From a virus (lineage: Duplodnaviria; Heunggongvirae; Uroviricota; Caudoviricetes), in the IMG/VR virus record IMGVR_UViG_3300042564_004235: DNA of 64,000 nt; one strand, given 5' to 3'. Below the pieces are notes generated by a model. That model was not told the origin of the DNA. It made no database searches and worked only from the letters and a program-made list of their open reading frames with translations. The position numbers and the translations under genes are program-made. This document shows positions 1 through 64,000 of this stretch, piece by piece. Positions within the stretch are counted from its first letter, which is position 1; each line of letters begins with the position of its first letter.

Positions 1-67
1 TCATACAAACATTTCATTTTTTGATAAAAATAAAGTAATAGGAAGATTGGATTATTGGGGATCTGAA

Positions 68-940
68 ATGGAAAGATTAGAAAAATTAAAAATCCATAAA
101 CAAAGACTTGCACAACAAGACGTATTAAGAGAAGATGATGATTGGAATGTTGAAAATAATGACAAAGAATCAAATGAAACCGAAGCAATTTTTGAGTACC
201 TTAAAGAAAACGGTGTTGTAGAAGAAGGTGAAGATAAGTATTTTTTATTTAAAGAGAATTATAACCATTACGGAGACTCAAGTGTCTATCTTTGGTTAGG
301 ATCAAAAAACTTTGAAAGTGAATATGTTGTTTATGAAGGTGATAAAATATATGATGCGGCAAAAGAAAATTTAGAATCACAAATTGAGGAATCTGGTTTT
401 GACACATTTAGAGATTGGGTTTGGGAATACCATATTGATGAAAGATATGTGAGAGACTATCTTTATGAGGACTATAGCGAATACGTTAGACAAAGCCCTG
501 AAGATTGGAATATAACTAAAGAATTTACCAAACAACAAAAACAATATTTAGAAATACACCAAGCAAATATTGATAGACTAAATCAAAAACTCGAAGATGG
601 CGGATTAACCGATGAAGAACAAGAAGAAATTGAAAGTGATATTTACGACTACGAACAATTAATAGAAGACATTAAGGAAAATCCAGAAGGTGATTATAAT
701 GAACAAGAAATTGAAGATACCATAGAAGGTATGGTTGATGATAACAAAGATGATATATTTAGAACTTTAAAAGATAGAGGTTATGATAATCAATACCTTT
801 TAAATTTTGTGGATGTAGATGCTGCCATTGATTACGTAATTAGAACTGATGGGTATGGAAGTATTTTAAATGGTTATGACGGAACTGAAGACTCGTATAC
901 CATCAACGGAGAGGAATATTATGTGATGAGATATAACTAA
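68..940 (+). CDS. hypothetical acidic protein (D/E-rich)
   Basis: ORF track 47..940 begins at a TTG. First in-frame ATG (MERLEKL) is at 68. D/E-rich composition. Confidence 0.5.
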   Translation: MERLEKLKIHKQRLAQQDVLREDDDWNVENNDKESNETEAIFEYLKENGVVEEGEDKYFLFKENYNHYGDSSVYLWLGSKNFESEYVVYEGDKIYDAAKENLESQIEESGFDTFRDWVWEYHIDERYVRDYLYEDYSEYVRQSPEDWNITKEFTKQQKQYLEIHQANIDRLNQKLEDGGLTDEEQEEIESDIYDYEQLIEDIKENPEGDYNEQEIEDTIEGMVDDNKDDIFRTLKDRGYDNQYLLNFVDVDAAIDYVIRTDGYGSILNGYDGTEDSYTINGEEYYVMRYN

Positions 941-989
941 TCATTTACACTCATTAAAAAAACATCTATTTTTTATCTAAAATATTTTA

Positions 990-1739
990 ATGAAGACTGA
1001 CTGGTTATTCCAAGACCCAATAGATTTAGAACACAAACAATTGGTTCTTTTAGGTTATTTACAAAAATTAGATAAAAACTTAAATGGTTTTAAGTTATAC
1101 CCACAGTTTCAAGAAATATCACTACATCTTGCTAGTATCAATTTATTAATTGAAAAAGGTCAAATTTTAACACTTAATAGGACATTGAAGGACCCTGATG
1201 ATGAAATATTAATATCAGATTTAATACCCGTTGATTGTCCTTTACTAACAAAAGAAGAAATTTTAGAGGTTTACCACGTATGTAAATACTCGTCAACAAA
1301 ACTGACAGACTATTTTAATCACGCTAAAGCCATTTGGGATATTGTTAATGATACCGTTTCAATTGATCCAGTACAAAACCCAAAAAACATTGACCCAAAA
1401 CAAGGATTATTCTTTTTAGATTATAATGATAAGACATACCTTTATGAGTTTATTGTAAAACCAATAAAAAAAGATAGTGTGGAGACTAAGTGCCACATAA
1501 AAAAAATATGTGAATGTCCAAAAGGTGATTTTGACGATAAACTAAAAGAGGTTAAAAAACCACTAATTAAAAATTTACAGGACCCAAAGGTTCATAGTAA
1601 ATTGATTGTTTTTACTATTAACCACAATAATAATTACCCACTCAAAGAAACATTAATTCCTATTGCAAAAAGGAAAATAATGAACTACATGATTCAATCA
1701 AAAATTATTAAACACAAAAATTTGACAAATAAAATTTAG
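990..1739 (+). CDS. hypothetical protein
   Basis: 249-aa ORF with K/N/D-rich composition like the rest of the proteome. Confidence 0.5.
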   Translation: MKTDWLFQDPIDLEHKQLVLLGYLQKLDKNLNGFKLYPQFQEISLHLASINLLIEKGQILTLNRTLKDPDDEILISDLIPVDCPLLTKEEILEVYHVCKYSSTKLTDYFNHAKAIWDIVNDTVSIDPVQNPKNIDPKQGLFFLDYNDKTYLYEFIVKPIKKDSVETKCHIKKICECPKGDFDDKLKEVKKPLIKNLQDPKVHSKLIVFTINHNNNYPLKETLIPIAKRKIMNYMIQSKIIKHKNLTNKI

Positions 1740-1765
1740 TTTGATATTATTGAAATAAAAAAGTC

Positions 1766-1960
1766 ATGATAGTAAAACAAAGATCATTAAACGAGTTAAG
1801 ACAAGAAAAAGAGTTTGGGTACAAACACCCATCAGTTCAAAAAAAAGAAATCAACGTTGATTCAAAAGTAATAATTGAACTAGTAAAAAAATACCCTAAC
1901 GACATGGAGTTAGGTAAACAAGTAAGAAATTATTTAAACCAACTTGGGATTTATGAGTAA
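1766..1960 (+). CDS. hypothetical small protein
   Basis: 64-aa ORF in gene-dense context. Confidence 0.4.
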   Translation: MIVKQRSLNELRQEKEFGYKHPSVQKKEINVDSKVIIELVKKYPNDMELGKQVRNYLNQLGIYE

Positions 1961-2174
1961 TGAACAAGTAAATCACCCACAACATTATGGGGGAGAAGAT
2001 AACACATATGAAGCTATCAAGGTAATTGATGCGTGGGATTTAGGGTTCTCACTTGGTAATACTATTAAATACATATCAAGAGCCGGTAAAAAAAATAAAG
2101 AAAAGGAGTTGGAGGACCTAAAAAAGGCGTTGTGGTATTTACAACACCATATAAATACATTAGATAAAAAATGA
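1953..2174 (+). CDS. DUF3310-like small phage protein
   Basis: Motifs HPxHYGG, EAIKVI, GNxIKYIsRAGKK and DLKKAxWYL are recalled as typical of phage DUF3310 proteins. ATG at 1953; the track start at 1944 is a TTG. Confidence 0.45.
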   Translation: MSNEQVNHPQHYGGEDNTYEAIKVIDAWDLGFSLGNTIKYISRAGKKNKEKELEDLKKALWYLQHHINTLDKK

Positions 2175-2821
2175 AATATTTTTATTTTTTGTTAATATTG
2201 TTATTAACATCTTGTATTGAAATAATTGAAGATTTAAAATTAAACTCCGACGGATCAGGAACTTTTAAGTATTCAATTAACCTTAGTCAAAGTAAAACCA
2301 AAACCTCAGCAATACTTGCTCTTGATAGTTTATATGGTGAAAAAGTTCCTGAAATATCTGAAATAAAACAAAAAATTAGTTTTTTTAAAAAAACATTACA
2401 AGAACAAGAAGGTATCACAAATGTTACTATCACAGAAGATTATGAAAACTATATTGTAAGACTTCAGTGTGATTTTAAAAACGTGGAAATATTAGAAAGA
2501 GCATTAAAAAGTTCAGTATCAAAGTTATATCAAACAAATGAGTACGACTATGATTGGATATGTTACAAGGGTAAAACTTTAATTAGAAAGACACCAGTAC
2601 TTTATTTAGATGATATTAGAAAGTTTGGTGATAAGGATATTGATAAGTTAAAAACAGGTACCTATACTTCAATAACAAGATTTGCATCTAAAATAGACAC
2701 ATTTGAAAACATAAACTCAATTAGGTCTAAAAGTAATATGGCACTTATGATTAAAGTAAGTCCCGATATGTTATTGATAAATCAAAACTTGTTAGATAAT
2801 AAAATTAAATTACAAAAATGA
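2171..2821 (+). CDS. lipoprotein
   Basis: N-terminal signal peptide MKYFYFLLILLLTSC with a Bacteroidetes-type lipobox Cys. Start overlaps the previous stop in ATGA. Confidence 0.55.
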   Translation: MKYFYFLLILLLTSCIEIIEDLKLNSDGSGTFKYSINLSQSKTKTSAILALDSLYGEKVPEISEIKQKISFFKKTLQEQEGITNVTITEDYENYIVRLQCDFKNVEILERALKSSVSKLYQTNEYDYDWICYKGKTLIRKTPVLYLDDIRKFGDKDIDKLKTGTYTSITRFASKIDTFENINSIRSKSNMALMIKVSPDMLLINQNLLDNKIKLQK

Positions 2822-3666
2822 TAGAAACAAACAAGATTATAAATGGTGACTGCGTTGAGGTCATGAAAACATTACCTGAAGGTTGTATTGACCTAATCGT
2901 GACCTCACCACCCTATGGTGTTGGTATTGCTTATGATACGCATGATGACGACGTTGATTTTCAAGAATATGTTGTGTTTGCAAGAAATTGGTTAACTGAA
3001 GCTTATAAAGTATTAAAAGATGATGGAAGAATTGCATTAAACATCCCTTACGAAATTAACAGACAAAAGAAGGGTGGGAGAATATTCTTTGTTTCGGAGA
3101 TGTACCAAATAATGAAAGAAATCGGTTTTGGATTCTTTGGTATTGTTGATTTAGAAGAACAATCACCTCATCGTAGTAAAACCACAGCATGGGGATCGTG
3201 GATGAGTCCATCCAGTCCTTATATCTATAACCCAAAGGAATGTGTTATTTTGGCATATAAAAAAGTTCATATTAAAAAGGTTAAAGGTGAACCACAATGG
3301 AAAGGAGTCCCTACAGAGATAGAGCAAGAAGACGGAACTTTTAAGAAAAAAGTGGTGTACGAAGAACAAGATAAAAAAGAATTCATGGAACTTGTATTTG
3401 GTCAATGGAATTATTTTGCCGATACTAAGTCTCTAACCAAAGCAACCTTTTCAATGGACATACCAACAAAGGCAATCAAGATATTATCATATAAAGATGA
3501 TATAGTATTGGACCCATTTGCTGGAAGTGGTACTAGTTTAGTTGCCGCTGAAGTTCTCGGACGAAGGTGGTTAGGAATAGAACTATCACCAAACTACACC
3601 GAAATTGCGAAAACAAGAGTAGAATACTTTAAAAAGTTAGAAGATATTAAAGAAGACCAACAGTAA
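2818..3666 (+). CDS. DNA methyltransferase (beta-class N4-cytosine/N6-adenine)
   Basis: Motif IV DLIVTSPPYGVG precedes motif I VLDPFAGSGTSLVAAEVLGRRWLGIE, the beta-class order. SPPY points to amino-MTases (N4C or N6A). Confidence 0.85.
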   Translation: MIETNKIINGDCVEVMKTLPEGCIDLIVTSPPYGVGIAYDTHDDDVDFQEYVVFARNWLTEAYKVLKDDGRIALNIPYEINRQKKGGRIFFVSEMYQIMKEIGFGFFGIVDLEEQSPHRSKTTAWGSWMSPSSPYIYNPKECVILAYKKVHIKKVKGEPQWKGVPTEIEQEDGTFKKKVVYEEQDKKEFMELVFGQWNYFADTKSLTKATFSMDIPTKAIKILSYKDDIVLDPFAGSGTSLVAAEVLGRRWLGIELSPNYTEIAKTRVEYFKKLEDIKEDQQ

Positions 3667-3702
3667 TGTTGGTTTTTTTGTTTTGTTTCATATTTATTTA
3701 GT

Positions 3703-5442
3703 ATGAAAAGACTAATCAAAGAATCGGGAATTAGAGACATTAATTTACTGGCAAAAAGATACAAGAAAGCTAAAATATACTTTCACCAAGATTTAGATGG
3801 GGTTACTACGGCAATTGCAATGAAAAACTACCTTGAACAAAACGGTATTAATGTTGTTGATGCTGAAATTATTCAATACGGAGATAAAGAATTTGGAATA
3901 AAAAAACCTGAAGGTAGTGGTGAAGTTATGCCAGTTTTAGTTGATTTTGCACACGGAAAACCAATGTTTGTTATTCATACAGACCATCACGACAGTCAAG
4001 CGGGTGTAGAAAAGGACACCGCAACAAACTTCAAATCGTCAAGATCAAACGTTGAAACAATTTCACAAAGTATATCACCAAAAGAAATATTCACATCAGA
4101 AGACATACACCTAATATCAACAGTTGATTCTGCAAATTTTGCAGTAAATGACATAACACCGGAAATGGTAATGAATTATCTCTTCAAATATGATAAAAAT
4201 GAATCATTGAAAAGAAATAAAATGTTAATGGGGCTTGTAACAAACAAACTACTATTAGCATTTAAAAACAAACCAAAATTTTTAGAGCGACTTGTTTTAG
4301 AAGCAAAACCATCACTTTTGAGTATATTAAATTTGATTAAAAAAATCATAAAAGAAAAAGGTTATGCGAATATAGATGATTTAGTAAAAAATCAAGAAGA
4401 CTACGTTTCTAAAATGAAAAATTATAAAAATCTTGATGTACAAGGTAATGTGATTGTTCAATACGGAGGAGGATCAATGGTGAAGTCGGGATCTTATGAT
4501 AGGTATACACCATTTAGAAATAATCCTGATGCTGATTTTATTGTGATGGCTTGGCCTAAAGGGTTGGTTCAGTCTTCTTGCAATCCATACAAAAAAGAAA
4601 GAGCGTTAAAGGGTGTTGATTTAGGTGAGATAAAAGATGAGGTTTTAGATGTTTTTAAAAATGAATTAACCTCACAAAAAATAACATTTGGTACCCTAAA
4701 AAGATTATCTGAAATGGGAACGGAATATGGATCTGTTGGGTTTACATTTAAAGATATGATGGCAATATATGGAAACTCGCCTTCATTTAAAATACAAGGG
4801 GATTATGGAAGTTTAAGAGATATTTTATCTAATATATCATCTAGACTATATAGAAGTTTAAGTGAAAAACAAAGAATGTTATTAGATAAAGTTTCGGTTA
4901 ATGGGTTAGATGTTATAAAAGCTAATTCAGGAGGACATAAATGTATTACAAATATATCAGGTATTAATTTTTTATATAGTGGTAAAAAACAAGAAGGCGA
5001 TAGAAAATATGTTGATCTATTAAAGGATATTCAAAAAACATTTGTTGATATATTAAATAAAAAAATAGGGACACCAGCTAACCTAAAAGAATCTAAAGAA
5101 AGTTATAAAAAAGGTGTTGAATCACTTTTAAAAAATCATATAAAGGGTGGTAAAACTTTATCAGAAAAAGAATGGGACTATATAATGGAAAAATTAGATT
5201 GTGTTGTTGATAATAGAGGACAATGGGATCATCCTGAAAAATGTACAATGATTGAAAGTAATTCTATAACTATGAAAAACGTACCATACCCATTATTAGG
5301 TATTGATGATACTGGACATACAAAGTTAATGTTACCCGAAAAAACGTATAAATTTCCAGGTAATAACGTTTTTGAAATCCCACTTAAAGGAAAACACAAA
5401 ACTCTTGGAATAGAATTATTAAAAAATTTATCAAACTACTAG
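3703..5442 (+). CDS. DHH/DHHA1-family phosphoesterase
   Basis: DHH motif I FHQDLDG, motif III VIHTDHHDS, and a C-terminal DHHA1-like motif KANSGGHKCITN (GGGH-like). Confidence 0.7.
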   Translation: MKRLIKESGIRDINLLAKRYKKAKIYFHQDLDGVTTAIAMKNYLEQNGINVVDAEIIQYGDKEFGIKKPEGSGEVMPVLVDFAHGKPMFVIHTDHHDSQAGVEKDTATNFKSSRSNVETISQSISPKEIFTSEDIHLISTVDSANFAVNDITPEMVMNYLFKYDKNESLKRNKMLMGLVTNKLLLAFKNKPKFLERLVLEAKPSLLSILNLIKKIIKEKGYANIDDLVKNQEDYVSKMKNYKNLDVQGNVIVQYGGGSMVKSGSYDRYTPFRNNPDADFIVMAWPKGLVQSSCNPYKKERALKGVDLGEIKDEVLDVFKNELTSQKITFGTLKRLSEMGTEYGSVGFTFKDMMAIYGNSPSFKIQGDYGSLRDILSNISSRLYRSLSEKQRMLLDKVSVNGLDVIKANSGGHKCITNISGINFLYSGKKQEGDRKYVDLLKDIQKTFVDILNKKIGTPANLKESKESYKKGVESLLKNHIKGGKTLSEKEWDYIMEKLDCVVDNRGQWDHPEKCTMIESNSITMKNVPYPLLGIDDTGHTKLMLPEKTYKFPGNNVFEIPLKGKHKTLGIELLKNLSNY

Positions 5443-5535
5443 TTTTTTGTAACATATTTATATATTTATAAAATACCTCTAACAAAATTCATTATTTTTT
5501 TAAAAAAACAATTGACAGTTTAGAATAAATGTTTT

Positions 5536-5560
5536 AGATTTGTAAAACAATTAGGAAATG
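5536..5560 (+). promoter_or_regulatory. Bacteroidetes -7 promoter element (TAgaTTTG) plus conserved TTTGTAAAACAA leader
   Basis: ttgacag at about -33, then tagatttgtaaaacaa. Same module as at 5764, 18431 and 18612. Confidence 0.4.
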
Positions 5561-5591
5561 TCCTAATAATAAATTGAAATAATGTTAAGAC

Positions 5592-5732
5592 ATGAGCGAA
5601 GATCAAGTTGTAAATGAAATTTACGCCTACATCAATAACGAAGGTCAGAAAGTATATACACCTAATTATCAGTTTGCTGATATCATGGCTAAAAAATACG
5701 GAACTGACAAGGTGTACGTAGAAAAAAATTAA
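5592..5732 (+). CDS. small hypothetical protein (46 aa)
   Basis: Hand translation gives MSEDQVVNEIYAYINNEGQKVYTPNYQFADIMAKKYGTDKVYVEKN with stop at 5730-5732. Lies between two copies of the TTTGTAAAACAA promoter module. Confidence 0.3.
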   Translation: MSEDQVVNEIYAYINNEGQKVYTPNYQFADIMAKKYGTDKVYVEKN

Positions 5733-5763
5733 AAAAGTACTTGTCTAATTGAAAAAAAAGACT

Positions 5764-5790
5764 TAACTTTGTAAAACAAATCAGGAAAAG
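5764..5790 (+). promoter_or_regulatory. Bacteroidetes -7 promoter element (TAacTTTG) plus TTTGTAAAACAA leader; drives the GC-rich non-coding unit
   Basis: acttgtc ... taactttgtaaaacaaatcaggaaaagacc...gttctttgaaaaac. Same module as upstream of the tRNA genes. Confidence 0.4.
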
Positions 5791-5849
5791 ACCTGAAACG
5801 TTCTTTGAAAAACTAAAACCGACTGAAATTGTCGTCACAATTATAAAAA

Positions 5850-6696
5850 GCGAATTAACACCTCCCTTTCTTTAAGTGTGAAACTAAATTAAGTCATTGG
5901 GCCGTGTATGGTCCATTAAAATAAACCACGAAAGTGGGATAAAGTGAACCTAACGTGTAATGGGTTTGCGTCTTGGTGAGTCTTATGACTTGTTGAGGTC
6001 GAGTACACAAGCGGGATACCGTTTAACCTTTAGTACCGAGGGCAACGCTGTAGGGAAAGTGGTTCGACGAACTGGCAATGTGGGTTGTCAGTTTGAGGTG
6101 GGAACACCAAGAGGAATAACCCGTAGGAATTATGCAAAAAATAAGATTATCCGATTTTATTATTGCGTGTTCCATTATGATAGGGTACTTAAAACCGAAA
6201 GGTATGTTCGTGTACAGGTGGTGCTGTTACCAACCCTAATAATTCCTTACCAAAGGAATTGTTTTGAAGTAATCTTGATGTATGGAAATGGGGACATTTC
6301 ACAGAGTAGTTGAGTATCGATTCGTCCAAAAGATGGGTTGGCTCGGTTGGCAGACCACTACTTTGACAATCCACAACACACAACATTAATTTACATTAGG
6401 CTGTAAACTCTAAAAAGTAAAAATGTAAAAGTGTCTGTCAGGTTTGAATGAAAGGTGACTACATAGTAATGAGCCGTTCATTGCACACAAGGATCCCAAG
6501 TCTGAGTGTAATTATCCGAAAAACCTTTAGTCCCGCAAGGACGAACTGGGGAGGCATCCTCGGAAAGAGTCAAGTAAGGTGAGAGTAATTCAAACCTCAA
6601 GGAGTGATTCACCTAAATAATCGTCACTGAGGAATACTTCTCAAAAGGAAGTGGATAAGAGTAGAATAAATAATGACTCTAAAGGTTCTCAATAAC
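5850..6696 (+). ncRNA. candidate large structured non-coding RNA (GC-rich block, unknown family)
   Basis: About 50% GC against ~30% in the flanks. No ORF with proteome-like composition or start context. Promoter module upstream at 5764 and terminator at 6697-6720. Internal repeated segment cctttagtNccg...gacgaactgg at ~6027 and ~6527. Confidence 0.35.
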
Positions 6697-6720
6697 AGGT
6701 GTAATCTCAACCTTTTTTTA
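6697..6720 (+). terminator. rho-independent terminator
   Basis: aggtgtaatctcaacct hairpin followed by ttttttt. Confidence 0.5.
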
Positions 6721-6811
6721 AAACATGATTACTGGTAAAAAAAATTGATGGATGATAAAATATTATTGTCCATTTTTTTGTGCATTAAAAATTTTTGCAT
6801 ATCTTTGTATC

Positions 6812-7195
6812 ATGAAAGAAGGAAAAGCAATCAGAGACACACAAGTAAAGGCAATCAAAATGGTTTTGAAAGAATCAAATTTTGAATTAAAACAGGTAGA
6901 TAATGCCGCGTATTCTGAACTTGATAAGGCGGTTGTAAAAATTGTTAATGTAAGAAAATATAAAAACAGTTGGGGTAGTAGTTTTTTGTATGAAGTTGAT
7001 GTGGTTGTTGATATGAGAGTATACGGTAGTTATTTTTACTCAAACAGATACTGTGAAAGATTTAAAGTAAGATGTAATGGTTATTATAGATACAAAATTG
7101 AAAAAATAATAGCAAATGAGATTAAATATTTTGGCGTAGATACTCACTATGATAATGTGAATATTAAAAAAATAACTTACAAAGAAATTGTTTAA
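6812..7195 (+). CDS. hypothetical protein
   Basis: ATG 6812 (MKEGKAIRD) lies 6 nt after a -7 box atatctttgtatc. The track start at 6752 is probably an upstream extension. Confidence 0.5.
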   Translation: MKEGKAIRDTQVKAIKMVLKESNFELKQVDNAAYSELDKAVVKIVNVRKYKNSWGSSFLYEVDVVVDMRVYGSYFYSNRYCERFKVRCNGYYRYKIEKIIANEIKYFGVDTHYDNVNIKKITYKEIV

Positions 7196-7233
7196 TTTAA
7201 AATTTATTCTTAACTTTACAATAAATAAAAAAT

Positions 7234-7500
7234 ATGGCAACACATAAACACGTATTGATAGTTCATCCTAAGTTCGGAGAAGTTTTAAATGAGACTTTCA
7301 TGGATGAGGTGCAGTTTAAAATATTTTTAAATATGATTCACTCTTCAATAGAGTTGAATCAAAACCTTTCAACCTTTAACGGTAAGGACTTCTTAGTTCA
7401 TATACCAAACTCAATACTAAAAGAGTCATTAGTTATTGGTAAGACAAAAGAGGTGTCCATGGCTGAGGTGGTACTTGCAAAATCTAAATTGGAGGAATAG
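7234..7500 (+). CDS. hypothetical protein
   Basis: 88-aa ORF. Confidence 0.45.
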   Translation: MATHKHVLIVHPKFGEVLNETFMDEVQFKIFLNMIHSSIELNQNLSTFNGKDFLVHIPNSILKESLVIGKTKEVSMAEVVLAKSKLEE

Positions 7501-7566
7501 TTTCTTTGTTAATCTTTAAAACAAAGTGGTGGCAGTTCGCACACATCTTGTGTCGACCCTAAAATA

Positions 7567-7591
7567 GGTGAGGTAATACTCACCTTTTTTT
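7567..7591 (+). terminator. rho-independent terminator
   Basis: ggtgaggtaatactcacc followed by a T7 run. Confidence 0.6.
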
Positions 7592-7612
7592 ATTATTGAT
7601 ATATTTATATGT

Positions 7613-8005
7613 ATGATAATTCAATTAACAGAATCGCAACTAATAAATGTAATTAAAAATGTTACTAATAATAACAATTATATATATGAAGATATATATG
7701 GATCTGTTGAGGTAACCAAATTTAAAGACAATAATTTTTTAAATGAGGCAGAATACCAAGGAAGAAAAGTACAACTTGGTAAAATAATGCAAGGAGACAT
7801 TAAAAAATTCAAAGTCTATGTAAAAAACGACAAAGGAAAGGTTGTTAAAGTAAACTTTGGTTTTGGTGGTAAATCAGCTAAAGGTAAAAGGATGGTCATA
7901 AAGAAAAACAATCCTGAAAGAAGAAGATCTTTCAGAGCAAGACATAATTGTGATAATCCTGGACCAAGATGGAAACCAAGATATTGGGCATGTAGAACAT
8001 GGTAA
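7613..8005 (+). CDS. leader-family protein with basic C-terminus
   Basis: N-terminus MIIQLTESQLINVIKNV matches the shared [16 protein letters not shown]-like leader. C-terminus is K/R-rich (RRRSFRARHNCDNPGPRWKPRYW). Confidence 0.55.
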   Translation: MIIQLTESQLINVIKNVTNNNNYIYEDIYGSVEVTKFKDNNFLNEAEYQGRKVQLGKIMQGDIKKFKVYVKNDKGKVVKVNFGFGGKSAKGKRMVIKKNNPERRRSFRARHNCDNPGPRWKPRYWACRTW

Positions 8006-8031
8006 TAAAATAAATAAATAAATAAAACAAA

Positions 8032-8562
8032 ATGAGTAAAAGTTATAGTAAAATTAGACACATGCAAGAATCCAACCAAAGATTGGAGAATAATTTTTTA
8101 AATGAACAAAACGCAAATCTTGCTGGATTAAAGGCAAGAGTTGGTACTGGAATTAAAAACATTTTCACAAAATCTGAAAATGACATGTCACCAAGAATTG
8201 AAGCGGCGTTTGCTAGAGTAACCGCAAAAGGAAATCAATTGAGAAATGATTTAGCGGAATTTAGAGCCGATTATCAAAAATTATATACAGATAGAAAAGT
8301 TTATTTAGATAATGCGGTTGCAAAATTAAAAGCAAAAGGAAAGGCAAATGCCGGAAAAGTTGAACAAAGATTAGCATCACTAGATCAAAATTTTAATAAT
8401 ATCCAAGCAAAAATTGCAGAATTGGATAAAGTTATTTATGATGCTTTCTACACACAAAAGGGTCTGTTGTTACCAAACCCCGACGAATCTATTGAAGGTG
8501 GTAGTGAAGGTGGTGCTGAAGAAGGTGGATCTGAAGAAGAAGGAACTCAAGAATTACAATAA
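8032..8562 (+). CDS. hypothetical coiled-coil protein
   Basis: Heptad-like composition. C-terminal GGSEGGAEEGGSEEEG low-complexity tail. Confidence 0.5.
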   Translation: MSKSYSKIRHMQESNQRLENNFLNEQNANLAGLKARVGTGIKNIFTKSENDMSPRIEAAFARVTAKGNQLRNDLAEFRADYQKLYTDRKVYLDNAVAKLKAKGKANAGKVEQRLASLDQNFNNIQAKIAELDKVIYDAFYTQKGLLLPNPDESIEGGSEGGAEEGGSEEEGTQELQ

Positions 8563-8570
8563 TATAATAT

Positions 8571-8870
8571 ATGAGTAAAATTATTATAACAGAAGAACAA
8601 CTTGAGAGAATGGTAAAAATTCTTAAAGAAAACCATGAGGAAGGTTCTTATATGGCTAAACAACAATTATTTACAATTGCGACTTTAGCTTATAAGATGT
8701 GGGAAATGATGGAAGAAGGTGAAGAACTTGAAGATTGGATGGAGACAAAAATTGCTCAATCTGAACAATCAATCACCGCAGTAGTTAAATCATACATGTA
8801 CGGAGAAGTTGAAGATAGACTAAAAGGAACGGCAGGTCTTGACTTAGGTGGTCTTATTATTGGTACATAA
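8571..8870 (+). CDS. leader-family small acidic protein
   Basis: N-terminus MSKIIITEEQLERMVKIL is a leader variant. Confidence 0.5.
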   Translation: MSKIIITEEQLERMVKILKENHEEGSYMAKQQLFTIATLAYKMWEMMEEGEELEDWMETKIAQSEQSITAVVKSYMYGEVEDRLKGTAGLDLGGLIIGT

Positions 8871-8891
8871 AAAAACAATATATAAATTAAT

Positions 8892-8926
8892 CCCCCTTTC
8901 TTAGTTGACTGGGGGTTTTTATTTTT
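8892..8926 (+). terminator. rho-independent terminator
   Basis: ccccctttcttagttgactggggg followed by tttttattttt. Confidence 0.55.
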
Positions 8927-9130
8927 GTATTATTATTAAAAAAAGTTATGTACGTAATTATAAAACACATTAAAAAAATAAACAAAAAAAGAGTTCCTGT
9001 AACACTATTAGATAGTCAAGGTGAGATTTGGGAATTTGAAACTGAAGACGAGGCCGAAGAAATGAAAAATATTTTCCAAACCAACTCAGATTCTGGACAC
9101 GTTTACGAAGTTAAAAAGATCTAATAATTT

Positions 9131-9202
9131 GGTTCCGTGGTGAAAGGGATATCACAGTAGATTTCTAATCTTCTATTCCTGGTTCGAGTCCAGGCGGGAC
9201 TA
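9131..9202 (+). tRNA. tRNA-Arg (anticodon TCT), second copy
   Basis: Cloverleaf parts: acceptor GGTTCCG/CGGGACT, D-arm GTGA..TCAC, anticodon arm GTAGA-tttCTaa-TCTTC (one T:T mismatch), T-arm CCTGG-TTCGAGT-CCAGG. Overlaps the 3' end of the minus-strand HNH gene. Confidence 0.55.
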
Positions 9203-9719
9203 CTATTTTAGCGTGTACTTCTCTATGACAGTTTGCACAAACAAGAACACACTTGTCCAACTCAGATTTTACTATATCGTTAAATGAATACCTTTTTAAA
9301 CTGGATAAATTAAAATCTTTTTGTTTCGGATCTGTATGGTGGAATTCTAACGCACCTGTATACTTATCATACCCACATATTTGACAAGAACCACCTTTAT
9401 AATCAACCATTTGTTTTTTAAGTTTTTGCATTCTATTTAAAGACTGATCAGACGTACAAATTTTACAGTATGTTGATGAAAATTCAACCCCTCTACGTTT
9501 ATAGAACTGATCGGAAGGTAAGACCAACTTACATTTAGGACATTTTCTTTCAGGATTAACTCCTTTTTTCTCATTATATTTAAACTGGACATGCTTAGAC
9601 TCCAAACTATTTTTTTTAGCCCAATACCTAACAGTGGTTAATGATTTACCTGTTTCTTTACTAATTTGATTAAAAGATTTACCATCTTCAATAAATTTTT
9701 CTAACTCTTCTTTTTTCAT
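9165..9719 (-). CDS. HNH homing endonuclease with N-terminal HTH
   Basis: HTH-like SFNQISKETGKSLTTVRYWAKKN. HNH motif LEFHHTDPKQK...CVLVCANCHREVH. Last ~12 codons overlap tRNA-Arg on the opposite strand. Confidence 0.7.
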   Translation of the reverse strand: MKKEELEKFIEDGKSFNQISKETGKSLTTVRYWAKKNSLESKHVQFKYNEKKGVNPERKCPKCKLVLPSDQFYKRRGVEFSSTYCKICTSDQSLNRMQKLKKQMVDYKGGSCQICGYDKYTGALEFHHTDPKQKDFNLSSLKRYSFNDIVKSELDKCVLVCANCHREVHAKIVVPPGLEPGIED

Positions 9720-9919
9720 AGTTTAATGGATTATATTATATAAATATCCAACTAAACTAAAAAAGTTGATTATAATAAAAAAAATATTTATATTTTTAAT
9801 ATGGAAGAAATCTTTGAACAATTACACCAAGAATTTATTAATTCAGAAGAATTTATAAAATATCTTAAAGAACTTGACGAATATTCAGAAAAATATGTAT
9901 CTTTGTAAAAATAAACAAA

Positions 9920-10219
9920 ATGAACAAAGAACTTGTCTCCCTATTTTTCTCAATGACTCACGAATCTGACGAACTACTTGAAGTATTCAATAAGAAACAA
10001 CTATTAGATTTTTACATCAATGGATGTGAATTAAGACTTCGTATGGAAGGACGTTTGGAGAATTTTGAAAAGTTCAATAAAGAAACGGGAGTTGAGTTCA
10101 GCGCTTTGATCTCAAACAAATTTCACTTAGCAAAACAACTTCACGTATTAAAAATAGCCTTAGAAAAACTTGGAGTTAAAGGTTTAGAAGAAGATCAATA
10201 CGCAATGTTAAATAATTAA
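9920..10219 (+). CDS. hypothetical protein
   Basis: 99-aa ORF. A -7 box tatctttgtaaaaa sits ~12 nt upstream of the ATG. Confidence 0.5.
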   Translation: MNKELVSLFFSMTHESDELLEVFNKKQLLDFYINGCELRLRMEGRLENFEKFNKETGVEFSALISNKFHLAKQLHVLKIALEKLGVKGLEEDQYAMLNN

Positions 10220-10509
10220 TGAAATCATTTAAAGACATAGAATTTAAACCACATTCTTTTGGTGAGGGTGTACACGGACTATTATTTTTCCCAAATGGTT
10301 ATGGGGTGTCTGTTGTTAGATATAAAAACCCAATATCCAAAAGTTTTTCTTCCTACACATCAAATGATAGTGAATGGGAAGTTGCGATAATTTATGGTAA
10401 TAAAAAAGATTGGGAAATATCTTACAACACACATATTACTAATGACGTACTAGGACATTTAACTGAAGGTGAGGTTGATTGGGTTATGATTCAAGTTCAA
10501 GAACTATAA
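10219..10509 (+). CDS. hypothetical protein
   Basis: 96-aa ORF, start overlaps previous stop (TAATG). Confidence 0.5.
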   Translation: MKSFKDIEFKPHSFGEGVHGLLFFPNGYGVSVVRYKNPISKSFSSYTSNDSEWEVAIIYGNKKDWEISYNTHITNDVLGHLTEGEVDWVMIQVQEL

Positions 10510-10620
10510 GATATTTATAGATAACCTCTCAGGGATTTTGTTATTTTTACCCTATTGTCTAATACTCGGCCGTAAAAGCAATAAAGAAAAATTAACTCGG
10601 TAGTTGAGAATAACAAAGAA

Positions 10621-10680
10621 AATCACATGGTGTAATTGGTTAGCACAAAAATTGGTGTAGGTTTGAATCCTACTGTGATT
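10621..10680 (+). ncRNA. truncated tRNA-like element (no anticodon arm)
   Basis: Perfect 7-bp acceptor AATCACA/TGTGATT, canonical D-arm GTGT-AATTGGTTA-GCAC and T-arm GTAGG-TTTGAAT-CCTAC. Only ~10 nt lie where the anticodon arm and variable loop should be. Confidence 0.3.
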
Positions 10681-10709
10681 TCTTTTATCTTTTCCTATAT
10701 TTATTACAT

Positions 10710-11666
10710 ATGGAATTTAGACAGATATATTCACTTGCAAAAACTTTAGCCAATTTAGCCGAGTCCGAATTAAGTGATAAAGCAATAACAAGAACTAAAA
10801 TAAAACAATTGGCATCAAGTGACCATTTTGGTCAATTAATCATGTCAAAAGCACCAACAACTGCAGATAAACTTAAAATCATTATCACATCATGGTTTAT
10901 AATTAATAAGCCAAGACTTAAACCTGAAGACATCAATAGAATTATTAATAATCTTTATGTTTTAACAGTTGATATATATGATGAAATGGGTTATAAAAGT
11001 GAAACATGTGACGACTGTGCTGGTGATGGGTATTATGATTGTTCTAGTTGTGGTGGTAGTGGTGAACAAGATTGTAGATATTGTGATGGTGAAGGAACTG
11101 AAGAATGTTATGATTGTAGCGGTGAAGGATCTCAAGAGTGTAGGTATTGTGATGGTAAAGGAACTGAAATTGAAACAGAAGAAGATGATGAAGGGGACGA
11201 AGTTGAAGTTGAGGTAGAATGTGTTCATTGCGATGGTGAAGGTGCCGAAAGATGTGATTCTTGTGGTGGACAAGGAAATTTTAATTGTGGTACTTGTGAA
11301 GGTAGTGGTACTGAAAGTTGTGATTCTTGTGATGGAAATGGACACGAAGATTGTGATTATTGTGGTGGAAGTGGAGAAGTTGATAGTTATAATTATTATT
11401 ACAATATTGAAAGGGTTGATTATTTAATTCTTGGAAAAAGTTTAGAAAAATATATTGATAGACCAATAGAAAAAGATTTTTTTGATGATATTGAAAATGA
11501 AGATCCTTCTTTTGATTACTATATGATATTAAAATCAAATAACTATATGAGTGAAGAAGATGTTGATGATACAAGAGAACAATATGGTATGGAAGATAAT
11601 TTTGTAATTATTCAAGATATTAATAAACTCGAAGAACTTAGTATTAGAGTTCATGGACTTTCTTAA
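10710..11666 (+). CDS. Cys-rich repeat protein (CxxCxGxG repeats, DnaJ zinc-finger-like)
   Basis: At least 12 tandem CxxC(x)GxG motifs (CDDCAGDGYYDCSSCGGSGEQDCRYCDGEGTEECYDCSGEG...). Repetitive at DNA level. Acidic C-terminal half. Confidence 0.55.
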   Translation: MEFRQIYSLAKTLANLAESELSDKAITRTKIKQLASSDHFGQLIMSKAPTTADKLKIIITSWFIINKPRLKPEDINRIINNLYVLTVDIYDEMGYKSETCDDCAGDGYYDCSSCGGSGEQDCRYCDGEGTEECYDCSGEGSQECRYCDGKGTEIETEEDDEGDEVEVEVECVHCDGEGAERCDSCGGQGNFNCGTCEGSGTESCDSCDGNGHEDCDYCGGSGEVDSYNYYYNIERVDYLILGKSLEKYIDRPIEKDFFDDIENEDPSFDYYMILKSNNYMSEEDVDDTREQYGMEDNFVIIQDINKLEELSIRVHGLS

Positions 11667-11696
11667 CCATTAACATATTTATATAATAAAAAAATA

Positions 11697-11948
11697 ATGA
11701 AAAAAATAATTAGACTTACAGAATCAGATTTGGCAAGAATTGTTAGAAAGACATTAAAAGAAGATAAGGATAAAAATCCACTTTATAATGATATAAAAGA
11801 TATATTATGGGATTCATATGAATCTCAAGAATCTAAAGTATTTATATTAAGACAAATCGCTGATGAAATAGAAGGTGATATGGATTTAAGAAGTGACGTT
11901 TCAAAAAGATGGTCAAAAGAAAAGGAAGGACCGATAAATAGATTTTAA
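11697..11948 (+). CDS. leader-family small protein
   Basis: N-terminus [22 protein letters not shown]. Confidence 0.55.
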
Positions 11949-11956
11949 TAAAAAAT

Positions 11957-12649
11957 ATGAAAAAAATAATAAGACTTACAGAATCAGATTTAACAAGAAT
12001 TGTTAGACGAACAATAAATGAAATGGAGGATGAAGAAGACTATGGAACCATGAGAGGTAGATTTTTTGACGATGAGGATGAAGGCGACGAAGAGTGGGGT
12101 GAAACCGATATGGGTGAAGAAGAACTTCAAGATTTAATTGAAGAAGCAAGAGATTTTCTTGAAAATGAATGTGGATATGATTTACACGATATTAATTTAA
12201 TGGGCGAGGAAGATATTGTTGATGCTTTATATGATGAAGGTAATGATAATTTGGCTAACAATATTGAAAGTTTAATGGAAAAAGAAGGTTTTTATAATGC
12301 CGATGAGGACGAACCATACGATTCAATTGGAGGACACTCTGTTAATGATTTAAAGAAAGCATTTGCAAAAACAAAAGGAAGAGATGAAGAATTAGGTGAA
12401 GGGTTTGATGATTTTATTACCAAAAAAAGATTCAAAGACTACAACCCAAGAGAATTTAGAACAATTAAAAAAGATGATTACAAAAGAAATTTAAGACCAG
12501 GAATGAGAGACTTTGAAGGTACGGAATTAATGGGGTCGGAAGAAGAACCATTTGACGAATATAAAGATTTAAGTATGTATAATCCATATTATGATTCAGA
12601 TTTTGATGATGATGATTTTGAAGATTTTGATGACGAAGAATTTGTATAA
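11957..12649 (+). CDS. leader-family highly acidic protein
   Basis: N-terminus [22 protein letters not shown], then very D/E-rich with C-terminal [16 protein letters not shown]. Confidence 0.55.
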
Positions 12650-12885
12650 AAAAATAATAAAAACACTTGTCAATTAAAAAAAAATACCTATATTTGTAGG
12701 GTAATTAAAACTTTTAGAAAAAACTATATATTTATAACAAGATGAGAACAACTAATAAACATATGAACATTTGTAACCCGAGCATTCAGTGGTCGTTTAA
12801 CGTGTATCGTACGCTTAAGTCACATAATAGGGCATTTTCATTTATGAGTTGATAAAGATTAACAAAAAATATAAAAGAAATATAA

Positions 12886-12917
12886 GACCCGAACTCAAAA
12901 CAGTTCGGGTTTTTTTA
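12886..12917 (+). terminator. rho-independent terminator
   Basis: gacccgaactcaaaacagttcgggtc hairpin followed by ttttttt. Confidence 0.6.
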
Positions 12918-12930
12918 TACCCAAAAATTT

Positions 12931-13003
12931 GGTTCCTTAGTATAGTTTGGTAATATCCCGGCTTTGTAACCCGGAGTCATCAGTTCGAACCTGATAGGAA
13001 CCT
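12931..13003 (+). tRNA. tRNA-Thr (TGT)
   Basis: Acceptor GGTTCCT/AGGAACC is perfect. D-arm GTAT-agtttggta-ATAT. Anticodon arm CCGGC-tTTGTaa-CCCGG has one C:C mismatch. T-arm ATCAG-TTCGAAC-CTGAT. Confidence 0.55.
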
Positions 13004-13043
13004 CAAAAAAAGAAAAAGTTCTTTGACATATTGGCTTCATAAT

Positions 13044-13115
13044 TCTCCCCTCGTCTAATTGGCAGGACACCTGGTTTTGGACCAGAGAATCAAGGTTCGA
13101 GACCTTGGGGGAGAT
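13044..13115 (+). tRNA. tRNA-Gln (TTG)
   Basis: Acceptor TCTCCCC/GGGGAGA, D-arm GTCT..GGAC, anticodon loop ttTTGga, T-arm CAAGG-TTCGAGA-CCTTG. Preceded by gttctttgacata. Confidence 0.6.
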
Positions 13116-13211
13116 CAATAAGGAAGATGAATCACAGCGGCCTGTGACCCCGTCTTGAAAACGGGCGGTACCGAAAGGTATTGGGATCGACACCTACTTC
13201 TTCCTCTATAA

Positions 13212-13286
13212 CGGGATGTGGACTAATTGGTAAGTCGCCACTTTTGGGAAGTGGACATCATCCAGGTTCGAGTCCTGGTATCCCGA
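13212..13286 (+). tRNA. tRNA-Pro (TGG)
   Basis: Acceptor CGGGATG/TATCCCG, D-arm GACT-aattggta-AGTC, anticodon arm CCACT-ttTGGga-AGTGG, T-arm CCAGG-TTCGAGT-CCTGG. Confidence 0.7.
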
Positions 13287-13344
13287 CTAATAATAAACAA
13301 ATAAAAATAAGTGTTATGGAAAGTGACAAGTATGACAAACAGAA

Positions 13345-13419
13345 GATCTCGTAGCTCAGTTGGTTTAGAGCACTCCACTTTTAATGGAGGGGTCGTGAGT
13401 TCGAGCCTCACCGGGATCA
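13345..13419 (+). tRNA. tRNA-Lys (TTT)
   Basis: Acceptor GATCTCG/CGGGATC, D-arm GCTC..GAGC, anticodon arm CTCCA-ctTTTaa-TGGAG, T-arm GTGAG-TTCGAGC-CTCAC. Confidence 0.75.
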
Positions 13420-13424
13420 CAAAA

Positions 13425-13460
13425 AAATTTGGTAGATTAAAAAAAAGTATTATCTTTGTA
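13425..13460 (+). promoter_or_regulatory. Bacteroidetes-type promoter (TTTG at -33, tatcTTTG at -7)
   Basis: aaaaaaatttggtagattaaaaaaaagtattatctttgta immediately before ATG 13463. Near-identical module at 18585-18625 and 19835-19872. Confidence 0.5.
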
Positions 13461-13462
13461 AT

Positions 13463-13678
13463 ATGAAAACAGTAAAAGAAATTAAGAAAGGACTACCAAA
13501 AGGAATGGTTAAAGTTGGTGAAGAATGTGAAAGAGCTATTGTACGATTAATAAAACAAGGACAAACTCAAGAACAAGCAACAAACACCGTTCTAAGACTT
13601 TTGAATGATAGTAAACCTTATTTAGAACAAGGAATGTACTCTACCACAATTGAAAGTATTAAAATGATAACATCATAA
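13463..13678 (+). CDS. hypothetical small protein inside the tRNA island
   Basis: 71-aa ORF with promoter module directly upstream. Confidence 0.45.
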   Translation: MKTVKEIKKGLPKGMVKVGEECERAIVRLIKQGQTQEQATNTVLRLLNDSKPYLEQGMYSTTIESIKMITS

Positions 13679-13681
13679 AAC

Positions 13682-13755
13682 ACACTCTTAGCTCAGATGG
13701 TAGTAGCGGTAGTATTACAAACTACAGGTCACAGGTTCGACCCCTGTAGGGTGTA
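13682..13755 (+). tRNA. tRNA-Val (TAC)
   Basis: Acceptor ACACTCT/AGGGTGT (one G:U), anticodon arm GTAGT-atTACaa-ACTAC perfect, T-arm ACAGG-TTCGACC-CCTGT. Confidence 0.7.
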
Positions 13756-13765
13756 CAAAAAATAA

Positions 13766-13851
13766 GGGAGAGTTGAGCAATTGGTTGGCTCAGCAGACTG
13801 TAAATCTGTCGTCGTGAGACCTTGGGGGTTCGAGTCCCTCCTCTCCCACCA
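13766..13851 (+). tRNA. tRNA-Tyr (GTA), type II, encoded CCA
   Basis: Acceptor GGGAGAG/CTCTCCC, anticodon loop ctGTAaa, 15-nt variable arm, T-arm GGGGG-TTCGAGT-CCCTC, 3' ACCA encoded. Confidence 0.75.
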
Positions 13852-13855
13852 CAAT

Positions 13856-13928
13856 GGACAAGTAGCTCAATTGGTAGAGCAATCGGCTGTTAACCGATAG
13901 GTTACAGGATCGTACCCTGTCTTGTCCG
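13856..13928 (+). tRNA. tRNA-Asn (GTT)
   Basis: Acceptor GGACAAG/CTTGTCC perfect, D-arm GCTC-aattggta-GAGC, anticodon arm ATCGG-ctGTTaa-CCGAT, T-loop ATCGTAC. Confidence 0.75.
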
Positions 13929-14004
13929 CAACCACCGAGAAGTGACTGACGAGTCCGCTGACGAGCTGAGGGGGTGGTTAAGAAATACCCCTAAATACGT
14001 ACCA

Positions 14005-14077
14005 GCTCACGTAGCTCAATTGGTAGAGCGCCGATCTGATACGTCGGAGGTAATGGGATCGTAACCCGTCGTGAACA
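14005..14077 (+). tRNA. tRNA-Ile (GAT)
   Basis: Acceptor GCTCACG/CGTGAAC (one C:A mismatch), canonical D-arm, anticodon arm CCGAT-ctGATac-GTCGG. Confidence 0.6.
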
Positions 14078-14135
14078 CAAAAAGGGGAATAACTAGTGTG
14101 GGTGCCCCAACTACTGCAGGAGTACCACACTCTAC

Positions 14136-14221
14136 GGAAGATAAACCTTGATGGCGATAGGGTCCGCCTGCTAAGCGAGATGTACCCGTAAGGGTGTTTG
14201 GTTCGATTCCAATGTCTTCCG
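14136..14221 (+). tRNA. tRNA-Ser (GCT), type II
   Basis: Acceptor GGAAGAT/GTCTTCC, anticodon arm TCCGC-ctGCTaa-GCGAG, long variable arm tgtACCCgtaaGGGTg, T-loop TTCGATT. Confidence 0.55.
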
Positions 14222-14226
14222 CAAAT

Positions 14227-14296
14227 GCCGATAGGAGAGGTTTCCGGTCCGGGCTCATATCCTGGATGTCATTGGGTTCGATACCCTTTATCGGTA
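14227..14296 (+). tRNA. tRNA-like, probable CAT anticodon (Met/Ile2), degenerate
   Basis: Acceptor GCCGATA/TATCGGT and anticodon arm CCGGG-ctCATat-CCTGG fold. D-arm and T-stem are weak (T-stem 3 GC pairs plus two U:U). Only 70 nt. Confidence 0.35.
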
Positions 14297-14302
14297 CTAT
14301 AT

Positions 14303-14376
14303 GGTGTATGTAGCTCAGTTGGTAGAGTGTCGTTCTGTGAAAGCGGAGGTCGTGGGATCGTGACCCATCATACACA
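14303..14376 (+). tRNA. tRNA-His (GTG) with G-1
   Basis: Extra 5' G before the perfect acceptor GTGTATG/CATACAC. Canonical D-arm. Anticodon arm TCGTT-ctGTGaa-AGCGG (2 G:U). Confidence 0.75.
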
Positions 14377-14382
14377 CAACAT

Positions 14383-14454
14383 ACCTTCGTAGCTTAATGG
14401 AAAAGCCTTAGAATACGAATCTAATGATTGGGAGTTCGACCCTCTCCGAAGGTA
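14383..14454 (+). tRNA. tRNA-Arg (ACG)
   Basis: Acceptor ACCTTCG/CGAAGGT perfect, D-stem GCTT/AAGC, anticodon arm TTAGA-atACGaa-TCTAA perfect, T-arm GGGAG-TTCGACC-CTCTC. Confidence 0.75.
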
Positions 14455-14457
14455 CAA

Positions 14458-14632
14458 AAGATGATAAGAAGCGTAGAATGACAGACGTGGAGAGACGTGT
14501 CGCAAGGGTACAAACTAAGGAAAGGTATTCAATCTTAATTGTATTGATGTAATAACCCAACTCTCTAATGGTGTGTGAAGCTTTGATAGAAGTAGCGGGA
14601 TTCCTGATAAAGTCATTCATCATCTTTTATTC
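14458..14632 (+). ncRNA. candidate structured RNA element in tRNA island
   Basis: About 175 nt non-coding between two tRNAs. Closed by an inverted repeat aaagatgat ... atcatcttt and ending in a T-run. No ORF. Confidence 0.2.
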
Positions 14633-14704
14633 GCCCCTTTCGTATAATGGAAGTACAACACTCTTCTAAGGTGTCAGGTCGGAGTTCGAGTCTCTGAGGG
14701 GGTA
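14633..14704 (+). tRNA. tRNA-Arg (TCT)
   Basis: Acceptor GCCCCTT/AGGGGGT (2 G:U), D-arm GTAT-aatggaa-GTAC, anticodon arm ACACT-ctTCTaa-GGTGT, T-arm CGGAG-TTCGAGT-CTCTG. Confidence 0.7.
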
Positions 14705-14742
14705 CGGATCCGATGTCGGTCCCGAGCTAGGTCGGGCAATTT

Positions 14743-14814
14743 GCGTCTCTGGTGTAATAGGTAGCATGATGGATTCCAAACCCATCGGTCAGGGTTCGAG
14801 ACCTTGGGGACGCG
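14743..14814 (+). tRNA. tRNA-Trp (CCA)
   Basis: Acceptor GCGTCTC/GGGACGC, anticodon arm ATGGA-ttCCAaa-CCCAT (one A:C), T-arm CAGGG-TTCGAGA-CCTTG. Confidence 0.65.
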
Positions 14815-14879
14815 CTAAAAATTTAATTTTGTTAATTAAAAAAAAATACTTATATTTGTTTTATTAAATATTAAAAAAT

Positions 14880-15314
14880 ATGACTTTAAAAATTTCTAAC
14901 ATACAAAAACAAAAATTTTATGATTTAGGACATAAATTACCAAAATGTATAAATCCTGGATGCAATAACAATGTTGCTGTAAGAAATTGGTCCAATTGGT
15001 CTTTTAAATCTGAATGTCCACGTTGCCAAAAGGCAAGAAAGAAGGGTGTTGTTATTGAGGGTATCACTATACATAAAAAAAAATATTGTGAAAATATAGA
15101 CGGTCATTTAGGTTTTATGTGTCCTGTTCCTAGTATAGAAAATTGGAAAGGGTTTGAGGTTGGATGTTTAGATTTAGATCACATAGATGGAGACCACAAT
15201 AACAATTCAGTAGAAAATGTTAAAACTTATTGTAAATTGTGTCACAATAGAAAAAGTATTGAGAGCGGTGACTGCTCTAATAAAAAAGATTCGGCAAGAA
15301 CATTTAACACATGA
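14880..15314 (+). CDS. HNH endonuclease
   Basis: Zn-ribbon Cys pairs CINPGC...CPRC. HNH core GCLDLDHIDGDHNNNSVENVKTYCKLCHNRK. Stop overlaps the start of the MTase gene in ATGA. Confidence 0.7.
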   Translation: MTLKISNIQKQKFYDLGHKLPKCINPGCNNNVAVRNWSNWSFKSECPRCQKARKKGVVIEGITIHKKKYCENIDGHLGFMCPVPSIENWKGFEVGCLDLDHIDGDHNNNSVENVKTYCKLCHNRKSIESGDCSNKKDSARTFNT

Positions 15315-16096
15315 AACAAAAAATTATATGTAAAGATTGTCTTTTAGGTATTAAAGACATTAAAAATGAAACAATACACTTAACTTGGACATCACCACCA
15401 TACTTTAATGCAAAATCTTATAGTACATGGGAAACATATGATGATTATTTATCGTTTCTTAAAGAAGTGTTTTCTGAAGTGTTTAGAGTAACTAAAGAAG
15501 GTAGAATGTGTGTTGTTAATTTATCTCCGGTAATAATACCTAGAGAAAATAGGAATTGTGAGAGTAAAAGATTACCAATACCCTTTGATTTTTTTCCAAT
15601 AATGAAAGAAATTGGTTGGAAATATTTAGATGATATTGTGTGGGTAAAACCTGAAGGAGCGGCAATAAATAGAAATGGAGGGTTTTACCAACATAGAAAA
15701 CCAGTTGCATATAAACCAAATTTAGTGTCTGAAGTAATATTTGTTTTTCAAAAACCGGCAAGTTTTCTTATAGATAAAGTTGTTAGATCTTATAAAGGTG
15801 AAATTTTAGAAAAATCACTGGTTAATGAAACTTATGAGAGGAGTAATGTTTGGACGATAAACCCCGAAACTAAATCAAAACATTTAGCACCATACCCTGA
15901 AGAGTTATCAGATAAAATTATAAAATATTATTCTTTTGTTGGTGATATTGTTTTAGATCCATTTTTAGGTTCGGGAACAACATTATTATCTTGTGAAAAA
16001 TTAGATAGGTTAGGTATTGGGTTTGATATACATGAGGAATACTGTGAAATGTGTACTGATAGAATTAATGATTGGGTTAATAAACATAAAAAATAA
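15311..16096 (+). CDS. DNA methyltransferase (beta-class N4C/N6A), second copy
   Basis: Motif IV LTWTSPPYFNA and motif I VLDPFLGSGTTLLSCEKLDRLGIGFDIHEEY. Confidence 0.85.
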   Translation: MKQKIICKDCLLGIKDIKNETIHLTWTSPPYFNAKSYSTWETYDDYLSFLKEVFSEVFRVTKEGRMCVVNLSPVIIPRENRNCESKRLPIPFDFFPIMKEIGWKYLDDIVWVKPEGAAINRNGGFYQHRKPVAYKPNLVSEVIFVFQKPASFLIDKVVRSYKGEILEKSLVNETYERSNVWTINPETKSKHLAPYPEELSDKIIKYYSFVGDIVLDPFLGSGTTLLSCEKLDRLGIGFDIHEEYCEMCTDRINDWVNKHKK

Positions 16097-16172
16097 GGAA
16101 CTATGGTGTAAGTATGGTGTGTCACGCTGGTCTGAAAAACCAGAGGTTGCGGTTCGACTCCGCATGGTTCCA
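16097..16172 (+). tRNA. tRNA-Phe (GAA)
   Basis: Acceptor GGAACTA/TGGTTCC, anticodon arm CTGGT-ctGAAaa-ACCAG perfect, T-arm TGCGG-TTCGACT-CCGCA. D-region is unusually long, with a direct 7-nt duplication atggtgt. Confidence 0.6.
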
Positions 16173-16188
16173 CAAAAAAATAGAAATA

Positions 16189-16644
16189 ATGAACAGAGTA
16201 TTTAGAACGGTTAACGGTGAAACAATTCCTGATGTGGTAAAACATACCTTAGATGTTCTAAAAGAATGTCCATGGGTGGAAGTACACATCGGTACAGACT
16301 CACAAAACCACAGAAGAAGTACCGTGTATGTTACGGTAATAGCTTATAGGTATGGGAATCGTGGTGTCCACTACATACTACATAAACAGAAAGTGAAAAA
16401 AATTAAAGACAAATGGACACGTCTTTGGAATGAGGCCGATTATTCAATTGAGGTTGCGGAATGGTTAACCAAAAAAGTAAAGGTACAAGTTGAGATTGAC
16501 TTAGATTATAATAGTCAAGAAAAACATTTCAGTTCAAAATTGGTTCAACCTGTTGTTGGGTGGGCAACATCTTTGGGGTATAAAACAAACATTAAACCCG
16601 ACAACCAAATTGCAACAAAAGCGGCAGATCACCACTGCCGTTAA
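16189..16644 (+). CDS. hypothetical protein
   Basis: Track ORF 16114.. runs through tRNA-Phe; first plausible ATG is 16189 (MNRVFRTVNGE). Contains a HIGTDSQ motif of unknown significance. Confidence 0.45.
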   Translation: MNRVFRTVNGETIPDVVKHTLDVLKECPWVEVHIGTDSQNHRRSTVYVTVIAYRYGNRGVHYILHKQKVKKIKDKWTRLWNEADYSIEVAEWLTKKVKVQVEIDLDYNSQEKHFSSKLVQPVVGWATSLGYKTNIKPDNQIATKAADHHCR

Positions 16645-16649
16645 TATAT

Positions 16650-16721
16650 GCTCAGGTGTCTGATAGGTAAAGTCCCGGTCTGCAAAACCGTGGTATGTGG
16701 GTTCAAATCCCTCCCTGAGCT
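16650..16721 (+). tRNA. tRNA-Cys (GCA)
   Basis: Acceptor GCTCAGG/CCTGAGC perfect, anticodon arm CCGGT-ctGCAaa-ACCGT, T-arm GTGGG-TTCAAAT-CCCTC. D-arm irregular. Confidence 0.6.
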
Positions 16722-16730
16722 CAAAAACAG

Positions 16731-16811
16731 GCCTTCGTGGTGGAACGGTAGACACATCCGGCTTAGACCCGGATTCCGAAAGGAGTGAGAGTTCGAGTCT
16801 CTCCGGAGGTA
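16731..16811 (+). tRNA. tRNA-Leu (TAG), type II
   Basis: Acceptor GCCTTCG/CGGAGGT, anticodon arm TCCGG-ctTAGac-CCGGA perfect, 13-nt variable arm, T-arm GAGAG-TTCGAGT-CTCTC. Confidence 0.75.
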
Positions 16812-16851
16812 CAAATCTTTATTATCAACATATTTATATTAAAATGTTGAT

Positions 16852-17964
16852 ATGAAAAGAATTATTAGACTAACAGAATCTGATTTAACAAGAATAGTTA
16901 AACAAGTTATTCAAGAACAATCAGAACACGTTAAAAATTTATATAAATCGTGGGCCAATAAAAGGAGTGGGAATCCCGAAAAAGCATTATCAATTATTGA
17001 TGATGTTTTTAAATACCAAAAACAATTATCAAAAAAAGATTTTGCTCAATATTCTTCATACGAAGAATTGGTTGGTGATTTAAATAGAATTAAACAAGCC
17101 GCCAAATCAGAGGATGCCACAAAAATTTATGAAGATAAAGATTTGTTGGTATTAAAGGCAAACACACACGAAGCAAGTTGTAAATATGGTGCAGGATCTA
17201 AATGGTGTACAACCGCAAAAGATGATAGTTCATATTGGAGAAGACATAATGATACTGGAACTGAGTTCTTTTGGATATTCAAAAATAAACCACAAGATGA
17301 TCCGAATCATAAATTTTCTTATCACGTAAAAATAACTGGAGAGCCTGATTGGTGTAATGCGGTTAATAATTGTATGTCAACTTCAAGATTATCTGAAGAG
17401 TCTTATCCAAAGAAACATCCAAGATATACTGAAATTATTGAAAAATTACAAGAAATTCATGATGCTAGAGGATTGAAAGCACCAGAAAAAAGTGAAAGAC
17501 AACGACTTATTAATCAAATTGTAGATTGGGTTAGTGAAAATTTTGATGAAATTGAACCTATAATCCTTGATAATGATACTATTAATGATATTGTAAACAA
17601 TTGTACTTCATTTTTTTTAGATAGTGATGTATATGATTATTTACCATTTGATATAGATTTAGATGATGAAGACGCGACAGATGAATTTATCAGTAATTTA
17701 GAAAAAGAAATAAGAAACAATTTTGTACCAGATGTTGATGGGTCATCATTTGAAATTATTCATGGTTTATCGTGGTTAATTAATGATAATTTTGAAGACC
17801 CAATTGATTACTTAAACGCACACACACCGGAAGAGGTAATTAATGAATTAGGTGAAATGGATTCAAGAGGTCTTGAAGAAATTATTAATGAAGTACTTTA
17901 TGGTGGAATTACAGATCAATTAGTAGATTTCACTCTATATTACGGAGATAATTATCAACCATAA
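16852..17964 (+). CDS. leader-family protein (370 aa)
   Basis: N-terminus [22 protein letters not shown]. Acidic C-terminal half. Confidence 0.55.
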   Translation: MKRIIRLTESDLTRIVKQVIQEQSEHVKNLYKSWANKRSGNPEKALSIIDDVFKYQKQLSKKDFAQYSSYEELVGDLNRIKQAAKSEDATKIYEDKDLLVLKANTHEASCKYGAGSKWCTTAKDDSSYWRRHNDTGTEFFWIFKNKPQDDPNHKFSYHVKITGEPDWCNAVNNCMSTSRLSEESYPKKHPRYTEIIEKLQEIHDARGLKAPEKSERQRLINQIVDWVSENFDEIEPIILDNDTINDIVNNCTSFFLDSDVYDYLPFDIDLDDEDATDEFISNLEKEIRNNFVPDVDGSSFEIIHGLSWLINDNFEDPIDYLNAHTPEEVINELGEMDSRGLEEIINEVLYGGITDQLVDFTLYYGDNYQP

Positions 17965-18267
17965 TATTTGATTAATTAAAAAATAAGTTATATATTTGTA
18001 TTGTGATTGGTTGATGACTCCCACCGGTAAAATAGGTTGAGTCTCCCACACAAAAAACTGGGTTTGGCCACCCGGAGGTTAGCTAACCAAAAATTAACGA
18101 GGGTTAAGGTATGTGTCCCCATTATACACGATTTTGGGTTTTGATACAAGGAAGGTTGGACACTAATTCGTGATTAAATGTGTTCTTGTAGTTAATTTTA
18201 TTTTAAAAAAACTTGACACTTTTGAAAAGTAGCATATATTTATAAGACAAAACAAATAAAAACGCAA

Positions 18268-18342
18268 ATGAAAAATTTACATATCATACTATTAGGCGGA
18301 TTGGCGATAGCTGAGGATCGTTCCTTTAGGGAGGTGGTATGA
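18268..18342 (+). CDS. tiny hydrophobic peptide ORF (24 aa), speculative
   Basis: Hand translation MKNLHIILLGGLAIAEDRSFREVV. Followed by a strong terminator at 18367-18398. Confidence 0.2.
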   Translation: MKNLHIILLGGLAIAEDRSFREVV

Positions 18343-18366
18343 TAATTTAATACATAATAAATTTTG

Positions 18367-18398
18367 AAACCCATCTCCAAAAGAGGTGGGTTTTTTTG
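18367..18398 (+). terminator. rho-independent terminator
   Basis: aaacccatctccaaaagaggtgggttt hairpin followed by tttttt. Confidence 0.65.
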
Positions 18399-18419
18399 TT
18401 TAAGGGTATTGTGGAATTA

Positions 18420-18468
18420 AAAGTTTTTTGTAACTTTGTAAAACAAAAGAGGTTCTTTGACATAATGG
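18420..18468 (+). promoter_or_regulatory. promoter module (taacTTTGtaaaacaa ... ggttctttgacata) upstream of tRNA-Leu
   Basis: Same TTTGTAAAACAA plus GGTTCTTTGA(C/A)AT module as at 5764, 18612 and 13018. Confidence 0.45.
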
Positions 18469-18481
18469 TGATGAATAAAAT

Positions 18482-18565
18482 GGTTCGGTGGTGGAATTGG
18501 TATACACGACAGGTTTAAGCCCTGTTGCCCTTTGAGGCTTGTGGGTTCGAGTCCCACTCGGACTA
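18482..18565 (+). tRNA. tRNA-Leu (TAA), type II
   Basis: Acceptor GGTTCGG/TCGGACT (3 G:U), D-stem GTG/CAC, anticodon arm ACAGG-ttTAAgc-CCTGT perfect, 15-nt variable arm, T-arm GTGGG-TTCGAGT-CCCAC. Confidence 0.6.
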
Positions 18566-18584
18566 CAGAAAAAAAGTTTAAAAA

Positions 18585-18625
18585 AGATTTGGCAGATTAA
18601 AAAAGATTATATATCTTTGTAAAAC
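18585..18625 (+). promoter_or_regulatory. Bacteroidetes-type promoter (aaaaagtttaaaaaagatttggcagatt ... tatcTTTGtaaaacaa)
   Basis: Near-identical to the modules at 13425 and 19835. Confidence 0.5.
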
Positions 18626-18759
18626 AAATAAGGAAAAAAGGTTCTTTGAAATATTAAAAATATGTGGTTGTAAGAAACGGGAAACTCGTAAAGTGCATTA
18701 ACCTGTTGACTCAAGATGGTGAAACGAGAGTTTGAGTCAACTACTAAACTACAAATTAT

Positions 18760-18833
18760 GGTGCGGTAGCTCAGTTGGTAGAGCAAGGAGACGGAAACCT
18801 CCTGTGCCGATGGTTCGATTCCATTCCCACACC
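18760..18833 (+). tRNA. non-canonical tRNA-like (8-nt anticodon loop), possible pseudogene
   Basis: Canonical D-arm GCTC-agttggta-GAGC and T-arm GATGG-TTCGATT-CCATT. The only stable anticodon helix AGGAG/CTCCT leaves an 8-nt loop acggaaac. Acceptor GGTGCGG/CCACACC has a C:A mismatch and needs one extra nt after the T-stem. Confidence 0.35.
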
Positions 18834-18842
18834 ACAAACATA

Positions 18843-18925
18843 GCGGGATAGTCAGTAGTTGGTAGCTAGCGAGGCTCATAACCTTGTGTCGAAAGGCCCC
18901 GGTGGTTCGAGTCCACCTCCCGCAA
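18843..18925 (+). tRNA. tRNA-like, CAT-anticodon hairpin, irregular
   Basis: Clean T-arm GGTGG-TTCGAGT-CCACC and hairpin CGAGG-ctCATaa-CCTTG. D-region and a 14-nt stretch before the T-arm do not fit a standard cloverleaf. Confidence 0.3.
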
Positions 18926-18928
18926 CAA

Positions 18929-19007
18929 GTGTTGTTCCCTTGAGAAAGGAATGTAGGAGTAACAAATATAGACGTTAACAACACCGAGGAACTCAACCTC
19001 AAATTTG
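18929..19007. repeat. repeat A (structured element, copy 1 of 2)
   Basis: gtgttgttcccttgagaaaggaa ... aacaacac ... caacctcaaattt. The 8-bp helix GTGTTGTT/AACAACAC is preserved in copy B at 20255-20357 despite different internal length. Confidence 0.5.
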
Positions 19008-19087
19008 CTGATGTACCAGTGGACGCTTATATCGTCCATACCTGTAGCGGTAAGTTGAAAACGTTGGTTCGAATCCAACCGTCAGTA
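19007..19087 (+). ncRNA. tRNA-like fragment (acceptor plus perfect T-arm; internal arms unresolved)
   Basis: Acceptor GCTGATG/CGTCAGT (2 G:U) and T-arm GTTGG-TTCGAAT-CCAAC. Internal hairpin GGACG-cttatat-CGTCC, but no D-arm can be placed. Confidence 0.25.
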
Positions 19088-19303
19088 CGGGAGTGTAGAC
19101 AGTAGAGTTCTGTCAGAGAGAAGAGGGTGACACGCACTTAAAATAGGGGTCACAAGGCATCTGACCGTTTAGTAGTTTTGGGCGATAAAAACTAACGTTT
19201 TGTGGAGATAGTTTAACGTATAAACTTACACCCGTGTTGTTAGTAGGTTTGATCACCCCATTCACGTTAAGTGACGAAACTACCCAAGGAGTAGTCACAC
19301 TTC

Positions 19304-19375
19304 GCAGGTATCGTATAACGGTTATTACTTCTGACTTCCAATCAGAAGATCTCGGTTCGATTCCGGGTACCTGCT
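19304..19375 (+). tRNA. tRNA-Gly (TCC)
   Basis: Acceptor GCAGGTA/TACCTGC perfect, D-arm GTAT-aacggtta-TTAC, anticodon arm TCTGA-ctTCCaa-TCAGA perfect, T-arm CTCGG-TTCGATT-CCGGG. Confidence 0.75.
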
Positions 19376-19544
19376 CAAATAAACCTTACAGAAGTCCGAA
19401 TAGCGCGGATGAAAGGAACCTTGGCTCTCATAGGATCGCAACCTTTACGGAGAGTTTGAATGTCCCAAGGTACTCTGTAATGGACCCTGCTCTGATGTGC
19501 ACGTCAACAGGTGATGGGGAACAAACCATCGATCAAATCCAAAC

Positions 19545-19577
19545 CCGTGGTGAGCACGGAAGGTTTATTTTTTTTTA
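19545..19577 (+). terminator. rho-independent terminator
   Basis: ccgtggtgagcacgg hairpin followed by aaggtttattttttttt. Closes a ~190-nt GC-rich non-coding unit downstream of tRNA-Gly. Confidence 0.5.
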
Positions 19578-19744
19578 TGGGCCTGATGCCGACGGCAGGT
19601 CGACTGATTTGCAATCAGATCGTTTGGGTTCGATTCCCACAGTGTCCACGAAGACCGGAGTAATTAACCGAGTCCTAACAAGAAGATGGGTCATATATCA
19701 CAGTGTAGTTTGGTACCAATAATTCCTGTCTGTCCTCTTGAATA

Positions 19745-19817
19745 ACTACTTATGGTGTAAATGGAGAGCACGTCGGCACCTAGCCGGAAGATGTAGGTTC
19801 GAGTCCTATGGGTAGTT
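19745..19817 (+). tRNA. tRNA-like, possible Arg(CCT) with A33, irregular D-arm
   Basis: 73 nt. Acceptor ACTACTT/GGGTAGT (2 G:U), T-arm GTAGG-TTCGAGT-CCTAT, anticodon hairpin GTCGG-caCCTag-CCGGA. Position 33 is A rather than U. Confidence 0.3.
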
Positions 19818-19834
19818 CAAAAAAAGTTTAAAAA

Positions 19835-19872
19835 AGATTTGGTAGATTGAAATAAAATACCTATCTTTGTGA
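19835..19872 (+). promoter_or_regulatory. Bacteroidetes-type promoter driving tRNA-Glu
   Basis: aaaaagtttaaaaaagatttggtagattgaaataaaatacctatctttgtgag. tRNA-Glu starts ~12 nt after the -7 box. Confidence 0.5.
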
Positions 19873-19880
19873 GAGTTAAA

Positions 19881-19954
19881 CGCCCGTTGGACAAGCGGTT
19901 TAAGTCGTCTCCCTTTCACGGAGAAGATCATGGGTTCGATTCCCATACGGGTGA
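19881..19954 (+). tRNA. tRNA-Glu (TTC)
   Basis: Acceptor CGCCCGT/ACGGGTG, anticodon arm TCTCC-ctTTCac-GGAGA perfect, T-arm ATGGG-TTCGATT-CCCAT. Confidence 0.75.
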
Positions 19955-20016
19955 CAATAGGACGAACAACGCGACCGCAGGAGTTGTACCTTTATGGTTT
20001 TGTAATGTGGTTTTTT

Positions 20017-20088
20017 GGTCCATTGGTGTAACGGCTAACATATATCCCTGTCACGGATATGCTTCGGGTTCGATTCCCGGATGGACCG
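20017..20088 (+). tRNA. tRNA-Asp (GTC)
   Basis: Acceptor GGTCCAT/ATGGACC perfect, anticodon arm TATCC-ctGTCac-GGATA perfect, T-arm TCGGG-TTCGATT-CCCGG. Confidence 0.75.
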
Positions 20089-20108
20089 CACAAAGTGTTC
20101 TTTGAAAA

Positions 20109-20250
20109 TATTGATAGTGGACGCCTCTACTTATGTTGTCGACGAACTAGGTAGGTCAAGGATAGTCATCACCCTTCTGCCGGTGCACCCTAAAACTCGG
20201 GCAAGCAGTTAAGATTGGAGCGAGACCGGGTACTCCATCACTATCAATAA
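20109..20250 (+). ncRNA. candidate structured RNA element closed by a long-range helix
   Basis: tattgatagtgga ... tccatcactatcaata terminal inverted repeat around ~140 nt of GC-rich non-coding sequence. Confidence 0.2.
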
Positions 20251-20254
20251 TATT

Positions 20255-20357
20255 GTGTTGTTCCCTTGAGAAAGGAAATATAAAGATGAGTGACATTACT
20301 TGAATTATGGAAAACATAATCGTACACTACAACACAGAGGATTTCAACCTCAAATTT
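20255..20357. repeat. repeat B (structured element, copy 2 of 2)
   Basis: Shares gtgttgttcccttgagaaaggaa, the closing helix partner acaacac and caacctcaaattt with copy A. Lies directly upstream of the nuclease-like gene. Confidence 0.5.
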
Positions 20358-20494
20358 GGTAAATGTAATTAGGAGGTAAAAGTGAAATTCTTACCTTAAT
20401 TAGTGTAGGTGTATCAGCAACCTAATTACATTACCTTTATAATCAGGTAACACCTTTGTCCTGTATTGTGATATTTATTAATAAACTAAATATT

Positions 20495-20881
20495 ATGAAA
20501 ACACAAGGTGATAATGCTGAACTTAAATTTATGTTATTCAGTTATGAATTAGGATATATAATATCAAAACCATTTGGGGATAATAGTAAGTATGATTTAA
20601 TAATTGATAACGGAGATTCTTTAGAAAGAATACAAATAAAATCAACAAGTAGAAAAGACACTTCATCCGGAATGGATTGTTATAGTTGTTCTGTTTGCTC
20701 AGGGTCAAAATTGAAAAAAAAATATAACGAAAAAGATGTTGACTTTATTGTTATTTATGTGATACCTGAAAATACTTGGTATAAAATACCAACAAAAGAA
20801 ATAAAAGGAAAGACAGTAAAATTATACCCCCATAGGAAATCACAAAGAAACACCTATGAAAAGTATAGAATCTTGTCCTGA
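20495..20881 (+). CDS. PD-(D/E)xK-like nuclease with Zn-ribbon insert (tentative)
   Basis: First ATG in good context is 20495 (MKTQGDNAELKF). Pattern E..(20)..YDLIID..(8)..ERIQIKS resembles D...(D/E)xK cores. CYSCSVCSG Cys cluster. Confidence 0.35.
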   Translation: MKTQGDNAELKFMLFSYELGYIISKPFGDNSKYDLIIDNGDSLERIQIKSTSRKDTSSGMDCYSCSVCSGSKLKKKYNEKDVDFIVIYVIPENTWYKIPTKEIKGKTVKLYPHRKSQRNTYEKYRILS

Positions 20882-20934
20882 CTACGTGGGAAAGATTCAT
20901 CCCGAAATTAGAACATGGATCACAAACACGTAAA

Positions 20935-21007
20935 CCTAAGTACCCATACCGCTGACGGTGGGCTAAGTAAGATACAATTTCGTACCGCGGGAAGTAGAAT
21001 GCTTAGG
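20935..21007. repeat. tRNA-sized structured element C (paralog of D)
   Basis: 73 nt closed by CCTAAGT/GCTTAGG. Shares gggctaagt.a.atacaatt and gggagtagaatgctt with D. Confidence 0.45.
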
Positions 21008-21108
21008 AGCGTGTTTTTAAATTATAAAAAATTATGACACCATTATTGTTTTTAATATTTATTTTATTTATCTTTGGGGTAAGAAAAAGAAGATAAGTTT
21101 TTGATAAA

Positions 21109-21184
21109 CTCAAGTACCTGTACAGCGGTGAGTAACGGGCTAAGTTATATACAATTCCTCGGAGCTGGGAGTAGAATGCTTGAG
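21109..21184. repeat. tRNA-sized structured element D (paralog of C)
   Basis: 76 nt closed by CTCAAGT/GCTTGAG, a compensatory double change relative to C that keeps the terminal helix. Confidence 0.45.
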
Positions 21185-21195
21185 AGTCAAAGGTT

Positions 21196-21311
21196 GGTCA
21201 GGAGCGTAATGAGGCACGGTGCCGAGTCCTAAAAGTACCACGGTCCATAAGCAATTGGACGCGAGAAACTATAAAGGTTGCTCATTGTGGGTTCGAATCC
21301 CACCCTGACAT
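21196..21311 (+). ncRNA. 116-nt tRNA-like element with internal insertion
   Basis: Acceptor GGTCAGG/CCTGACA (one mismatch at 1:72) and perfect T-arm GTGGG-TTCGAAT-CCCAC. About 45 nt of excess internal sequence with hairpins GGCA-cgg-TGCC and GTCC..GGAC. Confidence 0.3.
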
Positions 21312-21476
21312 CACCGGTTACTTGATTCCTGGTAGTAGAGTAACAACCATTGGGGAATTCGGGATGTCCCGCGAATGGTGGTGTAAGATAAGAGAAACTT
21401 ACAACGGTAGAGTACCATAAACAAAAGAAACAAGACGTAGAGGTGACTCTGCGTTGGCGCAAATCTCTACCAACTT

Positions 21477-21568
21477 AGTCAGGTTGGTACAAGGTCGGTT
21501 CGAGTCCGATGGAAGGTCATGGATGTCGGGTAGCTCCCTGTAGAGAGGTTCGATTCCTCTCCTGACTA
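21477..21568 (+). ncRNA. 92-nt tRNA-like element (possible type II; internal Ser(CGA)-like hairpin)
   Basis: Perfect acceptor AGTCAGG/CCTGACT and T-arm AGAGG-TTCGATT-CCTCT. Internal hairpin GTCGG-ttCGAgt-CCGAT. Arms cannot be placed unambiguously. Confidence 0.3.
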
Positions 21569-21607
21569 CACTTGACATTATTAAATTAATGTCTTATTAT
21601 TATACAA

Positions 21608-21680
21608 AACCGGGTAGCTCAGCTGGTAGAGCAATCCTTTTTAAACAGGACGTGTCATTGGTTCAATCCCTTTCCCGGTT
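21608..21680 (+). tRNA. degenerate tRNA-like (perfect acceptor and D-arm, weak anticodon and T stems)
   Basis: Acceptor AACCGGG/CCCGGTT, canonical TA-GCTC-agctggta-GAGC. Anticodon region only pairs as TCCT/AGGA with an 8-nt loop ttttaaac. T-stem ATTGG/CCTTT is poor. Followed by a T-run. Confidence 0.35.
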
Positions 21681-21705
21681 TTTTTATTTATAAAATTAAA
21701 ATATT

Positions 21706-21912
21706 ATGAAAAAGTTTCTTTTATTGGTTTTGTCTTATGTTCTGTCATTCAGTATTGTTTGGATTGGTTTGGGGTTGTTCAAATACTATTTGGAATCAGA
21801 ATCATCAATCGGAACTTTTTTAATTGGATTAGTTGGTTTTTTCGTTGCCATTAATCCTGCTATGGATGTATGGGAAAAATTATTCAAACGCTGGTTTAAA
21901 ATCAAAGAATAA
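21706..21912 (+). CDS. small membrane protein
   Basis: Two hydrophobic segments (LLLVLSYVLSFSIVWIGLGLF and FLIGLVGFFVAINPAM). Confidence 0.45.
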   Translation: MKKFLLLVLSYVLSFSIVWIGLGLFKYYLESESSIGTFLIGLVGFFVAINPAMDVWEKLFKRWFKIKE

Positions 21913-22094
21913 TAATTTAATAGTATGATCCACTCAAGAGGAGTGTTGGAACGGAGTTTGTTAATCTATTTATAAAAAAAACACTATGGAAATAATTATC
22001 GCATGTTTAGTACCGATCGCGTTGATAGGTATTATGGTAGTATCTTATTTGACCTACAAGGGGAGATAAAAAAAGGGACCGAAGTCCCTTTATG

Positions 22095-22703
22095 TTATTT
22101 AATGTCTGTTGACTCTATTAGAGTATATGAAAACTTGTTTCCGTGAATTTTAGATGCCTTCTTACATAAAGACATAAACACATCAAAGTCTTTTACTCTT
22201 TTAAATACTTGACAACCCTCACTCCAATTTTCTACCCACTGAGAGTCTTGACCTGCTTTGTGGATGTTAATACCAAAAATACCTGTATCAGTTTTTGTTT
22301 CTTCAAAAATAAGGTCTTTGTTTACATCTCTCCAAACAGTTACATTACCAAGTCTTTGACAAAGAGCTTCGTATTTTCCTTGATGCAAATCAATTTTCCA
22401 TACGCCTCTGTATTGTCCCGGTACTAATCTTGCAACACCATTTTTGTTATGGAATTGTTGTACACCCTTTTTACCTGGATCACATGTTGCCATCCAACAA
22501 TAGTATTGCCAAGCACCTTTTTCATCTTTAAATGATAATGTAAGGTGATCATCAAACACGTTTGTTACTTTTTTTGCAACTGAAGGTGCGTTATTTCTTA
22601 CTCCTACGATATTCACATCGTAACTTTTGTTGTTTGCGTCTTCAAACCAAACATACCCTTTGGCTTTTACGGCAGCCTCAACCTGTTCTCTTGTGTAACT
22701 CAT
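22095..22703 (-). CDS. hypothetical protein with L,D-transpeptidase-like (YkuD-type) His/Cys motif
   Basis: GINIHKAG ...(~16 aa)... SEGCQVFKR resembles the YkuD catalytic signature H..S.GC.R. Only minus-strand gene in this region. Confidence 0.4.
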   Translation of the reverse strand: MSYTREQVEAAVKAKGYVWFEDANNKSYDVNIVGVRNNAPSVAKKVTNVFDDHLTLSFKDEKGAWQYYCWMATCDPGKKGVQQFHNKNGVARLVPGQYRGVWKIDLHQGKYEALCQRLGNVTVWRDVNKDLIFEETKTDTGIFGINIHKAGQDSQWVENWSEGCQVFKRVKDFDVFMSLCKKASKIHGNKFSYTLIESTDIK

Positions 22704-22770
22704 AATAATTAATTTTCATTATAAATATTGTGATTTTTGAAAAGTAAAGAGTTAAGGTATATTTATTAAT

Positions 22771-24369
22771 ATGATTAAAAAACGTAAACTATTAATAATA
22801 CCATCTGTAATATTGATGGTTATTTTTCTTTTAACTAAAATTTTTGTTTTATCGGGTCTTATTGAAGCCACTGATATAACAAGAATTATTGAGATATCTT
22901 GCTTTTTATTATTTTCCCCATTATTTTATTTCTTAATGAAATCTCAAACCGTAGAATTAAAAGGTGAATTATTAAAACAAATAAAAGATAGTGAGGATTT
23001 TATTGATTCTGCAACCATTGTTTCTGTTGCCGATAAATACGGTAAAATTACATACGTTAATAAAAAATTTGAGGAGGTTTCAGGTTGGTCTTTAGATGAG
23101 GTTAAAGGTGAAGATCATAGTGTTGTTAACTCTGGATTACAACCTGATGGGTATTGGGGTAAGATGTATGAAACCGTTATGAAAGGTGAGATATGGAATG
23201 ATGTTGTGACCAATAAAGGAAAGTCAGGAGAACTTTATTATGTTGATACATATATTAAGGCAAAATTTGACAAGAATGGTAAGTTGGAAGGGTTTTCATC
23301 AATTAGACAAGACGTTACGGAGCTTAAGAAAAAAGAAGTGGAAATTCGTAATAGAATGAACGCAATAAATAAATCTAATGCTGTTATTGAGTTTGATTTG
23401 GAAGGAAACATAATTTTTGCTAACGAATTGTTTTTAACAACTATGGGTTATTCATCAATTGATGAAGTTGCAGGAAAACACCATAGAATTTTTATAGACG
23501 AAGACCATTCAAAAAGTGAGGAGTATTCACTTTTTTGGAAAAAATTAAATGACGGTATATTATTTACTGGTGAAATCACTAGAGTTAAAAAAGATGGTTC
23601 TTTAGTTCATCTACAAGCAACATACAATCCGATTGTTGGTTTGGATGGTAAGATTTATCGTGTTATGAAAATAGCAACAGATGTTACCAATTCTTACGAA
23701 CAAAAGAAAGAGATTGAAAAGAAAAATACCTATTTAGAACATGCGGCAAAGATATTAAGACACGATATGCACTCAGGTATCAATACATATATGCCAAGAG
23801 GGTTAAGTTCTTTAGAGAGAAGATTAAAACCCGAAGACATATCCGATTTAAAAATAGAGGCACCAATTAGAATGATTAAGGAAGGTCTTAAACATTCACA
23901 AAAAGTGTATAAAGGGGTATATGAGTTTACAAATCTTGTTAAAAAAGACGTTGTCTTAAATAAATCGGAATGTGATTTAAAAGTGATCCTATCTGATTAT
24001 CTATCATCAACCGCATATAGTAGTCAAGTTATTATTGAGGACTTACCAACAATAGAAGTAAACGAGGCGTTATTTTGTACTGCAGTAGATAACCTTATTA
24101 GGAATGGTTTAAAGTATAATGATTCTGACACTAAGTTTGTTAAAATTTATTATGATGAGAATAATATATACATTCAAGATAATGGTAGGGGAATCACACA
24201 ACAAGATTTTGATCACCTACGTAAACCATACGTAAGAAAAGAAGGACAAACAGAATCAGGTACTGGTTTGGGATTAAATATTTGCGTTGCAATTTTAGAA
24301 GAACACAGGTTTACTATTACTTGTGAGAAGAATGAAATAGGAACAAAAATGAAAATAAAAATAAAATAA
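22771..24369 (+). CDS. membrane-anchored PAS-domain sensor histidine kinase
   Basis: Two N-terminal TM helices. PAS-like repeats (GKITYVNKKFEEVSGWSLDEV, NIIFANELFLTTMGYSSIDEV). H-box AAKILRHDMHSGIN. N-box DNLIRNGLKYN. G1 DNGRGI. G2 GTGLGLNI. Confidence 0.8.
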   Translation: MIKKRKLLIIPSVILMVIFLLTKIFVLSGLIEATDITRIIEISCFLLFSPLFYFLMKSQTVELKGELLKQIKDSEDFIDSATIVSVADKYGKITYVNKKFEEVSGWSLDEVKGEDHSVVNSGLQPDGYWGKMYETVMKGEIWNDVVTNKGKSGELYYVDTYIKAKFDKNGKLEGFSSIRQDVTELKKKEVEIRNRMNAINKSNAVIEFDLEGNIIFANELFLTTMGYSSIDEVAGKHHRIFIDEDHSKSEEYSLFWKKLNDGILFTGEITRVKKDGSLVHLQATYNPIVGLDGKIYRVMKIATDVTNSYEQKKEIEKKNTYLEHAAKILRHDMHSGINTYMPRGLSSLERRLKPEDISDLKIEAPIRMIKEGLKHSQKVYKGVYEFTNLVKKDVVLNKSECDLKVILSDYLSSTAYSSQVIIEDLPTIEVNEALFCTAVDNLIRNGLKYNDSDTKFVKIYYDENNIYIQDNGRGITQQDFDHLRKPYVRKEGQTESGTGLGLNICVAILEEHRFTITCEKNEIGTKMKIKIK

Positions 24370-24383
24370 AAAAAAAGAAAAAA

Positions 24384-24821
24384 ATGATTGACTCAATTTT
24401 ATTGGTAGATGATGAGGATTTATTCCATTTGGTATTTGAAGACGCTTGTTCATTACTTGACATAAGTTTGTCTTTAACCGCATTAAATAGTTCTGACGAA
24501 GCTGCAAAGAAATTTGAAAAATGGTTCAAAAGTGGGGACGATAACGATAAACCTGAATGTGTGTTTGTTGATTTAAACATTATTGGTAGTTCTTTTGATG
24601 GTATAGAATTAATTAGAAAAATTAATTTTGAATATGGTAATCACGTAGTTGTTGGTATTATATCATCGTCAAACGAACCTGAAGAACAAGCAAAGGCGGT
24701 TCAAGCCGGTGCTCAGTTTTGGATTATTAAATCTGACGATATTGAACCTCGTTTAGAAGAGTTCAGAAAAGATTATGAAGGGTATAAAAATAGAACATTA
24801 CCATTTAAAGTTTACAAATGA
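24384..24821 (+). CDS. stand-alone response-regulator receiver (CheY-like)
   Basis: ILLVDDED acidic pocket, phospho-acceptor context CVFVDLNIIG, conserved T/S (IISSS) and K (WIIKSD). Confidence 0.7.
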   Translation: MIDSILLVDDEDLFHLVFEDACSLLDISLSLTALNSSDEAAKKFEKWFKSGDDNDKPECVFVDLNIIGSSFDGIELIRKINFEYGNHVVVGIISSSNEPEEQAKAVQAGAQFWIIKSDDIEPRLEEFRKDYEGYKNRTLPFKVYK

Positions 24822-25495
24822 TAAAAATAGATAGTAATACTAAAAAAACATTGATGGACTTATACCTTAAAAAAGGTATAGGTCTTGAAGGTAATATTAC
24901 TAAACTTATTGATACTGAAAATGATGAAGATTTTAAAAACTATTTAAAAGATTGTGAAACAAAAGACGGAGACAAAAGAAGAAAACGTCTTGAGATGACA
25001 AAAAAAATACAAAAACAAAATGAAGAACTTGTAACGTTAAATGAAAAAAACGAAAAAATGATGGAGGACCTTCAAAACAAAATCACAGAAATAGAAGAGT
25101 CCAAGTTAACATTTGAAGTTCAAAACAGAGAACTTAACGAATGGAAAAAAGAAAATTTAGAACTTACAGAAAAACTTCAAACAGAAATGATGAAGTCCGA
25201 AAAGGCGAGAGTTGATGCTGAAGCAGCAAAACAAAATGCAGAAAATGATTTAGATTTATTACAAAAGAAAACACAAAACGAACTCATATCCACAATAGTT
25301 AAAGTGGCTCTTTGGGTTATCATGGGTGTAGGTGTTGTCACTACCGGCGTATATGTTTTAACATTATTTGTTGGTAAGGACACCCAAGTTATCAGTGCTG
25401 CTTGGTCAAACATATTTGGTATTCTTTTAACAAACGCTTTTTCAATAGTAGGAACAATTATGGGTATAAAATACGCAACAGAAAATAAACAATAA
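24818..25495 (+). CDS. coiled-coil protein with C-terminal double TM (possible lysis-associated membrane protein)
   Basis: N-terminal K/E-rich heptads. C-terminal VALWVIMGVGVVTTGVYVLTLF and FGILLTNAFSIVGTIMGI. Directly upstream of the endolysin. Confidence 0.45.
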   Translation: MIKIDSNTKKTLMDLYLKKGIGLEGNITKLIDTENDEDFKNYLKDCETKDGDKRRKRLEMTKKIQKQNEELVTLNEKNEKMMEDLQNKITEIEESKLTFEVQNRELNEWKKENLELTEKLQTEMMKSEKARVDAEAAKQNAENDLDLLQKKTQNELISTIVKVALWVIMGVGVVTTGVYVLTLFVGKDTQVISAAWSNIFGILLTNAFSIVGTIMGIKYATENKQ

Positions 25496-25506
25496 AACAA
25501 AAACGT

Positions 25507-26331
25507 ATGTTATTAAAAGTAGGATCTACAGGAGAAGATGTAAAAAAACTCCAAACAAAATTAGGATTAACCGCTGATGGTTCTTTTGGACCTAAAACTG
25601 AAACGGTGGTAAAAGAATGGCAAACTAAAAACGGATTAACCGCTGATGGTATTGTTGGTGACGGTACTTGGTCTAAAATGTTCGGGACAACTCAGGTGGT
25701 TAAAGAAGATGTTGTTATTCAACCTGCAGGTGGATTAAACATTCAAAAATTAAAAGGACACATTCCGGATGTTGTTATCGCACAGATTCCTGAAACTGCA
25801 AAAAAATTTAATATCACAAGTAACTTGAGACTTGCTCACTTCTTATCACAATGTGGACACGAGTCAGGTGGTTTTAAAGCAGTATCAGAAAATTTAAATT
25901 ATTCTGCTGATGGATTAAAAAGAACGTTTGGTAAATACTTTCCTGGTAACTTGGCTGAATCATATGCTAAACAACCTGAAAAGATCGCATCAAGAGTTTA
26001 TGCTAACCGTATGAGTAATGGAGATGAAGCATCAAAAGAAGGGTTTAAATTTAGAGGAAGAGGTTATATTCAATTAACAGGAAAGGCGAACTATACTAGT
26101 TTCACTAAATTTATTGGCGAAGATTGTGTTTCGAACCCTGACTTAGTTGCAACTAAATACCCATTGGCATCTGCGGCATTTTTCTTTGACTCAAACAAAC
26201 TTTGGTCAATATGTGATAAAGGAGCTGATGATGCTACGGTTACTGCGGTAACAAAAAGAGTAAATGGAGGAACAATAGGTCTTGCGGATAGAATTAAACA
26301 CTTCAAAGAGTATTATAACTTATTAAAATAA
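25507..26331 (+). CDS. endolysin: peptidoglycan-binding domain plus GH19 chitinase-like lysozyme domain
   Basis: Two PG_binding_1-like repeats (LGLTADGSFGPKTETVVKEWQ, GLTADGIVGDGTW). GH19 motifs FLSQCGHESGGF and GRGYIQLTGKANY. Confidence 0.8.
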   Translation: MLLKVGSTGEDVKKLQTKLGLTADGSFGPKTETVVKEWQTKNGLTADGIVGDGTWSKMFGTTQVVKEDVVIQPAGGLNIQKLKGHIPDVVIAQIPETAKKFNITSNLRLAHFLSQCGHESGGFKAVSENLNYSADGLKRTFGKYFPGNLAESYAKQPEKIASRVYANRMSNGDEASKEGFKFRGRGYIQLTGKANYTSFTKFIGEDCVSNPDLVATKYPLASAAFFFDSNKLWSICDKGADDATVTAVTKRVNGGTIGLADRIKHFKEYYNLLK

Positions 26332-26340
26332 AATAAAAAA

Positions 26341-27195
26341 ATGGCAGAAAATAATACAATATTTTTTAAACTTGAGGAATACTACGACAACGATGGATCT
26401 AAGGAGTTACAAGCATCTACCGGTGTAAGTGGTAAGGTTAATATCTCAGTAATTAATTTACTAAATAAGGAAACCGCTGCGGATCAACCTAGAGAAGTTG
26501 TTGGTTTAACTCCACTATCACGATACACCATAAATGATACGACAGAAAATTTATTTAGTGTTAGTTTTATAACTGACAATGATGGGTATACTAAAGTTGA
26601 CCTATCCAAAATGTTATTAAACACTACATTTATAAAGTTTTATCAAAAGTACAAAGGTGAGGTAACTTTAAATGTAACAATTGAAATACCAAAAACAGAT
26701 AAATATAACGTTTTTGTTGGTAACGCTAAAATAACACCATCGTGGAAAAAAGAAGAATCAGGAATTATATTTGAAAGTTATGACTATTACAACAATGACG
26801 ACACCATCATTTTATCACCAATTGAAGATAAAGTGACTGATTTGGCAACATTAAGACAAACATATAAAACAGTTGAAGAAAATTACCTTTTAGTTAAAAA
26901 AAGATATGAGAGTCAAATTGTTGGTGAGGTTGATTTAGAAATTGATACTACGGAAACTTATGAACCTAAAAGTCTTAAAACCGTTATAACAAGATTATTA
27001 GAATTTCAAGTGGGTACTTTACAACCGGCACTTGAATATACAAAAACCGCAAAACTAACAACAGAATACGACAGGTTAAACACAATGGATAAATTAGTTA
27101 ATATTTTATCTAAAATGTATCCAAATATTACTATTGAAGATGGTGAAGGTATTCCTTATAATTCGGATATTGATCCAAAATCGGAAACATTGTAA
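26341..27195 (+). CDS. hypothetical protein
   Basis: 284-aa ORF. Confidence 0.5.
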   Translation: MAENNTIFFKLEEYYDNDGSKELQASTGVSGKVNISVINLLNKETAADQPREVVGLTPLSRYTINDTTENLFSVSFITDNDGYTKVDLSKMLLNTTFIKFYQKYKGEVTLNVTIEIPKTDKYNVFVGNAKITPSWKKEESGIIFESYDYYNNDDTIILSPIEDKVTDLATLRQTYKTVEENYLLVKKRYESQIVGEVDLEIDTTETYEPKSLKTVITRLLEFQVGTLQPALEYTKTAKLTTEYDRLNTMDKLVNILSKMYPNITIEDGEGIPYNSDIDPKSETL

Positions 27196-27230
27196 TATTT
27201 ATATATAAATAAACTTTTAAATTTTCAATT

Positions 27231-27398
27231 ATGAAACTTACAAAAGAACAAGTATTAGGTATTGTTAGACACACATTAACATTTGTTGGTGGTATTGTTG
27301 TAATGAAAGGTCTTGTTGATGAGGCAACCGTTACTGAGATCATCGGTGGAGTTATGACGTTAACTGGTACTATTTGGTCAGTTATTACCAAAAAATAA
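27231..27398 (+). CDS. holin-like small two-TM protein (55 aa)
   Basis: Hand translation MKLTKEQVLGIVRHTLTFVGGIVVMKGLVDEATVTEIIGGVMTLTGTIWSVITKK. Sits 3' of the endolysin and is followed by a terminator. Confidence 0.45.
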   Translation: MKLTKEQVLGIVRHTLTFVGGIVVMKGLVDEATVTEIIGGVMTLTGTIWSVITKK

Positions 27399-27417
27399 TT
27401 TTATTAAATTAATACTT

Positions 27418-27446
27418 AACCCCCATAAATAGTGGGGGTTTTTTAA
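27418..27446 (+). terminator. rho-independent terminator
   Basis: aacccccataaatagtgggggtt hairpin followed by ttttaattt. Confidence 0.65.
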
Positions 27447-27470
27447 TTTAAGATATATTTATAATTTAGT

Positions 27471-28079
27471 ATGGAAAATTATGTAGGAATAATAATCGCA
27501 TTTATAACAGGTGTGATTGGTCCAATTTTGGTTCTTTATATAAAGAGTAGATTGGAAAAGAAGGAGAAACCAGACATGGTTAAAGAAACTTTAAGAGTTT
27601 CAGAGTTGGTTACAAACAAGATAGAACATATAAAAGAAGAGTTTAATGCTGACAGAGTTTGGATTACACAATTCCATAACGGAGGAAACTTCTACCCAAC
27701 AGGTAAGTCAATGGCGAAGTTTTCAATAATGTATGAGACCGTACATCCGGGAGTAACATCAGTACAAAACAATTTCCATAATATACCGGTTAATTTATTT
27801 TCAAAGTCAATCAATCAACTATTAAGTAATGATGTAATTGAAATACCGGACTATAAAGACGAGACAATAGCTACTTATGGTTTAAAATATATTGCAGAAG
27901 ATACTGGATGTAAATCAGGTTATTTATTTGCTATTAAAACTATTGATGATAGATTTATTGGGACTTTAGGTGTTGAATATACAAAAAGAAAAACGAAATT
28001 AAATATTGAATCAATAAATCATTTATTAGTACACGCAACATCACTTGGTGGTGTTTTAATGACTCACTTACAACAATGA
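27471..28079 (+). CDS. hypothetical membrane-anchored protein
   Basis: N-terminal TM segment IIIAFITGVIGPILVLYI. Confidence 0.5.
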   Translation: MENYVGIIIAFITGVIGPILVLYIKSRLEKKEKPDMVKETLRVSELVTNKIEHIKEEFNADRVWITQFHNGGNFYPTGKSMAKFSIMYETVHPGVTSVQNNFHNIPVNLFSKSINQLLSNDVIEIPDYKDETIATYGLKYIAEDTGCKSGYLFAIKTIDDRFIGTLGVEYTKRKTKLNIESINHLLVHATSLGGVLMTHLQQ

Positions 28080-28729
28080 GACAACAAATTATAGAATCAC
28101 TTATTGGTAGAATTACAAACCGGTTAATCAACGAAAGAAAGTCAGATGAGTTATCAATAAAACTTTCCCGAATGGTTATCAAGCAATTTAAAAAAGATGA
28201 GGACTTTGAGTTGTATGATTTAAGATTTGACAGGGGAGATGAGTATGCGGTCTTTGATTTTAAGTGTTATTTTTTGGAGGATATTGATTTGGACGATCCA
28301 TTCTCAATACATGCTGAGGCAGATATGGAAGAGATATATATGGAGATCACATTCAACCCACAACATTTTCCTAAAAGTATGAGTGATTTGGTTGCTGAAG
28401 TTAAAGAAACTATTGAACACGAGTTAGAACACGTTGAACAACAGAATTTTGAGGATATGGAATTTGAACGTGAAGATGATATTGAAGACGATGAAGAATA
28501 TAATTTTAAATACCTCACATCAAAAGTTGAAATACCCGCATATGTTAGAGGATTAATAAAAAGATCCAACACCAAAAAAATGTCATTGTCCGATGCTATG
28601 GAAGAATGGTTTAAAGAAAACAAAAGAAATTTTAAAGACCCCAAAAAAGATTGGTCAAGAGTTAAAAAAGTTTGGATGAAATATGCCTCCGAAATGAGAG
28701 GAAAAGAAAAAATCAAAAAATTTAAATAA
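28076..28729 (+). CDS. hypothetical acidic protein
   Basis: 217-aa ORF overlapping the previous stop. Confidence 0.5.
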   Translation: MRQQIIESLIGRITNRLINERKSDELSIKLSRMVIKQFKKDEDFELYDLRFDRGDEYAVFDFKCYFLEDIDLDDPFSIHAEADMEEIYMEITFNPQHFPKSMSDLVAEVKETIEHELEHVEQQNFEDMEFEREDDIEDDEEYNFKYLTSKVEIPAYVRGLIKRSNTKKMSLSDAMEEWFKENKRNFKDPKKDWSRVKKVWMKYASEMRGKEKIKKFK

Positions 28730-28778
28730 AAGTTTGTTTTATACCAAATGTTTTCCTAACTTTGGTAAAAAATAAATT

Positions 28779-29216
28779 ATGAGTGTAAAAAGTTGGACTA
28801 GACGATTGTATAAACGTTTAAAAGTAAAATTCTATATTTGGGAAAGAGGACATAAGTGGTTTAAAGCACCAGAAGACTCAACAGGTTATGAAAATATCAC
28901 AACCGCGATTGTTAGAAAAATGATCAATCATCCCGATTCTAAATTTACCATTGCTCCACTTTCAGGTAAAAGATATATAGTCAATAAGACTTTGGATATT
29001 TTTATCATTATGGAGGATAGTAAAGTAGAAATCACCAACCACGTTTATCATTATGTTTCAACATTAGGTCAAAGAGACTTACAGAAACTCAAAAAACTTT
29101 ACGATACCAAAGTGGAGGATCAAAGAACTAATTATGAGGAAGAAATCAAATCTCAAATAACAAATACATTACAATCAATTTATGATAAAATCAATAAACA
29201 ATCAGCCAATAATTAA
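28779..29216 (+). CDS. hypothetical protein
   Basis: 145-aa ORF. Confidence 0.45.
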   Translation: MSVKSWTRRLYKRLKVKFYIWERGHKWFKAPEDSTGYENITTAIVRKMINHPDSKFTIAPLSGKRYIVNKTLDIFIIMEDSKVEITNHVYHYVSTLGQRDLQKLKKLYDTKVEDQRTNYEEEIKSQITNTLQSIYDKINKQSANN

Positions 29217-29394
29217 TACACCAAAGGGTGTTGGGCAAATTGAAAAACTTTACGTGTCTGATCTTGGATTTTTGATGGTGAGGGTTTATTTTGATAACGG
29301 CACGTACACAACCTATAATATGGGAAAACACGATATTCAAAACAACCTGATCACCAACCAATTATTTGAAGATGAAAGTAAAACTTTTGGTTGA
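29182..29394 (+). CDS. hypothetical small protein
   Basis: 70-aa ORF. Confidence 0.35.
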   Translation: MIKSINNQPIINTPKGVGQIEKLYVSDLGFLMVRVYFDNGTYTTYNMGKHDIQNNLITNQLFEDESKTFG

Positions 29395-29517
29395 TAACGA
29401 GATAACCGAAGGGGTTGTTGAGATTGATGAAAGATTTTATGGTGGCAAAAAAGTAATTTACCAAAATAAAGAAAAAATAATGTGTGTTATATCAATAAAT
29501 TTAGTTACCTTTGTATT

Positions 29518-29736
29518 ATGAAAAAATTATTAATTATGTTATGTCTTGTGTCCTGTACATCAAACGGGTACAAGTACAAAATTGAAGGTGTGGTTGAAAC
29601 AAAAGATGGTGGACATCCAGCAGTCTGGTATACCGACACAATAAGTTTTGATGGTGATACTGCGTATTACTTTAATAGTGATGGTAGTGAAGTAAGAATC
29701 AGTCCTCCATATGTTATTAAAACGATTAAATTATGA
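29518..29736 (+). CDS. lipoprotein
   Basis: MKKLLIMLCLVSCTSNG; ATG 29518 follows the -7 box tacctttgtatt. Confidence 0.5.
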   Translation: MKKLLIMLCLVSCTSNGYKYKIEGVVETKDGGHPAVWYTDTISFDGDTAYYFNSDGSEVRISPPYVIKTIKL

Positions 29737-30005
29737 ATGTGAAAGAATTAAACGACGGAGAACTTTTAGATTTGGCTCGGAAAAATTTGGCAATTGCCGA
29801 TAAACACATGTACTCAACAATAATCTTAACTATTGTATCACTTATACAATCTATCTTATTATTTTTTAATTTTGTTGGAGTAGTTAGTTTTTTAATTGTA
29901 TACCTAATCTGTTTTTTATTATATCTTTATCATAGAAAAAAACAAGAAAAATATATGAAGGTTGTTGACGAAGCACTTAAAGAATTTACATCAAGAGAAA
30001 TTTGA
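29733..30005 (+). CDS. small membrane protein
   Basis: Hydrophobic core TIVSLIQSILLFFNFVGVVSFLIVYLICFLLYL. Confidence 0.45.
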   Translation: MNVKELNDGELLDLARKNLAIADKHMYSTIILTIVSLIQSILLFFNFVGVVSFLIVYLICFLLYLYHRKKQEKYMKVVDEALKEFTSREI

Positions 30006-30256
30006 TTATGAAAAAAATGTTATATATATTTGTTCTGTGGTTGGTAACGAGTTGTTCAAACTGGCAATATAAAGATTTCACATATTTGAAATGTAAAAAG
30101 TTGGATAAAATACATGTCCATCTGTATTATCACGAAACTTGTGAATGGAATTGTTTAAACATGGACCATCAGTACATTTTAGTTGTTGATACTGTTAGGG
30201 TTAAATATAAAACAGATAAAAACGGAGATTTAAAAAAAATAAAACTAATAAAATGA
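30002..30256 (+). CDS. lipoprotein
   Basis: MIMKKMLYIFVLWLVTSCSNW lipobox. Confidence 0.5.
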   Translation: MIMKKMLYIFVLWLVTSCSNWQYKDFTYLKCKKLDKIHVHLYYHETCEWNCLNMDHQYILVVDTVRVKYKTDKNGDLKKIKLIK

Positions 30257-30516
30257 AGAAAGTATTTTTAGCGATTTTAATGGGTGTTATGGTAACATCT
30301 TGTACAGAAAACGAAAGAGTTAAAAGTTTTGGCGGTGAAGGAACAATACATCTACCAAAAGGACGTAAATTGGTGACTGTTACTTGGAAAGAAACCCAAA
30401 TTTGGTATTTGACACGTCAGATGGATTCTAATGATGTTGCCGAAACATATCAATTTCACGAAGAATCATCTTGGGGTGTAATTGAAGGAACTTATAACAT
30501 TATAGAAACTAAGTAA
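30253..30516 (+). CDS. lipoprotein
   Basis: MKKVFLAILMGVMVTSCTENE lipobox. Confidence 0.5.
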   Translation: MKKVFLAILMGVMVTSCTENERVKSFGGEGTIHLPKGRKLVTVTWKETQIWYLTRQMDSNDVAETYQFHEESSWGVIEGTYNIIETK

Positions 30517-30517
30517 T

Positions 30518-30769
30518 ATGACAGAAAGAGAATTAATACTTTTAGGGTTTAAAAGTGAGGAAATCAGAGAACACGATGAAGATGAGTCCTATTACTATGT
30601 TCTTGATATTGTGGACGGTTTAACCTTTATTACACCAACTAACGAGGAAATAAAGGAAGATAAATGGTACGTTGATTTTTTCAATACTGATCCACTTGTT
30701 AGATTTCACGAGTTCGGTGAATTACAAGGATTAATCAACCAGTTAACAAGGGCAATAATAAAAAAATAA
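30518..30769 (+). CDS. hypothetical protein
   Basis: 83-aa ORF. Confidence 0.4.
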   Translation: MTERELILLGFKSEEIREHDEDESYYYVLDIVDGLTFITPTNEEIKEDKWYVDFFNTDPLVRFHEFGELQGLINQLTRAIIKK

Positions 30770-30779
30770 AAATAAAAAA

Positions 30780-30965
30780 ATGGAACAAAACAACGGAATT
30801 TTGCAAGGAGCTTTAATGGAACAACATAGAAGAATCATTAATGAAATTGCAGACATTAAAGCAGAAAAGTTTGAATTAACTGAAGAGGATAAACAAAAAA
30901 TTTCAAAATTAGAATTTCAATTAAAAGAAATTGCTCAAAGATTGTACGTACTTTATAATAAGTAA
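30780..30965 (+). CDS. hypothetical small protein
   Basis: 61-aa ORF. Confidence 0.35.
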   Translation: MEQNNGILQGALMEQHRRIINEIADIKAEKFELTEEDKQKISKLEFQLKEIAQRLYVLYNK

Positions 30966-30967
30966 TA

Positions 30968-31339
30968 ATGAAGAAAATACCAACACACGATCCACAGACC
31001 GGAGAACTTAATCCTTACTACGAAGAACTAACAGGTGAGAAAAATCCATTATCAAAAGATGTGGAAAATGAAAGGTTTGATATTCCAAGATTTGTCGGTA
31101 GAAAGTTTAGGTATAATGGAAAATATGGATTATCAACTTGGACCGATACTGTTAAAAGGATATCATATAGACAAGGGGTAGTATTTGATAAACCATTAAA
31201 GTTTAAAGTACCAAAAAAAGGTGAAGACTTTAAAGCAGAAAAAATAAACATTATTGGTTATAACATTGAATTAGATGTAATATCCTCAAGATCCGGACAA
31301 GTTTATGAATTTAAGAATTGTGTTTTTATAAATGATTAA
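30968..31339 (+). CDS. hypothetical protein
   Basis: 123-aa ORF. Confidence 0.45.
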   Translation: MKKIPTHDPQTGELNPYYEELTGEKNPLSKDVENERFDIPRFVGRKFRYNGKYGLSTWTDTVKRISYRQGVVFDKPLKFKVPKKGEDFKAEKINIIGYNIELDVISSRSGQVYEFKNCVFIND

Positions 31340-31354
31340 TATATAAAAAATGAA

Positions 31355-31549
31355 ATGAAGTTTTTTAAAGTGTTTCTGATGTGGTTAGGCTTTATCGCAA
31401 TCGGAACAATGTTTGGCGAATATGTCGTCAGTAGAGAAGTAAACGGATTCCTCCAACTGTTAAGTTTCGTTGGTGTTGTTGGACTCCTTATGTATGTAAT
31501 AAACGAAACAATAAAATTATTTAACAAAAAAGAAGAAAAAAATGATTAG
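31355..31549 (+). CDS. small membrane protein (NfeD-like partner of the SPFH protein?)
   Basis: Two TM helices. Directly upstream of and overlapping the SPFH gene. Confidence 0.4.
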   Translation: MKFFKVFLMWLGFIAIGTMFGEYVVSREVNGFLQLLSFVGVVGLLMYVINETIKLFNKKEEKND

Positions 31550-32489
31550 TACTTTAATTTTTATTTTAGGATTGGTAATTGCTGGATTTGTAGCATTTAC
31601 AACAAGAGACCGAATGTATGTAACAGGAACAGACAGATGGGGTGATAGTAAAGAGATGTTTAATACTATGTGGATAGTTAAACCAATTGGTATTTTTGTC
31701 TTGGCTATTATAATCTCTAGCATCCAACCATTCGCATTAGATAGAGTAGATGCTGGACACGTTGGGATTAAAGTTAATTTAACCGGTGACAAAAGAGGTG
31801 TGTCAAGTTATGAATATAAAACGGGGTGGGTATTATACAATACTTGGACAGAACAGATGTTAGAGTTTCCTACATACCAACAACATATTGAATATAAGGA
31901 TCAGACCGTGATTACAAAAGGTGGATTTGCAGCAACAATTAAACCAAGTTTTAACTATTCATTAAAACCGACGGCAATTGGTAATATGTTTGAGAACTTA
32001 CGTTTAGATATAAAACAAATTGAACAAGGATGGTTAATGAACGCAATTGTCTCTTCAGTAAATGACGTGGCTAATAAATGGGAAGTGGATGCTATCTTTA
32101 ATAAAAGAGAGGAATTTGAAGCGGCTATTGTTGCTGAGTGTAATAAAAGATTATCTAAATGGTTTGAAGTATCACAGTTAAGAACTAACATCACACCACC
32201 AAAAGCACTACAACAGGCGATTGAATCTAAAACAAAGGCGGTTCAGGAGGCACAGGCTGCGATGCAACGTAAGTTAGTTGCGGAAGCTGAAGCTCAAGAA
32301 AAAATCGCAATCGCTCGTGGAGATTCGGCAAAAGTTATAATTGACGCACAAGCCTTGGCCTTGGCAATGAAGTTAAAACAAAAAGAAATTACACCTCTTT
32401 ATGTTGAATATTTGAAAGCACAATCTTGGGACGGAAAACTTCCTACAACAGTTGCGGGTGGATCAGGAACATTTTTAAACATTAAATAA
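31542..32489 (+). CDS. SPFH/band-7 (prohibitin/HflK-like) membrane protein
   Basis: N-terminal TM segment, then an SPFH-like core and an Ala/Glu-rich coiled coil (QRKLVAEAEAQEKIAIARGDSAKVIIDAQALALAMK). Confidence 0.6.
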   Translation: MISTLIFILGLVIAGFVAFTTRDRMYVTGTDRWGDSKEMFNTMWIVKPIGIFVLAIIISSIQPFALDRVDAGHVGIKVNLTGDKRGVSSYEYKTGWVLYNTWTEQMLEFPTYQQHIEYKDQTVITKGGFAATIKPSFNYSLKPTAIGNMFENLRLDIKQIEQGWLMNAIVSSVNDVANKWEVDAIFNKREEFEAAIVAECNKRLSKWFEVSQLRTNITPPKALQQAIESKTKAVQEAQAAMQRKLVAEAEAQEKIAIARGDSAKVIIDAQALALAMKLKQKEITPLYVEYLKAQSWDGKLPTTVAGGSGTFLNIK

Positions 32490-32490
32490 T

Positions 32491-32742
32491 ATGATAAGAA
32501 ATTTTAGTTTTATAATTTTATTTATAATATTAACATCTGTATTATTTAGTTGGTTTGTGTACATCTCAATCCAAAATGATAAAGTTTGTGATGAGTTAGT
32601 AATATTAAATGATGGATCACAAATTGAAGCAACACAGGTAATATCATATGAAAGTGGAATGAGTACCATAAAAATGTGTAACGGACAATGGATGGACACA
32701 CCAACCGTTAATATAAAGATGGTCAAACCTATTGAGAAATAA
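32491..32742 (+). CDS. small membrane protein
   Basis: N-terminal TM segment FSFIILFIILTSVLFSWFVYI. Confidence 0.4.
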   Translation: MIRNFSFIILFIILTSVLFSWFVYISIQNDKVCDELVILNDGSQIEATQVISYESGMSTIKMCNGQWMDTPTVNIKMVKPIEK

Positions 32743-32750
32743 GATTCAAA

Positions 32751-32782
32751 CCCCACCTTCTACCGGTGGGATTTGTTTTTTT
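32751..32782 (+). terminator. rho-independent terminator
   Basis: ccccaccttctaccggtggg hairpin followed by atttgttttttt. Confidence 0.6.
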
Positions 32783-32807
32783 AATTTAATTTTTTTACAT
32801 TTGTATT

Positions 32808-33323
32808 ATGAAAGCAAAACTGATTAAGACTGATTCCAATTATTATCTGTATGTTGATGGAAAAATAATTGCGTCAACAGAATATGTTGAAGGAAATCAA
32901 AAACTCTTCAAACAAAACTGTGATGAGATATTTGGTGTAGTTGATGTTATTGATGTTGTATATAAACAAGTTAGAAACGGATTTGATGGGGTTATAGATT
33001 CATTCACTGAAGCATTTGCTAAAGAATGTATCAACAAAGCAATTGAGTTGAACAAAGACAAGGTATTTACTTTGGAGGATGTTAGAAAAGCATATATGGA
33101 TGGAGTGTCTAATGGTCATAATTTTGGTTATCCTGCAATAGACCACACAGATAAATATATCCAATCCCTTCAACAACCAACAGAAATTGATGTTGAGATT
33201 AAAATGGAACCTTGTTTCTATGACCAATCATTAGGTGGATTTTCAACATCGTATACTGAAGACAAACCAAAAGAACAACCAAAACTTGACGAGAACGGAT
33301 GTTTAATTTTAAAAAAAGCATAA
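32808..33323 (+). CDS. hypothetical protein
   Basis: 171-aa ORF; -7 box acatttgtatt precedes the ATG. Confidence 0.5.
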   Translation: MKAKLIKTDSNYYLYVDGKIIASTEYVEGNQKLFKQNCDEIFGVVDVIDVVYKQVRNGFDGVIDSFTEAFAKECINKAIELNKDKVFTLEDVRKAYMDGVSNGHNFGYPAIDHTDKYIQSLQQPTEIDVEIKMEPCFYDQSLGGFSTSYTEDKPKEQPKLDENGCLILKKA

Positions 33324-33324
33324 A

Positions 33325-33561
33325 ATGGAAAATAGAAGCACACACTACGGAGACGTATCAAACTGGATTGAAAAGATAATTGATTCTTGTGAAACATACC
33401 AACAAACATTTACCGCTAAAAAATTGATTAGTAATTTTGCAAAACAATTAAGAACTAAATCTCCAGATAAATACTGGAACAGTTATCAATACACAGTTAT
33501 TGACCCACTTAATGATTTGGTAAGAATTAAACGACAATCATTCATAAATAAATCGGAATAA
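33325..33561 (+). CDS. hypothetical protein
   Basis: 78-aa ORF. Confidence 0.4.
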   Translation: MENRSTHYGDVSNWIEKIIDSCETYQQTFTAKKLISNFAKQLRTKSPDKYWNSYQYTVIDPLNDLVRIKRQSFINKSE

Positions 33562-33878
33562 TGGAAGAAGTAAAATATCCAATAGGTGGATTTGCTCCTG
33601 GGTTTTATCACTGTAATTGTATAACATGTAAGAATACTTTTTCAGGTGATAAAAGATCCGTTCAGTGTGAACCTTGTGCTATTGAAATGGTTAGAACTAA
33701 AATAGTTGAAAGTGAAAATGGTGGATTTGAAATTGAACAAGATTATTTACAAGGTTTTATTGATCAGTTCGGAGATGGTCCATTAGGTGAATTGGATCCA
33801 AATGAATGGACGGCACCTGATTTTTTAGAATGGTTAAAACTTAACAAATATAAAATTATAAAAGAAAATAAAATATGA
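33561..33878 (+). CDS. hypothetical protein with CxxC pairs
   Basis: HCNCITCKN ... CEPCAIE zinc-ribbon-like motif. Confidence 0.4.
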   Translation: MEEVKYPIGGFAPGFYHCNCITCKNTFSGDKRSVQCEPCAIEMVRTKIVESENGGFEIEQDYLQGFIDQFGDGPLGELDPNEWTAPDFLEWLKLNKYKIIKENKI

Positions 33879-34063
33879 ACAACAACCCCTTTGATCCAAA
33901 TATGTTTAAAAATTTGGAAAACGTAATGAAAGGTTTTCAACAACCACAAAACAATAACGGATTTTTTAATTTTAATAAGATTAAAAAATATTTAATAACA
34001 TTTATTGTTTCAATATTTGTGTCAGGATTTGCATTAGGATTGGCAATTGGATTATTATTTTAA
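33875..34063 (+). CDS. small membrane protein
   Basis: C-terminal TM segment ITFIVSIFVSGFALGLAIGLLF. Confidence 0.4.
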   Translation: MNNNPFDPNMFKNLENVMKGFQQPQNNNGFFNFNKIKKYLITFIVSIFVSGFALGLAIGLLF

Positions 34064-34075
34064 AATTAAAAAGGC

Positions 34076-34225
34076 ATGGAAAAAGTAATTGAAGTAAATT
34101 TAGGAATTGGAATGAATATGTTATTCCCTGAAACAGTAAAGATCGTTATTGAAGACGATACAGATGATGAAACAACTAAAAAACCAAGTAAGGTTAAACC
34201 GGAAATAGAAATAGAAAAGGAGTAG
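34076..34225 (+). CDS. small acidic ORF (49 aa), speculative
   Basis: Hand translation MEKVIEVNLGIGMNMLFPETVKIVIEDDTDDETTKKPSKVKPEIEIEKE. Confidence 0.25.
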   Translation: MEKVIEVNLGIGMNMLFPETVKIVIEDDTDDETTKKPSKVKPEIEIEKE

Positions 34226-34302
34226 GGGTTTACCCTATATTTTAACAAAAAAACTTTTTTAATCAAAATAAATTGTTTAAGTTTGTATAAAAAAGATAGA
34301 AA

Positions 34303-35028
34303 ATGAAAAACATACATTTATTACCAACAGAAAAACCAAGTAGGTTAACTAAACCTGGTGGGAGTTCATCCATTAAACTTTATACTAATGGATTAACTAA
34401 CACACCAAAAGGACATTGTAAGAATTATCATTTATACATCACTTCTAACGAAGAAATTAAAGAAGGAGATTATGGATTAATTGGAAAAGAAGTTGGTAAA
34501 ATTATATTAACTGAAGATGGGTATGAATTTTTAATTGGCAAAGGAGTTTCTTATGAATATGGAGATTATCATTCTTTGCAAAAAGTTTGTAAAAAAATCA
34601 TCCTGACAACAGACCAAGATTTAATCGCAGATGGTGTACAAGCTATTGATGATGAGTTCTTAGAATGGTTTGTTAAGAATCCAAGTTGTGAGTTTGTTGA
34701 AATTAGAAAATATCATAGTGGTATTTTAAGTGATATTACCGAAATTACTTCTTCTCTAAAAATCATCATTCCACAAGAAGAACCTAAACAAGAAACACTT
34801 GAAGAGTATTCTAATGGACTTTACAAACAAAGTTTAAAAGATGATGTAGATTTAACATTTAGTGATGGTGTTAAATTAGGTGCTAAATGGCAATCTGAAA
34901 GAATGTATAGTGAGGAAGAACTAAAAAATGCAATTGAAATATCTGTAGCTAAAGCACTTGGTGTAATGAGCTTTACAATAAATGAAGAATCGTTTGAACA
35001 ATTTAAAAAGAAGTACCATATAAAATGA
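34303..35028 (+). CDS. hypothetical protein
   Basis: 241-aa ORF. Confidence 0.5.
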   Translation: MKNIHLLPTEKPSRLTKPGGSSSIKLYTNGLTNTPKGHCKNYHLYITSNEEIKEGDYGLIGKEVGKIILTEDGYEFLIGKGVSYEYGDYHSLQKVCKKIILTTDQDLIADGVQAIDDEFLEWFVKNPSCEFVEIRKYHSGILSDITEITSSLKIIIPQEEPKQETLEEYSNGLYKQSLKDDVDLTFSDGVKLGAKWQSERMYSEEELKNAIEISVAKALGVMSFTINEESFEQFKKKYHIK

Positions 35029-35269
35029 TTGACTGATGAAAAAAATTTACATATTTTTTTGGTGGTTATGGAATTATCCTGAAATAGTGTGGATGAAATT
35101 CAAATCAAAATTTAAGAGATGACAAATAAAATGAAAGAGTTTCTTGATAAAGTGGATAAAATTTGTTATGAATATCGTTATGAAATAAAACCCACCCATC
35201 CTGTTCCAGATGATGAATATCCCACTTTAACAATTATAGGTGATGGTGAAACGGTAAAGTTAATATACA

Positions 35270-35755
35270 TTGACGGAGAGGGAATTGGTATTAAATAGTA
35301 AAACAAAGATGAAAAACATTAAAGAACTTACTGAAGACGAAGCAAAAGATATTTTAAAATTTGTCTATCCAAATGAGAAATATTATTGGTTTAAAAAATT
35401 ATCATTTGAACCGGTTATTACTGAAGATGGTAAACAACAAATAACATTTGATGGTCGGTCAATTATAGGTATTGAATTTCACGATGGTCAGGACAATTGC
35501 ATATTACATTTTGATAATTCCAAAGTGGTTTTATGGTTACATAAAAATGGTTATGATATTACAGAATTACTTGAAACAAATTCTTACCTTAGCCAAATGG
35601 AAAAAGATTTTGAAAACTTCGCATTTGCAATTGAATGGATATCAAAAGGTGAAGAAGGATTTAAAGATGGTTTTAAACAAAATTGGACATTGGAATATGT
35701 TACAAAAAAATGTAGAGAATTATTAGACAAATACTACTATAAAGATTATGAGTGA
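35270..35755 (+). CDS. hypothetical protein
   Basis: 161-aa ORF. Confidence 0.45.
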   Translation: MTERELVLNSKTKMKNIKELTEDEAKDILKFVYPNEKYYWFKKLSFEPVITEDGKQQITFDGRSIIGIEFHDGQDNCILHFDNSKVVLWLHKNGYDITELLETNSYLSQMEKDFENFAFAIEWISKGEEGFKDGFKQNWTLEYVTKKCRELLDKYYYKDYE

Positions 35756-35975
35756 ACAAATTAAAATAGAACTTTCCTTTACTATGGAGGAAATGGAGAA
35801 CTTCCTTTTATACAACTACCCAACAAACTATCACTGGAAAGACAGGGTTAAAAAAGACGTAATGGTGTGGGGTAACGATATTGTTGTTGAAGACATAAAA
35901 GAAGAATTTGTTAAGTGTTTCAAGGAAACATTATTGAGTCAAAGACTTAATTCAAGACCATCAATATACAAATAA
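35748..35975 (+). CDS. hypothetical small protein
   Basis: 75-aa ORF. Confidence 0.4.
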   Translation: MSEQIKIELSFTMEEMENFLLYNYPTNYHWKDRVKKDVMVWGNDIVVEDIKEEFVKCFKETLLSQRLNSRPSIYK

Positions 35976-35982
35976 AACAAAG

Positions 35983-36501
35983 ATGAATAAAGAAACAAAG
36001 TTTAAAGTGGGAGACAAGGCTCACAAACCAAAAGGTTATAAATTTCCTTGCACAATTGTAGGTGTATTTGAAACAATTGCTGGTGAAGTTCGGGTGATTG
36101 GTGAAATGGATGAATACGGATTATTACACATCTTTAACGAAAATCAATTGGAACATTATGGTAAAAACGAACCAGACTTATTGAATGAGGCTTATATGGG
36201 TTATTACTGGATAATGGGGGATAAAATTAAATTAACACAAAATGAATTTATCAACAAATGTAAAACAGATCTGGAGTTCTCTGAAAGGTGGGGATTAACC
36301 ATTGAAGAACGAGAGTTGAGTGATGATGAAAGGTTTAGAATTGCTTACAAAAATTTAGATTTAAGAAAGGAATTAGAAGCGCAAAGTAAAATGTTACACT
36401 ATCCTGATGGTCATAATAAAGCTATGGATGAAGCAAACATCCCAACCAAATTAATCACAATAACATACAACGATAAAACAATAGAAAGTTATGAGCAATG
36501 A
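35983..36501 (+). CDS. paralog-array protein P1 (SERWGL motif plus C-terminal IPTKLITITYNDKTIESYE)
   Basis: Contains TDLEFSERWGLTIEERELS and the conserved 19-aa C-terminus. Stop overlaps the start of the next gene. Confidence 0.55.
   Translation: MNKETKFKVGDKAHKPKGYKFPCTIVGVFETIAGEVRVIGEMDEYGLLHIFNENQLEHYGKNEPDLLNEAYMGYYWIMGDKIKLTQNEFINKCKTDLEFSERWGLTIEERELSDDERFRIAYKNLDLRKELEAQSKMLHYPDGHNKAMDEANIPTKLITITYNDKTIESYEQ
36441..36498. repeat. junction cassette J1 (~58 bp, conserved at DNA level)
   Basis: cccaaccaaattaatcacaataacatacaacgataaaacaatagaaagttatgagcaatg. About 90% identical to J2, J3, J5 and J6. Confidence 0.6.
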
Positions 36502-36742
36502 TAAAACAAAATGGGAAGACATAAATTTCCCAAGAGTTAAAAATATACAAGCAAAAACACTAGCTGATAGCATTGAAGGAATTCCAACAAAAGACATGCC
36601 AAAACGTATGGCAGAAATGTATACGTCAGTATTTAAACACGCATTAGAAACAATAAACAAAGAACTAAATGAAATACGTGGCGTTGAAGGTAAAGAAGAT
36701 AGAGTTAAATACCTTGAAGAACTTTTAGCAGCGTGGTCATAA
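36491..36742 (+). CDS. hypothetical small protein (array interstitial gene)
   Basis: 83-aa ORF starting inside junction cassette J1. Confidence 0.4.
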   Translation: MSNDKTKWEDINFPRVKNIQAKTLADSIEGIPTKDMPKRMAEMYTSVFKHALETINKELNEIRGVEGKEDRVKYLEELLAAWS

Positions 36743-36755
36743 AAAATTGAAAGTT

Positions 36756-37145
36756 ATGAATAAAGAACAACAAGAATTATTGGGTGAGGCTTATAAGGCA
36801 TTTGAAAAGTGGTACAACGAACATTCAGGTAAGGAAGATTATACAGGTTACTTTGTCCCGGACAAAGAAGAATTTATTAGACTAATCAAAACAGATGATC
36901 TGTTTTCTGAAAGGTGGGGATTAAAAATTGAAGAACGAAAGTTGAATTTAGATGAACGAGCTAAACTCCACCCAAATCCTGAAAATTTCTATGATATTCA
37001 CGGAACATTTTCAATTAGTAATAGTATTGAAGATAGTAACTTTCCAGATAAAGATTGGTTACACGAACAATTTGATAAACACAATATCCCAACCAAACTA
37101 ATCACAATAACGTACAACGATAAAACAATTGAAAGCTATGAGTAA
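36756..37145 (+). CDS. paralog-array protein P3
   Basis: ATG 36756 (MNKEQQELL); the track start at 36747 is a TTG. Contains DDLFSERWGLKIEERKLN and the C-terminal NIPTKLITITYNDKTIESYE. Confidence 0.55.
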   Translation: MNKEQQELLGEAYKAFEKWYNEHSGKEDYTGYFVPDKEEFIRLIKTDDLFSERWGLKIEERKLNLDERAKLHPNPENFYDIHGTFSISNSIEDSNFPDKDWLHEQFDKHNIPTKLITITYNDKTIESYE

Positions 37146-37146
37146 A
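37088..37146. repeat. junction cassette J2
   Basis: cccaaccaaactaatcacaataacgtacaacgataaaacaattgaaagctatgagtaa. Confidence 0.6.
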
Positions 37147-37335
37147 CAAGAATACGAACTTGCAGTGGGTATGTACCAACAATACCAAAAAGATGTTGCT
37201 ATAGTAGGAAATCCTATGAACATTTATCAAGTAAAAACATTACAACTGCTTGAAAAAAACTTTAAAGATAAACAAATAATTGAACCAAAATGGTATCAAA
37301 AATTAATAGGAGCATTTAAAAATAGAAAGTTATGA
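37129..37335 (+). CDS. hypothetical small protein
   Basis: 68-aa ORF starting in J2 (MKAMSKQEYEL). Confidence 0.4.
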   Translation: MKAMSKQEYELAVGMYQQYQKDVAIVGNPMNIYQVKTLQLLEKNFKDKQIIEPKWYQKLIGAFKNRKL

Positions 37336-37589
37336 ATAACGAATTATCGGTTAAAGACATTAAATACGGGTTGATAGTCGTTGATCCAACGCAAGAAAGT
37401 GAAATGATGGACATCCTACATTTTGTCGGTTACTGGACTGAACCAACCAAAAATGACGCTAATTTATTGAGAGAGGAACTAATGACTGATGAAGAATTTG
37501 GACTGACGGAAATTGCTCACCGACTTGATATTCTACCCGCACCTGATTATATTGTTAAAGAATATATTAAAGACCTCGACGATGAATAA
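37332..37589 (+). CDS. hypothetical small acidic protein
   Basis: 85-aa ORF. Confidence 0.4.
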   Translation: MNNELSVKDIKYGLIVVDPTQESEMMDILHFVGYWTEPTKNDANLLREELMTDEEFGLTEIAHRLDILPAPDYIVKEYIKDLDDE

Positions 37590-37935
37590 AGAACAACAAG
37601 AAATAATTGATGAAGCTTACGAGAATTATTGTAAAGAATACGAAAATGGTACTCATTTAATAGGTACTGGCTTATTATGGATGGCAAAAGAAACTAAAGG
37701 AACGTTTGTCTATAGAAGCAAAACCGATCTTGAGTTCTCTGAAAAGTGGGGACTAAAGATTGAGGAGCGAGATTTGAGTTTCGAAGAAAGACAAGAAAGA
37801 TGCCCTGTATGGACAAAAGATTCTTATGGAATGGATGGCGAATTAAGGTCTCCTATTACAATAGATTGGGATAAAACTCCAACAAAACTAATCACAATAA
37901 CATACAACGATAAAACAATTGAAAGTTATGAATAA
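37582..37935 (+). CDS. paralog-array protein P6
   Basis: ATG 37582 (MNKEQQEIIDEAYENY). Contains TDLEFSEKWGLKIEERDLS and the C-terminal TPTKLITITYNDKTIESYE. Confidence 0.55.
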   Translation: MNKEQQEIIDEAYENYCKEYENGTHLIGTGLLWMAKETKGTFVYRSKTDLEFSEKWGLKIEERDLSFEERQERCPVWTKDSYGMDGELRSPITIDWDKTPTKLITITYNDKTIESYE

Positions 37936-37936
37936 A
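37877..37936. repeat. junction cassette J3
   Basis: ctccaacaaaactaatcacaataacatacaacgataaaacaattgaaagttatgaataaag. Confidence 0.6.
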
Positions 37937-38131
37937 GATGTATACGATTGGATGAAGCAATGGTCAGACCTTGTTAATAAAGAAATACCACAAGAAGATT
38001 TTTGGATTGAAACACCTGTTGGTAGATTTAAGAATCCTAAATTTATACCAGAAGAAAGTGAATTTGATAATGAAATCAACATTACTATCAAGTATGATGA
38101 GTGGGATAAAACAATTGAAAGTTATGAGTAA
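37928..38131 (+). CDS. paralog-array short member (C-terminal DKTIESYE only)
   Basis: MNKDVYDWMKQW ... YDEWDKTIESYE. Keeps only the 3' half of the cassette (J4, 38105-38131). Confidence 0.45.
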   Translation: MNKDVYDWMKQWSDLVNKEIPQEDFWIETPVGRFKNPKFIPEESEFDNEINITIKYDEWDKTIESYE

Positions 38132-38516
38132 AGAACAGGAAAAATTGGTGGATGAGGCTTATAATAATTTTATTAAGAAAACTAAAGGTTTAAATCTTTT
38201 TTTAGAAGTCAATAAAGATATTGTAGCGGTAGAAGGACCTGTTTACAACGCACATCCAAAATTATTAACACAAGAAGAGTTCATCAACAAAATCAAAACA
38301 GATGATGAGTTCGCTAAAAAGTGGGGATTAAAAATTGAAGAACGAGAGTTGAGTTTGGAAGAAAGGTATAAAATAGCCCTCCCAATATGGAAAGAAAAAT
38401 ACGGTCTTTTAGCTAATATGATGGTTCCTACTAATGTAGATAACACACCTTATAAAATCCCAACCAAACTAACCACAATAACATACAACGACAAAACAAT
38501 AGAAAGTTATGAATGA
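38124..38516 (+). CDS. paralog-array protein P8
   Basis: ATG 38124 (MSKEQEKLVDEAY). Contains DDEFAKKWGLKIEERELS and the C-terminal IPTKLTTITYNDKTIESYE. Confidence 0.55.
   Translation: MSKEQEKLVDEAYNNFIKKTKGLNLFLEVNKDIVAVEGPVYNAHPKLLTQEEFINKIKTDDEFAKKWGLKIEERELSLEERYKIALPIWKEKYGLLANMMVPTNVDNTPYKIPTKLTTITYNDKTIESYE
38459..38516. repeat. junction cassette J5
   Basis: cccaaccaaactaaccacaataacatacaacgacaaaacaatagaaagttatgaatgaa. Confidence 0.6.
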
Positions 38517-38850
38517 AATTGAAACAATACAAGAAACGATAACTAGGTTTATCAATAAGGGTGTGTATCAAACTAAAATAATACCAACTGAATCACCTTC
38601 TGTCGTTATTTGGTCAAAGACACGAAAATGTCTTGTAGGTGGTAAAGACCAACCAAATTCACTTGAAGTGATAGATGATGGTAATGGTAATTTATCACTT
38701 GGTATTGATAACAATATCTTTATCTCTTTACAAAACAGAAGTGAATTATCCGAATCTGATGTGAAAGAAATAAATGAATCCGAAGGGATTATAGTTACAA
38801 ACGCAACATATGGCAAACCTTATTTTAGATATGGATTTATACCAAACTAA
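38509..38850 (+). CDS. hypothetical protein (array interstitial gene)
   Basis: 113-aa ORF (MNEIETIQET...). Its 3' end runs into the decayed cassette J6. Confidence 0.45.
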   Translation: MNEIETIQETITRFINKGVYQTKIIPTESPSVVIWSKTRKCLVGGKDQPNSLEVIDDGNGNLSLGIDNNIFISLQNRSELSESDVKEINESEGIIVTNATYGKPYFRYGFIPN

Positions 38851-38895
38851 TCACAATAAAATGCAACGACAAAAAAATTGAAAGTTATGAATAAA
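38841..38895. repeat. junction cassette J6 (decayed; reading frame broken)
   Basis: ataccaaactaatcacaataaaatgcaacgacaaaaaaattgaaagttatgaataaag. Stops interrupt the ancestral ...PTKLITI..NDKKIESYE frame, but nucleotide identity is kept. Its ATG serves the thyA-family gene. Confidence 0.55.
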
Positions 38896-39717
38896 GCCGA
38901 TAAATATTATATCCAAAATCTATCAAATATTATGTCAGATGGATCTTGGGATGAAAATCCAAGACCAAAGTATTCTGATGGAACACCGTCACATTCAAAG
39001 TTTATAACACAAGTATTTGAAGAATATGACATATCAAAAGGCGAGTTTCCAATCCCAACATTAAGAAATACCGCAATTAAAATTGGTATTAAAGAAATTT
39101 TATGGATATACCAAAAACAAACTTCATCACTTGATGTTGCTCGTGAGATGGGTATTAACTGGTGGGAAGAATGGAATATTGGAGATAATAGTATTGGTCA
39201 GAGATATGGCGCAACAATCAAAAGATATGATTTGATGAATAAACTACTTGATGGATTAGTTAATGATCCATTTGGTAGAAGGCATATTATTAGTATGTAT
39301 CAATATGTTGATTTAGAAGAAACAAATGGTTTATTTCCTTGTGCTTATGAAATACTCTGTTCGGTTAGAAAAGTTGATAAAGATAAGGTTTTGGATATGA
39401 CGTTGGTCCAAAGATCAAACGATTATTTGGTTGCGGGTTATATTAATAAAGTGCAATATTTGGCTTTACAAATGATGGTTGCGGGACATTGTGGTTATAA
39501 AGTTGGTAAGTTCTGTCATTTAGTCCAAAACCTTCATATATATGATAGACATTTTGATGGTGTTTCAGAACTATTAAACAAGGAACCATTAGACACACAA
39601 CCAAAGTTAATTTTAAAGGAAAATAAAAACTTCTACGACTATACAATTGATGATTTTGAGATTACCGGTATTGACGGTATAACTAAAATAAATTCAAAAT
39701 TAGAGTTGGCAATTTAA
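38887..39717 (+). CDS. thymidylate synthase-family enzyme (ThyA or dNMP hydroxymethylase-like)
   Basis: FGRRHIISMYQY (like SRRxIxSAWNP), nucleophile context LFPCAYEI (like PCH.F.QF), TLVQRSNDYLVAGYINKVQY (like LYQRS.D..LG.PFNIASY) and NLHIYDRH (like DAHIYxNH). ATG 38887; the track start at 38878 is a TTG. Confidence 0.65.
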   Translation: MNKADKYYIQNLSNIMSDGSWDENPRPKYSDGTPSHSKFITQVFEEYDISKGEFPIPTLRNTAIKIGIKEILWIYQKQTSSLDVAREMGINWWEEWNIGDNSIGQRYGATIKRYDLMNKLLDGLVNDPFGRRHIISMYQYVDLEETNGLFPCAYEILCSVRKVDKDKVLDMTLVQRSNDYLVAGYINKVQYLALQMMVAGHCGYKVGKFCHLVQNLHIYDRHFDGVSELLNKEPLDTQPKLILKENKNFYDYTIDDFEITGIDGITKINSKLELAI

Positions 39718-39765
39718 ACTTTTTTGGTTTTAATAGATATTTATATGGTAAGGAGGTAATACCAT

Positions 39766-40518
39766 ATGATTATTTATAAGACAACAAATTTAGTAAACCA
39801 AAAATTTTATGTGGGTAAGGACACAAATAATAACCCTAACTATTATGGTTCAGGTAAAAGGTTAAAACTGGCAATTAAAAAATACGGAATTGTGAACTTC
39901 AAAAAAGAAACTTTAGAAGTTTGTAACACACTAGAGTTACTTAATGAAAGAGAAAAATTTTGGATTAAAGAATTAAAAGCAATCACTGAAGGTTATAATA
40001 TTTCGTTAGGTGGTGATGGTGGCGATACTATAAGTAATAATCCAAGAAGGGATGATATAAGATTGGAACATAGTAGAAAAATGAAATCACCAAAACACAA
40101 TAAGAAGAAAGGAACTAAAATTATAAAATTAAAAAAAAGAGACGATCCCGATTGGGTTAACCCACGAAAAGGTAAAGTTGGCCCAATAAAAGGTAGACCA
40201 AACGGAAAAAAAGGCATACCAAACCCGGAACACTCAAAATGGATGAAAGAAAACAACCCGTTCAAAGGGAAAACACATACACCAGAAGTGGTCCAAAAAA
40301 TAAAAGAAGTAAATTCAAAACCTAAAAGTGAAGAGCATAAACGAAAAATATCAGAAACGTTAAAGGGAAATAAACCAGGTAATATGAGAAAAGTTATTGT
40401 TGATGGTATTGAGTATGAAAGTTTAAGTGAAGGTGCGAGACAAATTGGTATACCGACATCAACTATAAAAAATAGATTAAAATCACCAAAGTTTGAAAAT
40501 TACAAATATAAAGAGTAA
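39766..40518 (+). CDS. GIY-YIG homing endonuclease with NUMOD3-like C-terminal repeats
   Basis: MIIYKTTNLVNQKFYVGKD...YYGSGKRLKLAIKKYG (GIY...YIG). C-terminal repeats EHSRKMKSPKHNKKKG, EHSKWMKENNPFKGKTHTPE and EHKRKISETLKGNKPGN. Confidence 0.8.
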   Translation: MIIYKTTNLVNQKFYVGKDTNNNPNYYGSGKRLKLAIKKYGIVNFKKETLEVCNTLELLNEREKFWIKELKAITEGYNISLGGDGGDTISNNPRRDDIRLEHSRKMKSPKHNKKKGTKIIKLKKRDDPDWVNPRKGKVGPIKGRPNGKKGIPNPEHSKWMKENNPFKGKTHTPEVVQKIKEVNSKPKSEEHKRKISETLKGNKPGNMRKVIVDGIEYESLSEGARQIGIPTSTIKNRLKSPKFENYKYKE

Positions 40519-40525
40519 ATTAATT

Positions 40526-40774
40526 ATGATACACCAAATAAAAACCTTTGATGATAAGACCCTTGTGGAACTGAAAATTATTGATCACGGAACAGAATTT
40601 TATACTTCAAACGAACTTTCCGTTCTTAAACAAAAAATTATGGATGCAAACCAGGAACACGGTTTACAATTTGAGAATGACTTCTCATATTTAAATGGAA
40701 TTAAAGAAGAAACAATAAACGATAAATTCACTGAGATAAGTGAAAGATGGGGATTAACCTACGAAAAAGTGTAA
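40526..40774 (+). CDS. hypothetical small protein
   Basis: ATG 40526 (MIHQIKTFDD) avoids overlap with the GIY-YIG 3' end. Confidence 0.4.
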   Translation: MIHQIKTFDDKTLVELKIIDHGTEFYTSNELSVLKQKIMDANQEHGLQFENDFSYLNGIKEETINDKFTEISERWGLTYEKV

Positions 40775-40989
40775 CTATGAAAGAACTATCAAATAGACAT
40801 ATGAACACACTTAAAAACACATTTCCTGACCTTGAAATTCAAAAGGAAGTTGAACCACAAACACAACTTGATGAACTAAACGACTATTTGAGGTTATTGG
40901 CTGATATGGATAATATTGGTATTAGAAGAAAACTTTTTCTTCTTGAGGGATATATGAATAAAGTTATAAGTCAATTAAAAAATAAATAA
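40747..40989 (+). CDS. hypothetical small protein
   Basis: 80-aa ORF. Confidence 0.4.
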   Translation: MGINLRKSVTMKELSNRHMNTLKNTFPDLEIQKEVEPQTQLDELNDYLRLLADMDNIGIRRKLFLLEGYMNKVISQLKNK

Positions 40990-40990
40990 T

Positions 40991-41497
40991 ATGAGCGAAA
41001 AACAAACGTATGATTATGGATGTGTGATGTTGTATTTTGATTTTCCTGAAATCAAAAACCTACATTCATTAATTGATGAAGAAGATATATACACCGAAGA
41101 TGGTGATAGAAGTTTTGGTTTAGAAGATGAACCACACACAACATTACTTTATGGATTGCATGATGATGTGACAGAAGATGATGTTAGAGATGTTGTTAAT
41201 GGTTTTGATTATGTAACTTGTAGAATCACAAATCCATCTTTATTTGAAAATGAAAACTATGATGTTTTAAAATTTGATGCGAGTGGGCCAAACCTACACG
41301 AAACAAATTTTGAACTAAAAAATTATCCACACACGACATCTTTTCCTAACTACCATCCACATTTAACTATCGGTTATTTAAAACCAGGTATGGGTAAAAA
41401 ATATGTAAATAAACTAAAAGGATTACAGTTTAAATTGGATCCGACCCATGTTGTTTATTCTATGGCAAATGGGGATCAAATAAATTATGATTTATGA
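40991..41497 (+). CDS. 2H phosphoesterase superfamily protein (LigT/Acb1-like)
   Basis: Two H-x-T-x motifs (EPHTTLLYGL and HPHLTIGYL) ~75 aa apart, in a 168-aa protein. Confidence 0.6.
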   Translation: MSEKQTYDYGCVMLYFDFPEIKNLHSLIDEEDIYTEDGDRSFGLEDEPHTTLLYGLHDDVTEDDVRDVVNGFDYVTCRITNPSLFENENYDVLKFDASGPNLHETNFELKNYPHTTSFPNYHPHLTIGYLKPGMGKKYVNKLKGLQFKLDPTHVVYSMANGDQINYDL

Positions 41498-41754
41498 AAT
41501 ACAGAAAAAAACCAGTAGAAATTGATGCGATACAATGGGTATCCGATAACATTGAACAAGTGTATGAAATGTTAGGTGATAATCTAATAATAAATACAGA
41601 TGAAGATAAAGATGAGGTAAAACATTTCATTAACACATTGGAAGGTAAAATGGAGATGTCTTGGGGTGACTACATAATCAAAGGAGTTAAGGGCGAATTT
41701 TATCCGTGTCGTGAGGATATATTTTTATTAACTTATGAAAAATGCGTTGATTAA
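41494..41754 (+). CDS. hypothetical small protein
   Basis: 86-aa ORF. Confidence 0.4.
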   Translation: MKYRKKPVEIDAIQWVSDNIEQVYEMLGDNLIINTDEDKDEVKHFINTLEGKMEMSWGDYIIKGVKGEFYPCREDIFLLTYEKCVD

Positions 41755-41797
41755 TATTTTATGGTGTTTATTTTACTTATAAACCAAAAAATAAAAG

Positions 41798-42562
41798 ATG
41801 CCGTTTAAAGACAAAGAAAAATTAAAAGAGTGGAGAAGAAAATGGTGGTCATCATTAAATCCTGAAAGAAAAAAAGAAAAACAAGAAAAGGCAAACAATA
41901 GATCTAAAAAAATAAAACAGTTTCTTGCTGAATATAAAATAGAAATAGGATGTGTGGATTGTGGTTATAATATCCACCATGCGGCATTAGATTTTGATCA
42001 TATCACAAATGATAAATCATTTAATGTTTGTTTTGCAAAAAGTATTACACAGGCTAAAAAAGAAATTAAAAAATGTGAAGTAGTTTGTGCTAATTGTCAT
42101 AGAATAAGAACATATAATAGAATACAAAAAAATAAAATTATGAAAACAAAAGTATATTCAGCATTTCCTGGTGTAGGGAAAACAACTTATTTTAACACCA
42201 CAGATAAAAACGTATTGGACAGCGATAGTTCAAAGTTTGATAAGAAACTATTTCCTGCAAACTATATTGAACATATTGAAAGAAACATCCAAGACCCAAA
42301 GGTTGATATGATCCTTGTATCATCACATAAAGACGTTAGAGACGCACTTCTTAAAAAAGGAATACCTTACGTATTGGTTTATCCACAAAGAGACATCAAA
42401 GATGAGTATATCCAAAGATATAAAGATAGAGGAAACAACGACGCGTTTGTTGACTTATTGAATAAAAATTGGGATAATTGGATGGATGAGATGGACAGTC
42501 AAGAAGGTTGTGAAAAAGTAACACTTGGTCCTGGTCAATATTTAGCTGACGTAATAAATTAA
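41798..42562 (+). CDS. HNH endonuclease domain fused in-frame to a P-loop kinase-like domain
   Basis: N-terminal HNH (CVDCGYNIHHAALDFDHITNDKS...CEVVCANCHRIRTYN). Internal Met then Walker A MKTKVYSAFPGVGKTTYFN and VLDSD. Confidence 0.55.
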   Translation: MPFKDKEKLKEWRRKWWSSLNPERKKEKQEKANNRSKKIKQFLAEYKIEIGCVDCGYNIHHAALDFDHITNDKSFNVCFAKSITQAKKEIKKCEVVCANCHRIRTYNRIQKNKIMKTKVYSAFPGVGKTTYFNTTDKNVLDSDSSKFDKKLFPANYIEHIERNIQDPKVDMILVSSHKDVRDALLKKGIPYVLVYPQRDIKDEYIQRYKDRGNNDAFVDLLNKNWDNWMDEMDSQEGCEKVTLGPGQYLADVIN

Positions 42563-42639
42563 GATATGAAAAGATTATTTAAATACCTTGCTTGGTTAGA
42601 GCAAGAAAGAATTAAAGCGATGTCACAATCCGGTAGAGG

Positions 42640-42876
42640 ATGGGGATAAAACGTATTCACGTTAATCAACATAATGTTAGGTCCAATAAAACAAAGGACA
42701 CCGATCTTCCTGTAATAACAATTAAGGAAGGTAAGACCAATACGTACTGTAACGAAGTGGAGATACTTGGACCAAGTAAAATAAAGTATTGTGGTAGTGG
42801 AGATAAAAAACCATTATTACCTTGTGGTGCTAGAGTAGTAATAGAAACAGAGAGTGAAATTAAAATAATAAGTTAA
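42640..42876 (+). CDS. hypothetical small protein
   Basis: 78-aa ORF. Confidence 0.4.
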   Translation: MGIKRIHVNQHNVRSNKTKDTDLPVITIKEGKTNTYCNEVEILGPSKIKYCGSGDKKPLLPCGARVVIETESEIKIIS

Positions 42877-42877
42877 C

Positions 42878-43198
42878 ATGACAGATAAAGACATCTCAAA
42901 ATTCGGAGAAATACAATACCTCAAAGGTAGATTAGATGAACTATTTAAAGCGTTACCGACAGTATTTGATGTAAGTAGAAGTAGAAAACTTGACCAAAGA
43001 GTGGAAAAGTATTTGATTAAACTTAGAAACGTTGATGAGGTTTCTTTTCATTTATATCAAGTGGAATTAAAAACCAGACACAAATCAAAAGAAAGATCCA
43101 AAAAAGAAATAAAAGAACTATTGGAGGAAGTGTCTAAATCAGAAAACATATCAGAAGAATTATTAGAAAAAATTAAAAAACAAATTGATAAATATTAA
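42878..43198 (+). CDS. hypothetical coiled-coil protein
   Basis: 106-aa K/E-rich ORF. Confidence 0.4.
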   Translation: MTDKDISKFGEIQYLKGRLDELFKALPTVFDVSRSRKLDQRVEKYLIKLRNVDEVSFHLYQVELKTRHKSKERSKKEIKELLEEVSKSENISEELLEKIKKQIDKY

Positions 43199-43605
43199 TG
43201 GAATTAATCTCAACACACCCAATTAAAAAATCAGATTTAGGATTTCATGGTAACCTATTTGGCGGATCTCTATTAAAATGGATTGATGGTTCCGCTGCGG
43301 GGTATGCCATGCAACTTTGTGATACACCAAGAATGGTGACTGTATCTATTGATAAATGTAATTTTGAAAAACCCGCAAGAGAAGGTCAGTTATTAAAAAT
43401 ATATGGCTATCCATCCGCTGTTGGTAATAGTTCTGTAACATTATATATGGAAGCAAGAGCTCATAATGTTTATACTGGTAAACAAGTGATTGTATTAAAA
43501 ACACAAATAAAGTTTGTGCACATAGACGAGGAGGGTAACCCAATTCCAATCGGAGAAAAAGGAAGAAGAAGAATTCAAACATTAATTGATGCCAATTCAA
43601 AATAA
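43198..43605 (+). CDS. hotdog-fold acyl-CoA thioesterase-like protein
   Basis: GNLFGGSLLKWIDGSAAGYAM ... VTVSIDKCNFEKPAREGQLLKIYG resembles the 4HBT/YbgC-type thioesterase core. Confidence 0.5.
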   Translation: MELISTHPIKKSDLGFHGNLFGGSLLKWIDGSAAGYAMQLCDTPRMVTVSIDKCNFEKPAREGQLLKIYGYPSAVGNSSVTLYMEARAHNVYTGKQVIVLKTQIKFVHIDEEGNPIPIGEKGRRRIQTLIDANSK

Positions 43606-43622
43606 TTTATTATCTTTGTATT

Positions 43623-44327
43623 ATGAAAATGAGAATCACATTTATATCGGATACACATAATAAACACAATCAAATAAATAGTTTTTTGACTGGTGGTGAT
43701 TTATTAATACATGCTGGAGATATATCTAGTAGAGGTTATGTACACGAAATAGAGAATTTTGCGAAGTGGTATGATAAAATAGATAACTACGACAGTAAAG
43801 TTTTTATATGTGGTAATCACGACTTTGGGTTTCAAGATGATGCTGAAAAAGTAAAAGGATTACTTACTGGTTATAAAAACATAGATTATCTTCAAGATGA
43901 TTGGATGGGTGTTGGTGAAGATATAGATAACATGGTTAAAATATGGGGTAGTCCATGGCAACCTGAGTTCCATAATTGGGCTTTTAATTTACCTCGTGGT
44001 GAAAAACTAATGGAGAAGTGGAACTTGATACCAAAAGACGTTGATATCTTGGTTACTCACGGACCCGCTTTTGGTAAATTAGATTTTGTTCCATATGACG
44101 GTTTAAATGTTGGTTGTGAAGATTTGTTATCTAAAATACAAGAAGTAAAACCTAAAATCCATGTTTGTGGTCACATCCACGAAGGTTATGGGTATGTGTT
44201 TGATGGTACAACTCACTTTATAAATGCTTCCGTTCTTAACGGACGATATGAATTCCGAAACAAACCATTAACTGTTGATTGGGATCCAAAAACAAACGAA
44301 TTAGAATTTGTTGATAACGCAGGTTAA
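43623..44327 (+). CDS. calcineurin-like metallophosphoesterase
   Basis: Motifs ISDTHNKH (DxH), GDISSRG (GDxxDRG), GNHD and GHIHEG (GHxH). Confidence 0.75.
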   Translation: MKMRITFISDTHNKHNQINSFLTGGDLLIHAGDISSRGYVHEIENFAKWYDKIDNYDSKVFICGNHDFGFQDDAEKVKGLLTGYKNIDYLQDDWMGVGEDIDNMVKIWGSPWQPEFHNWAFNLPRGEKLMEKWNLIPKDVDILVTHGPAFGKLDFVPYDGLNVGCEDLLSKIQEVKPKIHVCGHIHEGYGYVFDGTTHFINASVLNGRYEFRNKPLTVDWDPKTNELEFVDNAG

Positions 44328-45904
44328 TCTACCTGCGTTATTGATACTATTTCAGCACCAAACCCTTTATTTAGTAATGTGATTTCTATTTCGTTAGGAT
44401 AAAGAATATTATTCTTTATTGATTCATAAAAATCAATCATATGTTTTTGTACTTTCACAGTGATCAAATAACAATTATCACCATATGAACTATCTCTTAA
44501 TGGTCCGTAATGGTTATTTAATAAATGATTCTTTTTTACTGAGTAATGTGAACCTGGATATTGTGTATCTATTTCATCTTTACTTCCTGCAAAAACTAAT
44601 CTATATAAAGTAAGACTTTCAGGTAACATATCATAATAATCCGTTAAATTGTTTAATTCATAAAGGGCGTCGTCATTATCAAAACCCATCTCATATAAAT
44701 ATCCAAGTAAGTTGTCAGTGTTATCTTCGCTCAATCTAATATAACTTTCATCTAAAGTTTTTCTTTCTTCTGGTGTTGTATTTTTAGGTGAAAGAGGTGG
44801 ATCCAATAAGAACTTCTCATTTAACCAATATCTTAATTCATTTTCAACAAAAAACTCAGGAACTTCTTCATCATCAGGTTTTTCTGATGCGGTATCTGCA
44901 ATGTATCTTGCAAATTTAACTTTTAATTTATCATCTAACATCGTCATTAAACCATCCGATATAAAAAATATTTTAGATAAAGGATCGGTTGTGCCTAACT
45001 CACCCTCCACTAAATTAAAGATTTTCATAATGGTTTTACCCCACCATGTTTTATAACCGGTAGTTTCTTCTAACGTAGGCCTAAAAACTTTATTAAATGC
45101 TCTTAACAATGAACCTGTAAAACCAGCAATTGCTAACTGAGGAAAAAACCATGGCAATAACCTTAATGTTGCCTTATAACCACCCTCACCGACATGTAAA
45201 ATTAATCTATTGGTTTTGGCGTTTTCAACCAATTCTCTTAACTGACCGAATGTTATTTTTCCTTGAGCTTTACAAAACTTTTTTGCGTCACAAATATTTT
45301 TAATTGTTTTAGATGAAGGTTCAATGTCTTCTTTTAGAGTTACAAAACTTTCACCTAAATTATATTTTGATTTTTTTAATAGGTTTTTAATAAAAAATAC
45401 AATACCTCCTAATACAACACCACTTACCAATACTTGTAAATTATCGGTGGTTATATTTCTATCATTTATTATTGATCCAATGATCTTCATAACCGGATTC
45501 AATAAGAATGCAAATCCAAGTATTTCACTTAATGAATATGAAACACCTAAAACACCTTTAACGACTTCTCTTATTATGTCCGTTGAATTTTTAATTAAAT
45601 TTTTTACACCATCAAATGCCTTTGTTAAATTCATTTCTTTTAATCTATCAAACAACAATTCTTTATTTTTGTCATTAATTAAATGTGCAATTGATGTTAT
45701 AATTAAAAGGGAAATCTCTGTTTCATTAAATGAAAACCCTGATCCTGTAAGCAATCTTTCAACGGGACCTAAAAATGCTGCCATTCCTGTACCGAAGGTG
45801 AATAATATACCTGTGTTTATTTTAAGATCCTTTAAGGTGTCCTTAAATAAATTCTCATTTATTAAACTTTTATATTGTTCTTCTGTTATTATTATTTTCA
45901 TCAT
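44324..45904 (-). CDS. leader-family membrane protein (526 aa)
   Basis: N-terminus MMKIIITEEQYKSLINENL (leader variant). Several TM segments (ILFTFGTGMAAFLG, VVLGGIVFFIKNLL). Confidence 0.55.
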   Translation of the reverse strand: MMKIIITEEQYKSLINENLFKDTLKDLKINTGILFTFGTGMAAFLGPVERLLTGSGFSFNETEISLLIITSIAHLINDKNKELLFDRLKEMNLTKAFDGVKNLIKNSTDIIREVVKGVLGVSYSLSEILGFAFLLNPVMKIIGSIINDRNITTDNLQVLVSGVVLGGIVFFIKNLLKKSKYNLGESFVTLKEDIEPSSKTIKNICDAKKFCKAQGKITFGQLRELVENAKTNRLILHVGEGGYKATLRLLPWFFPQLAIAGFTGSLLRAFNKVFRPTLEETTGYKTWWGKTIMKIFNLVEGELGTTDPLSKIFFISDGLMTMLDDKLKVKFARYIADTASEKPDDEEVPEFFVENELRYWLNEKFLLDPPLSPKNTTPEERKTLDESYIRLSEDNTDNLLGYLYEMGFDNDDALYELNNLTDYYDMLPESLTLYRLVFAGSKDEIDTQYPGSHYSVKKNHLLNNHYGPLRDSSYGDNCYLITVKVQKHMIDFYESIKNNILYPNEIEITLLNKGFGAEIVSITQVD

Positions 45905-46291
45905 CTATTTTTTCAATGGTGATTTACGTTTAAGAACATCTGCGTCCTGTTTATACTTTTCATTAAACCATTTTAAAATCATATTATCATCTGGTATATA
46001 ATTTTGTATTTCATCATAAGTTCTACCATCAATCCATAAAGTTTTTGGTAGATCTTTGTATTTTGTAATTTCATCGTCATTATCATCAAAATCCCAAACT
46101 AAAGCTCTTCTTGCTTCAGAAACTCTAAAGTAATATTCCTTATTTTTAGGGTTGTAATATATGGTATTATATCCATACAAATTTGAACTAAAGTTGGATT
46201 TTCGTTTAAGGTTATTAAGTTCGGGCATTGCAGATTCAATAAAATCATTCATCACCTCTTCCTTTAATATTTTTCTAATTAAGTTTTTCAT
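45905..46291 (-). CDS. hypothetical protein (LIRKILKE N-terminal subfamily)
   Basis: MKNLIRKILKEEV, paralogous N-terminus to the next gene. Confidence 0.5.
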   Translation of the reverse strand: MKNLIRKILKEEVMNDFIESAMPELNNLKRKSNFSSNLYGYNTIYYNPKNKEYYFRVSEARRALVWDFDDNDDEITKYKDLPKTLWIDGRTYDEIQNYIPDDNMILKWFNEKYKQDADVLKRKSPLKK

Positions 46292-46773
46292 AAATAATAA
46301 TCTACAAGAGATTCAAAAGTTAAATTTAATAAATCATCCGATAACTTTTTAAGTGGTAAAAAATAGTCATCAACACTTTCATCATACATATTACCATCTT
46401 CATCATATTCATAAACACTAACCCGAACAGAACCGTCACCTACTAAAATCATATACTCTTCAAATGTGTGTCCGTCACCACTATCATAAGCGTCATCAGA
46501 ACCTAAATATATATCTCTTCCGAGTATATCGTAAAAATATATATAACCATCAGGATCATTAGCATTAACAAGTTCATTAATTAAATCTATTTTGTGACTT
46601 TTTTTAGAAAAGTAATCGGGAACTATTTCATTAAAAATATCAATATCACCAACCATTTTTATTGTTTCTAAAACACCAACGGTTGAAATATAACCCATTA
46701 AGGTTTCTTTAAGATTTGTTAGTTTTTTTTCTTCTTCCACCTCCTTTAATATTTTTCTAATTAGTCTTTGCAT
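46288..46773 (-). CDS. hypothetical acidic protein (LIRKILKE N-terminal subfamily)
   Basis: Likely start is MQRLIRKILKEVEEE (46773); the track start at 46815 is an upstream extension. Confidence 0.5.
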   Translation of the reverse strand: MQRLIRKILKEVEEEKKLTNLKETLMGYISTVGVLETIKMVGDIDIFNEIVPDYFSKKSHKIDLINELVNANDPDGYIYFYDILGRDIYLGSDDAYDSGDGHTFEEYMILVGDGSVRVSVYEYDEDGNMYDESVDDYFLPLKKLSDDLLNLTFESLVDYYL

Positions 46774-46826
46774 GATAATATTATAAATAGTTTGATTAAT
46801 TAAAAATATAATCATACTTTTGCATT

Positions 46827-48239
46827 ATGGAAATAACACCTAAAATAAGAAAATTGATATATGGCATGTTTGATGACATGATTGAAGGTGCCGATAAGTA
46901 TGTAACAAAATCATCAATGTGGTTAATATTCACAGAAGAAAAAAGATGGGTTATTGAATTTACAAACACAAAAACTCTTTGGTTTAATTATAATCTATTT
47001 CATTCTGAATTAAAATTACTTAGCATTGATTGTGTTGAGTCAAAAGATATAATTAAAGAATGGTTTGAATCAAGATTTTTAGAAAAAGACATTGAACATG
47101 TTACTGACACATCTAATGTACCGTATTCAATAGTTGAAAACGTAGTTCAAAATGGGGTGAAGGACGCCAAACAAAAAAATATGATTTACTACAGGCGAGT
47201 TGAAGATACCATTCAAAATGGGGTAAAGGACACCTCATATCAAAATGAGTTGGTACAACACTTAGTTGAAGACACCATTCAAAATGGAGTGAAAAATACT
47301 GAACCCGATGATTTTATGAATGACATGGGTGTTGAAAACGCAATTCAAAATGGGGTAAAGCACACCTTCTTTGATTTTATAAAAGGAAGGATGTTTGTTG
47401 AAGACGCCATTCAAAATGGAGTGAAAGAAATTATAGATAATCCATTTTCTATGACAACCAATGTTGAAAATGCCATTCAAAATGGGGTAAAGGAAATTGA
47501 CGGTGATTCAAGTCCGTTGGAGGATATCGTTGAAGACACCCTTCAAAATGGGGTAAAATATGTCAAGGACGTACTTGAATCCTTAAATCCTGATTTTGAA
47601 GATACCCTTAAAAATGGAGTGAAAGAAAGTTATCCGTATTATTTTGAGGGAGATATAAATGTTGAAGACACAATTCAAAATGGGGTAAAGGACACCCAAA
47701 CACGAATGTGGTATCCATTGGGTGCGGTTGACGAAACTATTCAAAATGGGGTAAAAGAAATCTCAGCTTGGGTTTTCCCAAGAAGTAGGGAAATTAAAAA
47801 TGCGATTGAATTTGGTGGTCAGCAACCACCGAATGTTGATAAGACAATTAAAAATGGGGTGAAAGATATTGGACACTTTGACATGGATGATAATATTATT
47901 GCTGAAGATGTTATAGAAAATGGGGTGAAAGAGGTGAAGTCGGTATACCTAAGGAGTTGTTTAGGGGTTGGAGACGCCATTCAAAATGGTGTAAAAGAGA
48001 CTATCGGTACGCTACGACGTACTCTTCTTGGGGTTGATGACATTATTCAAAATGGTGTAAAAGACACAGGTGCTAGACATCTCCGTATAAATCGTAAAGT
48101 TGATGATGTTATACAAAATGGTGTTAAAGAAGTTAAACATAAGATGGCTGAAAGTTATCAACAAAAAGATCATATGGTTACTAACGCTATAATTACTGAA
48201 GATATTAATTATGCTATTGAAAATGGTATTAAAGAATAA
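46827..48239 (+). CDS. tandem-repeat protein (about 19 copies of (E/V)(D/N)(T/A)IQNGVK(D/E))
   Basis: Periodic IQNGVKD motif every ~18-25 aa along 470 aa. DNA-level repeats attcaaaatggggtaaaggac. ATG follows the -7 box catacttttgcatt. Confidence 0.55.
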   Translation: MEITPKIRKLIYGMFDDMIEGADKYVTKSSMWLIFTEEKRWVIEFTNTKTLWFNYNLFHSELKLLSIDCVESKDIIKEWFESRFLEKDIEHVTDTSNVPYSIVENVVQNGVKDAKQKNMIYYRRVEDTIQNGVKDTSYQNELVQHLVEDTIQNGVKNTEPDDFMNDMGVENAIQNGVKHTFFDFIKGRMFVEDAIQNGVKEIIDNPFSMTTNVENAIQNGVKEIDGDSSPLEDIVEDTLQNGVKYVKDVLESLNPDFEDTLKNGVKESYPYYFEGDINVEDTIQNGVKDTQTRMWYPLGAVDETIQNGVKEISAWVFPRSREIKNAIEFGGQQPPNVDKTIKNGVKDIGHFDMDDNIIAEDVIENGVKEVKSVYLRSCLGVGDAIQNGVKETIGTLRRTLLGVDDIIQNGVKDTGARHLRINRKVDDVIQNGVKEVKHKMAESYQQKDHMVTNAIITEDINYAIENGIKE

Positions 48240-48260
48240 AAAAATTATTATATTTGCAAT

Positions 48261-48665
48261 ATGGAAAAAATGTTATATTTAGTTAGAGGAATACCAGGTT
48301 CAGGAAAATCAACATTTGCTAAAACGATAAGTCCTATTATTGTTGAGGCGGATCAATACTTTATTGATGGTGAAGGTAATTACAAGTTTGATGGGTCAAA
48401 AATAAAATTGGCTCATGAATATTGTAGAGCACAAACCGAAGCTTGGATGCAAACTAAAGGAGACCAAGTGAATGTTGATAAAATTGCAGTATCAAACACC
48501 TTTACACAGTTCTGGGAAATGGAACCATACTTTGAACTTGCAGAGAAATATGGGTATAAAACTTTCAGTATTGTGGTTGAAAACAGACATGGTAATAAAA
48601 GTATTCACAATGTCCCTGAAGATAAGGTGCAAATGATGAAAGACAGGTTTGAGATTAAGATTTAA
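48261..48665 (+). CDS. P-loop polynucleotide-kinase-like protein (T4 Pnk kinase-domain-like)
   Basis: Walker A YLVRGIPGSGKSTFAKT, close to the T4 Pnk GCPGSGKST context. 134 aa, kinase domain only. Confidence 0.55.
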   Translation: MEKMLYLVRGIPGSGKSTFAKTISPIIVEADQYFIDGEGNYKFDGSKIKLAHEYCRAQTEAWMQTKGDQVNVDKIAVSNTFTQFWEMEPYFELAEKYGYKTFSIVVENRHGNKSIHNVPEDKVQMMKDRFEIKI

Positions 48666-49245
48666 CAATAAACTTTTTGTAGTCAGTTGTTGAAGGTTTT
48701 TCATTTTTAAAGTAATACGTTTCAGTTTTACCGTTATATGTGATTTTTTTATAATACCCATCAGGTACAGTTGCACCAGATTTTAAAACAACTGAAGTTT
48801 TAGAAAACATACAAGTAACGGTTACTGTCACCGTATATTTTAAAGCCAATTCTCTTTCATATACCTCCAACAATCTCCAAGTAGTTCGGTTTAGGTCCTG
48901 ATGTTGTAGTGTACAATTTAAATAACTAAAGGTTTTCTTTAACATTATTTTATCACAATTAAAATCTGCCGCAGGGGCCATATGACCCTTGTCCCAAACA
49001 TTACTTTCATAATCTTTACTGTCTGATGTCTTAACAGAATCACAAGTAAAAAAATCCATACCTGATCTTGATGCGGAACCTGAAGGACACTGAACGGTGT
49101 ATGTTACTGAAAGTGGTTGTTCTAATTTTTCGGAGTAAACGACTTGAAATATGTCGGTTTTAATTGTGACATTATCTCTTAATACTTTTTGAGATAATAA
49201 AATAAAAGGTAAAATAAAAAATAATAGTAGTAAAAACTTTTTCAT
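48655..49245 (-). CDS. secreted DNA/RNA non-specific endonuclease (NucA family)
   Basis: Signal peptide MKKFLLLLFFILPFILLSQ. Active-site motif WDKGHMAPAADF (DRGH.AP-like). Confidence 0.6.
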   Translation of the reverse strand: MKKFLLLLFFILPFILLSQKVLRDNVTIKTDIFQVVYSEKLEQPLSVTYTVQCPSGSASRSGMDFFTCDSVKTSDSKDYESNVWDKGHMAPAADFNCDKIMLKKTFSYLNCTLQHQDLNRTTWRLLEVYERELALKYTVTVTVTCMFSKTSVVLKSGATVPDGYYKKITYNGKTETYYFKNEKPSTTDYKKFIVKS

Positions 49246-49272
49246 CTAAATAAATATTAGTATATTTGTATT

Positions 49273-49926
49273 ATGAGTTTTAGAAAATTATTAACAACAG
49301 GAAAAGTATATATAACATCCGATACCCATTTCGGACACAAAAATATTGTGCGAGGAGTAACCAATTGGAGAACACAAGATGGTGAAGTACCTATTGATTC
49401 AACAAGGGACTTTCAAACAATTGAACAGATGAACGAACGTTTGATTGATGGTATTAACCACTTTGTTGGTCAAGATGACACATTAATAATGTTAGGTGAC
49501 GTTTCATTTGGTGGGTTTGATAACATCGGTATCTTTCTTGAAAGATTGGTTTGTCACAACATCCATTTAATACTTGGAAATCACGATCATCACATAGATA
49601 GAAACCGTGACTTTGTTCAAGGAAGATTTTTAAGTGTTCAACACTATTTGGAAGTAAATATTGAAGGTCAGGACTTTGTGTTATGTCACTATCCTTTACA
49701 AAGTTGGAACGGACTTAACAAAGGTGTTATCCATTTGCACGGCCACGTACACCTTAGTCCTAATAGAAAATTTGGTAATGGAAAAAGACTTGACGTTGGT
49801 ATGGATGGAAATGGAATGGACCCATACAGTATTTCTGAAATAATAAAAATTATGGATAAAATACCTGTTGGTTCTGATATGTCAGGTGATCACCATTTGG
49901 ACGGATTAGTTGGTGTTGTAGGTTAA
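49273..49926 (+). CDS. calcineurin-like metallophosphoesterase (second copy)
   Basis: Motifs ITSDTHFGH, GDVSFGG, GNHDHH and GHVH. Confidence 0.7.
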   Translation: MSFRKLLTTGKVYITSDTHFGHKNIVRGVTNWRTQDGEVPIDSTRDFQTIEQMNERLIDGINHFVGQDDTLIMLGDVSFGGFDNIGIFLERLVCHNIHLILGNHDHHIDRNRDFVQGRFLSVQHYLEVNIEGQDFVLCHYPLQSWNGLNKGVIHLHGHVHLSPNRKFGNGKRLDVGMDGNGMDPYSISEIIKIMDKIPVGSDMSGDHHLDGLVGVVG

Positions 49927-49952
49927 ATCACAACACCAATATATTTATTATT

Positions 49953-51185
49953 ATGAAAATCATTTTAACAGAAAGTCAATTTAGAATATTACAGGAAGCT
50001 GTCGGTGTTCCTGAAGGAATATTACAAGCGGGTGAAGAATTATACAATTTAGTATCTGATGAATTAAAAACAATAGATACCACCGAAGAAAATTATAGTT
50101 TTAAAATTTATAGTGACTTAGTAATATCTGATGTAACGTTCACTAAAATAAATGTTGAAGTTTCTGTTGAAGAAGTTGAAGATTTCCCATATGAATATCC
50201 GGTGATTGCATCTATGGGTGTTGGTAATGAATTTAAATTTGACGAAGGTGTAATGTTGCAAGTTAACGCTAAAAGCCAAACAATAGAACTACACATAAAC
50301 TTTATATCTCCCGAAGGTTGGGAACCTGAAGAGTTATATGAAGAATTCACCAAAGATAAAGAACAAACAATATCTGTAATGTCACACGAAATAATGCATA
50401 GATTTCATAGACAAAAACAAGAACACGAACTTATTGGTGGAACTGCTGATTATAACGTTTATTCTTCAGGAACTTTAAGATTTGGAATACCTGTGATTAA
50501 TGAATTTATGAGGTATAGTTATTTTATACAACAATCAGAAAACATTGTAAGACCAACTGAGGTTGCCTCAAGAATGATCCAAAAAGGAATTAAAAAACAA
50601 GATTTTTATGATTTTATTGTAAATGATGAGGTTTTTACTGAACTTAAAAAAATACGTGAATTTTCATATGATTATTTAATGGAGCAGTTATACGAACAAA
50701 TGGATAGTATTGATGGATTAATTAGTCATGCGGGTGGAGATCCTGATACTATGAATGATGAAGAAAAAATTAAATCAGTTTTGGAACTTATTTATATTAA
50801 CTTAGTTAATGCTAAAGTGGATACATTTGATAATTTCTTTTATACACATTCTGAAAAAATGGCACAAATGTTCAGTGGATTTATGGGTCAATTATTTGGT
50901 AAAACACAAGAACCAAGTGGAGAAAAAGAAAAGGTTAGAAGAAAGTTTATTAATCACGTTTCAAAATATAAAGATAGAGAAATGGACTTCTTCGTGGATG
51001 AATGTGAAAGATTTAATTATGTCTCAACAAATTTAATGAAAAAAATATCAAAAATATATTCTCTCCTTCCTGATGAAAAAGAACAAACAAACGAATCTAT
51101 ATTAGATTGGGACTTACACCAAAAACTTATGGAAAAAAGATATGGTAAAAGACCAATAGAAACTTCCTACAAATTCAAAAAATAA
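49953..51185 (+). CDS. leader-family protein with HExxH zinc-metallopeptidase motif
   Basis: N-terminus MKIILTESQFRILQEAV (leader). VMSHEIMHRFH is a HExxH motif. Confidence 0.55.
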   Translation: MKIILTESQFRILQEAVGVPEGILQAGEELYNLVSDELKTIDTTEENYSFKIYSDLVISDVTFTKINVEVSVEEVEDFPYEYPVIASMGVGNEFKFDEGVMLQVNAKSQTIELHINFISPEGWEPEELYEEFTKDKEQTISVMSHEIMHRFHRQKQEHELIGGTADYNVYSSGTLRFGIPVINEFMRYSYFIQQSENIVRPTEVASRMIQKGIKKQDFYDFIVNDEVFTELKKIREFSYDYLMEQLYEQMDSIDGLISHAGGDPDTMNDEEKIKSVLELIYINLVNAKVDTFDNFFYTHSEKMAQMFSGFMGQLFGKTQEPSGEKEKVRRKFINHVSKYKDREMDFFVDECERFNYVSTNLMKKISKIYSLLPDEKEQTNESILDWDLHQKLMEKRYGKRPIETSYKFKK

Positions 51186-51221
51186 TTTGTTTAATCAAAT
51201 TTAATTTCCTACCTTTGTAAG

Positions 51222-51416
51222 GTGAAAAAACCTTGTAAAGAATGTCCACACTTTATTCGTAATCGTCACAACGATATGATTGTTGATTTTGCCGATAGAA
51301 CCGGTAAGAAACACAATTGTCATATGACGGAAGGAAAAAAAGATTTGTGGAATGTTAAAGATAAAAAATTAGAATGTTATGGAAGTAAAACAGACAGCAG
51401 TAGAATGGTTATATGA
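51222..51416 (+). CDS. hypothetical small protein
   Basis: 64-aa ORF; -7 box tacctttgtaagg precedes the ATG. Confidence 0.4.
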   Translation: MKKPCKECPHFIRNRHNDMIVDFADRTGKKHNCHMTEGKKDLWNVKDKKLECYGSKTDSSRMVI

Positions 51417-51897
51417 CCAAATAGAGAATGAAGGAAAATGTATCTATGAAGTAATTGAACAAGCAAAAAAAATGGATGATGAGTTTTTAGAAAAACTTAA
51501 AGATTTTGATGTTTGGAAAGAATGGAAAAATTCTAGTATGAAAACAAAAGAAACTAAATTTGGAACTTACGTTGAAACTGAAAGTGCAACAAAACTAACC
51601 GGTGATAAGATCACAAGGTTTGTTGAAAGATTGAAAAAAATTGGTATTGATGTGAAACTATCAGGGAACTTTCCTTGGGTTTATATTGATGAAATCTGCG
51701 GAATTAGAGTTACTGAAAAATTTGAGGCAAATCACGGATTTACTTTGATATTTCTTCCAGGAAGAAATGATAGTCCTGTATCTGAATTTACAGATATTAC
51801 AGAGATTTTCAAACTTATACGAAGATATTCAAGAGAAGCTAGACTAACACAAATGATGAAAGATGATGAAGAAAATGGATTATATGAAGAATTGTAA
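51379..51897 (+). CDS. hypothetical protein
   Basis: 172-aa ORF. Confidence 0.45.
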   Translation: MEVKQTAVEWLYDQIENEGKCIYEVIEQAKKMDDEFLEKLKDFDVWKEWKNSSMKTKETKFGTYVETESATKLTGDKITRFVERLKKIGIDVKLSGNFPWVYIDEICGIRVTEKFEANHGFTLIFLPGRNDSPVSEFTDITEIFKLIRRYSREARLTQMMKDDEENGLYEEL

Positions 51898-52297
51898 GCT
51901 CTTTTTAGATGACGTGCGTTCACCAAAGGACGCAATTGGATTGGTACCGGATAAACATAATAAGTTTTATTGGGAGAATGATTGGGATGTTGTAAGAAAC
52001 TATGATGAGTTCGTACAATACTTAGAAGTAAATGGTGCTCCTGAGTTTGTTTCATTTGATCACGACCTTGGAGATACTGCAATGGATGAATATTTTAGAA
52101 ATGTTGCAACCAAAGGAACTTTGGACTACGACAACATCAAAGAAAAAACTGGACTTGACTGTGCTAAATTTCTTGTTGAATACTGTGCGGATGAAAACCA
52201 ACCATTACCGGAATATTTGGTCCATTCGGCAAATCCTGTTGGTAAAAAAAATATTGAATTATTTTTGGAAAATGCAAAAAAACATTTATCTTTGTGA
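51863..52297 (+). CDS. hypothetical protein
   Basis: 144-aa ORF with FLDDVRSP...SFDHDLGD motif of unknown family. Confidence 0.45.
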   Translation: MMKKMDYMKNCKLFLDDVRSPKDAIGLVPDKHNKFYWENDWDVVRNYDEFVQYLEVNGAPEFVSFDHDLGDTAMDEYFRNVATKGTLDYDNIKEKTGLDCAKFLVEYCADENQPLPEYLVHSANPVGKKNIELFLENAKKHLSL

Positions 52298-52298
52298 T

Positions 52299-52709
52299 AT
52301 GGAAAAAGAATTTGTTATATACTCACTTGCATTAAGGATGAAAAAACTTGGGTATAATCGTCCTTGTTTTGCTTTTTATCAAGTAGAGAACTTTGAAGAA
52401 AAACCTTGTGGTGTTGATGATAGAGATGAGTATATTAGAACAGGTTTTGCCACTTGTAAGAACTCTGAAATTCCTGAACATTTTACATCGGCACCAACCT
52501 ACTCACAAGCATTTAGATGGTTTAGAGAGAAGTATCAGTTACAATCTGAAATTCTTTGGATAACTGATATGAACTGTTTTTGGTATAAAACAGGTAAGTT
52601 TAAATATAGTTCACGTGATTTATCAAAAAATGATTATAAAACTTACGAAGAAACAGAACTTGCTTGTCTTGAAAAGTTAATTGAAATTGTAGAACAAAAA
52701 GAGAAATAA
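52299..52709 (+). CDS. hypothetical protein
   Basis: ATG 52299 (MEKEFVIYSL) directly after the -7 box tatctttgtgat; the track ORF 52032.. is an upstream extension. Confidence 0.45.
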   Translation: MEKEFVIYSLALRMKKLGYNRPCFAFYQVENFEEKPCGVDDRDEYIRTGFATCKNSEIPEHFTSAPTYSQAFRWFREKYQLQSEILWITDMNCFWYKTGKFKYSSRDLSKNDYKTYEETELACLEKLIEIVEQKEK

Positions 52710-52710
52710 T

Positions 52711-52962
52711 ATGAAACTAATTAAATTAACATCCCATAAAGACGATAGTTTCATTTACATCAATATTAATGAAATTGGACATTTTTACGAAGTAAAGGAA
52801 AGTCAAATGTGGCATCAAGGAGAACCAATATCAAAAAAACATACAGTTGTTGGTGTAACGACACATAATAACGGAGGTTTCAAAGTTAAAGAAACGCCAG
52901 AAGAAATACTTGAAAAAATTAGAATGATACGTAATGCTTTATCAACATACATAATACTATGA
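52711..52962 (+). CDS. hypothetical small protein
   Basis: 83-aa ORF. Confidence 0.4.
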   Translation: MKLIKLTSHKDDSFIYININEIGHFYEVKESQMWHQGEPISKKHTVVGVTTHNNGGFKVKETPEEILEKIRMIRNALSTYIIL

Positions 52963-53480
52963 ACTTAGATAAACTAACAATGGACGAACTTATTTCATTA
53001 CGAAATAAAATTGAATATAAAATAAATTCTTATGAAGATGGGTATTTGTATATCTGTTCTGTCCGTCAGTTTGGTAGTGTCTGGGAAGAAAGACCAAGTA
53101 GTGTATATGGTTTAAGAGAACTTTGTGATTCATATTACGGTGACAACGGTATTGTTGATGTTTATACCAACAATCCAAATTTAGAATTTCCTGAAATGGG
53201 GTTTGAAAATTATGGTGACGTTATGTATATTAAATCTGAGGATGATTACAGAGAGTGGATTAAACATACTAAGACTAAAAACCTTATTGAAGATGTAACA
53301 AAACGACTTGATGAATGGGATGAAAGTAAAAATTTACCATTTAAGTATCGTCCTTCTTTTGCTCCACATTGGACAAGAGAAGATGTTAGTGAATGGATCA
53401 CAGAGTTTGAAAGTAAGAAGTGGGATTTCACTGAACCAAGATCTATGAAGATAAATTATCTTGAAGACGACGTTGAATAA
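52959..53480 (+). CDS. hypothetical protein
   Basis: 173-aa ORF. Confidence 0.45.
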   Translation: MNLDKLTMDELISLRNKIEYKINSYEDGYLYICSVRQFGSVWEERPSSVYGLRELCDSYYGDNGIVDVYTNNPNLEFPEMGFENYGDVMYIKSEDDYREWIKHTKTKNLIEDVTKRLDEWDESKNLPFKYRPSFAPHWTREDVSEWITEFESKKWDFTEPRSMKINYLEDDVE

Positions 53481-53638
53481 TTAAAAAATAATTATTATAT
53501 TTGTGATATGAAATATTTAGGAATTGGTTTGATTTATTTAGGTTTCTTTGGATTAATAGGAACTGCACTATACATTACCCAAAGTGCTACGTGTCTTTGG
53601 GCTTTATTATTAACACCCAGTTTAAAAATGAATGACTG

Positions 53639-53899
53639 ATGGAATTAGAAAAATTTGAACAAGCAAAAAAAGTTAAAGAAACCCTTGATAGGTTGGAAAC
53701 ACAAAAGTCTAAATTAGAATATGCACTCAAATCTTGTTCTTTGGGAGCAACAATTGCATACTCAAGAGGTGGAGAATTCCGAAGTAAAGGTGAAGTTAAT
53801 ATTTATAACACAGGATCAATTAGGGAGATGTTATCTAAAGAACTTGAAAGATTGAAAGAAGAAATAGATTCAGTAAAAAAAGAATTTGAAAATATATAA
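53639..53899 (+). CDS. hypothetical coiled-coil protein
   Basis: 86-aa K/E-rich ORF. Confidence 0.4.
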   Translation: MELEKFEQAKKVKETLDRLETQKSKLEYALKSCSLGATIAYSRGGEFRSKGEVNIYNTGSIREMLSKELERLKEEIDSVKKEFENI

Positions 53900-53901
53900 A
53901 A

Positions 53902-55035
53902 ATGGAAAATTTAAATAGTGTTGCATATGTTGGTAAGATAGGTTCTATATCTGAAATACCAAACGCCGATAACATAGAGTTAGTTACTGTTGGTGGGTGG
54001 AACGCCATAACCAAGAAAGGCGAATACAAAGTAGACGATAAGGTTGTTGTTGCAACTACTGATGCGGTAATACCACAAGCTTTATCTGACTTGATGGAAG
54101 TAACTAACTACCTTCGTAAAGGACAAAGAGTTCGTACCGTTAAACTTCGAGGTGTTTACTCTGAATGTTTATTAATACCATTCAAATACTTGGCACCAAA
54201 ATCATTGGAGAACAACGTTAATGAAGGTGATGATATGATGGGAATACTTGGTATAACTAAATACGAACCACCAGTTAAAACCGTTCAGTTAAGTGTTGGT
54301 GGACGTAAAATAAAATACCACCAAAACCCTAACTTCAAAGTTTACTACAAGTTCCCTAACCAAAAGAACGTACCTGATATGTTCAGTGAGGAAGATGAAG
54401 TTGTTATAACTCGTAAACTTCATGGAACTAATGCTCGTTACGGTATAGTTAGAAAGAAAAAACTATCTATATGGGATCGTGTTAAAATGTTCTTTGGAAA
54501 TCAATGGGCAGCATTTGAATATGTTTATGGTTCTCATAACGTAGAAAAAGGTTCTGACTCACAAGGATTCTATGATACTGATGTGTGGAAAACTGTAGCA
54601 AACAACTACGACATAAGAGGTAAGTTGTGGGATCACGTAAAAGATACTTACGAACCACTTGACTTGACTGAAGGTGTTGTAATATACGGTGAGATATATG
54701 GTGCTGGTATACAGAAAAACTACGAGTACGGTTTGACTGATGTTAAATTTGCTGGATTTGATGTTGAAGTTGACGGAGTGTACCAACCATACATAAATGA
54801 AACGGTACATTTTGATTGTCTTCAATTACCTCAAGTTGAGTTACTATACAAAGGCATATGGGTTAAAGAAATACAAGATAGTTTTGTATTCAATAACAAC
54901 ATAGAAGGGACTAAAGTACCACACGAAGGTGTTGTTGTTAAATCTATAACTGGTGACCGTAGAAAGGTTAGTAAGGTAATAAATCCTGACTATTTAATAT
55001 ATGGTGAAAAAAATAACGTAGGTGACTCCCATTAA
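53902..55035 (+). CDS. RNA ligase, Rnl2/Rnl5-like nucleotidyltransferase
   Basis: Motif I ITRKLHGTNARYG (KxHGxN, the Rnl2-family lysine-adenylylation motif), preceded by an N-terminal ~110-aa domain as in Rnl5/NgrRnl-type ligases. Confidence 0.55.
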   Translation: MENLNSVAYVGKIGSISEIPNADNIELVTVGGWNAITKKGEYKVDDKVVVATTDAVIPQALSDLMEVTNYLRKGQRVRTVKLRGVYSECLLIPFKYLAPKSLENNVNEGDDMMGILGITKYEPPVKTVQLSVGGRKIKYHQNPNFKVYYKFPNQKNVPDMFSEEDEVVITRKLHGTNARYGIVRKKKLSIWDRVKMFFGNQWAAFEYVYGSHNVEKGSDSQGFYDTDVWKTVANNYDIRGKLWDHVKDTYEPLDLTEGVVIYGEIYGAGIQKNYEYGLTDVKFAGFDVEVDGVYQPYINETVHFDCLQLPQVELLYKGIWVKEIQDSFVFNNNIEGTKVPHEGVVVKSITGDRRKVSKVINPDYLIYGEKNNVGDSH

Positions 55036-55058
55036 CTTGATGGAGTCACTTTTTTTTA
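55022..55058 (+). terminator. rho-independent terminator
   Basis: gtgactcccattaacttgatggagtcac hairpin followed by tttttttt; overlaps the ligase stop codon. Confidence 0.65.
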
Positions 55059-55081
55059 TTAACTTTATAAAAAATTAAATT

Positions 55082-55348
55082 ATGCCTTACATAAATGTAA
55101 AAGTGGAATTGGATGAGGTTTATGACCAAATGGGTACGTATGATAAAAATGATATTGCCGAATGGTTATACGAAGACGGAATATTAGAAACACACCCAAA
55201 TTCCGAAATAAGAAAATTAGTTAGAGGTAAAGAAGAATCTAATGGGGAAAAAGAGTTAAGAGATAATTTAGCTAAATTATGGAATGCTCATTACCAACTA
55301 ACAAATGAAGAAGAATTATTAATTAAACAAATAGCAAATAGATTATGA
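55082..55348 (+). CDS. hypothetical protein
   Basis: 88-aa ORF. Confidence 0.4.
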   Translation: MPYINVKVELDEVYDQMGTYDKNDIAEWLYEDGILETHPNSEIRKLVRGKEESNGEKELRDNLAKLWNAHYQLTNEEELLIKQIANRL

Positions 55349-55584
55349 TACAGCCAGCAAGAGAAATTATTTACGGTGTTTGTGATAAAACCGGTGATTG
55401 TGATTCGTATTTTGGATTCTTTAAAAATTATGAAGACGCACAAAAAGAAGTTAAAACTCAATCAGACAGATTAAAAAATGAATTAGGTATGATGGATATT
55501 GTCGTTAAAGAAGACAGGGCAATTGTACCTAAAGATAGAGTAGAAACCGTTGTAATAATAATTCATAGTTATGTCCTTAGATAA
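55345..55584 (+). CDS. hypothetical protein
   Basis: 79-aa ORF. Confidence 0.4.
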   Translation: MIQPAREIIYGVCDKTGDCDSYFGFFKNYEDAQKEVKTQSDRLKNELGMMDIVVKEDRAIVPKDRVETVVIIIHSYVLR

Positions 55585-55783
55585 AGAAAAAGAACCAATA
55601 GGGTTAAAGATCACGAAGTTTATAGTGGCGAACGTTTTTTGGTATTTGTTATTTTCTATAATTTATCTTAATATTGATTGTAGAGAATGGTGGTTAGTTA
55701 AAGGTGCATGGGGTAGATTCGTGCTTGTGGTTTTAGAATTATTAATTTATGGAAATATATTTTTAAATGGGAAAAAAAATTGA
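55571..55783 (+). CDS. small membrane protein
   Basis: Two hydrophobic segments. Confidence 0.4.
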   Translation: MSLDKEKEPIGLKITKFIVANVFWYLLFSIIYLNIDCREWWLVKGAWGRFVLVVLELLIYGNIFLNGKKN

Positions 55784-55970
55784 AGTTTTAGTTAGGTTTG
55801 CAAATGAAGGAACTTACTACAATACCATTAGTATTGATCCAAAAAAAATAGAAGACCCGATGATTTTTACAGATGAGGTTTTTGTGACTATTGATGGTAT
55901 TAGAGTTGCAATAAAAAAAGAAGATTGGAATAAAATTGAATCATGGGTAGAGATTGGAAAAGAGAATTAA
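55767..55970 (+). CDS. hypothetical small protein
   Basis: 67-aa ORF. Confidence 0.35.
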   Translation: MGKKIEVLVRFANEGTYYNTISIDPKKIEDPMIFTDEVFVTIDGIRVAIKKEDWNKIESWVEIGKEN

Positions 55971-57016
55971 AAGAAATTTTAAAAAAAAATAATATGAGTG
56001 AAGAATATATTGAAGAAACGGTAGGGTACGGTGATACTGTACCTGAAGAAGAAGTAGAATACGCAGATGATGAAAGAATGGATGAACCTGTGATTACTGG
56101 AAGGTTTGGTAGGTTAAGAGCATCTATAGAAGATAAAAAAATTGATGCGGATGTACCTTCTTGTTGGAGTAATTTAAAAAATAATGAATATGCGCCAGCA
56201 TATCCTACAGTACCAAAAGTACCTGCCGGTGTTTATGAAATCGGGTGGAATGGTAATTTATCAACACATACATTAAAGAAACAACCATTCAAGACAGATG
56301 AGTTATACCATTTACCATCATATGAGATCACAGACATATTAAAAGACATTGATAATTTTTGGAATAGAGCAGACAATTATAAGAAGTATAACTACATCCA
56401 CAAGAGAGGAATTTTAATGTATGGTGAACCAGGTTGTGGTAAATCAGGAATTATTCAACTAATATCACAACAAATAATTGAAAAAGATGGCATTGTGATC
56501 AATGTTAAAGATGAAGAAGATGTTGAAAGGTTTACATCATTTATTGCAACATTTAGAAAAGTTGAACCTAATAGACCATTGATTGTTTTATTAGAAGATA
56601 TTGATTCACTTGCCGGTGAAGGTAGAAGTCAGACCGCAAGACTATTAAACATCCTTGATGGTGTAAAACAAATTGAAGGTGTTGTTTATATTGCAACAAC
56701 AAACTATCCTGAGAAGTTACAAGATAGAATCACAAACAGACCATCTCGTTTTGACAGACGTTATAAAGTGGAACTACCAAACGCCGATATTAGAAGAGCA
56801 TATATTCAACACAAATTAAATGATGAAGATTTAAAAGGTATTGATATTGAAGAATGGATCAAAAAAACTGAAGGAATGTCTTTGTCACATTTAAAAGAAG
56901 TTGTAATTTCGGTTATTGTTATGGGTAGAACATTTGAAGAAACAATTGAAAACCTTGAAGGGTTGAAAAAAACACCAACAATTAAAGGTGGAGGTAAAGT
57001 AGGGTTTGGAAATTAA
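55943..57016 (+). CDS. AAA+ ATPase
   Basis: Walker A GILMYGEPGCGKSGI. Walker B IVLLEDIDSL. Sensor/Arg-finger region TTNYPEKLQDRITNRPSRFDRRY. Confidence 0.8.
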   Translation: MGRDWKRELKEILKKNNMSEEYIEETVGYGDTVPEEEVEYADDERMDEPVITGRFGRLRASIEDKKIDADVPSCWSNLKNNEYAPAYPTVPKVPAGVYEIGWNGNLSTHTLKKQPFKTDELYHLPSYEITDILKDIDNFWNRADNYKKYNYIHKRGILMYGEPGCGKSGIIQLISQQIIEKDGIVINVKDEEDVERFTSFIATFRKVEPNRPLIVLLEDIDSLAGEGRSQTARLLNILDGVKQIEGVVYIATTNYPEKLQDRITNRPSRFDRRYKVELPNADIRRAYIQHKLNDEDLKGIDIEEWIKKTEGMSLSHLKEVVISVIVMGRTFEETIENLEGLKKTPTIKGGGKVGFGN

Positions 57017-57022
57017 AAGATT

Positions 57023-57460
57023 ATGAGACATCACGCAAATTTTTATACAAATAGATTAGTCAAGGAATGGTTGAAAAACGGTAAGGTCATAATTGCTTGT
57101 GACCTTGATGATACAATCATTCCTTACAACGAAGAAATCAAAGAGAACTGTAAAAAAATGGTTAATTTGATTTTGGACTGTCAAAAAGAAGGTATTATAT
57201 TTTTAATTAACACAGCAAGAAGTGAACACCAATTAGAAAGGGCAAAACAACAAGTTGAAGAACTTGGTATTATTGTTCACGGAGTAAATGAAATGCACCC
57301 TGAATGGGATAAACCTTATGGTGTAAATGGGAAGTTGTATGCAAATATCTTCCTTGATGATAGAGGAGGTTTTTGGGACACGTATTGGACTTTATCAAAC
57401 GCTTTAAGTATTGTTAGACACCAAAGAAAAAATGGGGATCAGAATGAACGACAATCATAG
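57023..57460 (+). CDS. HAD-superfamily hydrolase-like protein
   Basis: Motif I KVIIACDLDDTII (DxDxT). Confidence 0.45.
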   Translation: MRHHANFYTNRLVKEWLKNGKVIIACDLDDTIIPYNEEIKENCKKMVNLILDCQKEGIIFLINTARSEHQLERAKQQVEELGIIVHGVNEMHPEWDKPYGVNGKLYANIFLDDRGGFWDTYWTLSNALSIVRHQRKNGDQNERQS

Positions 57461-57995
57461 AACAGATTTTGAATTTGAAAGTTTTTTAAATTCAATTAGT
57501 GGGGTAACAATTTCACATAAACCACATTTACCACCAATTACAGAAAGAAGATATTTTGGAATTAACAATGGTTGGTTAGGAATTTTACAAAGATTATTTG
57601 AAACGTTGATTGCTCTTGGTTGGGATAAAAGTTTTATAAATGTAAAAGAAAAGTTTGGAGGTATGAGTATATTTTTGGATAACCTACCTGAAAACGGATT
57701 TTATTTTGTGGTGGAAGCAGAAAGAGAAACATTTAAAGTTTGTGAAGTTTGTGGAGAGCCGGGAGAACAAAATCGTATTAACGGTTGGGTCCATACTTTA
57801 TGTGAAAAACATAGAGATGAAAAACTATATGTTGATCATGAAGGTAAAACATACCTTAAAAAATTAATGGAACCAATATTAAACGGAGACCTGTATTACA
57901 ATGCTTTAAATAATGAAATTATACTTTGTGATGTGGATAAATTTTTTGATCCTTGGTCATTAAAAGTTGTTGAAGTTATAAAAAATAATAATTAA
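57411..57995 (+). CDS. hypothetical protein with CxxC...C..H cluster
   Basis: FKVCEVCGEPGEQNRINGWVHTLCEKH. Confidence 0.45.
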   Translation: MLDTKEKMGIRMNDNHRTDFEFESFLNSISGVTISHKPHLPPITERRYFGINNGWLGILQRLFETLIALGWDKSFINVKEKFGGMSIFLDNLPENGFYFVVEAERETFKVCEVCGEPGEQNRINGWVHTLCEKHRDEKLYVDHEGKTYLKKLMEPILNGDLYYNALNNEIILCDVDKFFDPWSLKVVEVIKNNN

Positions 57996-58004
57996 ATTTT
58001 TGTT

Positions 58005-58325
58005 ATGGAAAGTGAAATTGAAAGATTAAACAAAATGAGAGAAAGAATAATTGAAAAGGCAGAAAAAATTAAACCAGATTTTAAACCAAGACAAGAGCCA
58101 AAACAAGATTTGGGAGATGAAGGTTACGGACCAATGACATTTACCATCTACCCAAAAGAAAACAAAATACTTAACGAATGGATGGGAAGTATTTACGGTG
58201 TTTATGGTAAGTATGGTAACTTTGATTACACATTCAAATCAACAGGTGGGTTAGGTTGGGATATTTGGGTTTATAGCGAATTAGCAAAAACAGAAATATG
58301 TTTAACAAAAGATGTTGACTATTAA
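58005..58325 (+). CDS. hypothetical protein
   Basis: 106-aa ORF. Confidence 0.4.
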   Translation: MESEIERLNKMRERIIEKAEKIKPDFKPRQEPKQDLGDEGYGPMTFTIYPKENKILNEWMGSIYGVYGKYGNFDYTFKSTGGLGWDIWVYSELAKTEICLTKDVDY

Positions 58326-58349
58326 AAATTAAAATTATATAATTGAACT

Positions 58350-58784
58350 ATGAATATAAAACAAGCACTTAAACAGAAAAATAAGTTGATCAAAGAGATC
58401 ACCGAAAACACAAGGTTAATGCAAGAGTATAACTCAATTGAACTTGGAAATGAGAGACCATATAGTATAAATTCACTTTATGATGAGGTAATTAACGCAT
58501 CTTTAGAATTATCTAAATTAAAAGCAAAAATCCATAGAGCAAATGTTCCTGTGTTAGAAGACATATTCTTAATGGCAGAAATGAAATCAACAATCCAGTC
58601 ACTTAAAAAAATGGATTGCACATCAGGAAAATCAAATAGGAATATGTATTCCTCAACAGAAATTGTTTTAATGGTTGAAATGAATATTGTTGAAAGAAAT
58701 AATAAAATTAAACAATTAGAAAATAGAATTGAAGAAATTCAAGATAAGCTTGATATATTCAATGCAAACACAGAAATAGTATAG
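58350..58784 (+). CDS. hypothetical coiled-coil protein
   Basis: 144-aa ORF. Confidence 0.4.
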   Translation: MNIKQALKQKNKLIKEITENTRLMQEYNSIELGNERPYSINSLYDEVINASLELSKLKAKIHRANVPVLEDIFLMAEMKSTIQSLKKMDCTSGKSNRNMYSSTEIVLMVEMNIVERNNKIKQLENRIEEIQDKLDIFNANTEIV

Positions 58785-58957
58785 TTTGAGTAAAAGGTTA
58801 AAAATTATGGTTTACTTCATTGAAAATCCGGCTGGAAGATAAGTGATACTGATAATGCATAGTCCCAAACTCAAAATTCAAATCATCATAAATCATTTAG
58901 TTAAAATTTAAAATTCTCGCTTTGACCATTTTTAACTCTTGAACCAAACTATATTAA

Positions 58958-58990
58958 GCCCCCAGTATTTTTATTGGGGGTTTGTTTATT
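58958..58990 (+). terminator. rho-independent terminator
   Basis: gcccccagtatttttattggggg hairpin followed by tttgtttatt. Confidence 0.55.
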
Positions 58991-59017
58991 TAAAATATTT
59001 TTATTATCTTTGTTATT

Positions 59018-59563
59018 ATGAAAGTTTTATTTTTAGATTTTGATGGGGTTATATGTCTATCTTCAGAATGGGGAGGACGATATAAAAAAAAAGGGTTTGA
59101 TTCAAATCCCGAAACACCTATGGACACCCGAATGGACAGTTTCAATCAAAAAGCCGTTAAAGTATTAAATGAAATCATAGAAAAAACTGGATGTGAATTA
59201 GTTATTTCATCTGATTGGAAAAAACACGGAACTTTGGACCAACTAAAAGAAATGTTTATTACTCGTGGAATTAAACCACCAGTTGATATAACACCATTTT
59301 GTAGTGTTCTATTTCGTGAAGGTAAATTACCTGATGATTTTGTTTTACCACACTTTAATAAAACAGAATATGAACGACATATTGAAATATTAAATTGGTT
59401 AAAAGAACATCCTGAAGTAACACATTGGGTTGCTGTTGATGATCTTGATATGTCAAAACGAGATGGTTGGGGACTTGAAAACTTTGTTCACTGTAAACGA
59501 CCATATAATGAAGGTATCAAACAATCAGGAATTAAAGAAAAAATTATAAAATTTTTGGAATGA
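59018..59563 (+). CDS. HAD-superfamily phosphatase-like protein
   Basis: Motif I VLFLDFDGVIC (DxDG[TV]). Confidence 0.5.
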   Translation: MKVLFLDFDGVICLSSEWGGRYKKKGFDSNPETPMDTRMDSFNQKAVKVLNEIIEKTGCELVISSDWKKHGTLDQLKEMFITRGIKPPVDITPFCSVLFREGKLPDDFVLPHFNKTEYERHIEILNWLKEHPEVTHWVAVDDLDMSKRDGWGLENFVHCKRPYNEGIKQSGIKEKIIKFLE

Positions 59564-59874
59564 TTAATATAAAAGATTTATTTAAAAAAAGACCTGATTT
59601 GCTTGCAGAATTGGAAGTTAAAAAACTTATCGAACACACCAAGGAACTTGAGGGTGAAATATTTGAAAAGAAAATAGAAGAAACATATAATAAAGAACAC
59701 ATATTAAAATCAATGTTGTCTGACATTCTTACAAGTTGTAGAGAGCATGAGGAAAATAAATTACTCCAAGATAGATACCCAGAATTATATGAAAAAGTTG
59801 ATGCGGATTCTTTAGTTAAAAATTTAATGGATTATATTATATCTATGAATGCTAAAAACGATTTGAGGTTATGA
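59560..59874 (+). CDS. hypothetical protein
   Basis: 104-aa ORF. Confidence 0.4.
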   Translation: MINIKDLFKKRPDLLAELEVKKLIEHTKELEGEIFEKKIEETYNKEHILKSMLSDILTSCREHEENKLLQDRYPELYEKVDADSLVKNLMDYIISMNAKNDLRL

Positions 59875-60251
59875 AAAAAAGAGTTTATTTAATTGATATT
59901 GATGGGACTGTATGTGACGATATAAAAAACGAAGACAGCCATTTATATAAAGACGCAAAACCATATGAGGGGTCTAAAGAAGAAATAAATAAACTTTATG
60001 ATGAAGGAAATAAAATTGTTTTCTTTACTGCAAGGGAATATAAAGATAAGGGAACCACACTTATTTGGTTATGGAAACACGGGTTTAAGTTTCACGATTT
60101 AATAACCGATAAACCAAGATGTGGTGAGGATGAAGAATACGTTTGGATTGATAACAAACCAGTAAGAGGTATAACATATAAAGGAGAGTGGGGACCAATT
60201 GTTGAAACAAAAAATCAAGAGGTTGAAACTTTATTAAATTTTAAAAACTAA
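59871..60251 (+). CDS. HAD-superfamily phosphatase-like protein (polynucleotide 3'-phosphatase candidate)
   Basis: Motif I VYLIDIDGTVC, identical in form to the T4 Pnk phosphatase DxDGT motif. Confidence 0.5.
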   Translation: MKKRVYLIDIDGTVCDDIKNEDSHLYKDAKPYEGSKEEINKLYDEGNKIVFFTAREYKDKGTTLIWLWKHGFKFHDLITDKPRCGEDEEYVWIDNKPVRGITYKGEWGPIVETKNQEVETLLNFKN

Positions 60252-60562
60252 TGGAACAAACATTTAAAATATTTGTGGTTCAAAATGAACCATATCTTAC
60301 AATAGATGAAGACGTAAAAGTTGGGGATAAAGTAATTGTAACTGTTAATGAAATGTATGCAACTTTGGTTGAGTGTCAAAATGAAGAACAAATTAATTTG
60401 TTTCAAAAACCAAAAACATCAATGACCAAAAGACATAAAGTGGTAATGACTCCTGATAAGTTGGAATTGGAAAACGACATTTTAAATCTATTGAGTGAAA
60501 GAGATGAACCATTAACAGTAACATATGTGGATGGAGTGATTAAGGTCGTGACAGAAATGTAA
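60251..60562 (+). CDS. hypothetical protein
   Basis: 103-aa ORF. Confidence 0.4.
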   Translation: MEQTFKIFVVQNEPYLTIDEDVKVGDKVIVTVNEMYATLVECQNEEQINLFQKPKTSMTKRHKVVMTPDKLELENDILNLLSERDEPLTVTYVDGVIKVVTEM

Positions 60563-60575
60563 ACTATTTATTAAT

Positions 60576-60932
60576 ATGCCAATATCCGATGCGATTAAAA
60601 CATATATTAAAGAGTTTTATGAGGTAAGTTATTACCCAAAAGAAAAACAAATTTTACTTCATGATATTCCTGAATCACAAACAAGAAACAACAGAATAGA
60701 TATTGGAAGAGTTGGTCGTGTTAAAATTACTTTAATGTGGGGTAAAATTGAAGAAATTACTGGTGTACAATATCACCACAAAGAATTTCAGTCAGAGTTA
60801 TCAAAATTTTTTGTAAATTTGATAACGGAAAAAAAATCAAAAGACTTTTTTAAATTGATGACTGAAGAAAATATTCCAGTAAGTTTTACGTTAAATGAAA
60901 TGATTGATGAGTTTCCTGTTTTAAATGACTAA
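60576..60932 (+). CDS. hypothetical protein
   Basis: 118-aa ORF. Confidence 0.4.
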   Translation: MPISDAIKTYIKEFYEVSYYPKEKQILLHDIPESQTRNNRIDIGRVGRVKITLMWGKIEEITGVQYHHKEFQSELSKFFVNLITEKKSKDFFKLMTEENIPVSFTLNEMIDEFPVLND

Positions 60933-60944
60933 GTATTTATTGTT

Positions 60945-61328
60945 ATGAAAAGAATTTTTTTAACTGAAGAAGAAAAAGACGACCTATCAAAAAAACATGA
61001 AGATATTGACAGAAAACTTATGAACTTTCTTTTAAGAAGGTATAATGTAGAAAAAAGAACATTACCAAAAACTCCTTTTTTTGATCCCGATGACGACGAT
61101 TTGCCACCAATTAGTTGGACTGAAGTTAATTTTGTGGATTTTCCTGGATATGGACTTTCAAGTTATATGAGTAGAAAAGATATGGAGTGGAGATTACTTA
61201 ATATGTTAGAAGAGGCCGAAAAACTTAATACTGATGATTTCAGAGGTAATAGAGGATTTGATGCTGATAGACAAAAAAAGATGAAAACAATAAGAACATT
61301 TTTAAATTTTGTATTACCTGTAAAATGA
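60945..61328 (+). CDS. hypothetical protein (weak leader-like N-terminus MKRIFLTEEEKDDL)
   Basis: 127-aa ORF. Confidence 0.4.
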   Translation: MKRIFLTEEEKDDLSKKHEDIDRKLMNFLLRRYNVEKRTLPKTPFFDPDDDDLPPISWTEVNFVDFPGYGLSSYMSRKDMEWRLLNMLEEAEKLNTDDFRGNRGFDADRQKKMKTIRTFLNFVLPVK

Positions 61329-61726
61329 AAATAGAAGAAAATATCAAAATAAAAAAATTACTTATTAATATGTTTGAAAACCAAGAGTTTGAAACAACAT
61401 ATCAAGATGAGGTAACTTCATGGAATGAAGAAAATTTTTATGAAGATTACGTTTTCAAGTATTATATAGAGGTAGGTAAAGTGTTAGGTGAAGGAACAAT
61501 GACCGTTGCTTCTATTAACATTATTATAACTGAATTCACCGTTGATGGTGAAGATAAGATGTTAATTTGGAAAGAAGATAATTATGACGAACATCTTTGG
61601 TATATAGTAACATTAGAAAATGAAATATATGAAGATAAATTAAAAGATATTCCAATATCAACTTATCTAACTTGTTATGCTGAAGATGAATATGAAAATT
61701 TACCTTTTGAACAAAAAAACTTATAA
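61325..61726 (+). CDS. hypothetical acidic protein
   Basis: 133-aa ORF. Confidence 0.4.
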   Translation: MKIEENIKIKKLLINMFENQEFETTYQDEVTSWNEENFYEDYVFKYYIEVGKVLGEGTMTVASINIIITEFTVDGEDKMLIWKEDNYDEHLWYIVTLENEIYEDKLKDIPISTYLTCYAEDEYENLPFEQKNL

Positions 61727-61743
61727 TTAAATCAAAAAATATT

Positions 61744-62097
61744 ATGGCACATCCAATTCTACACGCAAAAAGTTCTGCCAAAAAGTTTGGAGGAATTTGG
61801 GAAGATTATATTCATCTACATAATTGGCTTGACGAAACCAAAGGATGGTACGGACATTCGTATCATAGAATGTGGAGACACCACTCAGAAGGGATATTTG
61901 AGATGGAACAAAGGTTTGGTCCTGAGTTTAAAAATAGTGACGGGAAAACCGTTTATACTCGTTATGTTGGTGAACAACATGTAAAAGAAGACTGTGATGG
62001 ATACATACCATCAGCCAAAGAATGGTTCATGATTGTTGAAAATAAACAACGACCTATATGGGCAACTAAAACTCAAAAGTTAGAGTTTGAAGATTAG
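61744..62097 (+). CDS. hypothetical protein
   Basis: 117-aa ORF. Confidence 0.4.
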   Translation: MAHPILHAKSSAKKFGGIWEDYIHLHNWLDETKGWYGHSYHRMWRHHSEGIFEMEQRFGPEFKNSDGKTVYTRYVGEQHVKEDCDGYIPSAKEWFMIVENKQRPIWATKTQKLEFED

Positions 62098-62111
62098 AAG
62101 TATTTATAGTT

Positions 62112-62858
62112 ATGAGTTCATTACAAGAAAAACTACAAAAAGAATTAACTCCTGAATTAAAAAGAGAATTTAGGAAGTATTGTTTATTATTACAAGGGTA
62201 TTCGGACTCCAATAGTTGGGTATATGAGTGTGACTTTAGATTAACTGACAACATTTATTGGAATGATTTTGTTTTTTATAGTACAAAACAAGGTGTTGAA
62301 ATGTTACCACCAATAGAAGAATATTTTAAAAAAGTAATCAAATACTATATTGATACCGATGAACTATGGGAACACATTGAAAGAGAACCTGAAACATTAG
62401 TAGAAACGGGATGGTTACATTTTACTATTTTTCCAACACAAAACAAATTACAAATTGAAATGGAGTATGACTACTACGATAATATGGGAACGACACACGA
62501 AGAAAGTATCGCCAATATGATTGAGTTATATTCAAAAGGTGATGAGGACAACACACAAATACAATTATTAAAGTGGGAAAAACAAGGAGCTATCTTTACA
62601 GTAAAATACGAAGGGTCTGAATGGGGTGATTATATTGATGATAGTTGCAGTAGTAATATTGGAATCACAAAAACACCAGAAATAATTGAACATTTAAGTG
62701 AAATGATGATTGAAGAATATGAAGAGGGTTATCATTTAGAAAATGATGGAGGAAGTGGAGAAATTAAATTTGATTTTAAAACGGATACTGTTTTAATGGA
62801 ACATACACAATATAATACGTCTTCTACTGAAGTAGAATTAGCAGAATTAAATTTTTAA
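62112..62858 (+). CDS. hypothetical acidic protein
   Basis: 248-aa D/E-rich ORF. Confidence 0.45.
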   Translation: MSSLQEKLQKELTPELKREFRKYCLLLQGYSDSNSWVYECDFRLTDNIYWNDFVFYSTKQGVEMLPPIEEYFKKVIKYYIDTDELWEHIEREPETLVETGWLHFTIFPTQNKLQIEMEYDYYDNMGTTHEESIANMIELYSKGDEDNTQIQLLKWEKQGAIFTVKYEGSEWGDYIDDSCSSNIGITKTPEIIEHLSEMMIEEYEEGYHLENDGGSGEIKFDFKTDTVLMEHTQYNTSSTEVELAELNF

Positions 62859-62862
62859 TTGA

Positions 62863-63627
62863 ATGAAAACAATAAAATTAACTGAGGAACAAAAACAAAA
62901 ACTAGTAAGACCAAATGGTTATATTGCTGCAGTATTTGGCGATGGAATAGAATGGAGTGTATATTGTTATTCCGACTATGGATTAGAGATGGATCAATTA
63001 AATGGACCATTACCTGCGGGAGATAACGGATGGGATAGAAGAAACGAACTTGATCGAATTGATAGAGATCCTGGTTTTGATATCATATGTGATACTGCAG
63101 AAAAAATTGTGAAAAATTCTGAAGATGACTTAGTTGATGAATTGTCTTGTGATGATTGTACAGGGAATGGTTATTTATATGTAAATTATGATGGAGAAAC
63201 AATGACTTTTACCACTAGAGTTGAAAAATATGTAAGAGATTCACAAGATAGTGAATACATGAAAACTTTTGATGAGTGGGCCAGTACACAACCACAATAC
63301 CCATGGCAAACTTTTACATACCTAAAAAAATTAAAAGATCCTAATTTTATTGAAGAATATAAAAATGAAGGTGAAAATGGTGTATTTGAATTAGTTTATA
63401 ATGGTGGAGGAGATAGCGGACAATTTGATGAACCAATAGATATTCCAAGAGATATTGAATATTTGGGTTATGAAATAATAGATGTTTATCATAGTGGTTG
63501 GGAAAATAATGAAGGTGCTGATGGAAGAATTGTGATAGATTTTAATGAAAAAACAATATCACTTTATCACCAACATTATTATGAAGAATCTGAAGAAATA
63601 GAATTAGAAAAATACCAATTTGTATAA
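62863..63627 (+). CDS. hypothetical acidic protein (weak leader-like N-terminus MKTIKLTEEQKQKL)
   Basis: 254-aa D/E-rich ORF. Confidence 0.45.
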   Translation: MKTIKLTEEQKQKLVRPNGYIAAVFGDGIEWSVYCYSDYGLEMDQLNGPLPAGDNGWDRRNELDRIDRDPGFDIICDTAEKIVKNSEDDLVDELSCDDCTGNGYLYVNYDGETMTFTTRVEKYVRDSQDSEYMKTFDEWASTQPQYPWQTFTYLKKLKDPNFIEEYKNEGENGVFELVYNGGGDSGQFDEPIDIPRDIEYLGYEIIDVYHSGWENNEGADGRIVIDFNEKTISLYHQHYYEESEEIELEKYQFV

Positions 63628-64000
63628 TGGAAAATTTACAAGAAAATATAAATAGAATTAAAGAATTGATGTTGGTTGAAAATGACGACCAACTTTCTTT
63701 ATTTTCTAGTGATGAAGGAAAACCAATAAACATCAACTCAGACGAATTTACAAAAAGATTTAAAGAAAAAGTTTATTTTATATTAAAAGATTTATATAAA
63801 TCAAATTGGGATAGCGATAGAAGTAGAGGACCTGGTGGAGGTGGAGGAGTTGTTGGTGTTCATACTGTTTTTGATTTATTAAATAAAAAAGGTTTGACAG
63901 ATTATGATCCTGAAGGTGGCGATTGGTCAATACTAAATTACTTTGACACAAACCCACAAGTTAGAAGAACAATTGTTGGGTTATATGAAAAAGAAACAGG
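63627..64000 (+). CDS. hypothetical protein, 3'-truncated by window end
   Basis: ATG at 63627 overlaps the previous stop (taATGg). Gly-rich RSRGPGGGGGVVGV segment. Runs off the window. Confidence 0.4.
   Translation, partial: MENLQENINRIKELMLVENDDQLSLFSSDEGKPININSDEFTKRFKEKVYFILKDLYKSNWDSDRSRGPGGGGGVVGVHTVFDLLNKKGLTDYDPEGGDWSILNYFDTNPQVRRTIVGLYEKET

Follow-up and report, generated by a model that had tools for sequence, protein, structure and literature searches.

A repeated gene-junction cassette upstream of thyA in uncultured phages: the putative 3′ end of a ThyA-derived gene family and a candidate source of homology for gene shuffling

The promoter-early stem-loop (PeSL) elements of T4-type phages are mobile regulatory cassettes (Arbiol et al. 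2010, PMC2839356; Comeau et al. 2014, PMC4122927). They are intergenic, combine a sigma-70 promoter, a stem-loop terminator and a Shine-Dalgarno (SD) sequence, and nearby copies recombine to yield mini-circles (PMC2839356, PMC4122927). The locus described here resembles them in that short conserved motifs recur at the borders between small ORFan genes within a hyperplastic region, that the motif extends from one gene's stop to its successor's start, and that close relatives differ by insertions, replacements and deletions whose ends lie in the motif. It differs in possessing neither promoter, stem-loop nor SD sequence, and in being largely coding, with overlapping stop and start codons, in a phage of SD-less host type. 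By analogy, the cassette is best read as a translational rather than a transcriptional counterpart of the PeSLs. As in the td/seg systems of T4-like phages, an I-TevI-family endonuclease gene adjoins the thymidylate synthase gene and is present in some close relatives and missing in others; unlike the intronic I-TevI of td, the endonuclease gene is free-standing after thyA, and the repeated sites sit in ThyA-derived mini-genes and not in thyA. In Borrelia vlsE/vls and Neisseria pilE/pilS, tandem partial copies lie beside a full-length gene, and conserved flanks bracket variable segments. The present array likewise adjoins a full-length gene (thyA), has conserved flanks around variable segments, and shares identical variable modules with full-length ThyA proteins. 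It differs in that the local thyA carries no variable insertions and in that array members all possess an ATG, an intact reading frame and a confidently predicted fold (AF2 model of P3, pLDDT 83), features that would rule out silent, non-expressed partial copies.

The window is a 64 kb stretch of phage DNA in which the array genes P1 to P9 lie upstream of thyA, all on the plus strand. A motif count found nine copies of GAAAGYTATGA, where 0.14 are expected; eight of them, spread over three reading frames, occupy consecutive junctions between P1 and thyA. The ninth, at 26773, is unrelated. The cassette to which this motif belongs comprises 26–58 bases, made up of the end of one small gene and the start of the next. 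A 32-nt part of it (CCAACCAAACTAATCACAATAACATACAACGA) is found in four copies, one at the 3′ end each of P1, P3, P6 and P8, with 31/32 identity in every case, and is absent from shuffled sequence. The 20-nt core (AAAACAATWGAAAGYTATGA) shows no mismatch at five junctions and one to three at three others, with nine matches in the window against 0.23 expected. The earlier note had counted six conserved junctions; their conservation stands, and its extent is revised to eight consecutive junctions, including P2→P3 and P4→P5.

P1 (35983–36501) is a family gene with an N-terminal module of 58 aa fused to it across a former junction, the remnant of which lies at about 36142–36197 (repeat D3); in L133 the same module is a separate gene (…NENQLEHYE-stop) overlapping the ATG of the family gene. 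Its conserved middle block (KTDLEFSERWGLTIEERELS; 36231–36344, repeat family D2) is followed by the first long cassette (IPTKLITITYNDKTIESYEQ-stop; 36439–36501, core 36475–36494), within which P2 starts at 36491. P2 (36491–36742) is an unrelated 83-aa gene; at 89% nucleotide identity it also occurs in L035 and L094, flanked there too by cassettes, in different surroundings. The short cassette that follows (36740–36759, P3 ATG at 36756) has a non-coding core, since it is located past the P2 stop. The family gene P3 (36756–37145; middle block 36857–36970) ends in a long cassette (37086–37145, core 37122–37141). P4 (37138–37335), an unrelated 65-aa gene, ends in another frame (…KNRKL-stop, ATGA overlap) in a short cassette with three mismatches (37316–37335), from which P5 starts at 37332. 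At the end of P5 (37332–37589; unrelated, 85 aa, phrog_27446, unknown function) the core is absent and only the GATGAATAA stop/start overlap is left. P6 (37582–37935; middle block 37689–37802; long cassette 37876–37935, core 37912–37931) and P8 (38124–38516; middle block 38264–38377; long cassette 38457–38516, core 38493–38512) are again family genes. Between them P7 (37928–38131, 67 aa) ends in ITIKYDEWDKTIESYE-stop, and a mismatch scan places its core at 38108–38127. Repeats and translations bear out the internal block and C-terminus common to P1, P3, P6 and P8, and alignment agrees that P7 retains only …DKTIESYE.

P9 (38509–38850) is an unrelated 113-aa gene joined into the cassette, its stop being the TAA inside CCAAACTAATC. 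The junction beyond it had been taken for a copy frame-broken by decay; it is instead a 5′-truncated long cassette (38842–38894, core 38871–38890), which from 38842 (CCAAAC…) to the start of thyA is 100% identical to the intact, in-frame family C-terminus of the relative L119 (alignment A7). The ATG at 38887 starts thyA (38887–39717), which encodes a 276-aa protein (Pfam Thymidylat_synt, E 4e-61) of a divergent type without the V1 and V2 insertions described below. It is followed by a predicted free-standing GIY-YIG homing endonuclease gene of the I-TevI family (39766–40518), with its own strong SD sequence (AAGGAGGT), and by an 82-aa ORF (40526–40774) which, on alignment, ends in a segment resembling the middle block (NDKFTEISERWGLTYEKV-stop; repeat D5).

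The paralog family had been considered uncharacterised; profile comparison assigns it an ancestry in ThyA. No Pfam match at E ≤ 1 was obtained for P1, P3, P6 or P8, the family has no PHROG match, and no homologue was found in an isolated phage. It comprises at least 7,610 clusters of small proteins (about 115–140 aa) with three conserved blocks, at the 5′ end, in the middle and at the 3′ end. When aligned with phage ThyA proteins using hhalign (A6 against A8), its N half gave a probability of 98.1 (E 8e-14) and its C half 85.6 (E 5.6e-6), the two halves being colinear with ThyA. P8 shares 78% identity over 23 aa with the ThyA of Flavobacterium phage immuto_2-6A; no similarity to the family was found in the product of the window's own thyA. 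The family thus descends from a ThyA of the Flavobacterium-phage type, of which it retains two internal segments. The middle block is homologous to the small-domain helix and a central-sheet strand (hhalign against phage ThyAs), and overall the family corresponds, within PF00303, to that helix with its V1 insertion site and to two strands of the central sheet, which carry the V2 hairpin insertion. Residues 142–210 of ThyA, with the DSRR phosphate-binding motif and the catalytic PPCH cysteine, have no family counterpart, the QRS.D residues are DKT.E in the family, and ThyA proteins span 276–423 aa as against about 130 aa.

The V modules are hypervariable, of unequal length and unrelated in sequence, and lie between conserved flanks. 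Some are common to ThyA and family genes: one V1 at 100% over 34 aa, another at 87.5% over 32 aa, and a V2 at 70.6% identity, all as matches across contigs and not inside one genome. Each of the four paralogs has a V2 module that is unrelated to those of the other three and is found in other phages as well. Such modules speak against the view that nothing acts at the DNA level and that the array consists of recent tandem duplicates kept alike by protein constraint and codon bias. This view gains from the C-terminal block, which forms a β-hairpin in the predicted fold and is conserved as protein in the diverged relatives L131, L142 and L173. It is contradicted, in addition, by the use of the core in further frames and as non-coding sequence, by the rarity of the codons that are fixed, and by the roughly 98 unrelated gene families (protein clusters) which start at a cassette, and we regard it as very improbable.

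The final seven codons of a family gene (K-T-I-E-S-Y-E-stop) overlap the start codon of the following gene (…AGTTATGAATAA), and the core places a stop codon in every frame beside the ATG (CAATAG, ATGA, ATGAATAA). Among 210 unique cassette contexts, the stop lies at +5 (TIESYE-stop) in 98, at −9 (..KQ-stop, TAG) in 43 and at +1 (NNRKL-stop) in eight, while in about 17 the core is non-coding. In the C-terminal block of about 105 family genes the dominant codons are ACC (92%, genome background 15%), CTA (94%, 8%), ATC (90%, 13%) and AAC (98%, 32%). Synonymous conservation also exceeds background in an unbiased subset, where mean codon homozygosity is 0.75 in the family versus 0.648 in same-clade thyA; in the latter a rare codon is fixed in 4/199 columns. 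Rare codons are therefore fixed in the conserved blocks far above the thyA background, and the suggestion of the earlier note that these junctions are constrained as DNA or RNA is upheld, both by this synonymous comparison and by the occurrence of one core in three frames and in non-coding position.

The 20-nt core is found exactly in more than 117 IMG/VR viral contigs; because most cassette loci were collected by exact core match, the core's own apparent conservation is inflated. Family genes have 30 downstream and 16 upstream neighbour clusters, thyA has nine different upstream neighbours, and phages with thyA genes 94–98% identical in DNA carry from one to nine array genes. Comparison of the window with its close relatives L072, L118, L119 and L120 reveals that the array differs in each and that all indel breakpoints fall within the cassette. 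In L072 P1 is joined directly to P8, so that P2–P7 (1.6 kb) are missing, and an additional 81-aa gene has cassette copies on its flanks; the arrays of the other three read P1′–P8-like–P3–thyA (L118), P1′–thyA (L119) and a P1/P8 chimera followed by thyA (L120). Cassettes are as similar between genomes (0.819) as within them (0.815; permutation p 0.63, not significant), which points to a population-wide pool. These breakpoints and variable neighbours support the proposal that the cassette is a hotspot of recombination through which small accessory genes are shuffled; across more than 100 related phages, all uncultured, genes are gained, lost and exchanged precisely at this element.

Our preferred reading, to which we assign a probability of roughly 0.6, is that the portable junction cassette is the 3′ end of the ThyA-derived gene family and supplies homology for gene shuffling. 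The three blocks, near-identical in DNA across many uncultured phages, would serve as portable homology: crossovers in the blocks would reassort V1 and V2 both within the family and in exchange with full-length thyA genes, and crossovers at the 3′ block or junction would add, delete or swap whole genes in the array directly upstream of thyA. We infer, wholly from comparison of genomes, that these exchanges come about by homologous recombination between cassettes. Unrelated genes have become attached to the short form of the cassette, which spans about −16 to +10 around the ATG. With a stop in each frame of the core, any upstream gene joined to it terminates a few bases from the next start, an arrangement which would suit an SD-less, unstructured polycistronic mRNA on which translation is coupled; the core would then work as a stop/restart expression module.

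A site-specific gene-cassette system, either integron-like (attC and integrase) or a diversity-generating retroelement, would account for promoterless, same-strand small genes with a repeated element between them that vary across relatives, or for hypervariable segments between conserved flanks, respectively. When the eight junctions were folded, no inverted-repeat or hairpin potential was found in the cassette, and the selected near-array proteins scanned include no integrase, recombinase or reverse transcriptase. Modules of unequal length and unrelated sequence are also unlike the products of adenine-specific mutagenesis, and of the explanations considered this one is the least probable.

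The expression signals of the phage are of Bacteroidota type and the host is Shine-Dalgarno-less, an SD-like motif preceding only five of 106 genes. Scanning the plus strand for TAnnTTTG located the nearest upstream −7 promoter box at 34278–34285 (TAAGTTTG) and the next one downstream at 43359, with none between, such that the array lies in a box-free stretch of about 9 kb. Sigma-70-type sites are not enriched (52 found, 54 expected), and no terminator-like site was found on the plus strand between 33000 and 43000. The eight junction RNAs are unstructured, with minimum free energies of 0 to −4.5 kcal/mol that are no lower than those of shuffled sequences (z-scores −0.40 to +1.41, seven of eight positive). 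Translational coupling at the junctions, as first suggested, is thus plausible; that it is required is not borne out, since in unbiased loci the cassette stands upstream of only 4/22 family genes and about 20/80 thyA genes, for the expression of which it is dispensable.

These signals bear on the possibility, which we consider unlikely, that the 26-nt core is conserved mainly as a cis-acting expression signal with defined edges and that shuffling is a by-product, as in the T4 PeSLs. Candidates would be a complete site for 30S docking or re-initiation, a compact promoter specific to the phage that yields leaderless mRNA, or the operator of an RNA-binding translational repressor. Of 79 independent contexts, 25 place the 5′ edge of the short cassette at −16 and most of the remainder place it at 15–19, an edge thus sharp across dozens of unrelated upstream genes; as random truncation of a 58-nt cassette would give a flat distribution, recombination alone is inadequate to explain it. 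Downstream of the ATG conservation reaches +8/+12, and the extent of the core matches the mRNA track of the 30S subunit, roughly −15 to +16. The stops in all three frames are each in use, the junction RNA is G-poor as well as unstructured, and host-type −7 boxes lie 4 nt before the ATG of at least 12 phage genes, so that signals abutting the ATG are part of this phage's normal design. Against such a signal, all eight copies are confined to one 3-kb array and the core precedes none of the other ~95 genes of the window, most family and thyA genes in unbiased loci have no cassette, and the core is unlike the TAnnTTTG promoter and yielded no Rfam family. Moreover, variants at the S position (TIEQYE, TIEKYE, TIEIYE) change as whole codons in the TIESYE frame, which indicates constraint on the protein there and not on the RNA.

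The protein encoded downstream of thyA shares 30% identity over 250 aa with T4 I-TevI (BLASTP E 1e-23), along its full length, and possesses NUMOD3 and the Pfam domain I-TevI_DNA-bd (39.5 bits, cut-off 27). The cassette might accordingly be viewed as its recognition or cleavage site, a degenerate thymidylate synthase homing site at which cutting would create the joins and drive shuffling. The family C-terminus TYNDKTIESYE-stop aligns with ThyA MWNQRSVDTFLG, and T4 td exon 1 ends in …YQRSVDVFLG^TAA, which places the family stop within one codon of the td intron insertion site. Although it lies outside thyA itself, the cassette codes for a strand homologous (BLASTP E 5e-5) to the one in ThyA whose coding sequence makes up the homing site of T4 td (…YQRSVDVFLG^LPFN). 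CAACG is the native I-TevI cleavage motif (PMC5009752). It occurs in long cassettes at −23 to −19 from the next ATG, where a top-strand nick would fall at −20/−19, three bases from the −16 edge. Compared with the I-TevI criterion, CNNNG 23–25 nt upstream of the insertion point, it is shifted by 4 nt in the homologous alignment; CAACG is the only nucleotide similarity between the cassette consensus and the T4 site, and the short cassettes, which are the majority, do not contain the motif. No difference was found in the thyA target region between relatives with and without the endonuclease gene. The gene follows thyA in the cassette-free loci L169, L173, L191 and L196 and is absent from the cassette-bearing L118 and L120, its distribution therefore tracking thyA and not the cassette. 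We consider the cassette doubtful as a target of this enzyme. Within the preferred reading, in which cassettes supply homology, double-strand breaks made near thyA by an I-TevI-family endonuclease may nonetheless render the region a hotspot. In L054, L076 and L094 thyA is interrupted by another endonuclease-like gene exactly at V1, and in dozens of loci the position 3′ of thyA is likewise occupied, in many by an I-TevI homologue.

Between 35983 and 38895 the window holds nine closely spaced genes on the + strand (P1-P9), which are followed by thyA (38887-39717), the gene for a GIY-YIG protein (39766-40518) and a small ORF (40526-40774). Four copies of CCAACCAAACTAATCACAATAACATACAACGA (32 nt) are found in the window, each 31/32 identical, where shuffled sequences gave none. 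The 20-nt core AAAACAATWGAAAGYTATGA is matched nine times at three or fewer mismatches, where statistically 0.23 matches are expected, and GAAAGYTATGA nine times against an expected 0.14. We refer to the 3′-end of a family gene (P1, P3, P6, or P8) plus the start of the next gene as the long cassette, and to its core, approximately -16 to +10 relative to the next ATG, as the short cassette. The cassette repeats that the earlier note described at six junctions are real, but P2-P3 and P4-P5 were overlooked and eight consecutive junctions carry a copy. At P2-P3 the core lies downstream of the P2 stop codon and is therefore non-coding; at P4-P5 it is read in a different frame (...KNRKL-stop, ATGA overlap); and at P5-P6 the GATGAATAA overlap alone has been kept. 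P1 is a fusion across a former junction, its first 58 residues constituting a separate gene in the related locus L133, which ends ...NENQLEHYE-stop and runs into the ATG of the family gene that follows. Elsewhere, a 396-residue ThyA carries an N-terminal extension resembling a small MNKEQAKDALIE... protein, again a fusion at a former cassette junction. The last copy before thyA (J6; 38842-38894) had been regarded as decayed; from CCAAAC (38842) onward it matches, at 100% identity, a C-terminus that is intact and in frame in locus L119 (NNIPTKLITIKCNDKKIESYE-stop). J6 is a 5′-truncated cassette, a remnant of the joining of P9 rather than a mutational wreck.

Comparison with relatives reveals gene gain and loss at the cassette boundaries, as the earlier note had anticipated. 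In two loci which are 87-97% identical to the window (L072 and L091), P1 is joined straight to P8, such that P2-P7 (1.6 kb) are missing, while an additional 81-residue gene is found between J6 and thyA with cassette copies on both flanks. Phages with thyA genes 94-98% identical at the DNA level possess widely differing arrays: P1′-P8-like-P3-thyA (L118), P1′-thyA (L119), or a chimera of the N-terminal half of P1 and the V2 module of P8, followed by thyA (L120; chimera at 5438-6004). P2 recurs at 89% nucleotide identity, between cassettes, in other contexts (L035 and L094).

A scan of IMG/VR for the exact 20-mer core revealed at least 117 contigs, many with two to six copies. The matches listed, together with the window, provide 210 unique cassette contexts, among which upstream ORFs use all frames of the cassette, their stop codons lying at +5 (...TIESYE-stop; 98 contexts), at -9 (...KQ-stop, the TAG being within CAATAG; 43), at +1 (...NNRKL-stop; 8), or farther 5′ (approximately 17). 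Approximately ten of the listed matches were set aside as unrelated chance matches in coding sequence (giant-virus-like ...IKTIESYDTTTVRAS). Among the matches listed, 98 protein clusters start at the cassette, family genes are neighbored by 30 different clusters downstream and 16 upstream, and thyA by nine different ones upstream. The phage of the window is uncultured; the DNA search of the phage collection matched thyA only, and found no cassette in isolated phages. Upstream of the ATG, homology to the long cassette is, among the matches listed, bimodal, extending for 48-55 nt in 65 contexts and 16-19 nt in 82, with few intermediates. Of the 79 upstream contexts that count as independent among the listed matches, 25 have the edge at 16 nt, a further 32 at 15-19 nt, and just seven at 22-26 nt. 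Had the long cassette been shortened at random from its 5′ side, the length distribution would be flat, and this origin was rejected; it follows that the short cassette constitutes a discrete unit (GAT, then the edge, then AAAACAATAGAAAGTT-ATGAATAA). The 3′ edge is graded (+5/6, +8/9, and +12).

The family had been called uncharacterized, and a profile search indeed returned at least 7,610 clusters, every one of them labeled “hypothetical” and lacking Pfam domains; yet it is homologous to segments of thymidylate synthase. Searches of Pfam and PHROGs with P1-P9 gave no match except for P5 (phrog_27446, function unknown), no bacterial or archaeal genome was found to encode the family, and Foldseek against BFVD returned uncharacterized phage proteins and weak ThyA matches only. 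Alignment reveals a conserved N-terminus (MNKEQQELLDEAYxNY), a hypervariable module (V1), a conserved middle (KEEFINKCKTDxEFSEKWGLKIEERELSxxER), a second hypervariable module (V2) of dozens of unrelated types reassorting with V1, and a conserved C-terminus; the V2 type differs among P1, P3, P6, and P8. The only match from an isolate lies within the 423-residue ThyA of Flavobacterium phage immuto_2-6A. Against a profile of this protein and seven classical ThyAs from cassette loci, DEAYKNY-V1-EEFINKIKTDDEFAKKWG matched the ThyA small domain (probability 98.1, E 8e-14), and GLKIEERELS..V2..IPTKLITITYNDKTIE matched GFQVYTRELS..V2..IPTRAISLMWNQRSVD (probability 85.6, E 5.6e-6); BLASTP of the C-terminal segment against ThyA gave E 5e-5. 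By comparison of P1, P3, P6, and P8 (35983-38516) and L197 (4647-5918), the family shares homology with two internal stretches of Flavobacterium-phage-type ThyA, namely the small domain and a central-sheet hairpin with an insertion, and lacks the catalytic core between them. The link surfaced only through this insertion-bearing type, similarity to the window's own thyA having been rejected (hhalign probability 0.1). Full-length ThyAs on other contigs carry the same V1/V2 insertion modules as family genes, the modules common to both matching at 100% over 34 residues, 87.5% over 32, and 70.6% over 34. A diversity-generating retroelement was discounted, the V modules being unrelated in sequence and length. 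The small ORF at 40526-40774, directly 3′ of the endonuclease gene, terminates in a segment resembling the middle block (NDKFTEISERWGLTYEKV-stop) and is an additional ThyA-small-domain-like remnant outside the array.

That junction conservation exceeds the genomic background is confirmed by codon usage. Within the conserved blocks of approximately 105 unique family genes, codons that are rare in this genome predominate: ACC 92% (background 15%), CTA 94% (8%), ATC 90% (13%), AAC 98% (32%), TAC 79% (25%), CGA 75% (6%), TTG 79% (15%), and GAG 88% (17%). The pattern persists in a cassette-unbiased sample of 25 family genes from loci fetched via thyA (mean codon homozygosity 0.75), whereas thyA of the same clade exhibits 0.648 (0.525 expected), with fixation of a rare codon at just 4 of its 199 columns. 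Among the tRNA genes of the window, tRNA-Leu(tag) and tRNA-Ile(gat) decode CTA and ATC, respectively, rare codons that are fixed in the cassette. Cassette identity is 0.819 between genomes and 0.815 within them (p 0.63), which argues against intragenomic concerted evolution and for a population-wide pool. The cassette is not required: it precedes thyA in approximately 20 of 80 thyA-anchored loci, all with ThyA of at least 77% amino acid identity, and is missing in equally close relatives. In these loci it lies upstream of 4 of 22 family genes, the preceding gene always being another family member; by origin, then, the cassette is part of the 3′-end of the family gene. Diverged homologues (L173, CPTKLTTINYNGQIQEIYE-stop; L131; L142) have drifted at the DNA level but retain both the TATGAATAA overlap and the motif in the protein.

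The best-supported reading is that of a mobile junction cassette, stemming from the 3′-end of a mini-protein gene of ThyA ancestry, which provides portable homology for the shuffling of accessory genes beside thyA; it is probably also a stop/restart module. Among known systems the PeSL of T4-type phages comes nearest (PMC2839356, PMC4122927), but the cassette has neither its promoter nor its stem-loop and represents a new variant rather than a PeSL. Conserved linkers shuffling phage accessory genes are known chiefly from T4-type coliphages, as promoter-terminator cassettes. Here a translational stop/start junction fills the same evolutionary role, in a large uncultured phage group with Bacteroidota-type, Shine-Dalgarno-less expression signals, and its origin can be traced to the 3′-end of a mini-protein derived from thymidylate synthase, at the site where T4 td holds its mobile intron. 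AAAACAATAGAAAGTTATGAATAA offers a sequence handle for hyperplastic regions and mobile ORFans in metagenomes, and the family is abundant, unannotated, and of testable ancestry.

Alternatively, the cassette may be conserved as a cis-acting expression signal, which the sharp -16 edge and the near absence of RNA structure at the junctions (MFE 0 to -4.5 kcal/mol, not below shuffles) would suit; the cassette is dispensable, however, an Rfam search with it gave nothing credible, and we consider this explanation unlikely. AGAAAG is complementary to the 16S 3′ tail (CUUUCU); located just 2 nt from the ATG, it has the wrong geometry for a Shine-Dalgarno role and was rejected as such. Only 5 of 106 crude + strand ORFs in the window possess a Shine-Dalgarno-like motif, and at many genes the Bacteroidota -7 box TAnnTTTG is found 4 nt upstream of the ATG. 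Boxes 4-5 nt before ATGs (6800, 13451, 29506, 32796, 43611, 46815, 48249, 49261, 52260, 52287, 53496, and 59005) imply that mRNAs with no leader, or almost none, are commonly used by this phage. The window scan revealed no such box between 34278 and 43359, nor was a + strand terminator-like site found around the array, which consequently probably belongs to a polycistronic unit of approximately 9 kb. Should the core turn out to act as a restart signal by itself, polycistronic expression in Bacteroidota would gain a compact tool.

The GIY-YIG protein is a full-length homologue of I-TevI (30% identity over 250 residues, E 1e-23), with a Pfam I-TevI_DNA-bd score exceeding the cut-off; dozens of loci, some with cassettes and some lacking them, have homologues (28-98% identity) 50-80 nt 3′ of thyA. 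In three loci, L054 (5590-7510), L076 (13589-14671), and L094 (6448-8488), thyA is split exactly at V1 by a 240-residue endonuclease-like gene (NUMOD1), the N-terminal fragment (105 residues) ending ...GDAYxSYL... and the C-terminal fragment beginning MKANKNDLHESGRPLSQEEFI.... Exon 1 of T4 td ends ...WYQRSVDVFLG^TAA, and in the ThyA alignment the family stop codon is therefore no more than one codon from the T4 intron insertion site. The cassette could thus be a candidate recognition or cleavage site of the neighboring enzyme, a rival explanation which also draws on CAACG, the native I-TevI cleavage motif (PMC5009752), at -23 to -19 of the long cassette; with the register 4 nt off and short cassettes lacking CAACG, we regard it as very improbable. 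No target-site differences (QRS region) were found between thyA alleles with and without the endonuclease, in itself an uninformative comparison. The resemblances provide leads rather than proof.

The array may be a gene-capture and module-exchange system driven by a homing endonuclease, a proposal with predicted cutting that we hold to be improbable. The 3′-ends of the ThyA-derived mini-genes would preserve copies of the thymidylate-synthase homing site, which the I-TevI-family enzyme beside thyA would cut; cutting and joining would take place at the sharp -16 edge, and repair would trap foreign genes between cassettes and exchange V1/V2 modules between mini-genes and full-length ThyA. If true, an integron-like outcome would be produced by a homing endonuclease, and phage ThyA would gain a reservoir of surface variants. 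The cassette finding as a whole permits a concrete experiment in which the turnover of accessory genes is tied to homing endonucleases.

The I-TevI-like gene has a strong Shine-Dalgarno sequence (AAGGAGGT; 39740-39768), unlike most genes of the window, a hint that it came recently from a phage whose host uses Shine-Dalgarno sequences. For thyA, too, Bacillus and Enterococcus phages provide the best matches at the DNA level. An RNA ligase (53902-55035; phrog_968, E 9e-57) has its best matches, at 28% identity, in uncultured huge phages, and no close relative was found among isolated phages. A 168-residue protein (40991-41497) exhibits weak, sub-threshold Pfam matches to the 2′-5′ RNA ligase superfamily (E 9e-5) and anti-CBASS Acb1 (E 9e-4). 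Twenty-three tRNA genes are found at 9131-21682; for the one at 21607-21682 the prediction gave an anticodon of four bases (ttaa). In or near this region a promoter-like unit of approximately 60 nt (...aaaaaagatttggYagattaaaaaa...TAnnTTTGtaaaacaaa) is repeated at 5535, 5764, 12689, 13451, 18431, 18612, and 19862, and these units are probably repeated -33/-7 promoters.

Follow-up and report, generated by a model that had tools for sequence, protein, structure and literature searches.

A probable three-enzyme RNA repair pathway with an Rnl5-family ligase in a jumbo phage genome

A Pnk-like kinase (48261-48665), a binuclear metallophosphoesterase (MPE2, 49273-49926) and an Rnl5-family RNA ligase (53902-55035) form a well-supported core of genes in the analyzed DNA. 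Together, the three enzymes probably make up a pathway for broken RNA, presumably tRNAs, likely acting against host nuclease damage. The window, i.e. the whole analyzed stretch of 64,000 nucleotides, is part of a jumbo phage genome; the source phage is large and AT-rich, and related contigs reach 214-304 kb. The core rests on observations of domain identity, intact catalytic motifs, similar folds, linked genes, and cases of displacement and fusion. An earlier note on this DNA had grouped these genes with further hydrolases and an AAA+ ATPase in a single pathway. All ORFs named there were present at their coordinates, each with the claimed domain. The grouping held for the kinase, MPE2, and the ligase, and found no specific support for a second metallophosphoesterase (MPE1, 43623), the HAD proteins at 57023 and 59871, and the AAA+ ATPase. 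The genes described below are on the plus strand, apart from one nuclease gene.

For comparison, 80 related viral contigs with ligase identities of 63-98% were used; these 80 loci belong to related phages, and counts from them are not independent events. Loci having at least 8.5 kb on each side of the ligase made up the fully flanked set (28 loci), where genes at a distance of ≤10 kb from the ligase were regarded as near. Pfam matches were graded against the gathering score. Large phages often carry P-loop, HAD, and metallophosphoesterase domains, so that their co-occurrence in 19 kb alone is not significant, and the above-chance signal comes from conserved micro-synteny across relatives, not from domain co-occurrence.

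The ligase (377 aa) is predicted to be an ATP-dependent RNA ligase. It consists of an N-terminal OB-like domain (residues 1-127) and a nucleotidyltransferase domain extending to approximately residue 365, and a C-terminal domain is absent. With this layout, the enzyme, previously described as Rnl2/Rnl5-type and Rnl2-like, is more precisely placed in Rnl5. Pfam matches were obtained for the PHA02142 OB domain (7e-14) and RNA_ligase (3e-13), and NCBIfam TIGR02306 RNA_lig_DRB0094 matched over the full length at 4e-36, under the family cut-off. The profile comparison with the PDB yielded NgrRnl (2e-22) and T4 Rnl2 (1e-4). Motif I is KLHGTN (K172, H174, G175, T176, and N177 invariant), which resembles motif I of T4 Rnl2. 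The downstream motifs, proposed earlier as a check, were all found and invariant: E264 (III), F286/D287 (IIIa), E342/G343/K347 (IV), and K355/K358 (V). Characterized Rnl5 enzymes seal duplex nicks with an RNA 3'-OH strand, their physiological substrates being unknown (PMC4408790, PMC5397189), so that the substrate of this ligase may be something other than a break in an anticodon loop. No kinase or MPE2 adjoins the Rnl5-type ligases of pf16, Superphikiman, and Papperlapapp.

The kinase (134 aa) is a predicted stand-alone 5'-OH polynucleotide kinase. Its P-loop, GIPGSGKST, spans G10-T18, and the protein matched AAA_33 above the gathering score (1.7e-7, Pfam), PHROG 2071 (2e-39), and PHROG 505 'polynucleotide kinase'. 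When its profile was compared with the PDB, T4 Pnk (4e-4) and CthPnk (1e-3) were retrieved. The putative general base D31 aligned with D35 of T4 Pnk, whereas F34 is found where T4 Pnk has R38, and the aligned arginine is absent. The polynucleotide kinases of T4 and Clostridium thermocellum were also nearest to the AlphaFold2 model, filling its top 18 Foldseek matches, and the check for kinase features beyond motif I thus supported the assignment.

MPE2 (217 aa) is proposed as the healer of 2',3'-cyclic-phosphate/3'-phosphate ends. It matched Metallophos above the gathering score (1.2e-6, Pfam) and PHROG 547 (5e-47). The metal-ligand motifs D17, H19, D76, N103/H104, H139, and H156/H158/H160 are invariant among 17 homologues, as is the C-terminal DHH, and, judged by sequence, the ligand set for a metallophosphoesterase is complete. 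The nearest solved structure is that of uncharacterized aq_1665 (1XM7, 1e-12). MPE2 sits in the aq_1665 clade, outside the lambda-phosphatase/Pnkp clade, for which 2',3'-cyclic phosphodiesterase activity is documented (PMC2190708). The MPE2 family is wider than the kinase family (1479 vs 623 phage records) and includes Staphylococcus and Listeria phages having no evident partner. The closest homologue in a cultured phage, Flavobacterium phage immuto, starts 12 nt past a tRNA cluster.

In the fully flanked set, a kinase homologue was near the ligase in 27/28 loci and MPE2 in 26/28. Proximity was kept while the order of the kinase (KIN), MPE2, and ligase (LIG) genes changed: KIN-MPE2...LIG, KIN-LIG-MPE2 (L065/L066/L075), and LIG-MPE2-KIN (L067). 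The three genes are contiguous in diverged relatives; in the window, they are separated by 0.6 and 4 kb, with unrelated genes between them. The kinase/MPE2 pair is interrupted by a signal-peptide-bearing Endonuclease_NS gene outside the pathway (48655-49245, minus strand; Pfam Endonuclease_NS, 2.6e-23). Among the relatives, this insertion was seen only in L012, L028, L029, and L037; where it is missing, the kinase stop overlaps or abuts the MPE2 start.

In some relatives, a T4-Pnkp-type HAD phosphatase displaces MPE2 as the proposed 3' healer, and the two are mutually exclusive. L053 and L054 carry contiguous HAD_PNKP-KIN-LIG genes (HAD_PNKP, PF25109, 2.8e-31) and lack MPE2. Of the 60 loci whose upstream side extends for 7.5 kb or more, MPE2 only was found in 44, HAD_PNKP only in 10, neither in 6, and both in 0. 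In Aeromonas phage phiA009, Pseudomonas phage NoPa, and Vibrio phage Ceto, members of these kinase and MPE2 families flank a ligase of the Rnl1 type; in E. coli phage phiWec189, the two are direct neighbours, and tRNA genes lie 3.5 kb away. Kinase-family representatives were also fused to Rnl1 ligases (P0285, P0319, P0283, P0303, and P0388) and to HD phosphohydrolases (P0272, P0336, P0353, and six more).

The tRNA island (9131-21682) contains 23 genes by ARAGORN, one of them aberrant (abnormal anticodon loop), and the previous figure of more than 23 was corrected to this count. In L059-L076, the gene order is KIN-LIG-2H-tRNA island, and the island begins 0.7-5 kb past the 2H phosphoesterase gene and 3.5-9 kb past the ligase start.

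From these observations, we infer what each enzyme does, the sequence in which they act, RNA as their substrate, and a role in counter-defence. The substrate would be a break with a 2',3'-cyclic-phosphate (or 3'-phosphate) and a 5'-OH, as left by metal-independent ribotoxins, e.g. anticodon nucleases. MPE2 would convert the 3' side to 3'-OH and the kinase the 5' side to 5'-phosphate, and the ligase would then seal the ends via lysyl-AMP (K172) followed by AppRNA. A SAK-type HAD phosphatase (59018-59563) may add monoester removal, and a 2H enzyme (40991-41497) possibly adds cyclic-phosphate opening. The ancestral cassette was presumably contiguous, and in the window inserted genes would have pushed the core genes ~4 kb apart, the opposite-strand nuclease gene having come between the kinase and MPE2. 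The pathway would likely serve to mend tRNA or other structured RNA damaged by host nucleases, beside the 23 tRNAs of the phage itself.

The three proteins previously listed as HAD DxDGT hydrolases all belong to the HAD superfamily, but the literal DxDGT is present in one only, motif I being DLDDT (HAD1, 57023-57460), DFDGV (59018-59563), and DIDGT (HAD3, 59871-60251). Motifs I-IV, searched for as catalytic residues beyond motif I, are conserved in all three. The stand-alone SAK-type protein at 59018 (181 aa) matched HAD_SAK_2 above the cut-off (3.3e-25, Pfam), with D7/D9, S64/S65, and D141/D142 conserved among 25 homologues. It was near the ligase in 21/28 fully flanked loci, and directly upstream of it in L080. 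For jumbo phages, its family has been predicted to supply the phosphatase for linear RNA ends (PMC7824862), and by family and context the protein is a plausible accessory. The gene follows a terminator-like hairpin (58955-58984) and is therefore probably on a separate transcript.

Three further candidates were not supported as pathway members. HAD1, found in 11/28 fully flanked loci, matched Hydrolase_3 (6.5e-6), PHROG 1238, and, weakly, the NCBIfam BT0820 family; it is a small HAD phosphatase of generic type with intact catalytic motifs, and had no specific support. The same applied to HAD3 (6/28 loci), which comes nearest to small HAD phosphatases of capsule biosynthesis: among solved structures, 1XPJ and one capsule-biosynthesis phosphatase matched best (1.7e-3 each), its HAD_PNKP match (6.7e-4, Pfam) is below the cut-off, and it shares 22.6% identity (E 0.054) with the genuine HAD_PNKP of L053. 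The gene at 55943-57016 (13/28 loci) encodes a classic AAA+ ATPase (PF00004, 9e-17; CDC48/FtsH-like NCBIfam matches), for which no link to RNA repair was found.

The 2H phosphoesterase at 40991 (168 aa) is a possible accessory, which could equally be an RNA 2',3'-cyclic phosphodiesterase or an Acb1-like anti-CBASS cyclic-oligonucleotide nuclease. Its two HxT motifs (H49/T51 and H124/T126) are invariant, and its AlphaFold2 model has a 2H fold (pLDDT 93.8). MPE1 (43623-44327; Metallophos above the gathering score, Pfam) matched rat/human MPPED2 (PDB 3RL4) at 6e-48, and MPPED2 is a cyclic-nucleotide phosphodiesterase. Being MPPED2-type and near the ligase in only 5/28 fully flanked loci, MPE1 was not supported as a pathway member. 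Instead of healing RNA ends, the two proteins may degrade host immune-signalling nucleotides (CBASS, Pycsar), a serious if tentative possibility that is compatible with RNA repair by the core. The MPPED2 match and the rarity of both genes near the ligase (2H, 3/28) favour it, and so do the best PDB sequence match of the 2H profile, Acb1 (0.0096), and the top PDB folds for the 2H model, where phage Acb1-type phosphodiesterases and a poxvirus cGAMP phosphodiesterase appear with Usb1, ahead of LigT. Pfam Acb1 is also commoner than 2_5_RNA_ligase2 among 2H homologues, but for the 2H protein itself both matches (9e-4 and 9e-5, respectively) are below the gathering score. Its best BFVD matches (TM 0.75-0.8) come from Flavobacteriia phages and belong to the '2'-5' RNA ligase superfamily', annotated as 2'-5' RNA ligase/cyclic phosphodiesterase, whereas genuine BFVD Acb1 entries reach only ~TM 0.5. 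RNA is also favoured by the location of the 2H gene in L059-L076, with the ligase on one side and the tRNA island on the other, and by the opening of cyclic ends as the predicted role of 2H enzymes when jumbo phages repair RNA (PMC7824862).

The genes listed in the earlier note might instead form no pathway, being unrelated, common phage hydrolases and a P-loop kinase for nucleotide metabolism or host takeover that share an early-gene region. P-loop, HAD, and metallophosphoesterase domains occur often in such genomes, the genes are dispersed, a promoter scan gave no enrichment, many phages have the MPE2 family and no kinase, and several of the listed genes (MPE1, HAD1, HAD3, and the AAA+ ATPase) had no specific tie to RNA repair. 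For the three core genes, such a reading is highly improbable given the contiguous core in diverged relatives, linkage that outlasts rearrangement, the mutually exclusive 3'-healing enzymes, the kinase-ligase fusions, and the recurrence of the kinase/MPE2 pair in unrelated phages beside ligases of another family. It is also unlikely, if less so, that the core acts on DNA-associated substrates, i.e. RNA-DNA junction nicks (ribonucleotide patches, primers) or 3'-phosphate/5'-OH nicks made by host nucleases in phage DNA, and not on tRNA or mRNA. DNA ends are a further substrate of T4 Pnkp, and a DNA ligase gene adjoins the cassette in phiA009 and NoPa, the former also having a dUTPase gene there. 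In addition, nicks sealed by DraRnl and NgrRnl need RNA in the 3'-OH strand only, and D. radiodurans without DraRnl is more sensitive to ionizing radiation (PMC5397189, PMC4408790). On the other hand, the kinase/MPE2 pair partners Rnl1-type ligases, a type with a tRNA-repairing prototype in T4, and fusions join the kinase to such ligases; tRNA islands abut the cassette in relatives and phiWec189; and no replication genes adjoin it within the window.

The preferred reading, repair of broken RNA by the three core enzymes, is close to known and predicted systems. The T4 Pnk+Rnl logic split into small genes, as suggested in the earlier note, was retained for the three core genes on the grounds of linkage, cassettes, displacement, and fusions. 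RNA repair toolkits of such make-up have already been predicted for jumbo phages by comparative genomics: tRNAs, ATP-grasp RNA ligases, and polynucleotide kinases are combined, and the predicted end-healers are 2H, HAD or, rarely, calcineurin-like phosphoesterases (PMC7824862).

All of the open reading frames that the earlier note had assembled into an RNA heal-and-seal toolkit, with the logic of T4 Pnk and Rnl split over small genes, were present in the window with the domains assigned to them. By themselves, these domains are no excess over chance in a genome of this type. Whether they belong together was judged from related loci: 80 viral loci with ligase relatives at 63–98% identity were fetched, all window proteins were mapped on them, and linkage was counted in the 28 loci having at least 8.5 kb on each side of the ligase gene. 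The Pnk-like kinase (48261–48665) was found near the RNA ligase (53902–55035) in 27 of these 28 loci and the metallophosphoesterase MPE2 (49273–49926) in 26. The SAK-type HAD (59018–59563) followed with 21/28, and the counts were lower for the AAA+ ATPase (55943–57016; 13/28), HAD1 (57023–57460; 11/28), HAD3 (59871–60251; 6/28), the Metallophos-domain protein MPE1 (43623–44327; 5/28), and the 2H enzyme (40991–41497; 3/28). Kinase, MPE2, and ligase are hereafter called the core genes.

The kinase stop and the MPE2 start overlapped or abutted in most relatives. In the window, a gene of the DNA/RNA non-specific nuclease family Endonuclease_NS (48655–49245, minus strand; 196 aa, 2.6e-23), whose product has a hydrophobic, signal-peptide-like N-terminus, lies between the two on the opposite strand. 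This arrangement was otherwise seen only in loci L012, L028, L029, and L037, and in other relatives the gene was on the plus strand, 7–9 kb upstream of the ligase; the intervening gene is a lineage-specific insertion. Lineage-specific genes likewise fill the ~4 kb that separate MPE2 from the ligase in the window. The three core genes were contiguous in the relatives that had diverged most, in the order kinase-ligase-MPE2 (L065, L066, and L075) or ligase-MPE2-kinase (L067), and the proximity of the core genes is thus kept despite changes in order. The SAK-type HAD was located immediately upstream of the ligase in L080, and the order in L059–L076 was kinase, ligase, 2–5 kb, 2H, 0.7–5 kb, and tRNA island. 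A promoter scan gave no enrichment compared to shuffled sequences, and the single strong terminator-like hairpin was at 58955–58984.

Several neighbours of the core genes had no family assignment. The gene directly upstream of the kinase (46827–48239, plus strand) encodes a protein of 470 aa that matched no family and is built from a strict 22-residue unit, with (E/D)xxIQNGVK at its end, present in 16 copies; relatives of this protein were found in 15 of the 80 loci. The gene directly 3' of MPE2 (49953–51185, plus strand), conserved in that position in 43 of the 80 loci, encodes 410 aa with a motif, HEIMH, of the HExxH metalloprotease-like form, and neither Pfam nor PHROG gave a family for it. 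Proteins of ~150–230 aa flanking the cassettes in L065, L066, L075, L077, L081, and L068 matched no Pfam family and no local profile, and their candidacy as further toolkit members was unsupported by either source.

The kinase is a 134-aa stand-alone AAA_33 P-loop protein. Single-sequence searches against the PDB were uninformative for this protein, as well as for MPE2 and the SAK-type HAD, and profiles were required. The kinase profile retrieved polynucleotide kinases first: the fungal 9D8A and 9DRZ, T4 Pnk (4e-4), CthPnk (1e-3), and Pnkp1. The AlphaFold2 model (pLDDT 79.5) was compared with the PDB by Foldseek, and T4 Pnk and CthPnk made up the top 18 matches (E-values from 3e-5 to 3e-4, TM-scores 0.63–0.68). 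The P-loop residues G13, G15, and K16, followed by S/T, were invariant in the family, as were E29 and D31, the latter corresponding to the T4 Pnk general base D35. In T4 Pnk, R38 contacts the substrate; no equivalent was present in the kinase family, where the aligned position is a nearly invariant F34. When 1.8 billion representative proteins were searched exhaustively, 8132 kinase relatives were retrieved. Among the best 150 of them, fusions to an Rnl1-type ligase (n = 5) and to an HD phosphohydrolase (n = 9) were found, and none to MPE2.

MPE2, the candidate 3' healer, carries a Metallophos domain (Pfam score 29.6, cut-off 21.5). Its metal-ligand motifs, D17/H19, G75/D76, G102/N103/H104, H139, and H156/G157/H158/H160, were invariant in 17 sequences and follow the pattern DxH, GD, GNH(D/E), H, GHxH of the calcineurin-like metallophosphoesterase superfamily; a C-terminal DHH was additionally conserved. 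The one significant relative of solved structure was the uncharacterised protein aq_1665 (1XM7, 1e-12), and the PDB yielded neither a Pnkp nor a lambda-phosphatase match for MPE2. The MPE2 family is broader than the kinase family in phages. Its closest homologue from a cultured phage, with 47% identity, was in Flavobacterium phage immuto (L088, 3853–5624), where it begins 12 nt past a cluster of four tRNA genes, with no annotated kinase or RNA ligase nearby.

The ligase consists of an N-terminal PHA02142 OB domain (Pfam, 7e-14) and an RNA_ligase domain. Residues 6–127 aligned with residues 6–129 of NgrRnl, both with the single sequence (1.9e-14) and with a profile (1.9e-17). When the profile of 17 homologues was run against the PDB, the NgrRnl match (2e-22) spanned the N-terminal domain and motifs III and IV; T4 Rnl2 was a weaker match (1e-4), and motifs III and IV aligned with those of both enzymes. 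The earlier note had named missing downstream nucleotidyltransferase motifs as grounds for dropping the toolkit reading, and motifs III, IIIa, IV, and V were all found. Invariant in the 17 homologues were K172, H174, G175, T176, and N177 of motif I (KLHGTN, which we take to be Rnl2-like), E264 (III), F286 and D287 (IIIa), E342, G343, and K347 (IV), and K355 and K358 (V). The NCBIfam model TIGR02306 (RNA_lig_DRB0094, the DraRnl model) covered the full ligase (residues 11–365, 4e-36) at 124.5 bits, under its equivalog cut-off of 151.15. The 377-aa protein stops 19 residues past motif V (K358), which agrees with the Rnl5 definition, under which a signature domain stands at the N-terminus and nothing is appended at the C-terminus (PMC4408790). 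Judged by its sequence, the ligase is a divergent Rnl5 member, below the NCBI equivalog threshold. Rnl5 enzymes seal 3'-OH/5'-PO4 nicks with RNA as the 3'-OH strand, and according to Shuman's laboratory the physiological substrates of the family are not known (PMC4408790) and its physiological functions are 'uncharted' (PMC5397189).

The loci in which MPE2 was missing bear on its role. In L053 and L054, the kinase was abutted by a full-length T4-Pnkp-type HAD phosphatase (HAD_PNKP; PF25109, 2.8e-31): HAD_PNKP, kinase, and the Rnl5-type ligase were contiguous in L053 (6647–8625), and in L054 (8321–11140) the ligase was ~0.8 kb downstream of the abutting pair. Where at least 7.5 kb of upstream sequence was available (60 loci), MPE2 alone was present in 44, HAD_PNKP alone in 10, neither in six, and both in none. 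If MPE2 acts as the 3'-phosphatase, exclusivity of this kind is what one would expect.

Outside the lineage, the kinase and MPE2 families were both detected in four unrelated phages. The order was MPE2-Rnl1-kinase in Aeromonas phage phiA009 and Rnl1-x-kinase-MPE2 in Vibrio phage Ceto; both genes were close to an Rnl1-type ligase in Pseudomonas phage NoPa, and in E. coli phage phiWec189 the kinase adjoined MPE2, with tRNA genes 3.5 kb away. Together, the cassettes, the displacement, and the fusions tie the kinase family to two RNA ligase families and three alternative phosphoesterase types. The link to Rnl5-type ligases is not universal: no kinase or MPE2 was adjacent to those of phages pf16, Superphikiman, and Papperlapapp, and a small gene upstream of the pf16 ligase was rejected as a kinase (hhalign probability 0.3%). 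RNA-repair genes (ligase, kinase, and/or MPE2) were also observed within a few kb of the NAD-salvage genes for ribose-phosphate pyrophosphokinase and nicotinamide phosphoribosyltransferase in several unrelated phages, namely NoPa (L002, 5417–8324), Ceto (L084, 6043–8393), pf16 (L085, 6103–8050), and Staphylococcus phage Zeno (L089, 7421–7486), which suggests a recurring counter-defence neighbourhood.

The three HADs had been listed as DxDGT hydrolases. Motifs I–IV were kept in all of them, so that catalytic residues extend beyond motif I, and the DxDGT form held for HAD3 (DIDGT) and not for HAD1 (DLDDT) or the SAK-type HAD (DFDGV). The last of these matched Pfam HAD_SAK_2 ('Swiss Army Knife') with 89.5 bits (3e-25, cut-off 27.5), and D7/D9, S64/S65, and D141/D142 were conserved in 25 sequences; the role of HAD_SAK_2 in RNA repair is itself a prediction (PMC7824862). 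HAD1 is a generic small HAD, and the product of 55943 is a classic AAA ATPase. HAD3 was rejected as a T4-Pnkp-type phosphatase: its Pnk PHROG matches span the N-terminal half with motif I (residues 1–79), and its nearest structures are small capsule-biosynthesis phosphatases. No HAD_PNKP was found in the window, the best candidate being HAD3 with 22.6% identity and an E-value of 0.054.

The product of 40991 is a genuine 2H enzyme, with invariant H49-x-T51 and H124-x-T126, a model of pLDDT 93.8 (AlphaFold2), and 2H enzymes throughout its top fold matches. The 2H enzyme and the MPPED2-like MPE1 might serve in anti-signalling rather than in RNA healing, a possibility given somewhat less than even weight. 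Among the PDB structures closest to the 2H model were phage Acb1-type phosphodiesterases, Usb1, and the poxvirus cGAMP phosphodiesterase (TM-scores 0.5–0.66), and LigT structures ranked 15th or lower (~0.45–0.48); the Acb1-type entries came first, yet with TM-scores of just 0.47–0.58. Precomputed Acb1 (PF23474) matches were present in many 2H homologues and were commoner than LigT-type matches. For the protein itself, both Acb1 (19.5 bits) and 2_5_RNA_ligase2 (PF13563, 22.9 bits) fell below the cut-off of 27. In BFVD, the neighbours at TM-scores of 0.75–0.8 were Flavobacteriia-phage proteins annotated as 2'-5' RNA ligase/cyclic phosphodiesterase, and named Acb1 proteins ranked lower, at only ~0.5. 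MPE1, the other calcineurin-like enzyme proposed for the toolkit, was ruled out as a Pnkp-type phosphatase and is MPPED2 (239FB)-like: its residues 4–220 aligned with residues 61–290 of MPPED2 (PDB 3RL4, 6e-48). The MPPED2 family is linked to cyclic-nucleotide hydrolysis and is not known for polynucleotide end healing. A 4HBT-family thioesterase gene (1.2e-14) lies directly upstream of MPE1, and the two may form a two-gene unit (43198–44327, plus strand). Homing-endonuclease genes on both sides of 2H (39766–40518 and 41798–42562, plus strand), one with an I-TevI-type DNA-binding domain and NUMOD3 and the other of the HNH type, may be the reason for its position differing from that in relatives; a thymidylate synthase gene (38878–39717) is just upstream of this region. 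A 579-aa protein (3703–5442, plus strand) had a weak N-terminal match to the DHH family (8e-4, below the cut-off), members of which are among the predicted phage degraders of nucleotide signals.

The window is AT-rich (GC 31.6%) and densely packed with small genes, mostly on the plus strand. A megablast search with the 19-kb region as query gave zero matches among 50,697 phage records, whereas relatives were numerous in IMG/VR, where their contigs reach 214 and 304 kb, which places the window in an uncultured jumbo-phage lineage; metagenomes are its sole known source. Several of the best protein and fold matches were to phages of Flavobacteriia (Flavobacterium immuto, Cellulophaga phi17:2, Maribacter Colly_1, and Tenacibaculum PTm1), which hints at a Bacteroidota host. 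ARAGORN predicted 23 tRNA genes in the tRNA island (9131–21682). The last of them (21607–21682, plus strand) has an 8-nt anticodon loop (TTTTAAAC), for which a four-base anticodon, ttaa, was reported; TAA is the main stop codon in the window (14 of the 17 genes checked), so that a UAA-reading tRNA would be surprising. Odd tRNAs in relatives had the anticodons ttga (L063) and cta ('Pyl', amber-suppressor-like; L081). The island also contains genes for a DNA methylase (15311–16096), an RNaseH_like protein (16114–16644, plus strand; PF04308, 1.4e-25), and a PD-(D/E)XK endonuclease (20456–20881, plus strand; 2.3e-24). A two-component pair (22771–24821, plus strand) comprises a 532-aa PAS-domain histidine kinase (PAS_9 3e-17, HATPase_c 2e-14) and, directly after it, a 145-aa response-regulator receiver-domain protein (2e-8).

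The best-supported reading of the core genes, which is fairly probable, is a heal-and-seal RNA repair pathway. MPE2 would convert 2',3'-cyclic-phosphate or 3'-phosphate ends to 3'-OH, the kinase would supply the 5'-phosphate, and the Rnl5 ligase would close the break, with the SAK-type HAD and perhaps also 2H as putative accessory end-cleaners. The analogy with T4 and the tRNA setting make the reversal of host RNase damage the probable purpose of the pathway. Since duplex nicks are preferred by the characterised Rnl5 enzymes, the ligase may in fact act on broken stems or other structured RNA, or even at RNA-DNA junctions. That the grouping is pure coincidence would suit the chance-level occurrence of the domains, and for the core genes is very improbable in view of the contiguous cassettes, the linkage kept through rearrangement, the mutual exclusion of the 3' healers, the recurrence beside Rnl1-type ligases in unrelated phages, and the kinase-ligase fusions. 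Action on DNA-associated substrates is somewhat less improbable, albeit still unlikely; set against it are the Rnl1-type ligases found with the same kinase family. For the RNA repair pathway, a wider proposal can be made, to which we give an even chance: Rnl5 ligases of phages would be the sealing part of a modular, mix-and-match RNA break-repair system, in which one small Pnk-like kinase family is combined with interchangeable 3' healers (aq_1665-type metallophosphoesterase, HAD_PNKP, or HD) and with Rnl1 or Rnl5 ligases. If true, the uncharacterised metallophosphoesterases of the aq_1665 clade would thereby gain a function.

Host defences that cut tRNA or other RNAs, such as anticodon nucleases, PARIS, Cas13 collateral cleavage, and toxin RNases, are now seen as widespread, and T4 Pnkp/Rnl1 is, to our knowledge, the sole experimentally backed phage repair answer. 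Abundant among jumbo phages from the environment, the cassette opens a second, differently built repair system to tests; a literature search returned no experimental characterisation of a kinase/MPE2/Rnl5 cassette. The displacement pattern leads to concrete and cheap biochemical predictions, for MPE2 versus HAD_PNKP versus HD and for Rnl5 versus Rnl1.

T4 Pnkp and Rnl1, which counter the PrrC anticodon nuclease, make up the same phage-encoded trio of 5'-OH kinase, 3'-end phosphatase, and ATP-dependent RNA ligase. T4 Pnkp is nearest to the window kinase model, and its type of HAD is found beside the kinase in L053 and L054. However, T4-type Pnkp is a kinase with a C-terminal HAD (DxDxT) fusion, whereas the window kinase of 134 aa is unfused, the 3' healer is a metallophosphoesterase instead of a HAD, the ligase is Rnl5 instead of Rnl1, and the genes are dispersed. 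The T4 system answers PrrC, while the window cassette has no known cognate host nuclease.

The bacterial Pnkp/Hen1 and Pnkp1-Rnl-Hen1 systems (C. thermocellum, Capnocytophaga) share with the window a P-loop polynucleotide kinase, a binuclear metallophosphoesterase, which heals 2',3' ends in the bacterial systems, and an ATP-dependent ligase, and in Pnkp1-Rnl-Hen1 the ligase is on a separate polypeptide, as in the window (PMC4411300, PMC3675462). CthPnk was among the best fold matches of the window kinase. Bacterial Pnkp has its three modules in one polypeptide and the window has three separate genes; MPE2 is aq_1665-type rather than lambda-phosphatase-type, and the ligase family differs. No Hen1-like 2'-O-methyltransferase was found among the ~70 window ORFs searched against Pfam, the methyltransferases there being all N6_N4 DNA methylases. 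The Rnl5 enzymes DraRnl (D. radiodurans) and NgrRnl (Naegleria gruberi) have the same layout as the window ligase, an N-terminal OB-like and a nucleotidyltransferase domain without a C-terminal appendage, and share its conserved motifs, but identity is merely ~25–30%, and motif I is KLHGTN in the window and KLDG in characterised Rnl5 (PMC4408790). The genomic link of the window ligase with end-healing enzymes has no reported counterpart among the characterised members.

Burroughs and Aravind (2016) reportedly compared RNA repair sets by comparative genomics, with ligases classed as Rnl1 or Rnl2. Iyer et al. (2021, PMC7824862) describe jumbo phages in which many tRNAs go together with ligases of the Rnl1 or Rnl2 type, polynucleotide kinases, and 2H enzymes, as well as phosphatases that are PKN-HADs or SAK-type HADs and, in rare cases, calcineurin-like or HD enzymes. 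The window case fits this predicted framework of jumbo-phage RNA repair, but the ligases of that survey were classed as Rnl1 or Rnl2 (PMC7824862), whereas the cassette here is kinase/aq_1665-type phosphoesterase/Rnl5. Since comparative genomics had predicted the general idea, the gain is a sharper, testable example and not a new principle; specific to it are the Rnl5 sealer, the aq_1665-type phosphoesterase, the split three-gene layout, and the explicit displacement of phosphatase and ligase.
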